Positions 1 to 64,000 of a DNA stretch of 64,000 bases are shown piece after piece. The position numbers were made by a program, and so were the translations under genes. The notes under the pieces were generated by a model. It saw only the letters and a list, made by a program, of their open reading frames with translations. It was not told the origin of the DNA and did no database searches. Source of the stretch: Octopus sinensis (lineage: Eukaryota); assembly GCF_006345805.1 (NCBI RefSeq), contig NC_042997.1:106888001-106952000 (forward strand), in the 5' to 3' direction. Numbering within the stretch: the stretch's first letter is position 1; the number at the start of each line of letters is the position of its first letter.

Positions 1-1136
1 CCCAGCGTGTTAACAATTCTGACAACTTGCTGCCTTAAATTAAACAAATATTAAATTTACTTAAATAATCAAATAAAATACAGGCTTGTACAGTAGTATA
101 AATGATACAAGTTTATTAATACTGTACTGTGCAAGTTACTGTAAAACAGGACCACCCAGTGAACTAGTCTGGCAGCTGCAGGAATTTGAAGTTCTTGCTT
201 ATAAATTAGTATGAATTATAAGAGGTTCCAGACCATCAGTGTTTGGAAAATTGATGTTGTACCTGTAATACAAGATACTATGGAAATTTTTATAAAATTA
301 TCATATAAAGCTTGTCTTGGTTAGGTTTTTTTCATTGCTTTTTTAAGCCTTAGGCCAATTCTAATTATTAGCCCTAACCATATCTTGTTTCATAATCAGA
401 ATAACTAAATTACTGTCTATCTTGCTGTATGTTGTAGCATAAGATGTCATGTGTCTGCATTGTTTTAAAATTGGTTTCATATACATTCCAGTTCTGTATT
501 ATGCTAGATTGCTTTAAAAGCCAAGGAAGCATCTATCTGTGTTAACAGTACTCAGTCTTTTCAAATTTTTGGTTAATTGCATGGAGGTTAAGTAAAAAAA
601 ATTACTGAATATTGTTTGTTTTATTACTCTAATTAGTGTAATTACTTAATCCACTTAAATAGTGTAAATTATTCAGCAGAGCTATTCACATGGAAAATTT
701 GAAAAGTAAACTATGTTTTATAGTTAATATTGAATTGACAATTTTTTTTAAAAGTAAGTTTAAGAATAATGTAGAACACCTACCAGTTGGGGTTCTCTAG
801 ACTCCTTACTGTGAGTAGAGTCAAATTTAATGTAAAGTTCATGCAGCTTAAGACTGTTAGCTTTGCTTGATGGCTCATTTTACCAGATCAATAGAAAAAG
901 TCATCAGGCAAAACTTAGTCATTAACATGAATGTTTTAAAATTTAGTGAAAAATGGTTGAGAAGCAGACTTTCCAACCATTTGATTCTGAGTTCATTCCC
1001 ACTACATGGTACCTTGGTTAAGTGTCTTTTACAATAGACCCCGGCCAATCAAAGCCAATTGGATTTGTAGACAGAAACAACAATGGGACTGAACTTGATA
1101 CCATGTACATAGTAAGCAATATTCTTTATCACATAG

Positions 1137-1390
1137 TTAAGACCTCGTGACTGGCACGAACTGATTAGATTTTGGAATCAATCCGGTACTGAACAAGGAT
1201 TCTGGATTATTTTTCTTGTTTTTTTTACTTAATTTTTGAGAGCGATCGGGTTCATTTTTAGTATTCTCATTTGTTAGAGCAGTTGAGTTTATTTGAGATA
1301 TTCTCATTTTAAAAATCATCTCTGGCTAATCGTTGAGAGGACGTTAGTGTTGCCTTGGTGGAGCTTTGCACTCTCTGAGTGCTCTTGTTT
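1137..1390 (-). mobile_element. Interspersed non-autonomous element, possibly Helentron-associated (HINE-like)
   Basis: Minus strand begins AACAAGAGCACTCAGAGAGTGCAAAGCTCCACCAAGGC, which I recall as a common invertebrate non-autonomous element end. The class assignment is from memory. Confidence 0.4.
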
Positions 1391-2064
1391 TATTTAATTT
1401 GCTCAAAATTTTTTGAAGAAAAATTCGTAAACAAATAAATAAGACAAATTACCATACTTTTCCAATTTGATGTTTCCTATGAATAATTAACTTTAAAAAA
1501 TTGCCATCATTGATGTTGTTATGTTATTGTTATTTAATTCAAATTTAGTTTTCAAACACAGACTGTATAATCAAAGACATTTCAACCGTGACAATTCCAT
1601 CATTTTCTTTATACATCATGTATCTTAGACAACTATTGATGGGATTTTGCATTAGGTATCCATACCTTATGAGAAAGGAAAAGATTATTTTTTAAAGCAT
1701 TCTTGTGTTTTTCATACAACAGAAATTACGATTCTGGAAAAGGAAAGAAAATTAAAATCTTAAAATTTTGTTGCCTTTCTTGTATGCATAGGACACCTAA
1801 TTTGAAATTCCTTCCATCTTTCTTTTAAGAAAGTCAGTAGGATGTGTATTGGTTCAAGGGATATTTGGCTGCTATCTCTAACGAGTCAAGCAACCGTGTA
1901 TACATCGTCCTCAGTGGTTTGTGTTGTTGCTGTTTTAGGACAATAGATATTGGCAAGAATCACTGATGACTGGACAAAATATGCCTTAGGGTTATTTTGT
2001 TAGGTCCCTTTCCATCCAGAGTGACTTTACTGTGCTTTCCATCGGTCTGGGTTCAATAAGATAG

Positions 2065-2313
2065 TTGCTCTCAGACAGGTTTATGGTTGAGCCTGTGGCA
2101 GTGGAGACCTCTTGTGTTCTTGGCACCCAGACCATATCTCTGCTCAGTGCTATAGGGGCGGAGATGGCTGTCTGCAAGTGCGAACCCCGTGAGTCTGAGT
2201 AGCTGTTCCAGTGCACCTCCCTCACCATTCTCCGGGGCAACGTCATTTCCATTTTGTCTGTTGGGGCCATGAGGCAGTTTGACTTACAGGAAATTCTATG
2301 TTTCATTCCTTAA
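2065..2313 (+). pseudogene. Relic of the C-terminal restriction-like endonuclease region of a CRE-clade non-LTR retrotransposon
   Basis: Frame +1 reads LLSDRFMVEPVAVETSCVLGTQTISLLSAIGAEMAVCKCEPRESE*LFQCTSLTILRGNVISILSV. This matches the recalled CRE-type pattern P(V/I)AVET.G..G…GEPRE..WL.QR.SLA..RGNA..IL. The in-frame TAG at 2200 sits where TGG (W) is expected. Confidence 0.7.
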
Positions 2314-4092
2314 ATATTTTAAGATTCATACATTAATTTATTACTAAAATATTAGTCTTCTGATTTTCACTGATCAAACAGACGAAGAACTTAGTGAAAA
2401 GGTAGCAATCAGATACTAAGATTAATCAACTTATACTTCATCCCTGAAATAATGTTGCTTTGTAAACTTAACTGTAATTTGTAATCAAAAGTAGGATTTG
2501 CTCCAGTTTTCTGCAATCTGAATCCAAATTCCACCATAATCAAATTTGATTTGCCTGTCTTTCTTTTGGGGATCTCAAGTAAAAATACCAGTTCAGGAGC
2601 TGGACTGGCAGAATTGTTAGAACATTGGATGAGATATTCTGCAATAATGTGTTCTGAGTTCAAATTTCACCTGTTGTCAATCATCGGCTTCCTCATGGTG
2701 GGAAAGCAGGTCTTTTGGGACCCGGGCAACTGTGAAAGTTCTCTGTTAGCTGGAGCAGTGTGGACAAATGCAGACCTTGCATCAGGGAAGACAAACACTA
2801 GGACAGAAAGTATCATTTGTACACAAGGATTCTGGATTTTTACGTTCTGAGTTCAGATCCCACTAAGATCAAACTTTGCTTTTCATTTTTTCGGGATCGA
2901 TAAAATAAAGTACCAGTCAAGTACTGGAATCAATGGTATCAACTAACACCCCTGCCCTAAAAAATTGCTAACTTTGTGCCAAAATTTGAAATCATTGTAC
3001 GTACACATAAGAAGGACATTAGTGACATTTTGTCCATCTTTACATTCTTAGTTCAAATTTCGCTGGAGTCGACTTTGCCCTTTATCCTTTCGGGGTCGAT
3101 CGACTTAACTTTCGCCATAAAATTGCTGGCATTGTACCAAAACCTGAAACCATTATTCTTTCACAAGGACAGTGGATAACAGAATTGGTAGAGTTCCAGA
3201 CAATATGCCAAGATAAATCTTAAGTATTTTTATGTTCTGAGCTCAAATTAGGCAGGTACTGGCTTTGCTTTTCATTCTTCCAGTTTTGGTAATTCAAGTA
3301 CCAGTCAAGAACTCAGGTTGATATAAATGTTTGAAATGGATAATATAATGAATAATAAAATAACAGTGATGGTAACGATAATAATAGATTCATGTAGAAA
3401 CATGTGCCTGACCAAAATGAACATGAAGGTATTTCGAAAGTTAACCATCTGAAACACCATATTTAAATAATACAAAGACAAACAATAATTTATAAATAAA
3501 TGTATCATACAGGTGTGTGTGGAGGATGATAAACCTGACATACACAAACAAACATTTTTGTTAATTTTTTCTTTTTATTTTATTGTGAACATTGCTTAAA
3601 CAATTACCAAAGAAATGTTTTTTTCAATAAGAAATAGTGGCTATCCTTCAATATAATCTGACTGTGAGCCATTTTGAATGACATACTTGTTTCAGAGTGA
3701 CCTGTTTTAAAACCTCAGTAACTCTAGTCATTTCTTGTTTAACAGGATAAGATATAAGCTAAGACATATTATAGATAATCAGTGAAATGCTTCTGGGTAT
3801 ATTTTCCATTTGGTTGGTATAGAATTTCAACATACAAGAAGTAAGATGATAGTTGAGATAAAGTGTGTTCCAATCTAGGTGCAGCTTGAATAATATGAAT
3901 GTTGAACAGTAGGTAGCCATTGTGAAAATGACCTACTGAAGTTTATGTAAGTTAGTCTTGTGTATAACTTCAATTATGATCAATTCATATCTCCCTAGCA
4001 GTATCAACAATGTCATCTTGAAGTTTTGGTTTCCTTCCAAATAATCCCAAACTGTATTTTTTAAAATTCGGTCCCTTTTACTACATCGGACT

Positions 4093-4282
4093 TCACTTCT
4101 CTGAACTAGCAAGTTGCAAAATCCGTCTCATTTTTTCATGATCCTCCTTCATACTCTGCACCAAACTCTCACATAATTTTTCTTTGTTAGATCTTATACT
4201 CTCTAGGATTCCTTCCCATATAAGTTTTACTGATGACCTTTCGGGGAAAGTATATATAACTGAAAGTATCTGTTGGCAATTT
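4093..4282 (-). CDS. Candidate terminal exon of a minus-strand gene (…ILSVIYTFPERSSVKLIWEGILESIRSNKEKLCESLVQSMKEDHEKMRRILQLASSEK*)
   Basis: Repeat-free open frame with E/K-rich, helix-like composition. Three possible acceptors give exon starts at 4282, 4269 or 4259. Confidence 0.35.
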
Positions 4283-4467
4283 CTGTAAAAACTTTTTATT
4301 TCTTTCATTTTTTTCTAGTTGAATTGTTTATGCTTATGTATTTATATGTATGTGTGTGTGTGTTTATGTGTCTATATATGTATATTTTTAAATATAAGTG
4401 CATGTATGTGTTTATGTGCATGTATATTGTACGTACATGCACAATGCTTCAACCGCATTGACCTCAC

Positions 4468-4527
4468 CAGTTTTGAGAGAGAAAGCAGGAGATTGCTCTG
4501 CAAAAGACAAAGTCTCTGTACCTGCTC
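4468..4527 (-). CDS. Candidate 60-nt internal exon on the minus strand
   Basis: Minus strand reads ttttatctgttaccctcag|GAGCAGG...AAAACTG|gtgagg. Multiple of 3, open in all three frames, richer in GC than its flanks. Confidence 0.4.
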
Positions 4528-6514
4528 CTGAGGGTAACAGATAAAACTGTTTCCTTCCCACTCTTATTAGTTCTGACGATTCAAAGGAGTTCTATGAGTG
4601 GCATCTTTTCCGTCAATTAATAAATAGGTTCCAATTGGCTATTTCATAGATGAACAGCATATATATGTGTATTTATGTTGTATTTATCCCCCACCATCAC
4701 TCAACAGTCGGTCCTGGTTTGCTCACATCTGCATAACATAGCGGTTCAACAAAAGAGGCCGATAGAGTAATTACTGGGGTCAATTTGTTTGACTAAACTA
4801 CTTAAGGCAGTGCCCCCACTATGGCTGTAGTTCAATAATTGAAATAAGTAAAAGGTAAAAAGATTACCCATTTGACCCAGAACTTTTTGTGAAACAACTG
4901 GAACTAATATTAGGAATAAAGCAGTTATGAGTCCAATAGCATACACAAAGCTGCACCTTGGGGTCAGAAAATTCTTTTTGTTCCAAACCAACAACCAAAT
5001 TCACACAAAGTGCAAATATAATTTACATTGAAGTAGAAGTCAACTGTTTTGTATGGCGTAGTTACTATATAAACTATTTTAAATAACACCAAATAAATAA
5101 GGCCACCTTATTGATTACTGAAAACTTTACTTATCATATGATATATATATATCCTTCTCACACCCAAAAGAATTTGACTTAAATTTACAGAGAGCTATTT
5201 CTTGGTTTTCTGCTTGTAGCATTGCATCAATTCTATCCCGTTGCCCCTACGAAAATTAGAGCTATTTGTTACCAAACTTTACTAATCCCTTTACGTTATC
5301 CAACTTCTCGAACAGTGGTTAGGTATCATCGTTGTGTTTGACACTAAACTATTCGAATGTTTCCCTGTAACTTTCCATGGTGGATTTTTAGAGCAATTCA
5401 TAGCATACATTGATGGCAAAAGTTTTTATTATAACATACTAGTTTTCTGGTGTTATTTGTAGTACATGTACTACGTCAGTGTCCTGTATGACTTTTTTTC
5501 CAGTAAACACGTTAGAAAGTTCAAATAAACAAAAATAACTTAACACACTTTACGTTGCAATTTAACACTGCTTCACCCAACATCTCCAGTTTCTCAAGTC
5601 AACGAGTGTCTTTATGTGGTCGAACGACCTGCTAGAAATAGCAACCAAACTTCACTCAGATTAGACTCCCACTGTCTTCAGTAAAGACAGTGGAAAGTGT
5701 AGCCCTGATATACTTAAAGACGGGATGGAATGTTTTTCATCCTTACCAATGTAGGTACACAAAGGTCATAGTCACTCCTTTCACATCCTATAGCTAAATA
5801 AATAATTAAGGAAAGAAAAAAGACTTCCTCAGACAACCTAGCACTCGTTGTTATGAAACATGTAAAATTAATCTTGGAAATAAAACATCTCGTTGGATTT
5901 TTCGCGCCCTCATTTCTGTCGTATACGTTTAAGGTACAGGATAAAATTATTCAACCTATATTGAGGTTTAAATTATCTTTAAAAATTGCACAACTGGCGT
6001 CAAGGATATATAATCTATTTATAATCCAATACATTTTATTGATATTGGTAGGGCGATTAGCTGGCAAGATCGTTAGCTTGCCGGGCACAAAATACTTAGT
6101 AGCATTTCTTCCCGCTTTACGTTTGTTCTGAGTTCAAATTTCGCCGTTGCCGATTCTGCCCTTCCTCCTTTTCAGACTGATAAAAATAATGGCAAATTTT
6201 GATACTTTCACCCGCACGATTTTCACTAAGAAAAAAAAAAAAAAAACTCGGATTTTTTGCGTGGAATCGAGTACCCTGATCTCCTGTGTCGCAAAACCCT
6301 TATTTGTGTTCGGAAAAAAGTGGTGGGGGAGGGGGGACGGACCTCCTTTACCATAATAATTACCAGTCGACTAACCACTACCCCCCAAAATTCAGATTGG
6401 TCTATAATGATATAATACAAAAAATAATAAATCTTTGTTATATTATTATTTATTTTTCTTAATAAAAATGAGTGAAGGGAAAACTTTGCAGCTTGATATC
6501 GTACACTTCACTAA

Positions 6515-7020
6515 TCTATATATATAAAACTCTAGTTGTGTGAGTGTCTGTCCCCTTCGATTTAGATTCCTAACTCCTCCCACATTTTGCGGTGCAGTTT
6601 AACCAAATTCGGGTATCTTATAGTCGTGATTCATATCGAGCCCGTCTGACTATTAGTGCGCGTCAACGATGAGTCTACGATTTTAAAAATAATTTAACAT
6701 CATTTTTTATTCCATTTTAATGCATAAAATGCATTGTATGTCGATGGCGGCGGAGTTGGCGTCCACGCTCACAGCTGCACCTGTTTGCTTCTCCCCCTAC
6801 CCTCCCTCGTGAAGCTGTGGGGAAGGGAGTGTAAAGAAATCAACGTCGTAATGCGTTGTGAAGGAAACCAGCGTTCTTTTAGAACAACGACTTCATGGCT
6901 TGAAGACACCAAAATAAAAATGGCTAAGAAAGCCCGAATTTATAAGGGAAGTAACTCTCTAAAAATGCTTATATAGTTATTTCCCTTACAAACCCGAGCA
7001 ACGCCGGGCGATACTGCTAG
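6515..7020 (+). mobile_element. Non-autonomous Helitron, copy 1 (506 bp)
   Basis: 5' end A|TCTATATATATAAAA. 3' GC-rich hairpin CCCGAGCAACGCCGGG followed by terminal CTAG. No target-site duplication. Confidence 0.9.
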
Positions 7021-7546
7021 TCTATATATATAAAACTGTAGTTGTGTGAGTGTCTGTCCCCTTCGATTTAGATTCCTAACTCCTCCCACATTTTGCGGTG
7101 CAGTTTAACCAAATTCGGGTATCTTATAGTCGTGATTAATATCGAGCCCGTCTGGCTATTAGCGCGCGTCTACGATGAGTCTACGATTTTAAAAATAATT
7201 TAACATCATTTTTTTATTCCATTTTAATGCATAATATTTCGTGTGTCGATGGCGGCATGGTTGGCGTCCACGCTCAAACACCTGCACCTGTGTTTGCTTC
7301 TCCCCCTTCTTCCCTCCCTCGTGAAGCTGTGGGAAAGGGAGTGTAAGGAAATCAACGTCGTAAAGCGTTGTCAAGGAGACCAGCGTTCTTTTAGAACAAC
7401 GACTTCATGGCTTGAAGACACCAAAACAGAAATGGCTAAGAAAGCCCGAACAAACGTAAATGGCTAAGAAAGGGAAGTAAGTCTCTAAAAATGCTTATAT
7501 AGTTATTTCCCTTACAAACCCGAGCAACGCCGGGCGATACTGCTAG
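7021..7546 (+). mobile_element. Non-autonomous Helitron, copy 2 (526 bp), head-to-tail with copy 1
   Basis: Same 5' TC, same 3' hairpin and CTAG|T. Junction is CTAG|TC at 7020/7021; the empty site would read ctaA|Tattt. Confidence 0.9.
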
Positions 7547-7607
7547 TATTTACTAAAATTCTAATGTGTCACTAAAATCCTGAGGTACGAAATTAAGAAC
7601 TTTCATG

Positions 7608-7947
7608 TAGGGAGCGATCTGAAAGTCTTGTCACTACCTACAAATATTGTTTTAATTTTCTGTTATCAAGGAGAGAGTTTCACAAGTGCGATACCAGAAT
7701 ACCCAACAGTTGAGGGACGCTGTTTTGACAGCCTTTGTAACAATCACCAAAATACAGTTTCATAAAATATCACACAGGACATGGCGCCGCATCATTTTGT
7801 GTCACGAAAATAATGTCTCGATGCGTGACTGTCAGTGTCAATGAAAGTGATTAAACTAAAACCAGTACATGTATTTGATATTATATTGTTCCTCTATTGT
7901 TCTTATTACTTTTCTGTAGGGTGTGACAAGTCTTTCAGACCACCCTA
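7608..7947 (+). mobile_element. Internally deleted Tc1/mariner element retaining TIRs and the transposase C-terminus
   Basis: Imperfect ~27-bp TIRs (TAGGGAGCGATCTGAAAGTCTTGTCAC / GTGACAAGTCTTTCAGACCACCCTA) with TA at 7948-7949. Frame +3, 7665-7844, reads IKERVSQVRYQNTQQLRDAVLTAFVTITKIQFHKISHRTWRRIILCHENN, typical of a Tc1-like transposase C-terminus. Confidence 0.8.
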
Positions 7948-9481
7948 TACATCTAACTGAATATAAAAAAACTATATGTATGTATCTATCTACCTATATA
8001 TATATATTTATTTATATATATAGGTGCAGGTATGTTTGAATGGGTAAGAAACCTGCGTGGCACCTTGGGCAAGTTTCTTCTACTATGACCTGAAGCCGAC
8101 CAAAGCTTTGAGAATGGATCTGGTAGATGGAAACTGAAAGTCCATCGTATATGTGTTTGTATACATATATCTATACACACAGACACACGTGTATGCATAT
8201 ATCCGTGTTTGTTTATTTCTCCGTAACTTAGTGGTTGGGCAAAACAGACCAATAGAATATGTACCAGGCTTTAAAAATTAAAAGTACTGGAGTCATTTGT
8301 TCGACTAAGCCCTTCAAGGCGGTACCCGCATTCCAGTGACTAAAACTAGTTAGAGAAATAGTTAATCAACACACACACAAACACTTGATTTTGATGAGGG
8401 AAAATGCGCATGTTAAATATGGAGTTAATTTAATGCTAATTATCTCCTTCAAAAAAAATTATCCAACCGTAAGTTGAGGTTCAACTTCTTAGTTGTTGAC
8501 TTTAATGCTCTATACCGGAGTAGTACTTTCTTTTGTAACACATACTCAACATATATTCACATACTTAGACAACGTTGTAAAATGTCCACCTACTTGGTTT
8601 AAATGACAAACTTGACTGTCAAGCTGTGTCTTCGCTCTGACAACTTCTAATATTACAATCGTCTCAGCTGTTATAAACCTGTTGACTCTATATATATCAT
8701 TTCAACCTCAACTCAATCGGTATACTTGTCATCGGTGTCGTTTTAACAGTACCTTAGAACCCTAGACAAAGCAATGCACTGGGCCTAGAGTTTTTTTTTT
8801 TTATTTATTGACAGCAGAGCCTCAACATATATAGATTACCACCGGGCCCTTACTCCCATAGGCACCTTCCCTCCTCAATCTCTATTGTTCTTTCTCTCTT
8901 TCTGTGTGTATAGCCTCCCTTAACTCTTTGTCTGCCATCAACCCTAGTATGTGCACTCATCCTGCAGCTCAAGTCAACTCTCTGCATTTCTCTTTTACTT
9001 TATCTTTTCTTTTTATTCGATGTAAAGTGTGACTGGAGAAAGGAACCAACATATCAGCTATCATATGTGTGTATGCATGTATATGTCTGTGCGTGTATGT
9101 ATATATATATATATATATTTGACACACATTATGAAGTAACTAAGCTGACAATAGGATGTCATTTACTTTGTCTCGTTTGATGGAGGATTCGGGATCCAAT
9201 ATAAGCTAATGGCCTAAACATTAAAAAAGCTTTAAAAGATGCTATCTTCCTCCATTTAAGAATTTAGTTGCTTATGCAGTCTTAATTCTCTTGTGTACTA
9301 TCATTTTTTTAATGTCCTCATATTACAACATAAAATGACATATCTTGTTACCGAAAAGCTTTCATTAATACTGGCTGTGTGTTGGAGTAATTTTATTTCT
9401 CTACTGTTTTAATACTGCTTTCTCTGGTGTTTGTCGCATGTCCTCTTCAGTAATCATTATGCAAGTCCCCATTGTGTCTAT

Positions 9482-9729
9482 TCAACATTTTGTTAGAACT
9501 TTCTCCATCCGCAGTTCGATGACATGTAATTTGAACCTGCAGTTCAAGATTTCTATGCGTGATACATAATATTTAAACGCTGTAGAGACTGAGTGAATAC
9601 ACGAGCGTGTGGCCTCAGGAGTGTATGCAGGCGGAGAAGGAGGAAGGACTGGAACTAGGTTTATCGTAAATTCTTTTGATTCAGGCGATGGGTGCTGTAA
9701 GTACGGAGATGGCAGTGTTCGGGAGAACT
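9482..9729 (-). CDS. Candidate Pro/Ser-rich exon with a PPxY motif (EFSRTLPSPYLQHPSPESKEFTINLVPVLPPSPPAYTPEAT…)
   Basis: Minus-strand acceptor tttatctgaaacag| at 9731/9730, phase 1. GC-richer stretch, open to the stop at 9482, not matched to any repeat I recognised. Confidence 0.35.
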
Positions 9730-10126
9730 CTGTTTCAGATAAATATAATTTGATCCTTTTTTTTTCTTTTATCTTTTTTTTTTTACTTGTTTCAGTCATC
9801 CGACTGCGGCTATTCTACATGTTAATAATATTCCTACACTGTAAAGCGGCGAGCTGGCAGAATCGTTAGCACGCCGAGTAAAATGCTTAGTAGCATTTCG
9901 TCCGTCTTTACGTTTAACTGCCGCCGGGGTCAATTTAATCAACTTAACCTCTCCCCCGAAATTGCTTACTTTGTGCCAAAATGGAAACCAATAATTTTCC
10001 TCCAATGTACTTTCAATAGATTTTTAGCCAACACTAGATGTAATGGACGGATATAAACACTCTTTATTTAACATTATCGTCAACAGAAAAGTAGAAACCA
10101 AGCGGAATGGTTTCAATTCCAAATTG

Positions 10127-10485
10127 CTGACCGACAGATTTTTTAATTGATTTTTTTTTTTTAACTAAACACTTTGAAACTTCGGATACTGGTTGAATGT
10201 GTTACATAGAACAGGGTTTACTCTTAACGTTTTTTACAAAATTTTGTATTTTAGAAGTTATTTCGTGTTAAAGTTGTTGTATTTGGGTAATTTTAACCAA
10301 TCAATGACGTGTATTCAGCTGAAGAAAATTACTGCTGCTGTTTGCGAACAACAACTTCCAGGTCCACTCCCCTAACAAAACTCTTCTTTAACAGCCAAAT
10401 ATGTTTTTTATAGCAACATAGGTTTGCTGTATCAGGGTTGATTTGAGGCTAAATAACAACAAAATTATTACTGAGACAGACCAAT
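10127..10485 (+). repeat. Third, dispersed copy of the core of the inverted-repeat arm
   Basis: CTGACCGACAGATT…CTGAGACAGACCAAT aligns with 18803-19350 and, inverted, with 19795-20130. Confidence 0.85.
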
Positions 10486-13014
10486 TATATATTATTTTGA
10501 TTTTAATCACCTTACTTTGAAATTGTATGAATAATACCGTACTAAATTCTGGTGCCTCAACTTAAGTACCATAGTCATCTGAATCTTTATATATATATAT
10601 ATATATAAGCAATAATAAATCTCTGAACGAGGTATAAACAGTAACTGCGCGACAATGTGAAGCATATTTGCCATCTAAATGTGGCTAATCACAAAGCGAG
10701 TTTCTTAACTGCACAGCTATTTCTGCGCCTATCTACTGAGTTTTAAACCCAAACTATATGTAAATGGATGTAAACACCTCCTCTTTGTTGTAATATCCTC
10801 ATTGACTGAAAAATGAGGAATCAATTAGCCGGACTAGTTTCGATATTGTGCCGTGATTTCAAATACTCTGTATACTGTACTATATATATATAGTATTGTA
10901 CAGGGAATGCATTCAAATTAAACCCTGTTAACGTATCAGAAAATTATAGTTGTTAACATTGGTACTTGGTTTTCATTTTGTGGAAGCGTATGGTTGATTT
11001 AATCACCATTCATCATTTAAGTGCTTATTTATGGACCCTGCCTGTCTCAAGCATTTTCATAAATTTATCTTAAACGTCATTGTTTGTTTTCAAACTTTTA
11101 GTTATCCCCTTGTTTCATGCGTTCTGAGTAATTATAAAGCTTTTCTCAATCGTTCCCAACTTACTGTAGTGGTTTTAAAAAATTGGATATTTGCGTCATT
11201 TGATGCGTGCACGCCGGAAAATGTCCTGTGTTTCAATGGCAAAAGATTAATGTAGTGTTTATGATGTGAGATACGATTGTTATTAACTCCAGAACAAAGT
11301 TGTTCCAATCGTGACTATCCTACGTTTTCCAGTATGTCCTGCCATTTTTTTAACGATATATGAGGAGGAATGCCCATAGATTATAGACCCGCTCGTTCAG
11401 TGTTGGCTTAGGGTTTAACAACAACAACGAACTAACGACGGAGCTTATACAATTAGGCACCGACAACCTTTTTTAGTTGCCGCTGTTTATTTTCTACTCA
11501 GCGCTCATTGAGAGCAAATTTCTGATCAAAGGCCTTCGAAACGAATTACCATCCCCTACTTTTTGTATATCAATGGCTACATTATTCAGTGTGTCTGTCC
11601 TTCCTTAAAAAAAATAGCGATATGATTTGAGATTTGATTGTTATTTCTAGCAAGTCCAGCGCGGCTGTATTAACTCTTCCTCGCGGTGGTAGCGAAATCA
11701 CCTCTGTTATGTGTGCAAATAATCATAATAACAGGCAATTAAGTTGATAATTAGTAAGAAAACAAGATCTATAAGAAAATTACCACCACCATTACAACTA
11801 CATCACTGAAGCATCTTTCAATAAATGTGCCTGATACTTCTTTATTTTTATTATAAGTATGAAAATCAATGGAAAGTGACTTAAGTCAGTTGAATACTAG
11901 CTCATGTGCTAACTTCTGTATCTCCCCCCTCTATATTATTATTATTGTTTCTCCCTCTACCTTCTCACAATCACTACTGTCTACAACAATCCTACTGTTG
12001 TTGACTCATTATAATTCTTTTTCCACTCCTCTTAATTGTTTTTCTTTTTCTTCTTCCTCCACTTCCACTGTCCTTTTTTTTTTCTTTTCTTTTTTGTCTC
12101 TCTTTCCATCTGTTTTACTCTATTTCTATTCTTTCTCTCCAATGCACGTTATAACCCATTCCTATTTTTCTGACTCCCATTTCTAACGCCTCAATCTTTT
12201 ATACTTATGGTTTTTTGTTCTTTTTTATCTTCCTGAACCAAAGAGGAGTCAACAAGAGCTACTGCATGGTCTGCTAGAAATAACAGCCAAATTTTCCCCT
12301 AGCTCGCATCCTACTGTCTTATCAGGACACGTTAAACCTTATAAATTCCTACATATCACGAAAAAGGACATGATGATCACGGCTGGAATGCCCATATATT
12401 ATTATAGACCCGCTCGTTCAATTTTGGCTAACGAGGAAGCTTATACAATCAGACATGGACAACCTTTTTTGAGAAAAACTTAAAGAATAGCAAAGTAATT
12501 TTAATGAAATCTTTTTTTCTTCCTTGATAAATTAAATGCATCGTTTAGAAAGTCCAGTGGGCCGCAGTTTACCCATGGTCGCTTGGTTTGCGAGAAATAG
12601 TCAAATTTCTCTTATTTCATAATCCCAATGCCTTAAAGATAGACATTAAAGTGTCGTCAGGATGGTCGTAGTAGGAATACCTTGTATCATATATCTGCTC
12701 GCTTAGGATTAAATAATACAACCATCCTCAACTGTCACCAGACATCCACTACAGATTCCTACTGTGTCCCACATCAGCTGTAGTCGTCCCCTTTAAGCCT
12801 CGCTCTTTATATCTGCTATAGCCTGCTATATTGCTTTTTCCTTTCTTTCTTTGTGTATATCTCTTTTCCTCTTTCTCTCTCTCCGCTGTGTTTTGTCTTC
12901 TTTTGCTCTGCTGTTTTATCTGTTACTCTTTTTCCTGCTTCTCTGCTTGCTATTCGCCTTTTCTCTCGTTTCTTCTATTTGTCTTTCTCCCTCCTCTTCT
13001 CTACTCACACTTTA

Positions 13015-13140
13015 TCTATCTATCTATCTATTTGACTATCTGTCTCTCTCTCTATCTACCTATCTATGTATCTATCTATCTGACTATCTGTCTCTCTCTC
13101 TATCTACCTATCTATCTCTCTATCTCGAATATGAAATGAG
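13015..13140. repeat. (TATC)n/(TC)n compound microsatellite with a duplicated ~44-bp unit
   Basis: Direct reading. Confidence 0.9.
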
Positions 13141-13439
13141 ATAGAGAGATAGATATACATACATACATATTCACACACACAAAGTTAGTAACTTTGACAA
13201 GTAATGTGTGGCGGTAATAGCTATTGCTACTAGATGATGATGTTCTAAGTATGTCTGTCTGCAAATATGTATTGTCTATATTCTAATATATTTACTCACT
13301 GACACACAATTACGCACACACTCCTTCATACACGCAGTTTGTATTTCATTAAACACAAAAACAAAAAGACCAGAAGAAATGGATTGGTTGAATTGTATCT
13401 TACACACATATACCAGACACTAAGCAGTCTGTAGTAGTG

Positions 13440-13628
13440 GGTTCACATAAGGCGGCGGGGGAAGAGTGCTGCATTTTAAGATTCACCACTTACAACCGGC
13501 AGAAGCGGCGGATGTTTAGTTTGCTTCAGTCATTCGCAACGTTTTGCCTCTAATGTTGCAGTTCTTACCGCTCCTTGGCACCCATGATTTCTTACCTCGT
13601 TTGGCCAACAACAAAAAGCTGTGCGAAG
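13440..13628 (+). promoter_or_regulatory. CpG-rich putative promoter / first exon ending in a splice donor
   Basis: Local CpG/GC enrichment that I could not match to any repeat in the window (GGCGGCGGGG at ~13451, GAAGCGGCGGATG at ~13502). Donor AAG|GTAATG at 13628/13629. Confidence 0.5.
13584..13628 (+). CDS. Candidate first coding segment (model A: MISYLVWPTTKSCAK, phase 0). Model B starts at ATG 13553 (MLQFLPLLGTHDFLPRLANNKKLCE, phase 1)
   Basis: ATG 13584 to the donor is exactly 45 nt and joins in frame to the 22539 exon. ATG 13553 gives 76 nt and needs the 17-nt exon at 22190-22206. Both start contexts are weak. Confidence 0.35.
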
Positions 13629-16600
13629 GTAATGTATAATAATAACATATATGTATATATATATACACACATATATATATATATACACCATACTTACTAG
13701 CCTTCGACTTTTTTTTTTATCCAAAGGGGATTATTTACACTCTTTTTTTTTTATAGTTTTATTTACTTCGAGATCCACCATTCCGAAAAAGAATTATTTA
13801 TATATGTGTATGTTTGTGTTTATGGAGTTTCTGTTTATTGTTTACGTAGGTTTATTCTCTTCACTTGTAATATATGCGTGTATGCTGTATCGAGTAAAAT
13901 ATTGATCTCCTAACAAAAGATGAATTTTAAAAGGGCTATATATATATATATACATACATACATACACAGAAATATGGCGTTAGAAGCATAAAAGGTAAAA
14001 GCAACCGGATAAAACAGACTTGGTTTGACAAAGTATTCAATATAATTGTTATTCTGCTGCATGGGAACTCGGAATTCTATTTAAATTCCAATCTTTTTAT
14101 TTATAATTTGCTCTCATGTTCTCTCGTCTGTCGCCCTTATGACAAAGAAATTACCGTTATAAAAACACTACTATTAGTAGTAAAACATGAATTTTACTGC
14201 ACACGTATTCCTTAGCTGAGATTCTTTAAAGTTTAAAAATTGAAAGCCAGTTTGTTTTGGTATTAGTACCACACACGCACGTATATATATATAAAAGATA
14301 ACTATGTGTAAACATTAAGATAAATAGATAAAGGCAAACGTTATGACACTTGTCATGCCTAATGGCATGTTAAGACGAGAAAATAACTCTGGATAATGTT
14401 TTCCTCATTGTTACCAATAAAAATAACCAACGGGCTACACCCAGTCATATAAATATGTGTGTTTGTTTACATATCGGTACCAATTAAAATACATGTGTGT
14501 ATTAAATATCTGTGCATGTACGTGCTATAACTACTGATGAAGAGCTGTTAAAAAGGGAGTCGTTACTTCGACCCAGTTCCTACTCCCAGTTGGCTTTATT
14601 AAATTTGAACGAAGGGATGGAGATACCTAGTAAATTCAGTGAGGCTTTACCAAATATTTTCATATGCGTAGCTGTATTTTCCTTTCATTTCTATTATTGT
14701 TTAGACTAATGAGGCAGGGCAGCACCCATGGCTTTTTTTCAGGATTTCTGAGGCTGTTAGAGAAAGAAGGGAAGAAATCACAGCTTTTTTTTTTGTTACC
14801 ATAAAACCGGAGACCAAGCCCGAATGCTTGCGAGGCACTCAATGACCAGATGGTCATATTAAACTGAAGTAAGGTATAGTTCACCCAGCAAGATTCCGCA
14901 CAGTTTCCGGTTACCTTGTTTTGGTCACAAGGATTGGGTTCAACTGGCTCGCGTAGACATGCTTTCACACGTGTTTGTATACTGCATTATATATGTGTGT
15001 GCGCTGGCGTGGCTGTGTGGTTGAAAGTTTGGTTCAAAACTACGTGGTTCTGGGTTCAGTACTACTATATGGCACCTTCTATTATCGCCTCGAGCCAACC
15101 AAATGTAAAACAATAATGATCAAATGATTTTGAACTAACATATGTGTGTCTGTTTGCCCCCTACCATTGCTTGATAACCGGTGTTGGTGTATTTACGTTC
15201 TTGTAAATTAGTCGCTCAGTAAGAGAAGACTAAAACCCTGCATAGCCTCAACTAGATGACGGAAACAAGTTGATTGTAACTGGAATGAAGGGATTCATCA
15301 CAGTTCATTTTTTTGTTCTGAGTAACTCCTGTGTTAAAATCCGTGTAACATAACTTAGTTTTTACCATGGCACAAAATACTAGACTTGTAATCAGTGTCG
15401 TTTTAAGGGCACACTGAGCAGGGGCCCCATTTTGATCTATTTATGCTGTAGTTTGCTTGACCCAGTACCTTGATTTGCCCAGGCGCCTATATTATGCTAC
15501 GGTATCTCTGTAGTTTTTAGTGAACATAACTTTGCATATTGAGTATGGGTCTTTGACTTTGATCCTTATGTTCAATTGCTGATCGATTTTCCCCTCCCTA
15601 TTCGGATATGCCTGTAATAAAAATTATTGTATACCCAAGAGAAGATAAACAAAATATCATTGAAGGCTTTGTTATAATTTTGACATAAAAAAGACTTTCT
15701 GTTTTTTATTGTTTTCCTTCTTAGCTGAAATTCCTTGCTATCCTAAACCTTTTTGATTGTCTTTGAAGAAGTTTTGCTAAATTAACTTGAGAATTTCCCG
15801 ACAGTTTTAGAATGGTTTATTTTGATTACATTTCGATAAATTGCTGAGATAAAAGGAAATTGGTGTTTTGAAGTTGCTTTGTGATATCTTATAACCAAAA
15901 GATTCTCGCCATTCACTAATTCTAAAGACTGTAATATGAGAGAATTTCGTCTAGTTTATGAAGAAGACATTATGAAGCAAATATGTAGAGAGAAATAAAG
16001 CGATTATATAAGAGAAAAAGAGTAAACATAGGAGAAAAAGAAAATGGGTGTATTTAGGAATAACTATGATGATCATGTGTTTATGTTGTGAAGGTTGATG
16101 TATTATTTTTGTAGAATAAACGTAGAAGTGTGAAAAACAGTGAGCTCAAGAGAAACAGGAATTTTAATAATACAAAAGAGAAATACAGAAGGCTTCACTC
16201 AATAATTTAATATTGGACAGTGAAAATATTTGACTTAGTATTACGGTATTGTGTGTCTTCCGAACTCCAGATATTTTGATGTGAAAGGGAGTGTCTGTGT
16301 TAGTAATTTTATTATAAACTGACTGTGTATTTGAACTTAAGATCTGCCATGTGATAATTCATCATCTTCATCATAGATGTATCTTTTTTTTTTAATGTTT
16401 TGTCAGAATGAACAGCATGACTTTCCCTAAATTCAAGATTGGTACTCATGCACAAACACACTTTTTCTGCAATACTTCTGCTATCAGCAATGAGGCATAT
16501 CTTTTCTGATTTATCTGAAGAATTGATTGCATGCTGGACTGGCTGAATAAACAAACATCTACATGTACGCACACACAATTTATTGAATAACCTTTGCTTG

Positions 16601-17947
16601 AAACACAGGGAGTCACACACACGCGCACATGATGGCTTTCTGTTTGGTTTCCATTGACCAAATTCCAAGTCTTGGACCACATGTATATGAAGTAAACTTC
16701 TTAATAACACAGCTAATCTGCAGCTGTGTGTAGATATATGTGTGTCTGTAGGTGAGGTCAGAACAGTACTGGAGGTGTAATTTTCGTCACGGACAAGTGA
16801 ATTTTGGAAGAGAGGCCTTGCAAGTCTATCAGATAGATGGAAGTGCATTGTAGAAAATGGAGAGTCTATTTTTGATTAAAAAGAACTTAATTTTGAAAAA
16901 TAAAAGAAGTAAAAAAAAATATTATTCATGGGATGACCCAATACATAAACATACAGGTGTAGTTGTTTGGTAAGAAGCTTGCTTCCCAACCACATGGTTC
17001 CAAGTTTTGTCCCATTGCATGGCACCTTGGACAAGTGTCTTCAAACAATAAGCTTGGGCCAACCAAATCCTTATGAGTGGATTTGGTAGATGGAAACTGA
17101 AAAAAGCCCATTCTATATATGTATACATTTATGTGTGTGTCTGTGTTTGTGCTCCTACCATCACCTGACAACCGTTGTTGGTGTGTTTATATCCCTGTAG
17201 CTTAGCAATTCAGCAAAAGAGCCCAATAGAATAAGTACTAGGCTTACAAAGAATAAATCCTGGCATCAATTTCTTTGAATAAAAAGCCCTTTAAGTAGTG
17301 CTCCAGCATGGCCACTATCAAATAATTGAAACAAGTAACAAAATATACACACTGACTGATGAATTTGCAGAATAATATTAATGCCAGACAAATTCTTTGC
17401 TGCATCTGTTCTTGATCTTTACATTCTGAGATAAAATCCCCCAAAATGTTTATTGAAATTTTTCATTATTATGGCTTACCTGATGATAAACCATGTCTAG
17501 CATGACCTGCTTTTTGAAAAAAAGTTGCCCATGCATGTCTTGGATATTCTGGGAGTGTCTGCTTGTAACCACATGGTCACCTACAAAAAACATTAATTGA
17601 AAGGCATCCTGCAGGCCAATGTGAAGTCATACTTGATTACAGATGACAGCTGTATTGTTATATCTAAATATAGTTTATTTTTGAAGTTGACTACTCTGCC
17701 ATTACTTCAAATTTCCTTTTCCTATGCTAGCATGGGTTACACAAATACATAATGCTGAATCATTGCTTCACAGCCAGATACCCTTCCTATTACTATTCCT
17801 AACCTATTTTTCAAGCAAGAGAGTTTTTCATTCCATATGTCTTTTAAAATACAGAACTAGCATATGGTTTATTTACAAGGAAACGGCAAACATTAATTGT
17901 AGCTCGTGCAATTTCAGAATATAAACAAATTTACACACACACATATT

Positions 17948-18275
17948 GAGACCCCTTTCCGTCATAACTGACTGTGGGATTGCACCTAGAAAGTTACCTT
18001 CCCAGGTACAAGTCTGGGCAAGGTTGTTTATGGAAGAACTGCAGTCGCCCATGCATACCGGCCTCCCCTCTCTACACCACCAGTGTTATCCAAGGCAAAG
18101 GCCGATACAGCTTGGCACCTGTGACATTGCAACTCATTTCTACAGCTGAGTGAACTGGAGCAACATGAAATAAAGTGTCTTGCTCAAGAACACAACATGC
18201 AGCCCGGTCTGGGATTCGAACTCACAACCTCACGATTGTAAGCTCGACGCTCTAACCATTGAGCCATGCGCCTTC
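17948..18275 (-). mobile_element. tRNA-derived SINE (family Y), reverse orientation
   Basis: Reverse complement of the 54263-54600 element; B box GTTCGAATCC on the minus strand. Confidence 0.85.
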
Positions 18276-18787
18276 ACACACACACGCACACACACATGTA
18301 TACATGTACGTATATATAAATGATAGTCTTTGTACAGTTTCTCTCTACCAAATTCATTCACAAGGCATTGGTCAATCTATGGTAATAGCAGAAAACACTT
18401 GTCCAGGACTGAACTCAGAATTATATGGTTAGAAAGTGTGCTTCTTAATCACACAACCATGCCTGTTCAATCATAGTAGCTTGTTTCTAGCAAGGAGACT
18501 GGTAGCATGTATATTATTAGTCACCATGAAATAGCCTTCTGTACTTCATTGGAATTTAACTTATACCAGTTAAGTAAACTGAATCTCATGAATGCGTGAG
18601 GTTCAAATTTTTAAAGAATCTGTTTGTAAAGTGAGTAATTAATTGCTCTGAATATTTAAGACTTTAACTTTTAAAGAATTAAACATACTACTTGAGTAAT
18701 TCTGATAAATCCCTAAGGAATAGCTATTGGTAATTTAATTTTTATAATCTTGCTTATAAATATTTTAAATGTATAATATCATTTGGG

Positions 18788-20149
18788 TATCAAACTTGGG
18801 ATCTGACTGACAGATTAAAAATATTTTTTAAACTAAACACTTTGAAACTTTGGATACTGGTAGAATGTGTCACATAGAACAGGTTTTGGAAGTTATTTTG
18901 TGTTAAAGTTGTATTTGGGTAATTTTAACCAATCAATGATGTGTATTCAGCTGAAGAAAGTTACTGCTGCTGTTTGTAAACAACAATTTCCAGGTCCACT
19001 CCCCTAACAAAACCCTTCTTTAACCCTTTAGCATTCACATTATTTTGTCAAATGTAATACTTATTTAGTCACATTGTTTTGAATTAGTTATGCATCATTT
19101 TGTAGCTTTGAGATTTTGTGGAGGTAACTGCTAATTTTTAGAATGATATTGTCGGTTTAGTATGAGAGGCCACATCTGCCCAGCCTGAACATACAACAAG
19201 TAAGTAAACATACTACATTTCAGCCGGATATGACCAGTTTAAATGCTAAAGGGTTAATAACCAGAGATGTTTTTATAGCAACATAGGTTTGCTGTATCAG
19301 GGTTGATTTGAGGCTAAATAACAACAAAATTATTACTGAGACAGACCAATGATGGAGACTGTATGTGGTTGCATGACCTGCTAGAAAAAGTAACCAAACT
19401 TTTTTTATATACAGAATAGAAAAACCTCTATCCTGTGATCTACTCATCAAGTCCATTGTGTATATATAAACTTGCATATTTTTTTCTTGAAGACAAATTT
19501 CATTCTTCTTTTTGTCAGGAAGATTTGGTTGCTCTTTCTAGCAACTCGAGTGACCAAGTAAAGGCTCTCTTGTTGCCTCATCTCGTTCCCTTCATCACTT
19601 ATTATTTAGTCCCGAGTTGAATCTGATTGAACAGATTTTCTGAAAGACGTCCCAACTGTGACATTCTGTCTTTCTACCCAGACATAAAGGACTCTACGTG
19701 TATATCACAGAATAGAGGTTTTTCTATTCTGTATATAAAAAAAGTTTGGCTACTTTTTCTAGCAGGTCATGTAACCATACACAGGCTCCGTCATTGGTCT
19801 GTCTCAGTAATAATTTTATTGTTATTTAGCCTCAAATCAACGCTGATACAGCAAACCTATGTTGCTATATAAAGAAGAGTTTTGTTAGGGAAGTGGACCT
19901 GGAAGTTGTTGTTCGCAAATAACAGCAGTAATTTTCTTCAACTGAATACACGTCATTGATTGGTTAAAATTACCCAAATATGACAACTTTAACCCAAAAT
20001 AACTTCTAAAATACAAAATTTTGTCAAAAACATCACGAGTAAATCCTGTTCTATGTGACACATTCTACCAGTATCTGAAGTTTCAAAGTGTTTAGTTTTA
20101 AAAATTTAATTAAAAAATCTGTCAGTCAGAAAAGATCCCAAACTTGATA
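18788..20149. repeat. Long inverted repeat: arms 18788-19439 (with MITE insertion) and 19704-20149, spacer 264 bp
   Basis: Arms are reverse complements with high identity by eye, including 80 bp inner and 17 bp outer segments that the dispersed copy at 10127-10485 lacks. Confidence 0.9.
19024..19253. mobile_element. TTAA-flanked piggyBac-like MITE inserted in the left arm of the long inverted repeat
   Basis: TTAA|CCCTTTAGCATT … AATGCTAAAGGG|TTAA. The related copy at 10127-10485 shows the empty single TTAA site. Confidence 0.85.
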
Positions 20150-20671
20150 AATTTCATTGGCATTGAACCCATAACTAAATATAGCAACAATTCTGGCAAA
20201 TATTTTCTATTTGTATGATTAGATGGTAAACGTATATAAACCTGAAACATTTAGAATATCCTAGAGAAAGGCACCCAGCTTGCTTGTTATGTTGTGCTAC
20301 ACTTGAAATAGCCTTAATCTCTTGGTGTAATTGTGTTTGTTCAGTAGGATACCTTGTTGAGATTAAAAAGCTTCCTTAAGTTTCATCAGAACTAGACAAA
20401 TAATTGACTTGATCCTTACCTAAATTTATCACTATGTCATTCTGTTGGAAATGGCAGGCTTCACTTTATATGAGGTAAAAATAGTTTCTTTGATCTTTCA
20501 TCTTCATTTATGATCCTTAATCTAAGCTTAAACTCTTGTTTGATTTAATTAATGTCATATCAAAAGAATGAGGTTTCAATCTCTGGTGGTACTGTATATT
20601 TTACTCTTTATTCCTTCCATTACCCATATCTACAACCGTCACTCACTCACTCACAAGCAAGTATGGCAGTT

Positions 20672-20850
20672 AACATGTACCATGCTTTCACTAACTGCTT
20701 TTGATGACTGTGTCGTCATGAGCAGACACATTTTTGGTCTACCTACCCATGTTCCAGTAGAATATTGGGAATGTGACACGTGGAAGAAGAAGGTTCCACT
20801 GGTTCTCATTTTCAGCGGAGTTGACTGGAGCAGCATAAAATGAAGTGTTC
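20672..20850 (-). mobile_element. 5'-truncated family Z SINE abutting the + copy in inverted orientation
   Basis: Minus strand reads GCTCCAGTCAACTCCGCTGAAAATGAG…AAAGCATGGTACATG. Confidence 0.65.
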
Positions 20851-20860
20851 TCTGTGAAGG

Positions 20861-21135
20861 TATGTGGCCTAGTGATTAAGGTCTTGAACTCATAATTATA
20901 GGGTCATAGGTTCAATTCTTGGACTGGGTAGTGCATTGTATCCTTGAACAAGACACTTCATTTCACACTGCTTCAGTCTACTCAGTTGAAAATGAATACC
21001 AGCTGAGTGCTGAGTAATCCATTTTGTCTCCCTCAGACTGTCACATCCTCAATATTCCACTGGATCAATGAGTGGGTGGGCTGAGAGTGCTTGTAACTAT
21101 ATAGGCACCTTAATTAACAAAAGCATGGTACATGC
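20861..21135 (+). mobile_element. tRNA-derived SINE (family Z; another copy at 33061-33315)
   Basis: tRNA-like head, central domain as in family Y, tail ending GCATGGTACATG. Confidence 0.7.
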
Positions 21136-22189
21136 TACCAAGTCTTAGTCACTCACAAGTGGATGGCTTTTGATTAACCTGAACTTTGTATCTAACTCCA
21201 GAAAGGTTAGTCCAATGCTATTTGCAAGTACTTTTCACTGCTAACTTTTATCACTTCGCTCCCAGTATGCCTCATCTATTTCCATCACATGGTTGCTTCT
21301 TCTTCATTAGCAAACGTCTTTGTTGCCTGTCACTTTCTCAACTGAGTTACATTCATTTTGTCTTATGTTACTATTACACACATAAACACAGAATGTAGTT
21401 CTCGGGGAGAATCATTACTATGCTGGATAGGAAACTTAGCGACATTTTGTCCATCTCTACATTCTCAGTTCAAATTCTGACAAGGTTGACTTTGTCTTTC
21501 ATCCTTTCCAGGTTAATAAATAACTACCAGTTGAGCACTGGGACCAATTTAATTGACTTGGTCCCTCCCTAAAACTACTGGCCTTGTGCCAAAACTTGAA
21601 ATCAATACTATACAACCCCAGCAATTTGCATTTAAGTTTTTCTTCCTATTCATTGCATACTTTCTAACCCCCTCTCCATATTCTACTTATATATATATAT
21701 CATATCGTTTTTAACTTCTTTTGTTTGTACTTATACCCCTCCCTCAAAAAAAACACCCCCTACTGTTAACCTTTTCTGTGTATTGTTTAAACAACTGTCA
21801 TCCTTTTTTTTCATTCCCACTATGCAGTACATTGATCAAGTACCTTCTACTATAAACTCTGGCTTGACCAATACAGTGGGAATGAAATTTGGTGAATAGA
21901 AATTGTTTACAAAGCCCATGTGTGTGTGTGTGTGTGTGTGTGTGTTTCTTGGCATCAAGGATGCTATTTTTTCTAGCATTAATCATGAAAATTTAATGTG
22001 TATCATAAAAGATGAAAGTTATATTTTTCATAAGCCAACTTTAATGTTATAGGAAGGTTATCTATGCTACTTAAGCATGTTATTGTACTGTAAAAGTAAA
22101 TCCTGGTTATTAGTGATCAACAGGATCTTTATGTTGGTTAAAGTATGTGAAACTGCTTATCTTTTTTTCAAAAATGTTTCAAATCACAG

Positions 22190-22206
22190 TTGGAGTAGTC
22201 TTTAAG
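22190..22206 (+). CDS. Candidate 17-nt microexon (phase 1 to 0; (V)GVVFK), needed only in model B
   Basis: aaatcacag|TTGGAGTAGTCTTTAAG|gttagg. The polypyrimidine tract is somewhat distant. Confidence 0.3.
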
Positions 22207-22538
22207 GTTAGGTTTGGTAACCAGAAAATATAGTATTTGATACAGTATTGCTGGTTAAAACAAGACTGGTGTTTAACCAACGTAAACAAAAAAAGGTACT
22301 GCAGTTGCGCTAAAAGGTTCTAAGGATAGTACTTCAACATGGCTGCAGTTTAGTGACTGAAACTAATTAAAGAACAAACAAATCTATCTGTACCATTGTC
22401 TCCTAAAAGACTGCTAACAACAGCATAGATTCTCTGTCAGAACATACATGTATCTTTTTTTACTTAGCACTTCTCTTTGATTTGTCATTCAAGAAAAACT
22501 TGAACATACATTCAACCTGTTAGATTTTTTTTTACTAG

Positions 22539-22582
22539 AATAATCTTTATGAGCCTATTAGTGTTGATTACATTGAAGATGG
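22539..22582 (+). CDS. Candidate 44-nt exon (NNLYEPISVDYIED-G; phase 0 to 2)
   Basis: tttttttttactag|AATAATCTTTATGAG...GAAGATGG|gtaaat. Open frame with Tyr motifs YEPI and YIED. Confidence 0.55.
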
Positions 22583-24672
22583 GTAAATTCAATGTAATTA
22601 CATATGTCATAATTCTTCATTAGCAGCCCTGAACAGTCTGGACTTGATATTGTCATTCTTTTGGTGTGTTTTGATCAGGCAAGAATACAACTAGAACACT
22701 ACTTGAACAATGAGATTTAGCCCATATAAACATGCTAGATATTACACTTCTACCTAGTACTACAATTGAGAAGTTTATAGTGTCTAAATAGATGCTCTCA
22801 TTAGTATGGACTGCAAAACTTATCTCATTACCACCCACACTGCACTTCCACCCAGCTAACCTCTGCATGACACTGTGTTCAATAGATTTCCTGATTAAAT
22901 CCAAAAGGTCATATCTGAGTGTTAAGTATACAGTTGACTATCAGATTTCCGTGGATCTATTCAAGTCAAATTAACTGGGAGTACTTAACAGTAACAACAA
23001 CAATAATCATTTAATTTGATGTATGTTGCATGTAATTTTATATTGAATCAATGAGATCAATGTTTTGTTTTTTCTTCATCATCATTGTTGTTGTTTGTCT
23101 TCTGCTTTTTCTGTGCTGACATGAATTGAATAAAGACTTACTGAAGCAATGTTGTGGCCAGATACCCTTCCTGATGCAGCCATTTTTATTTTCAAATTTA
23201 TGTACTTATTTTACTGGTTTTCACACATCAAAATGAGATCTAGGACAGTCAAAAGTCACTACTGCTTAAAGCGATGTGAATGCAGACACACACACACATT
23301 TATACATTCATGCATATACATGTCATCATTATCACCATATGATAATGATGACATTATGTGCATGTGCACACACACACACATACACGTATCGCATTTTTAT
23401 ATTTCTACAGAAATTCAAGATGAACATAAATATCACTAATCTAGGTAGACTATCAAATGTCAAGAATACTGATATGCAAATCAATGATGGAGAATGGTTT
23501 GGTCACTTGACAGAAGAATGTGTTGTTTGTTATAGTTCCTAGCATCAAATAATCAAGTTAATATAAGGAAAAAGGTATGAATACCAAACTGCTATTGATT
23601 AGAACCTGCTAATATTTCAGAGAGATGAACTGGCAGAATGATTAGGCACAGCAGTAGCTGTGTGGTAAGTAGTTTGCTTACCAACCACATGGGCAAATGT
23701 CTTCTGCTATTGCCTCAGGCCAACTGAAGCCTTGTGATTGAATTTGGTTAGCAGGAGTTACTGTTGTGTGTGTACATGTGTAAGTGCTTGTCACTCGTAA
23801 CAAAAAGGGCAAATCATCATCATTATCATCGTTTAACGTCTGCTTTCCATGCTAGTAGGGGTTGGACAATTTGACTGAGGGTTGGCAAACCAGATGGCTG
23901 AACCAGGTTCCAATATTGATCTGGCAGAGTTTCTACAGCTGGATGCCCTTCCTAACGCCAACCACTCCAAGAGTGTAGTGGGTGCTTTTACGTGCCACTG
24001 GCACAGGGACCAGTAAGGCGGTACTGGCAACGACCTCACTCGAATGTTTTTTTACGTGCCACCAGCACAAGTGCCAGTAAGGCAGTGCTGATAACGATCA
24101 CGCTCGAATGGTGCCTTTTACATGCCACCGGCACAGAAGCCAGTTGGTAATGATCACGCTCAGATGGTGCTCTTAGCACCCCACTAGCATGGGGCACAAG
24201 TACTATATATATATATAAATAAATATATATACATACACACATACACTACCTTTTATGTATTGAGTTCTGTATTTTATAAGTTCCTGTTGAATCAGCAGAA
24301 ATTTTCATATATCATCATCAGCACCTTTCATGGTGGTGTGGATTGAGCATAACAGCTCATCAGAGAGTATTTTACTCGTGGTTCATTTTGATTTGGTTAC
24401 TAAACAAGTGTCATGTCCTCAACAAGATTGAGTTTTCACAGCTTCACACCTTGCACAATGTACTGGATACATTTCTCATGACACCAACACTAGAGAAGTG
24501 ATCATGTCCTCGAGTATGGTTAAAAGGACTTAATATCCCCCAACATTCTGCTTGTTCATCAGCTTTTTTACTGAGTGAGAAGCATGAGTGATAGATACAG
24601 ACTTTAAGAAGCATCTATGCTTATCTATCTATCTATATATATATATATAAGACCAAAGTGTATGCACGCTGC

Positions 24673-24733
<61 letters not shown>

Positions 24734-24735
<2 letters not shown>

Positions 24736-25230
24736 GAGGCGCAATGACCCAGTGGTTAGGGCAGCAGACTCGCAGGTTATAGGATCGCAGTTTCAATTCC
24801 CAGACCAGGCATTGTGAGTGTTTATTGAGCGAAAACACCTAAAGCTCCACGAGGCTCTGACAGGGAGTGGTGGTGTACTCTTTCACCACAACTTTCTCTT
24901 ACTCTTTTTTCCTGTTTCTGTTGTACTTGTATTTCAAAGGGCCAGCCTTGTCACACTTTGTGTCAGGGTGAATCTCCCCGAGAACTACATTAAGGGTACA
25001 CGTGTCTGTGGAGTGCTCTGCCACTTGCATGTTAATAAATAAGCTGCAATGTCACTGGTGCTAAGCTGTATCAGCCTTTGCCTTTCCCTTGGATAGTATC
25101 GGTAGCGTGGAGAAGGGAGGCCGGTATGCATGGGTGACTGCTGGTCTTCCACAAACAACCTTACCCAAACTTGTGCCTCAGAGGGTAACTTTCTAGGTGC
25201 AATCCCATAGTCATGACTGAAGGGGGTCTT
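24734..25230 (+). mobile_element. Chimeric SINE: family X 5' part joined to family Y 3' part
   Basis: 24734-25036 aligns with 48280-48590; 25037-25230 aligns with 54395-54595. Confidence 0.8.
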
Positions 25231-26311
25231 ATGTATGTATATATATATATATTATATATATATATATATATAAAATATAAAATGGGACAAGAACGCAAAA
25301 CATTCAGACAGTTAGGTGATACAAAAATGGGATAACAAAACAACCAGATAGATGATACAAAGAAAACAAAGACAGGTCATTTGGAGTTTTCTTTTCTCAG
25401 TTAAGTTCCAGATTATCTTTGCAAAATCTTGTACAACTCTATTCTTTTATTCTTTCCTTCTTTCTATTAGCCCTTTCATGCTTACTTTGTTCATTCCACT
25501 CTTCATTCTTTCGTTCTCCCTCTCTCACATTTATATATATTATATATAAAGTAGCAACACCAAATGGCGGTGCCCCAGCATGGCCACAGCTCATAAGCTG
25601 AAACTAGAATCAATCAATCAATCAATCAATATATATATAAGCATAGATGCTTCTAAAAGTTTGCTTACCATGTACATGGTTTCTGGTTCAGTCTCAACCA
25701 CATGGCACCATAGATAGGTTGACCAAAGCCTTCTGAGTGGATTTGGTAGGCAGAAACTGAAAGAAGTTTGTCGTGTGCGTGTTACTTTTTCATTGCCATG
25801 ACTTTGTGTGATAGTTGACACACAAGGAATGTGTTGGTGACAAAGAAAGGAATCTAGTCACAGAAAATCCACTTCACCAAATTATGTTTGAAAAGTGGAC
25901 ATTACAATGGTGATGATGATAAGCAAAAACAAATGATATAGACATAGGGTGAGGATCAACCTAAAACTACTGGGTTGTGAGGCTAACTTCTTAACCACAC
26001 AGGTATGCTAATGATCTAAGTCTAAAAACAATTTATCTCACTATTATCTACATTAAAGATAAGAATATCCATGAAGTATTCAGTGTCATGTATAGGGATA
26101 ATCCTACAGTATATAGCCAGAAACTATGTCATCTATACTGTTTATTGTTGTTCATCTTCAAGTCAACCCTGACTTGTGATGTGAGGTGCTCCAGGAACGA
26201 TCATTCTGCCTTTTTTGTATATCTAGGGTTATATTAGTCTAATGCATTTTTAAAGATATGATTTGCATGAATTTGGCTGCTATTTCTAGTGACTCTAATG
26301 ATCATGTAGAG

Positions 26312-26610
26312 CACTGGTCCTCAACCGTTTTTTACCTATGGACCTCTTTATGTGCTATATTATTCTGGTGGACCCCCATAGCCATTCATTATTTAAAAAC
26401 TAATTTATAGTGACTTCTTTCAAAGTTCCTATTTTATTATTTATTCATTCACTTGTATAGGTTGAACTATATAAAATGTTTCAGAAAGAAACTCAACTGT
26501 TTCTTATAATACATACATTTAAATCAAAAGTTTTTGTGGATCCCCAGTTTACTATTTTGCTAGCATTGGACCCTCAAAAATCTCATCTGGACCCAAATTT
26601 GGAACCACTG
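26312..26610. mobile_element. hAT (Charlie-like) MITE with a perfect 8-bp target-site duplication
   Basis: Ends CACTGGTCCTCAACC … GGAACCACTG. ATGTAGAG is duplicated at 26304-26311 and 26611-26618. Confidence 0.85.
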
Positions 26611-28409
26611 ATGTAGAGACTCCTTTGGTAACTTGTTTATAAAGTGATATATCAATTGGAGGGCGAATAATCTCTGTTCTTATTTTCGTAATTTTGAAAT
26701 TGAATTCTTATCTTTTACTTGTTTCAATGATTGAACTGTAGCCATGCTGGAGCATTGCCTTGAAGGGTTTAGTCAAGCAAATCAACCCCAGTACTTATTT
26801 CCTAAGTCTGGTATTCAATTGATCTCTTTTTGCCAAACTAGTAAGTTATGGGTATGTAAACAAATCAATGCTGGTTGTCAAGTAGTGGTGGGTGACAAAC
26901 ATAGACACACACACATACATTTACACACACACACATAATGTGACAGGCTACTACATGGTTTCCCTCTACCAAATTCACTCACATGGCATCAGTTAGCTCA
27001 GGGCTATCATACAAGACATTTGTCCAAGGTGATACACTGGGACTGAACTCAAAACCATATGGTTAGAAAGCAAGCTTCTTAACCATGCCTGTACCTATTG
27101 TGTTGTATTTTCTTGTAGTTGTTTTAGCTATGCAGCTGCGGTCATGCTGGGGCACATCTAGGATTTTTAAAGGAATATCTTTGATATATTTATTCAAAAA
27201 CAAAAGTTACACAATATAACATAAGGTATATTTATATGGAAAATTTTTGGAATAAAGCTGACATCCTATATATAGCATAAAGGAATAGGGATTTAAAATC
27301 CAGGCAGGTACCTTATAAGCACTCTCTTAAAATCCAGCTCTGGCTAGCCACCTCAAATCAGAACCATTTAAGATAATCTTTTAAACTGTACTTCATTCAA
27401 TAGGTAAATCTTGAGTTTGCTTCACTGGATTTCTTACAGCATACAGAGTATATAATCATGACATTGTAATGGAAAATTATACATCTTCAAAATTTATTTA
27501 TTAAAGTATTTTCTTCATATTTCATGTTCCCTCACCAAAAGTATACTTCAAGAACTTACATCTAATACTTGAATCTCTGTTGTAGCTGGAACAAGGAAGA
27601 CGTGTTCTTGTTTGTCTCCTGTCCTAGCTTGATTTACACATTCGCTACCACAACCTCATTTAGGTTTAGCAGCCCTTCCTGCTTGTGTTACCTATTTTGA
27701 CCCTCCACAAAATCCCAAATTTTATTTAATTTGCTTTGCGAGAGCAATTGTTTTATCAAAAGTGTATATTGTTAAATGCTCAAAATACAAGACTAGAAAA
27801 ACAACCAACAACTGATGAAGGGTCATTCTTTATGTTGTTTGTTTTGCTTTCCATTTGAGTCTTTTGTTGTTTGAAAGAATAGTTCATGTTCCATGTACTC
27901 GTGCTTTGTACTTTTTTGCTGTACACGTTTCATGACATCCTGTGCCCACATATGCATATATATATATATATGAATGATGAATTCATAATGCATATGGACT
28001 AAAGCTGAATGTCTCATATAGGTCTCCTTGATCAGAGTAGATGTGAAGACTAAATAAGTATACAAACTCTACTCCTTTTCACACAAAATAGCAAACAGAA
28101 CACACACACACTCATGTGCACAGAGTAATAAATCTATGCTTAAGCTTTGACTTGTTAGCTTTGTACTTTTATCTCATTCACATGTTTCAATGTGTGCAGT
28201 TGAGGTTGGCTATTCAAAATATTTAGTTACGAGTTTATAATTCTAGTTCATACACACACACACACAACGCCAAACTTTACGTGTTCATAACAACATAAGA
28301 ATAATATTTAACATGCTTTTGCTCTTGAGTGGAAGGAGGAAGAAACAAATTCTTCAATATAAAACTGAATTTTGTTCAACATGCCATCAGATATGAAATT
28401 AATTACTCT

Positions 28410-28763
28410 TTCACTCGTTTCGGTCATTTGACTGTGGCCATGCTGGAGTACTGCCTTTAGTCGAGCTAATCGACCCCAGGACTTATTTTTTGTAAACCTA
28501 GTACTTATTCTATCGGTCTCTTTTGCCAAACTGCTAAGTTACGGGGGACGTAAACACGCCAGCATCGGTTGTCAAGCGATGTTGGGGACACACATATATA
28601 CGACGGGCTTCTTTCAGTTTCCGTCTAACAAATCTACTCACAAGGCTTTGGTCGGCCTGAGGCTATAATAGAAGACACTTGCCCAAGTTGCCATGCAGTT
28701 GGACTGAACCCGGAACGATGTGGTTCGTAAGCAAGGTACTTACCACACAGCCACTCCTGCGCC
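28410..28763 (-). mobile_element. Young copy of the most abundant SINE (octopus OK/OR2-like by recall). Further copies near 950-1080, 4690-4880, 8021-8355, 14995-15240, 16930-17340, 23650-23770, 26720-27090, 34720-34870, 37740-37900, 38290-38740, 46450-46630, 58990-59400
   Basis: Shared motif GGCACCTTGGGCAAGTGTCTTCTACTATAGCC…GATTTGGTAGATGGAAACTGAAAGAAGCCC, internal TA/TG microsatellite, CpG-retaining in this copy. Confidence 0.8.
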
Positions 28764-29770
28764 TATGCCAATATTTATTTACATCCTACAGCTATAATAA
28801 ACCCTAGTTACATAATTCATTAATAATTATTTTATTTCTCGCCATATTACGTATCTTGAATTTATTCACAATATATTTGTTTCTGTAATTTCAGCACATT
28901 TTTTTTTGATTATTCTATTTATTTAATTATAATTTTTTATTTAAATTATCTTTCTTTAATTCCATTATGATTATCCTCATATACTTTCGTTTGTTTCTAT
29001 AAATATATGAGAATGATTAATATAATTACAATTGTTGAATAGGGAAATGTTCTTCAACAAACTATTTTGAATAGTAACATTGTTTTTGGTTTTCTTTTTA
29101 GTTTTATTTAAATAACTACTACTTTATGGCTATGCCCTTCTACCTTAATTTCTGTAAATCTTTTTTTATATATAAATATATACCATTTCTTTTTAGATTA
29201 TTGATGTATCTTTCTGTTATATTAGTATATATGTAGGAGTTATATTTAGGTGGCAGTGTATTGTTTGTTTCGTAGTATCTACTCTCCACCAGTTTCTGAA
29301 CATCAGTAGATGATAACATTTGAGTGATACCATATGGTTTTTGAAGTTGTACCAAAATAATCAGATACAGCAGGGCATTTCTGTTTTCAAATATATGTTA
29401 GAAAGAATGGTGAAGATACACGCCATAGTTCTAAAAACAGTGATTGCTCTTTCATAATAACCTTTGTCTTTTATTACACTTTTAAAGTATACAGTATATA
29501 TTCCACTATAATACTATTATATATATTACATAAGGGAGGGTCTATGAATGAGTGATTTTGGTGTCTATGCACAAATACATGTCCTACAGACTGATAATAG
29601 CATTCTTTGTCATTTATATCCCAGTGGTGTTTTTTTACAGACCTATATTGTCAAACATATTGTCTCTCTCTCTCTCAACAATTTCCACAGTAGTCTTTCT
29701 ATGTTTGAGTGTATGCAAAGGTATCATATAATTGTAGACACCTGTAATTTCAATCATTGCTTCTTAATTC

Positions 29771-29816
29771 ACCATAGCTGATGAAGCATAACAATGTAGA
29801 AACGTGTGTCCATGGT
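29771..29816 (+). ncRNA. Degenerate minimal type I hammerhead ribozyme motif (Penelope-like terminal repeat)
   Basis: ACCATAG-CTGATGA-A-GCAT AACA ATGT-A-GAAAC GTGT GTC-CATGGT. Core boxes, stem II, stem III, GUC cleavage triplet and stem I (ACCAT/ATGGT) are all visible; there is one extra A before GAAA. Confidence 0.6.
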
Positions 29817-29949
29817 CCAATGATATCATTCATAGTCTCGTGGTGTTCTTTTCACTCATTGTCTGTCAGGAGAATTTCTTTCCCAAGACTATTTTTCAAG
29901 TGAAATGTTTGATAGTGTACAAAGTCTTAAATATAATTATAAACCCCTA

Positions 29950-30012
<63 letters not shown>

Positions 30013-31391
30013 ATGTATTCTTTAATACCTTTGAAATTTGGGGCTTCCCTCAATACTCATAAACTTATATACTTTTGCAATTTTATTCAGCTTCATATGC
30101 TTCCACAGTACTTCTGCAATATTAGAAATAGTTTTTTTTCTTTTCTCTTTCCTCAAATTTATGTTCTGATATACTGATTTCCTACACTAGCATAAGGCTG
30201 TAAACTCTGGTTGTGGGTGAGAGAGTAGTTCATTTGAATGACTGGTACTTATTTCATTAGTGCCTTCTATGGTAATCATTTCCAACAAATGGGAAAACTG
30301 ATTTAGAAATATTGGTATGTCTATTAGATCTGATAGTATTTAAAATAAACTGAAATCATTTTAAATGTTAGATCTAAGATTGAAGGTTAATTAGACTAAG
30401 AAGTTGATTTATTTCATTAATTATGAATGAATTGCTGCTTCCTTTTGGAATATGTAATGTAGAGCCTGAATAGAAAACCAGAATAAGTTTATTTTGGGTA
30501 GACTTATAGTAAGAGTTATTTCTTAAAGAGCAAAGGATATCTTGAAGAAAACTCGTAAATCATCTTCCTAATCATTATAGCACAGCTTTCTTTGACCAGT
30601 CCATATGTGACCTCAACCTGTTAGATTTAGCAACCTGATTACCCTCAAAGAACATCATACCATCCTAAAAAAAGAGAAGAACATGTTGCTTAATGTAATT
30701 TTTGATACACTCAAGCTGAAAAAATAAGACAGGATAGTCATGGCTGGACTGCCTTTCAGCATATGTCTGACCTAATCCTAAATAACAGCCACAATAACTT
30801 ACTCTTATAGTCAATCACATAAGATGCTATCAAACATGTTTCTACATATACAAACTTTAACACACCAAAGTGAATTGCTATTGAAAGGAAGCTGTCAAAT
30901 AGCTGCAATACTTCTCTATGCTTTAAAGTATTAGTTTTCTGATTGCTTTGTTGCCTTCCTGTGACAGTTTTAACCTAAGTCTTTACATTGGAAATTGTCT
31001 TATATATTGGTCCAAACAACTGCATGGTTATTGTTTCATAATATTGATTTGCTTCAGTTGTAGAAATAGTACGCTCGATCCTCATCCTACACACAAATCA
31101 ATCAATCCCCTTATCTAGCCAATGCAAGCCATTTTGATATCACTAATTCCTTCCCTTATCTCTTCATGCTTTTTAAAATAATGTTCTTATTTGTTAGGAT
31201 TATTTCAAGTCTCTTGTTTTTTTAGATGCTAACATGAGCAGATTTAGAAATTATTTTTTGTTTAAGAATTATTTTCCTTTTCTATGGTATAGGACTAGCA
31301 AGTGTTTTACACAGTAAATGAGACAGTTTTGAGAATACTTTTCTATTGTAAATTTATCACTGACTGTTAATTTAAATTCATATTTGTTTAA

Positions 31392-31615
31392 CCCTTTAGC
31401 ATTTACATTATTTTGTCAAATGTAATGCTTAATTTATTCACATTGATTTGAATTAATCATGCATTATCTTGTAGCTTTGAGATTTCAATGAAGTGATAGT
31501 ATATTTTTACAATGACATTCTTATGTAGGTGTGAGACACCAGATCTGCCCAGTTTGAACATAAAACAGGTATAAAAAATTTTGGGCCAAATATAGCCAGT
31601 TTAAATACTAAAGAG
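31392..31615. mobile_element. TTAA-flanked piggyBac-like MITE (same family)
   Basis: TTAA|CCCTTTAGCATT … AATACTAAAGAG|TTAA. Confidence 0.8.
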
Positions 31616-34057
31616 TTAAAAAAAACCTCATAAATGGGTGGGGTGAGGGAACTCTCTAGACACTAGTTTGGCTTTAAAAATTTACCCTCATGAATGTCAC
31701 AATACGACTATATACACACACTACAAAATTTGTAGATACTGGAGTAGAACATTAGCAGTAACTGTGAAGGAATACTTTAGGGTTGGCATGAAAAACTGCA
31801 TTGATTTTTACCTTTGTCCAGTATCTTCTAAAAGTATAAAGAGAAAGACATAGATACAGGTGAACTGTTCTCTTAAAGTGATTACTATCTACCTAAGCAA
31901 ATCATTTTAAGAATGTAAATCTATTTAATCAATATGTATATAATACCTAATTATATATGTGTATAGCTACATTATATATGCAAGGGTAGGCATGGCTGTG
32001 AGTTTACGCAGTTCACTTTGTAACTGTATGGATCTGGATTCAGTTCTACTTCATGACCACTTGATCAAATGTCTTTAGCTATGTGTATGAAACTGGTTGA
32101 CAGAATGGAAAGCCTGTATGTGTGTGTGTGAATGTCATATTCTCATTATCACCACTTGAGCAGAACAGTGTCTTTGTTTTTATTTTCCAGTAAGCAAGGT
32201 TTGTGTAGTTTCAGCTACACATCATCATCATAATCATCATCATTTAACATCCATCTTTCATGCTGGCATGGGTTGGACAGTTTGTCAAGAGCTGGCGACT
32301 CGGAGGATTGTTCTGAGCTCCACTGTCTGTTTTGGCATGGGTTTTTACGGCTAACCTCTTCACAGAGTGGTCTAGATGTTTTTTTTACGTGGTACCAACA
32401 CAGCAAGGTCTGTTTTGACATTATTTTCACATGGTACCAACACAGCAAGGTCTGTTTTAACATGGCTTTTACATGGTACTAGCACTGGCAAAGTCTGTTT
32501 TGACATAATTTTCACAGCTAGATACCCTTCCTAATTACAAGCGCTTTAAAGAGTGACCTGGGTAGTTTTCATGTGGCACCAGTGCCAGTGAGGTCTGTTT
32601 GGCATAGTTTTTATGGCTCTTTCAATTTGTGAGGGCTAGAAGAATGAAAACACCTTACTTGGAAAACAGGTCAGGATTGACAACAGGAAGAGCATCTAGC
32701 CATAGAAAATAAGCCATTAGTTTTGTCTAACGTCTGAAAGCACAGAACAAAAGACATAGAAAGGATAATGATGATGATGGTATAATATATAAGAACATAT
32801 GTTTTTGTACATTGCCATCTGTTGTTTGAAATAATTGTAAATAGTCATAATAAAAGCTGTTTTTCAAATGCTCAAATCAGTAGCTGATTAATAATTTTTG
32901 CTAGCAGAATGATAGGAATTCATAATGGTAATTTTTTGAGCTTTTATATGTGTAAGTCATCAAATTTTTACCCCAAATAAGTCACCCAGTTTACAATATT
33001 AAATTCCTGTTTTAATTATTCAAAATTATTTACAAAAACTACTTCTGCTTCTCAACTGTTGCATTGCCCAGTGGTAAGGATGTTAAGCTCATGATCATAA
33101 GATTGTGAGTTCATATCCTGGGCCCATGAGCAAGATACTTCATTTTGTGTTGCTCCAGTCTACCAAGCTGTAATGAGTACCAACCAGCTGATAATGCAGT
33201 GCTCTATCTCTCTCTCTCACATCCTGGATGCTCTGCTGAATGAAGTTGGGAGGACTAACTACTTGCAACTGTATAAGCACCTAAAATGATGAGTTGGAAA
33301 TGCATGGTACATGTTATTAAGCCATATTCACTCAAATGATGGCTGACTAATTTTTTAGTTGCTCTAATCTACCTTACTTTATTTTTGCATTTCTTTTGAT
33401 AATGTTTTATCTTCTCTCCCTCACAAAGGTTAATTCTAACTACATATTCTAACCCACCTTTATCTTGGCCAATACCTCTACCCTTTTGTCAACTGTCATT
33501 ATCTGTTCTATTCTCATTATTTATTCATATCACCTAAGTCTTCTCGCTGTTTCCAACACCTGTTACTTTTTCTAAAGGTCACCATGCCTCCACAATTTTT
33601 TTTTTAAAGATTGATTTCAATAGACTTATTTCCAACAAGAGTAATAACTTATGGTTTATATGGAACAAGCAAATAAACTATGGGACATTTCCCCATCCCC
33701 ACCCTCAACTTGTTTAGGTCCAAAACATGATCAGGTAGGTCTGTAATCAGAAATGTTCCATCCATAACCATCCTGTCTCTTTTGACAATACAGCTCTAGA
33801 TTATACAATGTGTTCTTTTTTAAGATGAGAGATTGTGATTTAAAGGTAGTTTGCCAGTTATTTCTTGCAGGCTAGAGGATCCTTCTTTGGTTTATTTCCT
33901 ATGCACCTTTATATTGTGGCTTTATTTTCTGGTGGTAAAATATTACTTTGGTTTGTATATCAGGCTCTTTAATTGAACTAAAATATAAGATTGCATACTG
34001 ATAATTTTGTGTTCAATTATATTAGCGAACACAGATTTCTTCCTTCTCACCTCTTAG

Positions 34058-34073
34058 AAATCACCATAGTTTG
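34058..34073 (+). CDS. Candidate 16-nt microexon ((G)NHHSL; phase 2 to 0)
   Basis: tttcttccttctcacctcttag|AAATCACCATAGTTTG|gtattt. Complements the 44-nt exon (44+16=60 nt). Confidence 0.5.
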
Positions 34074-37000
34074 GTATTTTGTGGGCGCTATAAATCCAAT
34101 TAAACTCAGTTAAAGCATTGATTATCCAAATTAAACAGCCAACAGTAGCCAGTGTTTTGGATGAAAAAGATAGAAAAAAACTCTCCTTCCTTTCCCGGAC
34201 ACCCCCCCCCCTCTCATGGATCAAAACTTGTCATGGTGCATTGCTTTACTTGCTGCTACCTGCCCAGCTAAAAAATATCTTTCACTTGAGACTTGATAAA
34301 TTAGAATGCTTTTCAGCTACTTAATTAAAAGGGGGGAAACAGAGTTCATCTGGGTTTCCTTAAGGGGTAAACTGATTCAGAAAAATTCAGCTTGATACTA
34401 ATGTTTCATGGATGGATATTATGATATTATATATCCATGCATTTAATAAAGGGATGTATGTGTGGAAATCATAGTTTCAAATTCCCAGATTGGTGGTGTA
34501 TTATGTTCTTGAGCAAAACACTTCATTTCATATTACTCCAGTTGACTTGGCTAAAAATGGGTAACACTGCAATGGACTGGCATCCCATTCAATTGGGAGT
34601 TGTTAGCCAGCCCACTTTGCCAGCATCAGTTGAAGGCTACAAGGAAGTGCATCATTGCTTGCAGTGTATAACCACATTCTACCGTTTGGCTGATATACAC
34701 ACACACACACACACGGATGTGTGTTTAAGAAGTTTGTTTCCGAGTTCAGTTCCACTGTGTGGTGCCTTGGGTGAGTGTCTGCCACTATAGCTCCAAGCTG
34801 GCCAAAGCCTTGAGAATGGATTTTAGAGACAAACTAAAAAAATGCCCTTTCTGCATGTGTGTGTGTGTCCTTGTCTTGACATCATGTGATTGTTGCAAAT
34901 GAATGTTATTCATTTCCAGTATCCTGCAAAGGGCCAGTGGGGAAACAATTTTGCTTGGAAACAGATAAAAATTAGTAACAGAAAGGGCATCTAGCATAGA
35001 AAACCTGTCTTGACAAACTCTGTCAAACCTATGCAAGCATGGAATGGTAGGCTTTAAAAGTAATAATGATGATAAATAAATAACTCATAAAAGCAAACAG
35101 ATTGATAAAAATGTAAAAAATTTACTACCTGTTTTTTTTTCTTTTTTTGTAAATAGTTTGGTCATATCTTATCTTTTAGCTGAATAATTCATTTCATTGA
35201 CAATTTGATAGATTTCATAATTAATTTAATTTAACACAATTTTCATAATTCATAGCGTATATTTCCACTTGAAAGGCTCTTTTTCATATTTCCCTCATTT
35301 AGATACAGTGAACTAGAGTTGACTCCTGGAAATGATTATGAAACTTAGAATACTATAAATGATACTATCAGTAAGTTTGTAAACAACTTGATATGAATTT
35401 GAATCTGATGCAACAGAAATTCATATATAAAGGCAAATTATCCTCAGACTTCGATTGATTTAGTTTAATGTGATAATAAAATCAAGTTAGAACAGATGTG
35501 CTTCAGAAAAGAGAAAACCAATTTACGTGAGTTTTGATTTGGTTTTCTTTATATTATCATTTATGAAATTCTGACCTAGACTGGCTTAATTTTTTATATT
35601 TTTTCATAAACTAATCAAGAGGATTTTAGTAGATTAAAAGAAAGTTGATAGCTGCTATGGAACATTATTCTACAGAATTATAAATCTGCCTACATGATTG
35701 GTACAGTAACTTTGAAAGATTATTTCTCCTTTTACTCTCCTTTTCACAAGATGTCTTTGTTATTCATAAAAATGTATCTTAAAAGAAAATGCCATTGAAC
35801 TAAAGTGAAAACAATCATTAAAGGTTTTCCAGCAAATAACTGGCACCACTCTATTTTTCTTTACTTCAAGTTGTCAATAAAATTGATCTTTGCTAAAAGT
35901 CTTTGGCTGCAATCTGTTACGTTATTGTTTCTTTGTTCAGATTGTGTTGGATCAAAACAAAAATACATTGTTTAAAAACAATAACTTCACTTGGAAAACA
36001 CTAAATTTTAAATATTTACTTAGTGTTCCTTTAAAAGAAGTCTTTTGTATTGGAGTTGGTTGTTGATGTAGAGAGAGAGAGAGATTTTATAAGCAAAGAA
36101 GTCTGGAGGGAGAACTAGATGGAGAAAAACTGTAAGTAAAGCAGAAGAGTTACATTTGATGTTAAGACTATATTATTCTGTTATATATTGGTAGTAGGGT
36201 TTTTTTTTATTAACCTTTTTTGCTTTATTTGTGGGGATGGAATTATTGTAATAGTTTTTTAGGAAGAAAGCAAAAATGATTTATGTTTTAATGCTGACAT
36301 TGCCATCAGTAATGTTTGTCTGGACAAAATAATCGTCATCATTTAACATCCTCCCTCCATGCTGGCATGGTTTGGATGGTTTGACAGGAGCCTGCACCAT
36401 GCTTTTGTATCTGTTTTGGCATGGTTTTTATGGCTGGATACCCTTCCCAATATCAAACACTCCGTAGAGTAGGCTGAGTGCTTTTTACATGGCACTCACA
36501 CAGGTGAGGTCAATTTTAGCATGGTTTTTACAGCTGATGCCCTTCTAAATGCCAACTACTTTACAGTGTGGACTGGGTGCTTTTTAAGTGGTACATGCAG
36601 GGTCACGAAGTAATTTTGCAAGACAAGGAACCAAGAGGGGAGAGACATAATATCTTATTTTATCTAACTCAGAAAAATGAAAAGCCAACTTGATCTCAGC
36701 AGGATTTGAAATCACAGTATAAATGACTATAACTAAATGCCACAAGCATGTTCGGTGCTCAAATTACTGTGTTAACCTTCTCTTTATCCATCTGTTTCAG
36801 TCTTCTACTTTTTATTATGTAATACATATGACATATTCATATCTGTTATATTCTAATTTCAAGAAGGATATTTTATTCATCAAGGTCATTTTATAGATTT
36901 TAGCAAAAGAGCAGAATTTTCTGTTAATTATGGTTGAAACAAGATAGTAAGTTTATACACAAAGATGTATTTTATGTATTTCTATCAAACTATCTAGTGT

Positions 37001-37288
37001 CAAGGAAGGTGGCCATACAATCATACATTTTACATTTGCAAGTTAAGAGTATCAATTTCAAAATTGCTTCTATTGGTTAACTTCTGTTTGACATGAATTT
37101 CTTTCATCATTAAATTATTTCTATTCTCGAATTTCAAAGTGAAGTTACACAGCTTTGTTACCTCTTCTTGTACAGTACAATAATCTACTTTCTTATAAAC
37201 CTCAAGTGACCTCTTCTTAGATAATATATGTATCATTCTGCAATTAAATAGTTTAAAAATGAAGTGAAACAAGACTCTGTCTGTCTGT

Positions 37289-37324
<36 letters not shown>

Positions 37325-38450
37325 GAGAGAGAGGAGAAAGGATTTCCTTTATTTCATACCATTAATATCATTGTTTTTACATTTGCTGTTTTATGTTGTT
37401 TTTGTTACAAAGAGATCTACTCAGGGTATATTGCCATCACACCTGTGATGAATGCATAGTAAGTAATATATCCAGATAGGAAGTGGGTTCTGAATTTATT
37501 CATGCACCTGCGTGAAGTTTTGTAGTGTTTAGAGGTTAACGTATTTGACTGAAACATCTCATCTAAATAAGGCCAGTGACAACAACCATATACACAATTG
37601 TTAGAAAAAATAGTTGATATAATTCAATGAGAAGGGTGAACACAGATAATCCAATAAAAGCTTGAAAATAAAATAAACTTCATACAAACTCTAGAAAAGA
37701 AATGTAATAATAGGTTTGTATTTACATATCACAACAAGTTCAGGTGTGTCTGTGTGGAAAGAAGTTTGTTTTCCAATCACATTCTTTTAGTTTTAGTCCC
37801 ACTGTGTTATGCCTTAGGCAGGTATTGTCTTACCCAAGTTGACCAAAGTCTTGTGAGTGAATTTGGTAGATGGAAGCTCTGCATGCGTGTGTGTGTGGTG
37901 TTGTTTCACCATGATATCACATGATACTTGTGTCACCATCATGCAAGCAGTACCCTTTGTTTCCAATCTTTAACAACATGTCTGGTCATGAGGAAATATT
38001 TCCTTACTTGGAATCAGGTGAGAGTTAGTGACCGGAAGGGTATCGGATCCAGCTGCAGAAAATCCATCTCTACAAATTTCATGCAAGGATGGATATGTGG
38101 TTATTAAAATTATGTCGATCCATATAAAAGTGTTTATATTTCAAATACATCGCTCTTTATATGTATTAGGGTGACTATGTTGGCACAGATTATAGGACAA
38201 GTAACAATAATGGGGACAAGATCAATGGCTCTTAATCTTTTTGATTTTATGTAGCACATTGGAAATGAGATGAAATTTACTAACAAACACAGGTAGCTGT
38301 GTGTTAAGAAGTTTGCTTCACAACCACGTGGTTTTAGTTTCAGTCCTACTGTGTGGCACCTTGGGCAAGTGTCTTCTACTATAGCCTTGGGCCTACCAAA
38401 GCTTTGTGATTATATCTGGTAGATGGAAACCTGTTGTATGTATATATATT

Positions 38451-38488
<38 letters not shown>

Positions 38489-40192
38489 TATGTATGTATG
38501 TATGTGTGTGTGTTTGTCCCCCCTCACTACCACCACTACTACTTGACAACCAGTGTTGGTTTGTCTACATCCCTGTAACTTATTCTATCAGTCTATTATT
38601 CTATCAATCTATTTGTTTTGCTGAAGCACTAAGTACCAGACTTTTAAAAAAATAAGTACTGGAGTCAATTTGTTTGACTGAACACTTCAAGGCAGTGCCC
38701 TACCATGGCCACAGTCCAATAACTGAAACAAATAAAAGCTAAGACACATTGCATAAAAAGTTAAAATAAATAAATATAAAAAAAACATAACCATTTTAAA
38801 GCTAAAAATATCCAAAACTATTGTTTATTTAGTTAATCATAGTAGAATGTAAGTAAATTATGACTAGCATGTTTTTCAAAACATTTGAGCATTAAAATGG
38901 CATTTTTTTTAAAGCCACACTTTATATTTTTAAAAATTGCAGTGCACCAGATAGCCTTTGTAATGTGCACTTGCTGCACTTTGGTTCATTGTTTGAGAAG
39001 CACTGGACTAGATGCTTTGTTGTATCTTGTTTGATACTTAACATTTCCTTATTTTAGGTTGGAGGTCTTTTCAATTATATGCCATGTCCTCTGTTTTAAA
39101 TGAAAGAAAATTTTCACATTTGTCATTTCTCATAGTATTATCTAGAATTATGATTTTTTTTTTTTCTTTTTACACTTTATCTCTACCCTGTAGCACAAAA
39201 GCAATACACACATACACACTAAACAATTATTGATATACATTCAATTTACACTCTCTTTTCTTATAACTCAAAAAACTTTGTTGTTGCTGTTCAGCTCTTT
39301 ACATTCTGAGTTCAAATTCTGCCAAGGTTGAGTTTGATTTTCATCCATTTGGTGTTGACAATATAAAGTACCAGACAAGTACTAGGGTCAATGTAATCAA
39401 CTTGCCTCATCCCCCAAACTTCAGGCCTTATGACTACATATATTAAAAATAGTAGTTGTTTAGCACTATGTCATCTTCTCTGGACATGTAAACCTATGAT
39501 AAAAGGTATTCCAGTTATGACCATCCAGTCCTATGTTATCTAATATTCACTTCTGTTTTTCAAAACAGAATTTTCTAATTTAAGAGAGATATTTGGCTGC
39601 TATGGAAGGCTTCCATCCATTCTAACTTTATGGAAAAAGCAGTCAATTCAGTAACACCTCAGTACTTAGCTGATATTTTATCAACCTCCTTAAGGATGAA
39701 ATTTTAAGTTTACCCTAACAGGATTTGAACTCAGAACATAAATGACCATGACTAAATAAATACCATTAGGCATTTTTCCTAATACTTACAGTAATTCTGT
39801 CAAATCATCACTTGTTTTCTCAAGTTTATAACTTTAGGTCATTTAAAAAAAAGTTAAAATTTTCACCTTGTGACTTCTGCAGCAACTTTATAATCCCTAA
39901 AGCACGTAGATAAATTGAAAATAAAATCTACATGAGGTTATTTATTAAGAGGGATATACCAATAAGTAGGTTACTTATTTCAAGCCTTCCTCTTTTGAAA
40001 GATATTATTGGCCTCTGAACTTCTGTCAACCAGGATATTTTGACCACAAACACAACACAATATTTGTAACTGTGGTTGAGAGAAGGGGCACTGTCTTATG
40101 TGATTTTAATAGAAACAAGCCTAAAATAAATAAGGGTTCTGTTTGTTATAGTAGCTGACTAGTTCAACCTTTTCTCTTTAATTCCTAAGCAG

Positions 40193-40213
40193 TCAGTCAG
40201 ACCTCTTGTCAAG
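40193..40213 (+). CDS. Candidate 21-nt microexon (SVRPLVK), or 24 nt (QSVRPLVK) from the upstream AAG of a NAGNAG acceptor
   Basis: ccttttctctttaattcctaagcag|TCAGTCAGACCTCTTGTCAAG|gtaaga. Strong donor, symmetric phase 0. Confidence 0.6.
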
Positions 40214-42101
40214 GTAAGAATTGTAATCCCTAAAGTCACCTGTCACTCAGTCAATGTCATTGTAAGGGGACATTGCTCTTATGGTAAACCTTACCTGTGT
40301 TTGTTTTCCCTTTTTTAATGCCGTTGTTTCTCTTTGTACAGGAGAAAGTGTGTGTATACATGCTTGTGTCTTAGAAGTATGTGCATATGTATACATACAT
40401 ATACACACATCTGTAAACATTTGTACAATTCCATATACACACAGTGTGACAATAAAGAAACAGATTGGGTTCAGAGAAATGTTTTATGAAAATAAAACAG
40501 TAACCATTTGTTGTTAAGTCTTCCAACTAATCCTGTCCACTTTCAGTGCAGTTCTCCATTCACTCCTTCCACATTATCAAAGTTTCTCTGAATCCACTAG
40601 CTAGAATACTTACAGTAACATCAAACTGTATACATCAGATTATAAGGATTGTTCTAGGCAACCACCTTATCTTCTGTTTAGCAAACAGTTGCCTTTATTC
40701 ACTGGAAAGCCTGAAATTTTTATTACCTGTGGTCAAACTTTGAATGAGCAGACCACATTGCTTTGGCCATCATTGTAGATTTTTTTTTTCTAACAGTAGA
40801 AGGTTGATTAGCTAACCCTGTTGGTATCAACCTGCCTAAGATTACCTCTTTTTTTTGTTTTTGTGATGCAAGCTCATCATTTTAAAGTCACCTAAATTAA
40901 AACCTCTCAAAATTGCATGTTAATTTCTTCCTAATATCAGCTTAATAATGACATATTTATAGATTCATTTTCAAAATTGATTGAAATATCAACTATGTAT
41001 TTCTATAGAAATATGGCCCACAAAGGATTATTATGCTGATCCTGAAAATCGTAACCTAAAAACCTACCTCTTTGGCTCTAATAAAGTTCATCAGCCCTGC
41101 TGTACACAAGTTTTTGTGTGTGTATGTATGTATATATGTGTGTGTGTGTGAATGCATAATATATTAGTTACTCTTAATATTGCATGGTAGTTATGAGTGT
41201 CACATGGTAGTTATGCAGTGTCATTTATTTCCAATTTTCTTTGAAATCTTGTCTGGCCATAGAAAATTTACCTCAATAAGCTCCCCACTGCCTATGCTTG
41301 CAAAGGTGGATGTTAAAATGCTTTTGTGCCATGTGTTTAAGAAGTTCACTTCACAGCTTATAACTCTGGCCAGGTTTGATTTACTGCACAGCACCTCAAA
41401 CAGTCACCATGTGATATTTCATCCTTCCAGAGCCAACAAAATAAAGCTCCAGTGAAGTAGTGCTGGGGTTGATACTATCTACTAATCCTCTCCCCTCCCA
41501 CTCATATTTGCTGGCCCTGTGCCTAAATCAGAATCAATTTTTATTTTTTTCTGTAGCTGTTGTGTTGTGACTGTATGATGTTTCCATTCATAAACTTCAT
41601 CAAAACAGGAAAAAAAAAATTGACCTTTTGTTATATTTAATCTTGCACTGTAAATGTCAACAGTTTATCATTAACTCTATTTAGTTTCTGAAGGTTTTTT
41701 TTTTTCCTCTTTCTTTAATTATCCAGTAGAAAAAAAAAACAGGAAGAGTGAATCTTTTCTGATACAGTTAATATTTCTCCTTAGTCTCTATAGATATCAA
41801 TATAGTATCTGTAATCCCAGATACTTGAAATCATTTTCACACAAAAGAAACCTCAAACAAAAATTGTTGAATTAGCTTTGAATTGTGATGGCTAGCATTG
41901 AACAAGATATCTCACAATATGGGAAGCAAATCTCTCTAATAACCTTAAAATATTCTTTTTTGCTTTTTTTAAGAGTCGTTGCAGAAAGTATATTGATATA
42001 TGGATTTGAATGCTGGATACTTGTAGCAATAGAAAGCTGATTAAATAGAACATAATAAATAATCATCCAGCTTCCCCACTGGCTTGGGTTGAGCAGTTTA
42101 A

Positions 42102-42320
42102 CCCTTCAGCATTTAAACTATCCATATCAGGCATAAATTCTCTGTCTGCTTTATGTCCAAACTGGCCAGATCTGGCCTCTCACACCCATCCTAGAATGTC
42201 ATCCTAAAAATATACAATCACATCATCGAAATCTTGAAACTGAAAACTAATGCATAATTACTTCAAATAATGTGAATAAATAAGTATTGCATTTGACAGA
42301 ATAACCTGAATACTAAAGGA
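42102..42320. mobile_element. TTAA-flanked piggyBac-like MITE (same family), inserted in an RTE-type tail
   Basis: TTAA|CCCTTCAGCATT … AATACTAAAGGA|TTAA. Confidence 0.75.
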
Positions 42321-43959
42321 TTAATAGGGTTTGACCAGTCAGAGAACTGTATAATCCACGAATGTCTACTTTGCATGGTTTCTAAGACTGGTTGCAGTTC
42401 CTCATGCTGACCGTTTCACAGAGTGTACTGGTGGATGCTGTTTATGTGGTGACAGCACTAGTAATCATTGCCTTTTAACTTGAAAGGCTAAGGGCATAAA
42501 ATGGTCCTATAACTGACAGAGAATAGCAGTGAGAGTGAGCGATGATTCTAGGTTTAGGGCTTGGTAAGTAAGAGGAGAGAATGTAATATATACCAAAATT
42601 ATAAGGAGGGTGAAAAACATTTCTAGGGAGCAACGTTTTTCTAACACTAATGAATAATCCTGCTAATCAACTGTTTTATGATAAAAATAATTGTTTGTAA
42701 TTTAGGCACAAGGCCAGCAGTTTTGAAGCAAAGGAGTTAGTTGATATTATTGATTGCAATACTTGACTGGTACTTTAGTTTATTGCGCTCAAAAGAATAA
42801 AAAGCAACATAAACCTTGGTGGGATTTTAACTCAGAACATAAAGAGCTGGAACAAAATAGGCATTTTTCTGATTCCACCTCAATAATATGAAGTTGTCAG
42901 ATCCCAGGATCTTGAGCCATAACAATTGACCAAGACTTCTATAGAAGAGGGGTAAGTGTTGAAAGATTAATAAGGATAATGTATTAACTTCTCTAGGTCT
43001 AGTTAGGTTACTCTTTTATTTCACTCTTGAGTGTTATGCAGTAGAGAGGACTCTTACATATGCTGGATTTGATTTAGTCAATTTTAATTTAATATTAATA
43101 ATTATTTTTACTTTTGATCATGCATTTAAAATTTTTTAAATAAAACACTAGTTACAAATTTATAATGTGGAAAATAAATTACTGTTTTTTTTTTTTTTTT
43201 ATTTATTACTGATCTAATTTTACCTATTCCGTACTGATTTAATTTTACAAATTCTAATTGAAGCTTTGAAAAAATAATTTTTTTTCATTCTGAGCTTATG
43301 AAATTATGACTAATTCTATTTAGCAACTTAAAAATATTTACTTGCAAATAGTTTTCAGGGTGGAGTGGGGGGAATGTAGATTAAATTTACATAACAACAC
43401 TAATCTTATTTTTGCAATGAAATTCTCTGTAATATTTTTTTTTTTTTTTTGTCATATCTAGATATTGAGGTTGATGTAGGTTTATTTTTAGTAATCTGTT
43501 ATCTCTCAGAATTTATATCCATTGCTGAACTTAATATTTGCATATTCTATATGTACATACAAACATTTTATATTTACTATTCAATTACTCAATACAGTCA
43601 TCAGCTTCATTTTACAACCATTTTTCCATATGCTAGATGGACCAGTATGGTCCAAGTCAGATACTATAGAGTTTTACTGCCCTCTTATGTGGGTCAGGAA
43701 CTACAACTTTTATATACCATTTTTGGCATGGTTTCTATGGCTGGATAACCTTTTCCCCAGCCATTTTACAGGGTGGATAGAATACATCTTCTCCTGGCAT
43801 TGATACTAAGTCTTGTGCAATTCCCTGATTTGTCAGCTGTCAAAAATCCAACCCATGCAAGCATGGAAAACAGACTTTAATTAATGATGGTGATGATGAT
43901 GATTTTCTATGTATCAGTTGGGTGGGTCTTCTCCAGCACTTAGTGTTGTCCTTTCTTAT

Positions 43960-44556
43960 CTCTTAAGATCAGTCTTCACTCTTTCTTCTGTCTTTCTTCT
44001 TTGGCCTCCTGCTTCCCCAGGTTCTATGCACCTGAAGGACTAGCACTTCCTTACACAACTGAGTTCTTCATTAGGCATTACATCTTCATACTAGTGCAGT
44101 TTTCTCTCGTCTTCCATACTGATTTTGATCCCACTGATATCACCTCATTTATATCCCTACCATTCTTTTTATACATTGATTGTAGCATATTTACCTCACT
44201 TTTTAATAGTCTTTGCACACCTTCCACATTCAAAGCTCACTACATTTCATGCCTCTAACATTGCACTTCTTGCACAAGCCTCATTACAATCTACCCTTTA
44301 CTCTGAAAGAGATGCCCTTTGCTATCTGCAGAGGTAATAGTTCCCTGAACTTTTATTTTAGTAATTATGCATATGGAGCGCCATGCTCCACTGCTAATTA
44401 GGTCACCTTAGTAAGGAAAGTTATCAATTGCTTCTTGGGAGCCTTCCAAGCATTTGAAGGAATTTCTCATGCACTTTTACTGTGTAATTACTTTTGTATA
44501 TATTTAACATACAAAGTCTACTCTTGCACATCCATAGTTTACCCTGGGTACACCAT
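43960..44556 (-). pseudogene. Decayed RTE-clade LINE reverse transcriptase C-terminal fragment
   Basis: Minus-strand pieces DNFPY*GDLISSG, FRELLPLQIAKGISFRVKGRL, EACARSAML, ALNVEGVQRLLKSEVNML and GSRRPKK are in the order expected for RTE ORF ends; stops and frameshifts are present. Confidence 0.8.
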
Positions 44557-45399
44557 GTAATATTCCCACAGATTTTACATCTGAAATGTTATGTATTTAT
44601 AGTTATGCTAGCAGTGTTTATTTTTGCATTAAATAATAGGTCTTGTTTTAACTAACGAAGGTGATATTGCTTAACAATGTAATACTTTTATTTCTTGCCA
44701 GCCTAAAATCTAAAAAACAAAACTACTAGTATAAGTAGACCATGGGAGTAGTAGTTAGATTACTTTTGAAATAATACTGGATTGGTATGTATGGCTGCAT
44801 GTGTTTTAGACTTATTCAACCCACATTAACTTGGAGAAACAAGCTTTAAAATAATGACAATAAGCTTATAATAATTTAAAATAACAACAATTATGTCTTT
44901 AAAGAATTTTTTTTTTTTTTTTCAATAACTGCGACTTTGTTTTCCCTATTTGTGACACAGTCATTTTCCTCTCTTCAGATTATTTATGACTGTTTTTTCA
45001 GATTCTTTTTAAAGTTTCTTTTTTTGTTATCATAAATAGTAATGTACCATTATAGTTTCATTAATTTGGTTTGCTGCTTTAAGATTTATTGTTACTTTAG
45101 GTTTCTTTTGTTTTCATAAAGTTTTATATCTCAGAAGTTAGTAACTTCATCATATCATATATGGCATTTATTTCTGTATTATTGTATGGTTTTTTTCCTT
45201 CATCCTGACCTAACATAGTTTATTCTTAGAAAGTGTAGCCTTGAATTTACATGGCATCTTCAAATTAAATCTGACACAGACTCTATGACTTATTCCTACT
45301 GACAAATAGTAGATTTAATCAAATTCAACAACTGTTTACCCATTTCAGATCAGCCATTAAGTTTGTATGACCTTCATCATACCACATTTTGAATTAAGT

Positions 45400-45790
45400 T
45401 AACTGAAGACTATCTATTCATCAACTACTTTATCACATCTGCCATAGCTATTTATAAATGCAACTGTTCGCACTGCATTTCAATTGTATCTACTGGAGCA
45501 AACCCTCTTTCAAACAAATTATTCTTTCAGCCTGTCTTGAAACCTGTTTATCCAAACATTCTTATTGTTGCCATATATACTCCTCTTCTAGCTCCCTTAC
45601 TGTGTAATCATTCTGTACCATATTTCCACCTCAGTTAACTATTAGCTTCCTCTCCTTGTTTATTTTCATTGAATACTTGAAGCAGAATAAAGCTTTTCCA
45701 ACTTTATTCTTTCAATTGGACTTTATAAAGAAATAGCCTCTATCAACACCATCTTTGTAACTCAATCCATTGCAACTAGCACTCTTTGTT
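45400..45790 (-). pseudogene. Older, heavily decayed RTE LINE fragment
   Basis: Short motifs such as VDR(G/A) and ARRGVYMA, amid many stops. Confidence 0.4.
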
Positions 45791-47330
45791 TATTTTTCTT
45801 CACTTTTCATGTTGCTTTTTAGTAACAAAATACACTGATTCACATAACTGGAAAGACTATATAAATATATATATATATATATATATCATAAACTAAATGG
45901 TATCTTCTTTAAGGCAACTAGTTAACAATGTTTTATATTTATTTATTTTACTGTGGGTCCTTTATTTTTGATTTGGAAAGTTTTAATTGTGTAATGTAAA
46001 AATTGATTTCAAATTTTGGCACAAGGCCGCCAATTTCGGAGTTGGGAGTAAGTCGATTACATCAACCCCAGTGCTCAACTGGTACTTGTTTTATCTGCCC
46101 CAAAAGGATGAAAGACAAAGTCAACCCTGAGGGAATATGTAAAGAGTTGCAACTAATTTCTGTCACAAGCATGACACTCTCCTTAACAAAGACATTTCAT
46201 TTGCTGGTTCAAGATTGATCCTAGGCAACAAAAGGACATTGCATACTGAGAAGTGGTACATTACTTATCACATCCTTTGATAGACCAGTATATAATGTGC
46301 CAGGAATCTGTTTTATTATATCCTCTCTTGGATCTTTTTATAAGAATAAATTATTCAGTTGTATTTCTGACAGGCTATTGGGATGTCAACAAGGTTATGG
46401 AGGCATTAAGTTTAGATAATGGCCAAAGACATAAAGTGGTATTAAAGGTGCTGGCTTGGCTGTGTGGCAACAAGTTTGCTTTCTGACCACATGCTTTTGG
46501 GTTCAGTCCCACTGTGTGACACCTTGGGCAAACGTCTTCTACTATAGCCCTAGGTCAACCAAAGTTTTATGAGCAGATCTGGTAGATGGAGACTGAAAGA
46601 AGACTATTGTGTGCATGTAAGTGTGTTACTGTCTCCTTGCTTTAGCATCATGTGATAGTTGTAAGCAAGTGTCACCATTATGCAAGTTGTGTCCATCTTT
46701 TCCTATCTTCCATGTAAACATGTCTAGGATCATAGGGGAATACTTTATTTGAAAATCTGTGAAGGTTGCTGACAAGAAGAGCATCTGGCTGTAGAAAATC
46801 TGCCTCAACATTTCATTCCTACCCATGTGAGTATGGAAAAGTGGACATTAAAACAATAGGGAATGATGATATACTAAATATATGTTTTAGAATTAAACTA
46901 CCCTGGGATTAGATATAAAGTAATTAAACATTTTCCTTCAGTCATCCAGTTTAAAAGAAAATAATTTTGCTGTAAGTATGAAGTATATCTGACCAGCTAT
47001 TTCTCACATTGCTACATCCTGGCCACACTAATTGCTATCCCAAGTTTGTGCAGAATCATATGCCTTCACCCAGTTAATATTCTCTCAAATTGTGCTTCTC
47101 TTCGTTTGTCTTATGTACTCTGAAGCCTCTTGAAATATGCTACATTTTTCATAACCTTGTAAAAATAATTGAATTTAATTAGACAATTAAATCAAATTAA
47201 ATTTGAGATAAAGAAGGCAGTAGTGGTAGTAGTTGATTTTAGGTCTGGTAACTTCTATGTGAATGGTCAACCTAGAAATAGCAGGCAAGTCCTCATCAAA
47301 TCGCTTCTCTCCATCTAGAAAAATAAATAA

Positions 47331-47603
47331 GCCTCGTCTGGCACCTGTGTCGGTGGCACATAAAAAACACCATCCGAGCGTGGCCGTCTGCCAGCCTTGT
47401 CTGGCACCTGTGTCGGTGACACATAAAATCACCCACTACACTCTCGGAGTGGTTGGCGTTAGGAAGGGCATCCAGCTGTAGAAACACTGCCAGATCTGAC
47501 TGGCCTGGTGCAGCCTTCGGGCTTGCCAGACCCCAGTTGAACCGTCCAACCCATGCTAGCATGGAAAGCGGACGTTAAACGATGATGATGATGATGATGA
47601 TGA
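47331..47603 (+). mobile_element. Young RTE-type retroelement 3' end with internal ~70-bp tandem units and a (GAT)n tail. Relatives at 23820-24196 (-), 32218-32620 (-), 36330-36600 (-), 63835-64000 (+)
   Basis: …CCATGCTAGCATGGAAAGCGGACGTTAAACGATGATGATGATG; tandem CTGGCACCTGTGTCGGTG units. Confidence 0.75.
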
Positions 47604-48278
47604 GTGATGCAGTTCTGTAAACTGTTTTTGTAAAAGAGACAGGATTGTTATAGCTAAGAACACTCAAACAAGGTTGACTTGTGGTTATACAGCATCAACC
47701 AAGTTTATTTTTGTCAAAAGTAACTTAGTTTTCCTAACAATGTGCTTCAAATTAGCATATTTAATGTTTTAAATCAAGAAAAACATAACTCTTATTTTTT
47801 TTAAATAATGATGTGGGCGTGTTGTACAGAGAAGTATGTTTTCATAAATATACTATGAATACAAAACATTTAAACATCACTGTTTATTTAACTATTAACC
47901 CTTTTGATATCAGTATGTCTGAGACCACCCTTGGTTCTATGATACAAATTTTTTGCTTTAAAATTCTCTAAATTAAAATCTTTCATTAAAATTTCATGTT
48001 TATGCTCCAAACACAAGCTTAACAATCCTTTCTACTAATAGGTACAAGGCCTGAAGTTTTGTGGGGGTGGGGGTGTTAGTTTGTTACATCAACCCCAGTA
48101 TTCAATTGGTGCTTATTTTTTCCAACCCCAAAAAGTATGAAAGGCAAAGTCAGCTTTGGCGAAATTTGAACTGAGAACATAGAGATGGACAAAATGCTAT
48201 GCTAACAATTCTGACAGCTCACAGCCTTAAAAACCAATTTTGTAATAATAAAATTGTTAACTTCATTATATCCAAAGT

Positions 48279-48665
48279 TGTGGAGGCGCAATGGCCCAGT
48301 GGTTGGGGCAGCGAACTCGCAGTCGTAGGATCGCGGTTTTGATTCCCAGACCAGGCGTTGTGAATGTTTATTGAGCGAAAACACCTAAAGCTCCACGAGG
48401 CTCCGGCAAGGATGGTGGTGATCCCTGCTGTACTCTTTCACCACAACTTTCTCTCACTCTTACTTCCTGTTTCTGTTGTACCTGTATTTCAAAGGGCCGA
48501 CCTTGTCACTCTCTGTGTCACGCTGAATATCCCCGAGAACTACGTTATGGGTACACGTGTCTGTGGAGTGCTCAGCCACTTACACCTTAATTTCACAAGC
48601 AGGGTGTTCCGTTGATCGGATCAACCGGAACCCTCGTCGTCGTAACCAACGGAGTGCTTCCATCC
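48279..48665 (+). mobile_element. Full-length tRNA-derived SINE (family X)
   Basis: A box TGGCCCAGTGG, B-box-like GTTTTGATTCC, (CATC) tail. Near-perfect target duplication ATATCCAAAGT (48268-78) / ATATCCAAAAGT (48666-77). Confidence 0.85.
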
Positions 48666-49379
48666 ATATCCAAAAGTAATTGAAATAAAGGCAGTATATT
48701 TCAACAGAAATATGGTAACAAAAAGGGTAAAAGTAGATTTCCCTGCAGTTCTCATTGTCCTTCGATAACACATTATAGAGAAATACTTAAATTCACAGAT
48801 CAGTGTTTTCAAAGTTTAAGTTTCTTTACACAATAATAGTTTTATTGTAAATTTTGTTTTACCATAATTTTTTTTTTTCTATAAATTTAAAATCAGTTTC
48901 ACTTAACTACTCTTACATGGTTTAGTCTTCTAATTAGGCTGTATATTTCTTTAAAATATTTAATTTAAAAAGTTACATTCTACAATTGAATACTAAAGTA
49001 TATTAATATGGATACTAAAGTTATATTTTCTCTGAAATATTACATTAAAAGAATACCTGATATTTTTTTTAACTATCTAAAATGTTGTTCAATAAAATAA
49101 GCCGTTATTTTTTTTAAACATTTTTTCATAATTTTACTTATTTATTGTTAAGTATTGTTAATTTCTTCTCATAGTACACAGTTTCTATCAGTATTTATGA
49201 AGCATGTCCATTAAGTATACTTTGTTCAATATACAAGTTGCTGATTATTAAAATTATTAAAGTGTTTAATGGTTATCAAAACACAGTTCTGTTCATATTA
49301 TATTAGCAACTTGAAGTGCATAAGGAAAAATAAATCAAATATTCTAGGTCAGGACAATAACAATGTTTTCAGCGATGCC

Positions 49380-49413
<34 letters not shown>

Positions 49414-50863
49414 TAGTGAATCATGGTGTAGGCAGCTGGAGAAAGTGCTTGCCGATCCTTTCTATGGTACCAACTTCACAAAAACTTGTTTCCTGATGAT
49501 ACTACTGTTCTCCACTCCTAGTCTTAGTTGAAGTTTTATAGCCTGTTCATTGGTAGGATTTAGATAGTATACTCACTATCTTTAAAATTGTACTTTTATT
49601 TTATTTTCCTAGCTTATCTTATTCGATAATGTGACTCACTAGTTAATTCACTTCCCTTGTAGTATATATATCTTGAATAGTATCCCCTCAAAATATGTCA
49701 CAATCATCTTGCTTGCATGATTCATTTGTAATGTATCTCTATAATCGGTTTTCCTCTCCTTCAAAGAATATGAGTATTTTAGAACATTGTTGAAGAAATC
49801 ATGCTGAGTATTACTCTTAACCTAAGCCTTTTGCTGTATTCTACTGTACCATGCTAATAAATATTTCTTAATGCAAGACATTTAAACTTAAGCTATAACA
49901 ATGATAACTTTAACTTTATAGACAATACACACTTCTTAAAAAAAATAAAGCATCTTACCCCATGCATGCACTCAAACATACCCCACATAAAAACACACAG
50001 CTACACATTTTTATTATATTTTCATTGATCTTTGGTTGGTTGTAGTCTCCAGATAGATAATCTTCACATTTTATAGATTTTTATTTATTTTCCAACATTA
50101 AATTTTAAGTAATTAGTGGAAAGCATCTTGACTGACATTTTTCCATAGGGTATCTCCATTGCTATTGATGTTTCAGAAACTATTCTATCATGTTGCATTA
50201 AGCTACTTAATCAGATTTCAAGAAAATTAAAACTCATCTTATTAATTATTTTTTCTTTCTAAACATTAATAGATAGATTTTTCAAACTTGAAATTCTGAT
50301 ACTATTCAAGATGACCTTTCTCAGTCAGGAAACGGTCCCAATATCACTGAATAAATTTTGGGGGCACATTTAATATTTCAAAATTGTTTTTGTTTACTTC
50401 ATTTTTACCATGCTAGCATTGGTTTGAAGGGCACAATTTAAAGCAGCATTTTATGGTTAGATGCTCTTCCTGTCATCAACATGTACTTGTTTTTAAGTAC
50501 AGCATTTTTTTTTTCACCAAAAGCTCAATAACTGGTGGTATTTTCAATGCTTGTGCACATTTATTCAAGTTCATACCTTCACATGTCAGTAGGCTTTGTG
50601 AGGTTGAGGGAGGGTAGTGTTGATTTTAGTTTATTTTTGTGGTATTGTTTTTGGTTCTACAGTTGATTGCATTTGAATTATAATTAGACATAACACAGAA
50701 AAAATTATTTCTATGTTAAGTTTTGTAAATAAATGAATAAATGGCATTAATTTGATTAAGTCAAATCATTTTTGCTTTTCATCACTTGATATACCTTGAA
50801 AAATATTACATCACCAACTGATGTGTATCATTTGTTGTATAATAAAATGAAGAAAGGTAAAGG

Positions 50864-51115
50864 CTGTTTAGCATTAAATATCCTCACAACTTCAAACAGT
50901 TTATACATTAGCATTATCAGCCCAAATATTCTACCTGCTTTATGTTCAAACTAGTCCGGTCCAGCATGTCACACCTATCCTACAATGTCATTCTAAAAAT
51001 AAGCAATCACACCATTGAAATCTCATCTCAAAGCTACTAGATAATGTTTAATTAATTCAAGACCATGTGAATAATTAAGCATTATATTTGACAATGTAAT
51101 CTGAATGTTGAAGGG
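50864..51115. mobile_element. Decayed copy of the TTAA MITE family
   Basis: Internal similarity to the other copies; right end GAAGGG|TTAA. Confidence 0.6.
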
Positions 51116-51482
51116 TTAAAACCAATTTTGTTACTGTGAAATTTATGCCATTTATGGATATTTTCCCCCTCAAGTTCTTCACACAGGATTGATGTATAAT
51201 GATAAATATGCTATGTAATGCTACTTAGATTTATGTAAGGTGAGATGAAATTAGTATTCATGATTTTGAAATCCTTATGTACAAGAAATGCAATCTGCTG
51301 AACGGCCAAAGGTCTCAAATAAAAATTATGTTGTATGTTAAGGATTTCTCATCAATGTCTTTTTTAAAATTGTTCTGCTGATTTCCACTTCTTTTGTGAT
51401 GCTATAACTGCTCGTTATTGTCTTAGTGGGTATCGAGTGGCTAAAAATATATTTTTTTTAGTACTTTTTTTCATTTTTTCAG

Positions 51483-51500
51483 CCTAAATCACAAACTTTG
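51483..51500 (+). CDS. Candidate 18-nt microexon (PKSQTL)
   Basis: tttttttcattttttcag|CCTAAATCACAAACTTTG|gtaagt. Near-consensus acceptor, perfect donor, symmetric phase 0. Confidence 0.65.
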
Positions 51501-51712
51501 GTAAGTTTAAATAAATTCACTGCTTAAGTGTCACTGTGTTGCACTAGCCATAAAACTAGTTTGACAATATGCTTATAGTTATGTTCTATAGTCTGATAAT
51601 GTTTAGTGCACCTTTGTGTTAGTACTATTACAACTGGAAAATTAGTTGCATTATGAAGATATCCCTTGGGATTGTCCTTTTGAAACTACTGGAGACAATA
51701 TGTCAGTATCAC

Positions 51713-51754
<42 letters not shown>

Positions 51755-51861
51755 TTCCTTTTATGTCAAGTAATATATAAAAACAATTTAGCATTAAAGA
51801 ATTGCTCAATATTATTAAACTTTCACAAGAAGAAGAATGAGAGTGACTTCAAAATATTCAC

Positions 51862-51889
51862 CTGATGAAGGCTAGCAAGTTGAAACTTA
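51862..51889 (+). ncRNA. Decayed minimal hammerhead core
   Basis: CTGATGA-A-GGCT AGCA AGTT-GAAAC TTA. Stem II needs two G-U pairs and stem I is not recoverable. Confidence 0.4.
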
Positions 51890-52482
51890 AATCACTGCCA
51901 CTCCACTTCTTGTAAAAGTTAAAATGTGTACACACACACGCACTTTATTTGTGGGTTAACAAAGTGACCAATGGTTTCATGTGAAGAGATCTTCACAATT
52001 GTTGCACATGTTGGTACTTGTCTCCATTTTGAATGACTATATTTATCCACCAATGCATTGTTGAGCACTCATTCTCACTGTTTGATATTACCATATATAT
52101 ACACACAATTCTATTTTATTGATTCATGGGCTCAGCCATGTGACTTTAAGTTAAAATTGAGCAATTGTCCTAGTTTAGTATATAGCCAACATGAATGCTC
52201 ATTAATTATATTTCGTATAATATAACTGCTTATCTAATATTTTGTAATTTTGGTAAATTACCTTATTCTATAAAAACCTATATTATTCAGGTCTCAAAAA
52301 TCAATGGAAACAACTAATTTTAAAAAATTTCTCTTTCTATATATTTAAAAAAAAATTAAATGAATAAATAAATAAGATGCAGGTGGGAAAGCAAGTCTTT
52401 CTTTAGTCTTCATACCAAATATTGATTGGATGATATTCTTAATCGAAAACATTCTTTTTGGATGTTTTTTTAATTTTTATAG

Positions 52483-52512
52483 GACTTAAGATATGAATTG
52501 AAAAGAATGTTG
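52483..52512 (+). CDS. Candidate 30-nt exon (DLRYELKRML)
   Basis: ttttttaatttttatag|GACTTAAGA...AGAATGTTG|gtacat. Symmetric phase 0, open and helix-like; the donor is only moderate. Confidence 0.5.
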
Positions 52513-53516
52513 GTACATTGATGTTTGCAGATTTGGCTATGTCTTCAGTAGAATTTTGCTGGGAAGAACTTTATGAAATCCAGCCTTAAAAGGAAATAGG
52601 AAAAAAATTTCCTTACATTGCTGTCGCACAAACACATACACACACACACATGCAACTTTGGAAGTAGCCTCTTTATTTTGTACTTCTTTAATGAAGTAAT
52701 CAAGCTCTTGTTTCAAAATCTATGAAGCAGCATTATAAAAACAGGTTAGTTGCTATTTAACGTAAGATACGAAGATGTTAAGAACAGATCTAATGACTAA
52801 TTTAGCTAATATATTCTAACCTCACTTCAGGTGGGATTTTTTTAATATTGGATTTCCTTCACTTGCTAGCTCACTCATGTACTCTCTCTAAAAATACTAG
52901 TAATATCGTAAGTCCAGTCCACTGTTTACAGAGGTTGGTGCTGGGAAAGAACCTTAGCTGTAAAAAGAAACTTTGGATTATTATCATCATCATCAGATCC
53001 AAAAGCATATTATTTAAAATTCTGTAAAATAAAATACAAAGTCTGAATCATAATGAATAAAGTATGTATATGTATGTATACACACACTTTCTTTAAAATG
53101 TTGGTCCTTTCTTCTTTGTAATATAAAATTGGCAGAACAATTGGCCTGGTCATCTTAAAGAGGTTGAGTGGGAAAAGAACTTCTAATTTCTTTTTTCTTG
53201 CACACCTTTATTCTTAAAAAAAAACTTATATTTTACCTTAGTCATTTAATTCCCACCATACATACATCTAGCATTTCCTGTTGAACATAAACAGCTTTAT
53301 AATGTTTGTTTTTGCACCCTATTTACATATTGTCAATGGTTGTTACTGTTTTTGTTTTTCTTTTCATTAACATTTTATCTTAATATTTAGTTTCCAGACA
53401 CATTTTATTTTCACTGATTTAGTATTTAGGCTATTTGCCATGGAGATTTGATAATTCACTTAATTCAGATTTGTCTCTTCTGGTGGGCCATACAATCTCT
53501 CTCTTTTTTTTTCTTA

Positions 53517-53565
<49 letters not shown>

Positions 53566-53744
53566 TCATACTTACACAAGCTTGACATTGGATTAGGCAA
53601 TAATCACATTTCTAAATTGACTGACTATTCAAGTGTGAAGTAGAGTTTCTATGGGAACTAGCAGTATACGGAAAATATTCATCTTATATTGTGGATACAC
53701 TTTTTGGATATAATATTTCTTTATTGCCCACAGAGAGCTAAACA

Positions 53745-53945
53745 TAGAGGTGACAAACAGGGACGGACAAAGGGTTTAAGTCGATTACATTGACCTGAGT
53801 GAATAACTGGTACTTATTTAATTGAGCCCAAAAGGATGAAAGGCAAGGTCGACCTCAGCAGAATTTGAACTCAGAACGTAACAGCAGACAAAATACCGCT
53901 AAGCATTTCGCCCGGCATGCTAACAATTCTGCCAGTTCACTGCCT
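53745..53945 (-). mobile_element. Second abundant SINE (octopus OR1-like by recall). Further copies near 2540-3320, 6050-6190, 9841-9993, 21420-21610, 39290-39450, 39580-39780, 41340-41540, 42700-42870, 46000-46140, 48030-48220
   Basis: Shared motif GTTCTGAGTTCAAATTC…GAGGTCGAC…TTTCATCCTTT…AATAAGTACCAG. Confidence 0.8.
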
Positions 53946-54069
53946 TTTTTTTTGGATATAATATTGTCATCATCTCATAACCAAACATTACATAGAACAT
54001 ACTGAAAGTAAGGAGGATCTGGTTCTTTTATAAACCCATAAGGATTTGGTTAGATCACCTTACTTAAAA

Positions 54070-54630
54070 CCCTTTAGCATTTAAACTGGCCATATCCAGC
54101 CAAAATATTCTAGCTATTTTATGTTCAAACTAGCCAGCTCTGGTCTCTCACACCAACCTTACAAAATCATTCTAAAAATTAAGATACCTCATCAAAATCT
54201 CGAAGCTACCAGATAATGCATAATTAATTCAAAACGTGATTAAATAAGCATTACTTTTAACAGCATGATGGTTCAATGGTTTGAGCATTGGGCTCACAAT
54301 CATGAGGTAGTGAGTTTGATTCCCAGTCTGGGCTGTGTGTTGTGTTCTTAAGCAAAACACTTTATTTCATGTTGCTCCAGTTCACTCAGCTGTAAAAATG
54401 AGTTGTGACATCACTGGTACCAAGCTGTATCGGGCTTTGCTCTTCCCTTGGATAACATCGCTGGTGTGGAGAGGGGAGGATGGTATGCATGGGTGACTGC
54501 TGGTCTTCCAAAAACAAACTTGCTCGGACTTGTGCCTTGGAAGGTAACTTTCTAGGTGCAATCCCATGGTCATTCATGACCAACAATGGTCTTTATCCTT
54601 TTACTTTTAACAAATGTAAATGCTAAAGAG
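54070..54630. mobile_element. TTAA MITE family copy carrying a nested SINE
   Basis: CCCTTTAGCATTTAAACTGGCC … AATGCTAAAGAG|TTAA, split by the SINE at 54263-54600. Confidence 0.8.
54263..54600 (+). mobile_element. tRNA-derived SINE (family Y) with a 12-bp target-site duplication
   Basis: TTACTTTTAACA at 54251-62 and 54601-12; tRNA-like head and central domain GAGCAAAACACTTTATTTC…CTCAGCTG. Confidence 0.85.
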
Positions 54631-55780
54631 TTAAATTATACTTTGAGAAATTCCAGAATAGCTGAGTTATATGGTGAGTTGCTTAAGCATTTGGATTTTG
54701 GGAATACTCTCAAGGGCAAATTAGTGTAATGTAGCTCATCATTCTCTTAGCTATGTGCCAACAGGACTTGAATCCAATACAGACCATTTTTACGGTGTTA
54801 CCATTTGCTAACAAGGAAACCACTATGTAGCTTGTCAGTTTACTAGAAATAGCAACCAAGTCTTCCTCAGATTACACCTAATTGTCTCAAAAAAAAAAAA
54901 GAGGACAGACTTGGAGAATGTAGTTATGGATATACTAATACTAAAGTCACTACTAAAACATCTTTGGTCATAAATTCTGCTGGATCAGAGCTAATCCAGG
55001 TTAAGCAGCAATGTTGTTGCCACGACCTTGGATTGTGAGATTTTCCTACATTTTAGCACCTGTCTATTGACTGCTAAGTTTCCTGGACACTGACATCACA
55101 GTGTTGTTACCAGGATATGGACTGTTGACCTCTCGACTGGTTTGTCTACCTCTCTATTCATCACAGCCTAAATTTATGTAATCTCCCAGGAACTAGTTTT
55201 AAGGATGAACTAGTTTAATCATGTCTATAAATATTTAATGCATATAAATAGTACACATATCACCATTATCATCACCATCACTACTATCAATGTTATCACC
55301 TTTCCACAATTATGTTATGCATGAGATGGACAGCTGTTAACATGTTTTAACTCTTCTGAGAGCAACTTACCTCTGGGCAAAATGAGCAAGAGAAACCCAA
55401 GTTTAGGTTATTAAACACCCCATTTTCCATCACTTCCATCCTAATTTTTTTATGACCATTTTTTTCCATTCTTGCATTGGTTGGGCGGGATCTTCTCCAG
55501 CATAGAATTTCACTTGTTAGTACCCTTTATTCTCTTCATTTTTAAATTGTTCGTAATTTTAAGTTAATACTTGCTTTTCACAGTTTTTATGTACGACTTG
55601 TTTTTATTATGTTCTAAACACCAACTTAATTATGAACAGGTAATTTGAATAATTAGAAATTAACCTAATTACATATCTGAAAAACAAAGTTTTACTCTTG
55701 ATTTCAAAACTCAAAAGAAACATGACTTGCCTTGTTAACTGCCCATCACCTGAATAAAAATGAAGAGATTTGTTTTTATA

Positions 55781-55782
<2 letters not shown>

Positions 55783-55862
<80 letters not shown>
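55783..55862. repeat. (CT)n microsatellite
   Basis: About 80 bp of pure CT repeat. Confidence 0.95.
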
Positions 55863-55866
<4 letters not shown>

Positions 55867-56290
55867 TTTTTATATCATTCCTCTTCAGCTGCATATACTT
55901 TTGAAAGAGGGAGTGGATGGTTGATATCAGTCAAAGCTCCTACCGTACACTTGTCATAATCAATATGTTCTATCTCCTCTGTATCACATTCCTTCAGAGT
56001 TTTTGACCGCTTTTACTTGCTGCAAAATTCTTCAACTGTCATGTAATATAATGTTAATTTTATTAAGATAGGTTCGCATTCCTTTGTAGTATTTTGAAGT
56101 TGCTTTCTTTAAATTTTTGCTCACACGCATATGCATTATCATTTAACATCCTTCTTCCGTGCTGGCACGAGCTGGACAGTTTGACAGGAGCTGGCAAGGC
56201 AGAAGCCTGCACCATGCTTCTGTGTATGTTTTGACATAGTTTTTACTGTTGATTATATATGTACATTAATTTTATGTATGTATGTATATA

Positions 56291-56803
56291 CCGTAAATCC
56301 TCGAGTATAGTCCCCCCTTGAGTATAATACATGGGATTTTTAGGGGGCGGTACCTCTGAAAAACCTAAACCTTGTGTATAATATGCAACCCGTCTCTAAA
56401 TTGAGTCAAGGAGGCTTATATAACGTTCTTGGTTTGTAAAAATGTATACGGTAATATCCTATATTATTATTATTGTATATATAACATAATGCAAACGTGT
56501 AGCATTTTTGTGCATTTTGTTTGCAGAAAATAAAGAAATAACAGTAATAACATTTTATAAATGTTGCTTACTGCAAGTTATGGATGATTCTTATGACTTC
56601 ATTGCTTTCAGGCTTAGCTTAAGGTATTTTCACGCCCGACATCACAAAATGTGTCTGAATAAACATTGCCGGACAGCAAATAGAAACTCGGACATTGCTT
56701 AGAAAATATTTTTCATTTTTAACCTTGTATATAGTACGCACTAGGGATTTTGACCGTTAAATTTTTTGGGGGGGAAATGCGGATTATACTCAAGGATTTA
56801 CGG
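56291..56803. mobile_element. TA-flanked MITE of the Tc1/mariner-pogo superfamily (Tc2/Kanga-like CCGTA ends)
   Basis: TA|CCGTAAATCCTCGAGTATAGTCC … GGATTATACTCAAGGATTTACGG|TA. TIRs of about 23 bp with 2 mismatches; TA target duplication at 56289-90 and 56804-05. Confidence 0.85.
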
Positions 56804-57827
56804 TATATGAAATGTCAAGTTATATATCCTTTTTCCTATTCTTTCTGTCACACTGTAGGAACGTGGAAGGAGAAAGTAGTAGCTGTGCTGGGAGAGCATA
56901 GAAATAATGTAGATGTAGGTTAGATAGCTACATAGGTAAGAGATAGGCAAACAGGTGAATAGATGGAATAAAACAAGAAAATAGAGCAAGGCTTGAAGCA
57001 GAAAGGTTAAGAATTTAATGAAAATCAATAAACCTCAACTTTTTTCTACCGTTAATCTCTCCCTATTACTCATGATTGACATCCATCACTTCTATCTCCC
57101 AACACTCATTTTCACTTCTCTCTCTCTCTCTCCGTCTAGCTCCTTCCTATAGTTTTCTCATGCCCAGTCATGCTATTTGTATCTAATCTCTTTACCAACA
57201 ATTACAGTTGCCTGTCAGTCCATCGTTTCCTTATACTGTGTTTTCTGTTACTCTCTTACTCTGGTTCTCTTTCATGCCCTTCACAAAGGACAAGCTGGTC
57301 CTTGGGCACTAGTGAATAAAAGAAGACAATGAGGGGAACTACCAAGGACAGGGCAACCTCTAGTACTGGTACTACAATGAAATGTCCTCTTTATATCCAG
57401 TTAAATGCACCAAAAGTGGGATGTATCAGCAAGATATGATTCCTACCTGTTTAACCAATTGCAGCACAGAAAGGCTGATGTAAAATGATGGTGATTATGC
57501 TAATATGTGCATGTATGCATGAACGTACAAACACACATACACACACACACACACACACAACCCAGGTTATGAGATTGTTAGAGTTGAGTAAGATGCCATA
57601 TAGTATCTGTTCTGGCTCTTTGTGTTCCCACAGCAATGATTACAATGACACTGGTGCCAAGCTATTTTGGCCCAACTTGGTGGCCTTTCCCTTGGATAAA
57701 CATCAGTAATAAAGAAGGGAATCTTGCCTTAGTGGGCAACAGCTAGCCTTCTTCAAAAACATCTTGTCCAGGACCACACACTTACACACATACACTATGT
57801 ATAAATAAACAGTCCTGTACATGCAAT

Positions 57828-57830
57828 GTT

Positions 57831-57883
<53 letters not shown>

Positions 57884-57916
57884 GTATATATATGTATATA
57901 TATATATATGTGTATA

Positions 57917-57952
<36 letters not shown>
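57828..57952. repeat. (TG)n(TA)n compound microsatellite. Similar tracts at 24677-24734, 25235-25272, 29950-30013, 38437-38512, 51712-51754, 59334-59367
   Basis: Direct reading. Confidence 0.95.
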
Positions 57953-57955
<3 letters not shown>

Positions 57956-58271
57956 CAATGGGACAGTATAAATATTTAACTATTTAGTCAATAACAAACT
58001 TAGTATTTGCTAATTCTCCTATTCATCAAGTTTACCAAGTGTGATGATAAATATCATTAGTCTATTATTTATCTCTTACAGACATAAATGCTTTGGCTGT
58101 TATTTTTCTTCTTAACTTTGCCCACCACCACCACTCTGCTCTCAGTAGTGATAAACTTATCTTGTAAGCTATCTTATTATTGTGATAAACTTATCTAAAT
58201 AAATACATTCATAAAAGTGAATAGATAATAAATACTTTTATTTCCTGTTGCAACACACTGTTTTTTTTAAA

Positions 58272-58620
58272 CCTTTTTGCTGCTAATACATTTGAGATCA
58301 CCTCTGATTTTATGATACAAAACCTCTTGTTTGAAAGTGTTCATATTTAAAAACATATTTTTATGTGACCTTCTTGTTGCCTTATTTCTCTTGAAATATA
58401 CTGATTCGTTAACTATATTTCTGCTTCAAATATATTGCCTTTATTTCAATTAATTTTGAATATAGGTAACAATTTAAGAACTTTGTCCATTATTAAGCTA
58501 GTATTTGAATTATGAATTAACTTGAAATTTTGATAGAAGGTTTTAATTTAAATCATTTTAAAACACAAGCTTTTTATCATAGAACCAAAGGTAGTCTCAG
58601 ACTGATTAGTATCAAAAAGC
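58272..58620. mobile_element. Second TTAA-type MITE subfamily (partial relative at 47899-48030)
   Basis: Ends CCTTTTTGCTGCTAAT … ATTAGTATCAAAAAGC|TTAA. Shares GAGACCACC…ATGATACAAA with 47899-48030. Confidence 0.55.
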
Positions 58621-59207
58621 TTAAGAACTTTTCATTTAGTTATGTTCAAAGCATAATAATGATAAAGTTCCAATTTAAAGTTTAATTACAATTCTAAATT
58701 CTTGATTATTTTCAAAATTATAATTTCTAAAACACTTAGCAGTGTACTTCATTAAAAATATGGTCATAAAAGAGCTCTAAGCAAACATTCTAGTACCCTA
58801 AATGATCGTTATCTGTTGGCTGGAAAAATGGAGTTGAATACTAATCACATCTTTAGATGGTTGGTGGAGAATATGTGCAATGCAGGTCCAGGAGATGCTC
58901 TGATCATCAATCTGATGAAATATAGCTTAGTATCATCTGGAGATCTTTCATAACAAATATTTATCTTTATCTTTTGCATCTCTCAATCACTGAACTGTGA
59001 CCATACTGGAGCACTGTCTTTAAAGGTTTAGTTACACAAATTGATCCCAGGACTTATTTCTTTAAGTCACTTATTCTATCAGTCTCTTTTGCTGAACCTC
59101 TAAATTACAGGGGCATAAACAAACCAACACTGGTTGTGAAGCAGTGGAAGAACAAATACAGACATACACACACATATGCATCTTGGATCTTTCCTTTTCC
59201 TATGTTT

Positions 59208-59235
59208 CTGACGAAGAGCTCTGCTCGAAACATTA
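59208..59235 (+). ncRNA. Degenerate minimal hammerhead motif in a Penelope-like terminal fragment (about 59178-59335)
   Basis: CTGACGA-A-GAGC TCT GCTC-GAAAC ATTA. Stem II is perfect; stem III is broken (AACATT rather than the palindromic AACGTT). Confidence 0.5.
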
Positions 59236-59330
59236 AATCCTCCTTTTCCTTTCTTGAGCGTCCAATAACACTATACTTGTTCCACGTCCTCGCGTTGTTG
59301 TGTTTTCTCTTTGTGTTTTCATGTTTGGAT

Positions 59331-59369
<39 letters not shown>

Positions 59370-59711
59370 CAGGCTTCCTGAAACCACTTAGTTGCCAAGT
59401 AAACTTCTTCACCACACAACTATACTTATTAATAATTCTTCCAATTCTTTGACTTAGCCTTTGCAACAAGCGAAATTGCCTGTTTGAGATGTAGGAAGAA
59501 TAAAATTAGCCAAAGACTGCAGACTGCATGCTTGAGACCTTGAGTTAAAAAGCCATCATCAAACATAAGTTGGATCTAACTATCAGCTGGGCTTTTGTAA
59601 AGATTGTCCTATGATCCTCATTGGTAAGAATGGTCAGGCATGTTTTTCCCTATCTGGCATCTATGATGAAAGACATTGTGAACAAAGTAGAATATACAAA
59701 GGGTGACAATA

Positions 59712-59897
59712 CCTCCTTAGCATTTAAACTGGCCATATCCAACCCAGATATTTTGTTTTCTGTTCAGACTGGCCAGATCTGACCTCTCACATCTATCTTA
59801 TAATGCCACTCTAAAAATAAGCAATCATATCACTGAGATCTTGAAAGTACAAAATGATGAGCATTAGATTTGACAGAATTATCTGAGTGCTAAAGGG
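59712..59897. mobile_element. Decayed, shortened copy of the TTAA MITE family
   Basis: CCTTAGCATTTAAACTGGCCATATCC … GCTAAAGGG|TTAA. Confidence 0.7.
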
Positions 59898-61457
59898 TTA
59901 AAGAATGTGATGACAAACAATAAGTCCTGCTATCTAGAAAAGTTCTTATATAAAGTGAGAGTGGTTTATTGGATATTTTGAGTGAAACCTGCTTCAGCTT
60001 ATAGCTGAAACCAAAGGGTTTGGCATGAGTGAAAAGTCAAACTTTTTAGTTTCAAGTGTAAGTTGAAGGTGAGTATAGTTGTAATAGTTATTCCCTCCTA
60101 GTAGAGGGTTCTGTTTTATATTACTATCTTATATTTTTAGAATTAATAAATACACAATCACAGAAACATATGAAATATTTATGTTAATATGTTTGTATTG
60201 TAAGGTGACAAATTAACAGAATCATTGGGGCAACAAATTATATTTCAACCTCACTGACCTCAGCTTTGCCTTTATTCATTGACCTTGGGTTAATAAAGTA
60301 CCAGTCCCTTCCAGGAGTTGATTGTTCTCTTTTTTTTTGTTCTCCTCCAGACAGTGTATTGTGGCCAACACTATCCAATTTTTAAGACACAAATTTGGCC
60401 AGTCTTACAGTAAAATAATGATACATTATGGGAATATCTTACTGATAGAAATATTAGCAAAATATTTTCCTCTACTGTTACTAACTGTTGAGATAGGGTA
60501 GGATTGCCTGAAACCATTTATCAGAGCATCAGGACTAGACATTTTCATTCCTAAACTTGTAACTTTCACCACTTCGTATTAGTTTTCACACTGATTACAA
60601 AGAAATTATTAGAACGATCTTCTTAATGTCATGACAATAATAAACAAATCCTGCCCAGCTGTTAAGCAGTTTGTCTGATAGAGAGAGGGGTGTATGTGAA
60701 ATGTATGTTGCTTTGAAGTATAACAGCTATTATTAAACCCAAAGCTATCTAAGTGGTACTTTGTGTGTGTGTGTGTGTGTGTGTGTGTTGCATCTACATT
60801 TGTTCATGCATGGATTGGGTGGTTCTACAATTGGGTAAGCCTCTTGAAATAACGAGAACACATGCTTTTTTACATCTCAATGTATTTTGCAAGGTTAATC
60901 ATTCTTGGATATCTATTTTCAGCATTGTTGAGACAAGTAGAACAATATATTTGTGTATTTTGTTTCACAATAGCAAAGGGTACAGAATTTGAACTAGTGA
61001 CTTCATAACATAATCATCTACCCTCTTGAAATATAACCAAACCCAACAAACTGTGATTTATTTACTTTTGCTAAAGCACTGTTTTTGCAAATAATCTTTT
61101 TGGCTTAATGACATTTAATTCCATTTCTCTTCAAACTTACCTCTAGAGTAGGTAACAGTAATTCATATCTCCTATAATCCTTGGAAAGAAATCCTTATTT
61201 GCTTATCTTATGAAATACAAGTATTTTGTTAATCAGAAATTTTAATGACTAGCACACCCGCAGTATGTCATCCACTAGTTTGGTTTTTTTTTGTTTTGTT
61301 TTTTTCAATTTTTATTCATTTATTATTTTTTTTATTGGAAGTATTTGGCTAAGTCATATATTTGACTTATTTGAAATATTTTCTTTTTCTCTAATACATA
61401 TATATTATAATTTGTCATATATTTAATGAGTTTTACTTTCTTCTCTTTTTTTAATAG

Positions 61458-62645
61458 ATGAAAGAGGCAAGCAAATCTTGTTCAGATCTGGATCTAGAAG
61501 TTGGTTCCAATATGGCAGAGGATGACCAGTGTGTTGTGCCTGGCCAGCTTATCTATAAGCTACGTCAGCAACTTATTGAAAAAGACAATGCTATAAAGCA
61601 GCTTGGCAGCGAATATGACCACAATCTTTCCAAAGTCTTATCTAGCCTTCTGTACTTAGAAGGCAAACTGCACCGGGAACAAAAGAATATTGTACGCCTG
61701 ATGGAGCAGAAAGACAGTGTAATCAGTCGTCAAGACCTACAAATAAAACAGTTATATAAACGGATATATATTTTACAATCTTCAATAACTGATATCCAAA
61801 GTAAAATGGACTCTAATGGAATGACTCAGTCTATGCATGAGAAATATTCAGTGAACTCTTCAGACTTAGCAAGTAGCACTAAGTCAGATATAACTAGCAA
61901 AAGATCTGAGAAATATTCTAGTAATTCTGACATGACAAGTTCTCAGTCGAATATAAACTCTAACATGAACTCCAGCGTAACAAATATCAGTGGCAATGAA
62001 GGAAATTCTATTTTTAAACAATTTAGTAAGCCTCTTCGTGATAAATTCACTCGTCACAAAAGCAGCGTGGATCTCCGCAGTTTTAAATTACTGAATGATT
62101 CAGATGGGGAATATAACCACCGAAGTATGGAGAATATCCCACAGGTAGTACGGCGTGAGAGAAAAACAAGAGATAAAGAACGATGTATGAGTATTGCAGG
62201 TTATCCAAATTTTGAAAAATTTGAAAATGATCCTGAATTGACAGCTTTTATGAATTCTTTTCATGCCACTAATCAAACATTAGCTGAAGTTTCAGGAAAC
62301 AGTGTTGAAAATTTAGCTCATTCTCAACTAGAGAAGCAGGGAGAAACAAGGGACGGGGCACCAGAAAAAGCTGGTAAGCCAACACACATACAGCTTTTGA
62401 AAGCAAAAGATGATCTCTCACCAACCAAAATCTCTCCTGCCATGACAGAACAACCAAATGGAACATCCATTCACACAAGTCACAGACATACTGAAACAAA
62501 TCCATTAAAATTCCTTCGTGATACTTTCAAACGGAAAGGGAGTCGGCAAGTTAAAAACAAAAAACAGTCATTTAACTTAAAACAGAATACAACCAAAGAC
62601 TCATTGGTAACCCTAAAGTTTAATGAAAAGCATGGAAATTCTTAG
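61458..62645 (+). CDS. Large terminal coding exon (395 codons) of an uncharacterised protein: N-terminal coiled-coil (about aa 30-115), then Ser/Asn-rich low-complexity and basic C-terminal regions
   Basis: Longest ORF by far and free of repeats. It is preceded directly by a long polypyrimidine tract and TAG (ttttactttcttctctttttttaatag|ATG). Heptad-like segment LRQQLIEKDNAIKQL...LLYLEGKLHREQKNIVRLMEQKDSVISRQDLQIKQL. Stop TAG at 62643-62645, followed by an AT-rich UTR. Family not recognised. Confidence 0.9.
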   Translation: MKEASKSCSDLDLEVGSNMAEDDQCVVPGQLIYKLRQQLIEKDNAIKQLGSEYDHNLSKVLSSLLYLEGKLHREQKNIVRLMEQKDSVISRQDLQIKQLYKRIYILQSSITDIQSKMDSNGMTQSMHEKYSVNSSDLASSTKSDITSKRSEKYSSNSDMTSSQSNINSNMNSSVTNISGNEGNSIFKQFSKPLRDKFTRHKSSVDLRSFKLLNDSDGEYNHRSMENIPQVVRRERKTRDKERCMSIAGYPNFEKFENDPELTAFMNSFHATNQTLAEVSGNSVENLAHSQLEKQGETRDGAPEKAGKPTHIQLLKAKDDLSPTKISPAMTEQPNGTSIHTSHRHTETNPLKFLRDTFKRKGSRQVKNKKQSFNLKQNTTKDSLVTLKFNEKHGNS

Positions 62646-62837
62646 CAAATTCCAATCTGTACCTTTTATAATGGTAATGGTGTGTGTGAGTGAAAAGAGT
62701 GATGACAGTGTATAAATAAGAGAGAAACAAAAACAAGAGAAAAAATAATATTGTTTCTTTTGACTTAAAATACTTTATTAAATTGATAAAGGTTATTTAA
62801 ACTTATCTTGAAACTGTCTAGCCAGCTTCCTTTTTAA

Positions 62838-62863
62838 AATAAAAATTGGTTCTAAAAAATAAA
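62838..62863 (+). terminator. Candidate polyadenylation signals (AATAAA x2)
   Basis: AATAAA at 62838-62843 and 62858-62863, about 200 nt after the stop. AT-rich context makes chance hits likely. Confidence 0.35.
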
Positions 62864-63689
62864 AATTGTAGATTTTATTGTTACAACATAAAAACCTTTA
62901 TTGATTTAATAACAACATCAACACTTATTTAAGTTTTTTTTAAATATAAAGAAAGCCCAAAAAGAAAATAAGATGAAAGTCCTGTTATATTTGGTATAAA
63001 ATAATTCTGGAACTCTGTTTTATTATGTATATACCTTGCCATCGACACAACAGGAAATTTCAGTCAATTGATACTAACAAATTTTCTGTATACCTCTAAA
63101 AAAGAAAGACATTGTGTAACAAAAACCAAGATTATTTCAAATTAAAATTCAGTAACGTATAACTTTTAAAATTATATATTGTTTTTATTTGTTTCCATAG
63201 CATGAAAAATAATTTTTTTTCTTTTGGGACTAATGTGTAAATACTTTGATAATGTATGTATGAATCATATAGTGTATGTATGTATTATATGTAGAGTGTA
63301 TATGAACATACATATTACAGAGTCAAAGAAAAGGTTACTTTATAGCATTGGATTCTAAGTTTATATCCCACCCTACATTGACATGGATAACTTATAAAGC
63401 TTCTGGTGTCAATAACATCCTTAAAAATGCTGATCTGAGTTAAAGTAGAATTGTCCTAGTATGATATTACTATAGAAGTTTCACACAGTTCTTTGACTCA
63501 CTGGTTCCTTGTTGAACCATTCAACCCATGCCAGTTTGAAAAGTAGATGTTAAATGATGATACCTGATACTGCTAAAATAATTTCATATCATTTATTGTA
63601 TATTTTCAAGTATTATATTATACTGTATATTTCGAGTATTATCTGTTTTTTCTAGATTTTAAACTTAGCAATTAAATATAAGCATTATA

Positions 63690-63830
63690 TGAGGTGGTAT
63701 CAAAAAGTTCTCAAACTAGTTCTGTAGTGTGCCAACAGATGGCAGCACATAGTTGCATGCACAGTGAGAGATAGCAGTGATATCGCTGTGTTTACTTCGC
63801 AAGTTGTGAAATTTGTGTTTTTGTGATTTA
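63690..63830 (+). mobile_element. Left end of a mariner-like element, interrupted by an RTE-type tail
   Basis: TA|TGAGGTGGTATCAAAAAGTTC resembles mariner TIRs of the CGAGG…AAAAAGTTC type. The right end is not in the window. Confidence 0.55.
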
Positions 63831-64000
63831 CATGCCACATGGCATGTAAAAAGCACCATTTGAGTGTGATCGTTGCCAGTGTCGCCTTACTGGCACGTGA
63901 AAAACATTCAAGTGAGGTCATTGCCAGCGCCGCTGGACTGGCTCCTGTGCAGGTGGCACATAAAAAAAACACCATTTGAATGTGGCCGTTGCCAGTACCG

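Follow-up and report, generated by a model that had tools for sequence, protein, structure and literature searches.

How the N-terminus of a coiled-coil protein is assembled, when nearly all of its coding sequence sits at the far end of a long AT-rich intron, is the question raised by the octopus locus discussed here. The window, a stretch of 64,000 nucleotides of the Octopus sinensis genome, was proposed in a first-pass annotation to carry a ladder of five microexons, spread over some 48 kb between a CpG-rich first exon and an exon of 395 codons, which would together encode a modular signalling N-terminus of 60-75 residues. This window holds the 3' 62.6 kb of a RefSeq gene, LOC115214979, the range of which extends over 128.5 kb, with orthologues in Octopus bimaculoides (LOC106874564), Octopus vulgaris (CAI9715659/60) and Argonauta hians (GAB1600851.1). 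It is highly probable that the gene makes a short N-terminus that varies by the use of one of three first exons (A, B or C) and by the presence or absence of a single 18-nt microexon, and that the remainder of the ladder consists of ordinary splice-site look-alikes. RefSeq already contains the real parts, namely exon C, the 18-nt cassette and the terminal exon; for the most part the finding is an ordinary one.

We may take the two ends of the ladder as a starting point, as both were correctly recognised. The terminal coding exon (61458-62645, forward strand; 395 codons plus stop) encodes a coiled coil and a C-terminal basic motif, and its translation is 100% identical to XP_036359374.1 and to other isoforms of LOC115214979. 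Its acceptor, tttttaatag/ATG at 61458, is conserved in O. vulgaris, in Argonauta, in another octopod and in a decapodiform genomic contig (L009). At the other end, the alternative first coding exon C (13584-13628, forward strand; 45 nt), which encodes MISYLVWPTTKSCAK and finishes in phase 0 before the donor AAG/GTAATG, is the exact N-terminus of O. sinensis isoforms X3 and X5, of O. bimaculoides X4 and of O. vulgaris CAI9715660.1; its Argonauta counterpart reads MISYLFWPTTKSLVK, followed by a GTAA donor. The region of the 5' untranslated sequence and promoter of this exon (13440-13583, forward strand) is CpG-enriched, the observed to expected ratio being 0.88 at 13440-13630 against 0.25 in the intron, and 0.76-0.88 at 13380-13640 against a background of 0.25-0.35; it is also conserved with Argonauta (contig L001, 28796-28838 and upstream), including the stretch CCGG.AGAAGCGG. 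In the isoform models, exon C is spliced across about 48 kb into the acceptor at 61458.

What lies between these ends can be read from the annotated isoforms. Of the parts that were proposed, those of O. sinensis, O. bimaculoides, O. vulgaris and Argonauta hians carry only three: exon C, the 18-nt cassette encoding PKSQTL, and the terminal exon. These map exactly within the window, as coding exons of isoforms X2-X5, while nothing is annotated at 22539, 34058, 40193 or 52483 and the first exons A and B, which the annotation adds, map outside it. Ahead of MKEASK we find one of the three first exons, alone or followed by PKSQTL, and nothing else in O. sinensis X1-X5, in the isoforms compared from O. 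bimaculoides and O. vulgaris and in the Argonauta model, the RefSeq XP entries being Gnomon predictions and the comparison setting aside one listed O. bimaculoides isoform of 395 aa, the length of the terminal-exon open reading frame alone. The peptides NNLYEPISVDYIEDG, NHHSL, SVRPLVK and DLRYELKRML are absent from these sequences in the four species, and no isoform longer than the annotated ones was found among the matches to the 395-aa query. An N-terminus of 60-75 residues is thus not what these isoforms have: 15-25 residues precede MKEASK in those compared from the four octopods, in squid transcripts MKEAS follows immediately upon a first exon, and mollusc homologues begin almost directly at the coiled coil. 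The intuition that splicing builds an N-terminus invisible to a list of open reading frames was nevertheless right in kind; the modular, alternatively spliced character stands as three first exons and one optional microexon, and is not supported as a five-step ladder.

The gene product would accordingly be a coiled-coil protein of 395-420 aa, derived nearly entirely from the terminal exon, and its N-terminal variation would have two sources: a choice among three first coding exons, all of which finish in phase 0, and the phase-0/0 cassette of 18 nt, in or out just before the acceptor at 61458. Exon A, MGQANTHTYANNIDIKMLW, lies upstream of the window, and exon B, MDLREMVELLEDCKNTL, about 33 kb upstream of it; in O. 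vulgaris the distance from exon B to the downstream exon C is 46,968 nt. Three mutually exclusive first exons recall the pattern by which alternative promoters generate a myristoylated variant of a protein. A glycine at position 2 with a threonine at position 6 is the consensus for N-myristoylation, and the start of exon A, MGQANT in octopus and MGQTQT in squid, fits it. The choice of first exon may set targeting of the protein, variant A bearing the myristoylation consensus, with the difference from the known pattern that exon A is located outside the window and that its myristoylation is only predicted.

The 18-nt cassette at 51483-51500 (forward strand, phase 0-0) is the one step of the ladder that is a genuine microexon. 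It is present in O. sinensis X1, X2 and X3 and absent from X4 and X5, O. bimaculoides showing the same pattern, and in the Gnomon models PKSQTL is the sole difference within the pairs X2/X4 and X3/X5. Argonauta keeps its length of 18 nt, its ttttttcag acceptor and its GTAAGT donor (cag/CCTAGATCACAAACAAGG/gtaagt), the peptide becoming PRSQTR, within a block of 121 nt (51467-51587, extending into a conserved 3' intronic flank at 51501-51587) that is 78% identical to Argonauta 57328-57449. Among the five segments it alone keeps exon, both splice sites and flanking intron in this related species; no homologue was detected within the 10 kb upstream of the terminal exon in the decapodiform contig L009. 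Alternatively included in the gene models and frame-preserving, with a conserved flanking intron and a length maintained across the divergence of Octopus and Argonauta, it resembles the cassette microexons of bilaterians (PMC8797185). Those that depend on neural eMIC/SRRM4 have weak splice sites and, close to the 3' splice site, a UGC motif (PMC8797185); here, by contrast, the splice sites are strong, and none of the five segments has TGC within the 40 nt ahead of its acceptor. Placed just ahead of the coiled coil, the six residues may act as a spacer or, given the K/R-S-Q-T motif, as a possible phospho-acceptor insert.

Conservation with Argonauta is discriminating in that only about 3-4% of the intron aligns, while exon C, the microexon and the terminal exon all do so with intact splice sites; with a species as distant as Argonauta, no alignment is to be expected for exons found only in the genus Octopus. 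The O. vulgaris contig (L002) was discarded for this purpose, its introns being about 99% identical, so that every candidate is trivially conserved and the comparison uninformative. A Logan contig (L003) considered as a possible transcript proved to be genomic DNA of another octopod that extends only some 300 nt beyond the 5' side of the terminal exon.

It remains to explain why the ladder looked convincing. The five segments exist, each with an AG upstream and a GT downstream; joined to the flanking exons, they keep phase throughout and meet no stop over 1362 nt and 454 aa, and the peptide that was quoted is reproduced. Yet the intron (13629-61457) contains 6662 AG..GT segments of 9-60 nt with at least one open frame on the forward strand, and 7723 on the reverse strand. 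If the combined score of the poorest of the five is taken as the threshold, the sense strand allows 5.5e8 in-frame and stop-free ladders of five exons and the antisense decoy 2.3e8, hence the in-frame join carries no weight. Ranked by splice score, with matrices of approximate metazoan values, untrained on octopus and used only as ranks against decoys from the same sequence, 51483-51500 comes second of 6662 with no antisense segment as good. The number of segments scoring at least as well is 9 forward and 6 reverse for 40193-40213, 30 and 30 for 34058-34073, 138 and 115 for 52483-52512, and 331 and 262 for 22539-22582. Scoring against decoys, together with conservation across species, thus singled out the true microexon cleanly and left the segments of 44, 16 and 30 nt within the decoy range. 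The lesson in method is that, in long AT-rich introns, matching phases and absence of stops over short AG..GT segments have essentially no evidential weight, since 1e8-1e9 equivalent ladders can be drawn on either strand.

The idea that all five microexons are used, inserting between exon C and the terminal exon a signalling N-terminus with the tyrosine motifs YEPI and YIED and a proline/basic motif, can now be weighed. One of the five is real, the segments do join in frame, and very short exons can escape annotation pipelines; however, four of the five are absent from the isoforms compared in four species, although the same pipelines caught the 18-nt exon. The 44-nt segment (22539-22582, forward strand) has an acceptor scoring -1.95, equalled or bettered by 390 of the 2521 intronic AGs, and a TAG and a TAA enclose its open frame; the 16-nt segment (34058-34073, forward strand) has a good acceptor, but its donor TTG/GTATTT scores -3.67, with 997 of 2756 GTs equal or better; the 30-nt segment (52483-52512, forward strand), directly preceded by TAG, has a donor TTG/GTACAT scoring -2.63 (790 of 2756 equal or better). 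None of the three belongs to an annotated isoform or has a counterpart in Argonauta at the DNA or peptide level, where all real exons have one. A microexon length that is a multiple of three and at most about 27-51 nt is found in 51483-51500 (18), 40193-40213 (21) and 52483-52512 (30); the segments of 44 and 16 nt, unlike the frame-preserving cassettes of bilaterians, each shift the frame when alone, so that they would have to be included jointly, across 11.5 kb. The joined N-terminus of 102 aa had no match among 5.8e9 proteins, a weak negative because the search also missed short fragments of the real N-termini. With the short N-termini of the homologues and the hundreds of millions of ladders expected by chance, these facts make the use of all five extremely unlikely, and the tyrosine and proline/basic motifs come only from segments that lack annotation, conservation and splice-score support. 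The segments of 44, 16 and 30 nt are most likely chance look-alikes of splice sites, even if rare or tissue-restricted inclusion of non-annotated segments may occur. A transposon origin was ruled out for all candidates, none of which lies within an interspersed repeat according to a check around each of them.

More consideration is due to the segment at 40193-40213 (forward strand; 21 nt, or 24 from 40190), which could be a second in-frame cassette, rare or restricted to some tissue or stage and encoding (Q)SVRPLVK, with the conserved sequence around it as the context that regulates its splicing. Its donor, CAAG/GTAAGA at 40213, ranks among the best 9 of 2756 GTs and its combined score among the best 9 of 6662; it is open in all three frames, has a length that is a multiple of three, and falls within one of the few blocks conserved in Argonauta, a non-coding block of about 240 nt (40023-40241, forward strand) that aligns to Argonauta L001 48013-48262 with 68% identity over 253 columns (E 4e-19), the 30 intronic bases after 40213 being identical at 28 positions. 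Yet six antisense decoys score as well, the acceptor is mediocre (117th to 153rd of 2521), the segment is in no annotated isoform of the four species, and the GT is destroyed in Argonauta by a change of G to C (CAGG/CTAAGA), albeit with a GTAATC 9 nt further downstream that would preserve the frame with an exon of 30 nt. Moreover, conservation is lower within the exon part than on either side of it (4 of 21 bases changed, 3 of these 4 non-synonymous), and the conservation of about 190 nt upstream is more like that of a regulatory element than of an exon. We regard this second microexon as unlikely; if it were true, the N-terminus of this SynGAP-coiled-coil-like protein would have two independently switchable inserts. 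The same block could instead be an alternative non-coding first exon or an internal promoter, its donor at 40213 feeding a 395-aa isoform whose start codon is the ATG that opens the terminal exon. Non-coding 5' exons must indeed exist somewhere, as isoforms of 395 aa occur with several distinct transcripts in O. bimaculoides and O. sinensis; the 190 conserved nucleotides upstream of a strong donor would suit such an exon, the sole ATG of the block runs straight into TGA, and a shifted donor in Argonauta would be harmless to it. Against this, the block shows no CpG enrichment or other promoter mark, unlike exon C, and it is one of at least seven similar blocks, so that it is simpler to see in it a generic enhancer or another cis-regulatory element; a non-coding start at this place is decidedly unlikely. 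In the preferred account of three first exons and one microexon, the segment at 40193 would be, as the other unsupported ones, a splice-site look-alike of a 48 kb AT-rich intron, which happens to fall in a conserved intronic block. As a finding the whole matters little, the real parts being annotated already and the remainder of the ladder being what such an intron gives by chance.

At least seven conserved non-coding blocks of this kind are present in the introns of the locus. In the one at 40023-40241, Rfam gave no match, a scan of the whole window being also empty; a tRNA scan found nothing, and folding of 40020-40250 on both strands revealed no excess of RNA structure.

A by-product of this analysis, which may interest students of cephalopod synaptic scaffolds, is the placement of an uncharacterised gene, with one putatively myristoylated N-terminal variant, in a stand-alone family spread among molluscs and possessing a coiled coil that appears homologous to that of SynGAP and DAB2IP. 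The octopus protein alone has no Pfam match at E<=1, giving only sub-threshold coiled-coil noise. When the cephalopod and mollusc sequences are combined into a family profile, the SynGAP coiled coil (PDB 5JXC) is matched with E 3.3e-7 over 80 residues, and 8 of 17 family members match positions ~397-512 of DAB2P_C (PF12004), three of them above its gathering score of 24.3 bits (P0021, 37.5; P0025, 26.7; P0020, 25.2) and others just below this cut-off; the link being visible only through the family profile, homology is supported at the level of the family only. Judged by its sequence, this is a stand-alone protein related to the SynGAP/DAB2IP coiled coil. SynGAP resembles the octopus gene in that its splice forms differ at their termini. 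The coiled-coil domain of SynGAP forms multimers, and condensation with PSD-95 requires it (PMC7314543). In the RasGAPs SynGAP, DAB2IP and RASAL2 (nGAP) the coiled coil matched by the family profile is C-terminal, whereas the octopus protein, of about 400 aa, stands alone: RasGAP, C2 and PH domains gave no Pfam match in the octopus proteins or in their mollusc homologues, and the name 'nGAP' carried by some of the latter was consequently rejected as evidence for a RasGAP. The family has, besides, a tail of its own, ERCxSIAGYP followed by NPFK..KRKGSK..KK.S, which is conserved across molluscs.

The N-terminal variation of this locus can be understood as the outcome of a small set of exons, all of them already known from its annotation. 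The C-terminal 395 residues of the RefSeq 'uncharacterized protein LOC115214979' of Octopus sinensis are 100% identical to the product of the open reading frame at 61458-62645, which forms the terminal exon of a gene spanning 128.5 kb, the last 62.6 kb of it within the window. Near-identical orthologues are present in O. bimaculoides (LOC106874564) and O. vulgaris, and that of Argonauta hians displays 83% identity. In the annotated isoform sequences the terminal exon, opening with MKEASK, is preceded by one of three first coding exons, A (MGQANTHTYANNIDIKMLW), B (MDLREMVELLEDCKNTL) or C (MISYLVWPTTKSCAK), optionally followed by the hexapeptide PKSQTL. Mapping of these sequences placed exon C at 13584-13628, the 18-nt PKSQTL microexon at 51483-51500 and the start of MKEASK at 61458, all on the forward strand and with canonical splice sites. 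Exons A and B have no match inside the window; in O. vulgaris, exon B precedes C by 46,968 nt, which puts it approximately 33 kb before window position 1. All three first exons end in phase 0 and exclude one another, and together with the one 18-nt cassette exon (phase 0/0) they feed a single acceptor, that at 61458. A 395-aa isoform, equal in length to the terminal-exon reading frame alone, is also among the entries listed, and squid and cuttlefish transcript contigs join a single first exon straight onto MKEAS.

The first-pass annotation had seen here a ladder of five microexons, at 22539-22582, 34058-34073, 40193-40213 (or from 40190), 51483-51500 and 52483-52512, leading from exon C to the terminal exon. 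All five segments are found, preceded by AG and followed by GT, their join is in frame and free of stops (1362 nt, 454 aa) and reproduces the peptide proposed, while the first exon and its long-range splice into 61458 match annotated isoforms. That observation is thus partly confirmed, and its interpretation partly supported in kind, 51483-51500 being an annotated microexon, but the ladder is not supported. Every AG and GT of the intron 13629-61457 was scored by simple position-weight matrices made of approximate metazoan frequencies, and the scores, 6.1-6.5 for known genuine acceptors and 3.3-4.1 for genuine donors, are therefore compared only by rank with decoys taken from that intron's own sequence. 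Segments of 9-60 nt bounded by AG and GT, with at least one open frame, number 6662 on the sense strand of this intron and 7723 on its antisense strand; the annotated microexon ranks second of the 6662, and none of the antisense decoys is as good. The exons proposed at 22539, 34058 and 52483 score no better than decoys, each having at least one site far under the range of genuine ones: an acceptor at -1.95 for 22539 (390 of 2521 AGs score equally or better), and donors at -3.67 for 34058 and -2.63 for 52483 (997 and 790 of 2756 GTs, respectively). Equally good segments are met on both strands alike, with sense and antisense counts of 331 and 262, 30 and 30, and 138 and 115 for the three exons in that order. 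Dynamic programming over segments scoring no lower than the weakest proposed exon counted, for five exons running from phase 0 to phase 0, 5.5e8 in-frame, stop-free ladders in the sense direction and 2.3e8 in the antisense decoy, so that agreement of phase and absence of stops have zero evidential weight. Furthermore, the 44-nt and 16-nt segments are asymmetric and either alone breaks the frame, hence their obligatory co-inclusion over 11.5 kb would be needed. No UGC motif, the mark of neural eMIC/SRRM4-dependent microexons (PMC8797185), was found near the 3' splice sites of the five segments. Used as a 102-aa query, the joined N-terminus had zero matches among 5.8e9 proteins; the 395-aa protein retrieved only five clusters, the octopus one having 14 members, the longest of at most 420 aa.

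Comparison with relatives leads to the same partition. The introns of O. vulgaris, approximately 99% identical to the window, are uninformative; the Argonauta hians locus is informative because merely 3-4% or so of the intron can be aligned. Exon C, the microexon and the terminal exon all fall within aligned blocks with their splice sites intact, exon C reading MISYLFWPTTKSLVK|gtaa in Argonauta and the microexon cag|CCTAGATCACAAACAAGG|gtaagt, with its 18 nt kept and the peptide PRSQTR. For the 44-, 16- and 30-nt candidates, neither blastn, short-word blastn nor a scan at peptide level gave an Argonauta counterpart. In a decapodiform genomic contig (L009) the terminal-exon acceptor is kept, and no microexon homologue was found within 10 kb upstream of the terminal exon.

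The segment 40193-40213 (or 40190-40213) deserves separate treatment, as it sits within a block of some 240 nt conserved in Argonauta (40023-40241, 68% over 253 columns). Its donor, GTAAGA, is among the top 9 and its acceptor is mediocre, and one might see there a rare microexon. In Argonauta, however, the donor G is replaced by C and the donor is lost, 17 of 21 exon positions are identical with three of the four changes non-synonymous, and the 30 intronic bases just after 40213 retain 28 identities; this is no coding signature, and we consider a microexon improbable at this place. Conserved non-coding blocks of this kind number at least seven in these introns, the present one included, and it shows no Rfam match and no excess of RNA structure. 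That it makes a non-coding alternative 5' exon appears about equally improbable, and the block is most likely cis-regulatory. Six further blocks, intronic and collinear between Octopus and Argonauta (14321-14528, 33491-33545, 45366-45691, 46050-46136, 57959-58246 and 60618-60860), are probably cis-regulatory elements too; the strongest of them is 45366-45691 (E 1e-32), and some contain GATAA/TTATC-type motifs.

Pfam assigns no domain to the octopus protein. A profile search over 1.84e9 representatives recovered homologues 360-460 aa long throughout the molluscs, among them those of Patella, Nucella, Biomphalaria, Haliotis and Sinanodonta, along with a few longer or fused models. In the homologues hardly any residues precede the coiled coil, in keeping with a short N-terminus and not with the 60-75 aa put forward earlier. 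Three parts are conserved in their alignment: the N-terminal coiled coil (..LLFLEGQLrkEQK..), the ERCxSIAGYP motif at the centre and, at the C-terminus, a basic motif (NPFK..KRKGSK..KK.S). Against the SynGAP coiled-coil structure 5JXC the family profile gives a match at E 3.3e-7, and the last 115 or so positions of Pfam DAB2P_C are matched by eight of 17 members, three over the gathering score; RasGAP, C2 and PH domains are absent from the members according to Pfam. Judging from these similarities, the LOC115214979 protein is a stand-alone relative of the SynGAP/DAB2IP/RASAL2 coiled coil, in a mollusc-wide family that differs from those proteins in lacking the RasGAP core and in having its own conserved basic tail. 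SynGAP multimerises through its coiled coil and depends on it for condensation with PSD-95 (PMC7314543).

Exon A, situated upstream of the window, begins with MGQANT in octopus (isoform proteins P0009 and P0006) and with MGQTQT in squid (transcript L004, from 1946). The N-myristoylation consensus, Gly2 and Thr6, is fitted in both, suggesting a putative membrane-targeted isoform conserved across cephalopods. Choice of the first exon would set targeting, because of this fit, and the microexon would add a six-residue basic Ser/Thr spacer immediately ahead of the coiled coil. Exon C was rightly described as CpG-rich: across 13380-13640 the observed/expected ratio is 0.76-0.88, with a GC content of 45-49%, against 0.25-0.35 in the strongly CpG-depleted genome around it, and this CpG-island-like patch marks the internal promoter of that exon.

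Cross-matches to O. vulgaris over 6511-7547, within the intron that precedes exon C, are offset by approximately 510 nt with 91% identity, which suggests that some 0.5 kb has been duplicated in tandem. Two short interspersed repeat families are present (23813-23991, 43840-43903 and 47437-47609; also 8054-8140, 17012-17109, 28599-28690 and 46513-46602). None of the candidate exons falls inside an interspersed repeat, and no tRNA-like gene was detected. Both families recur many times and in both orientations in the Argonauta locus too, and look like SINE or MITE elements common to octopods. In contig L009, from a squid or cuttlefish, a Pao-type retrotransposon fragment (PF05380, 16618-16878) is called on the opposite strand, downstream of the gene's terminal exon.
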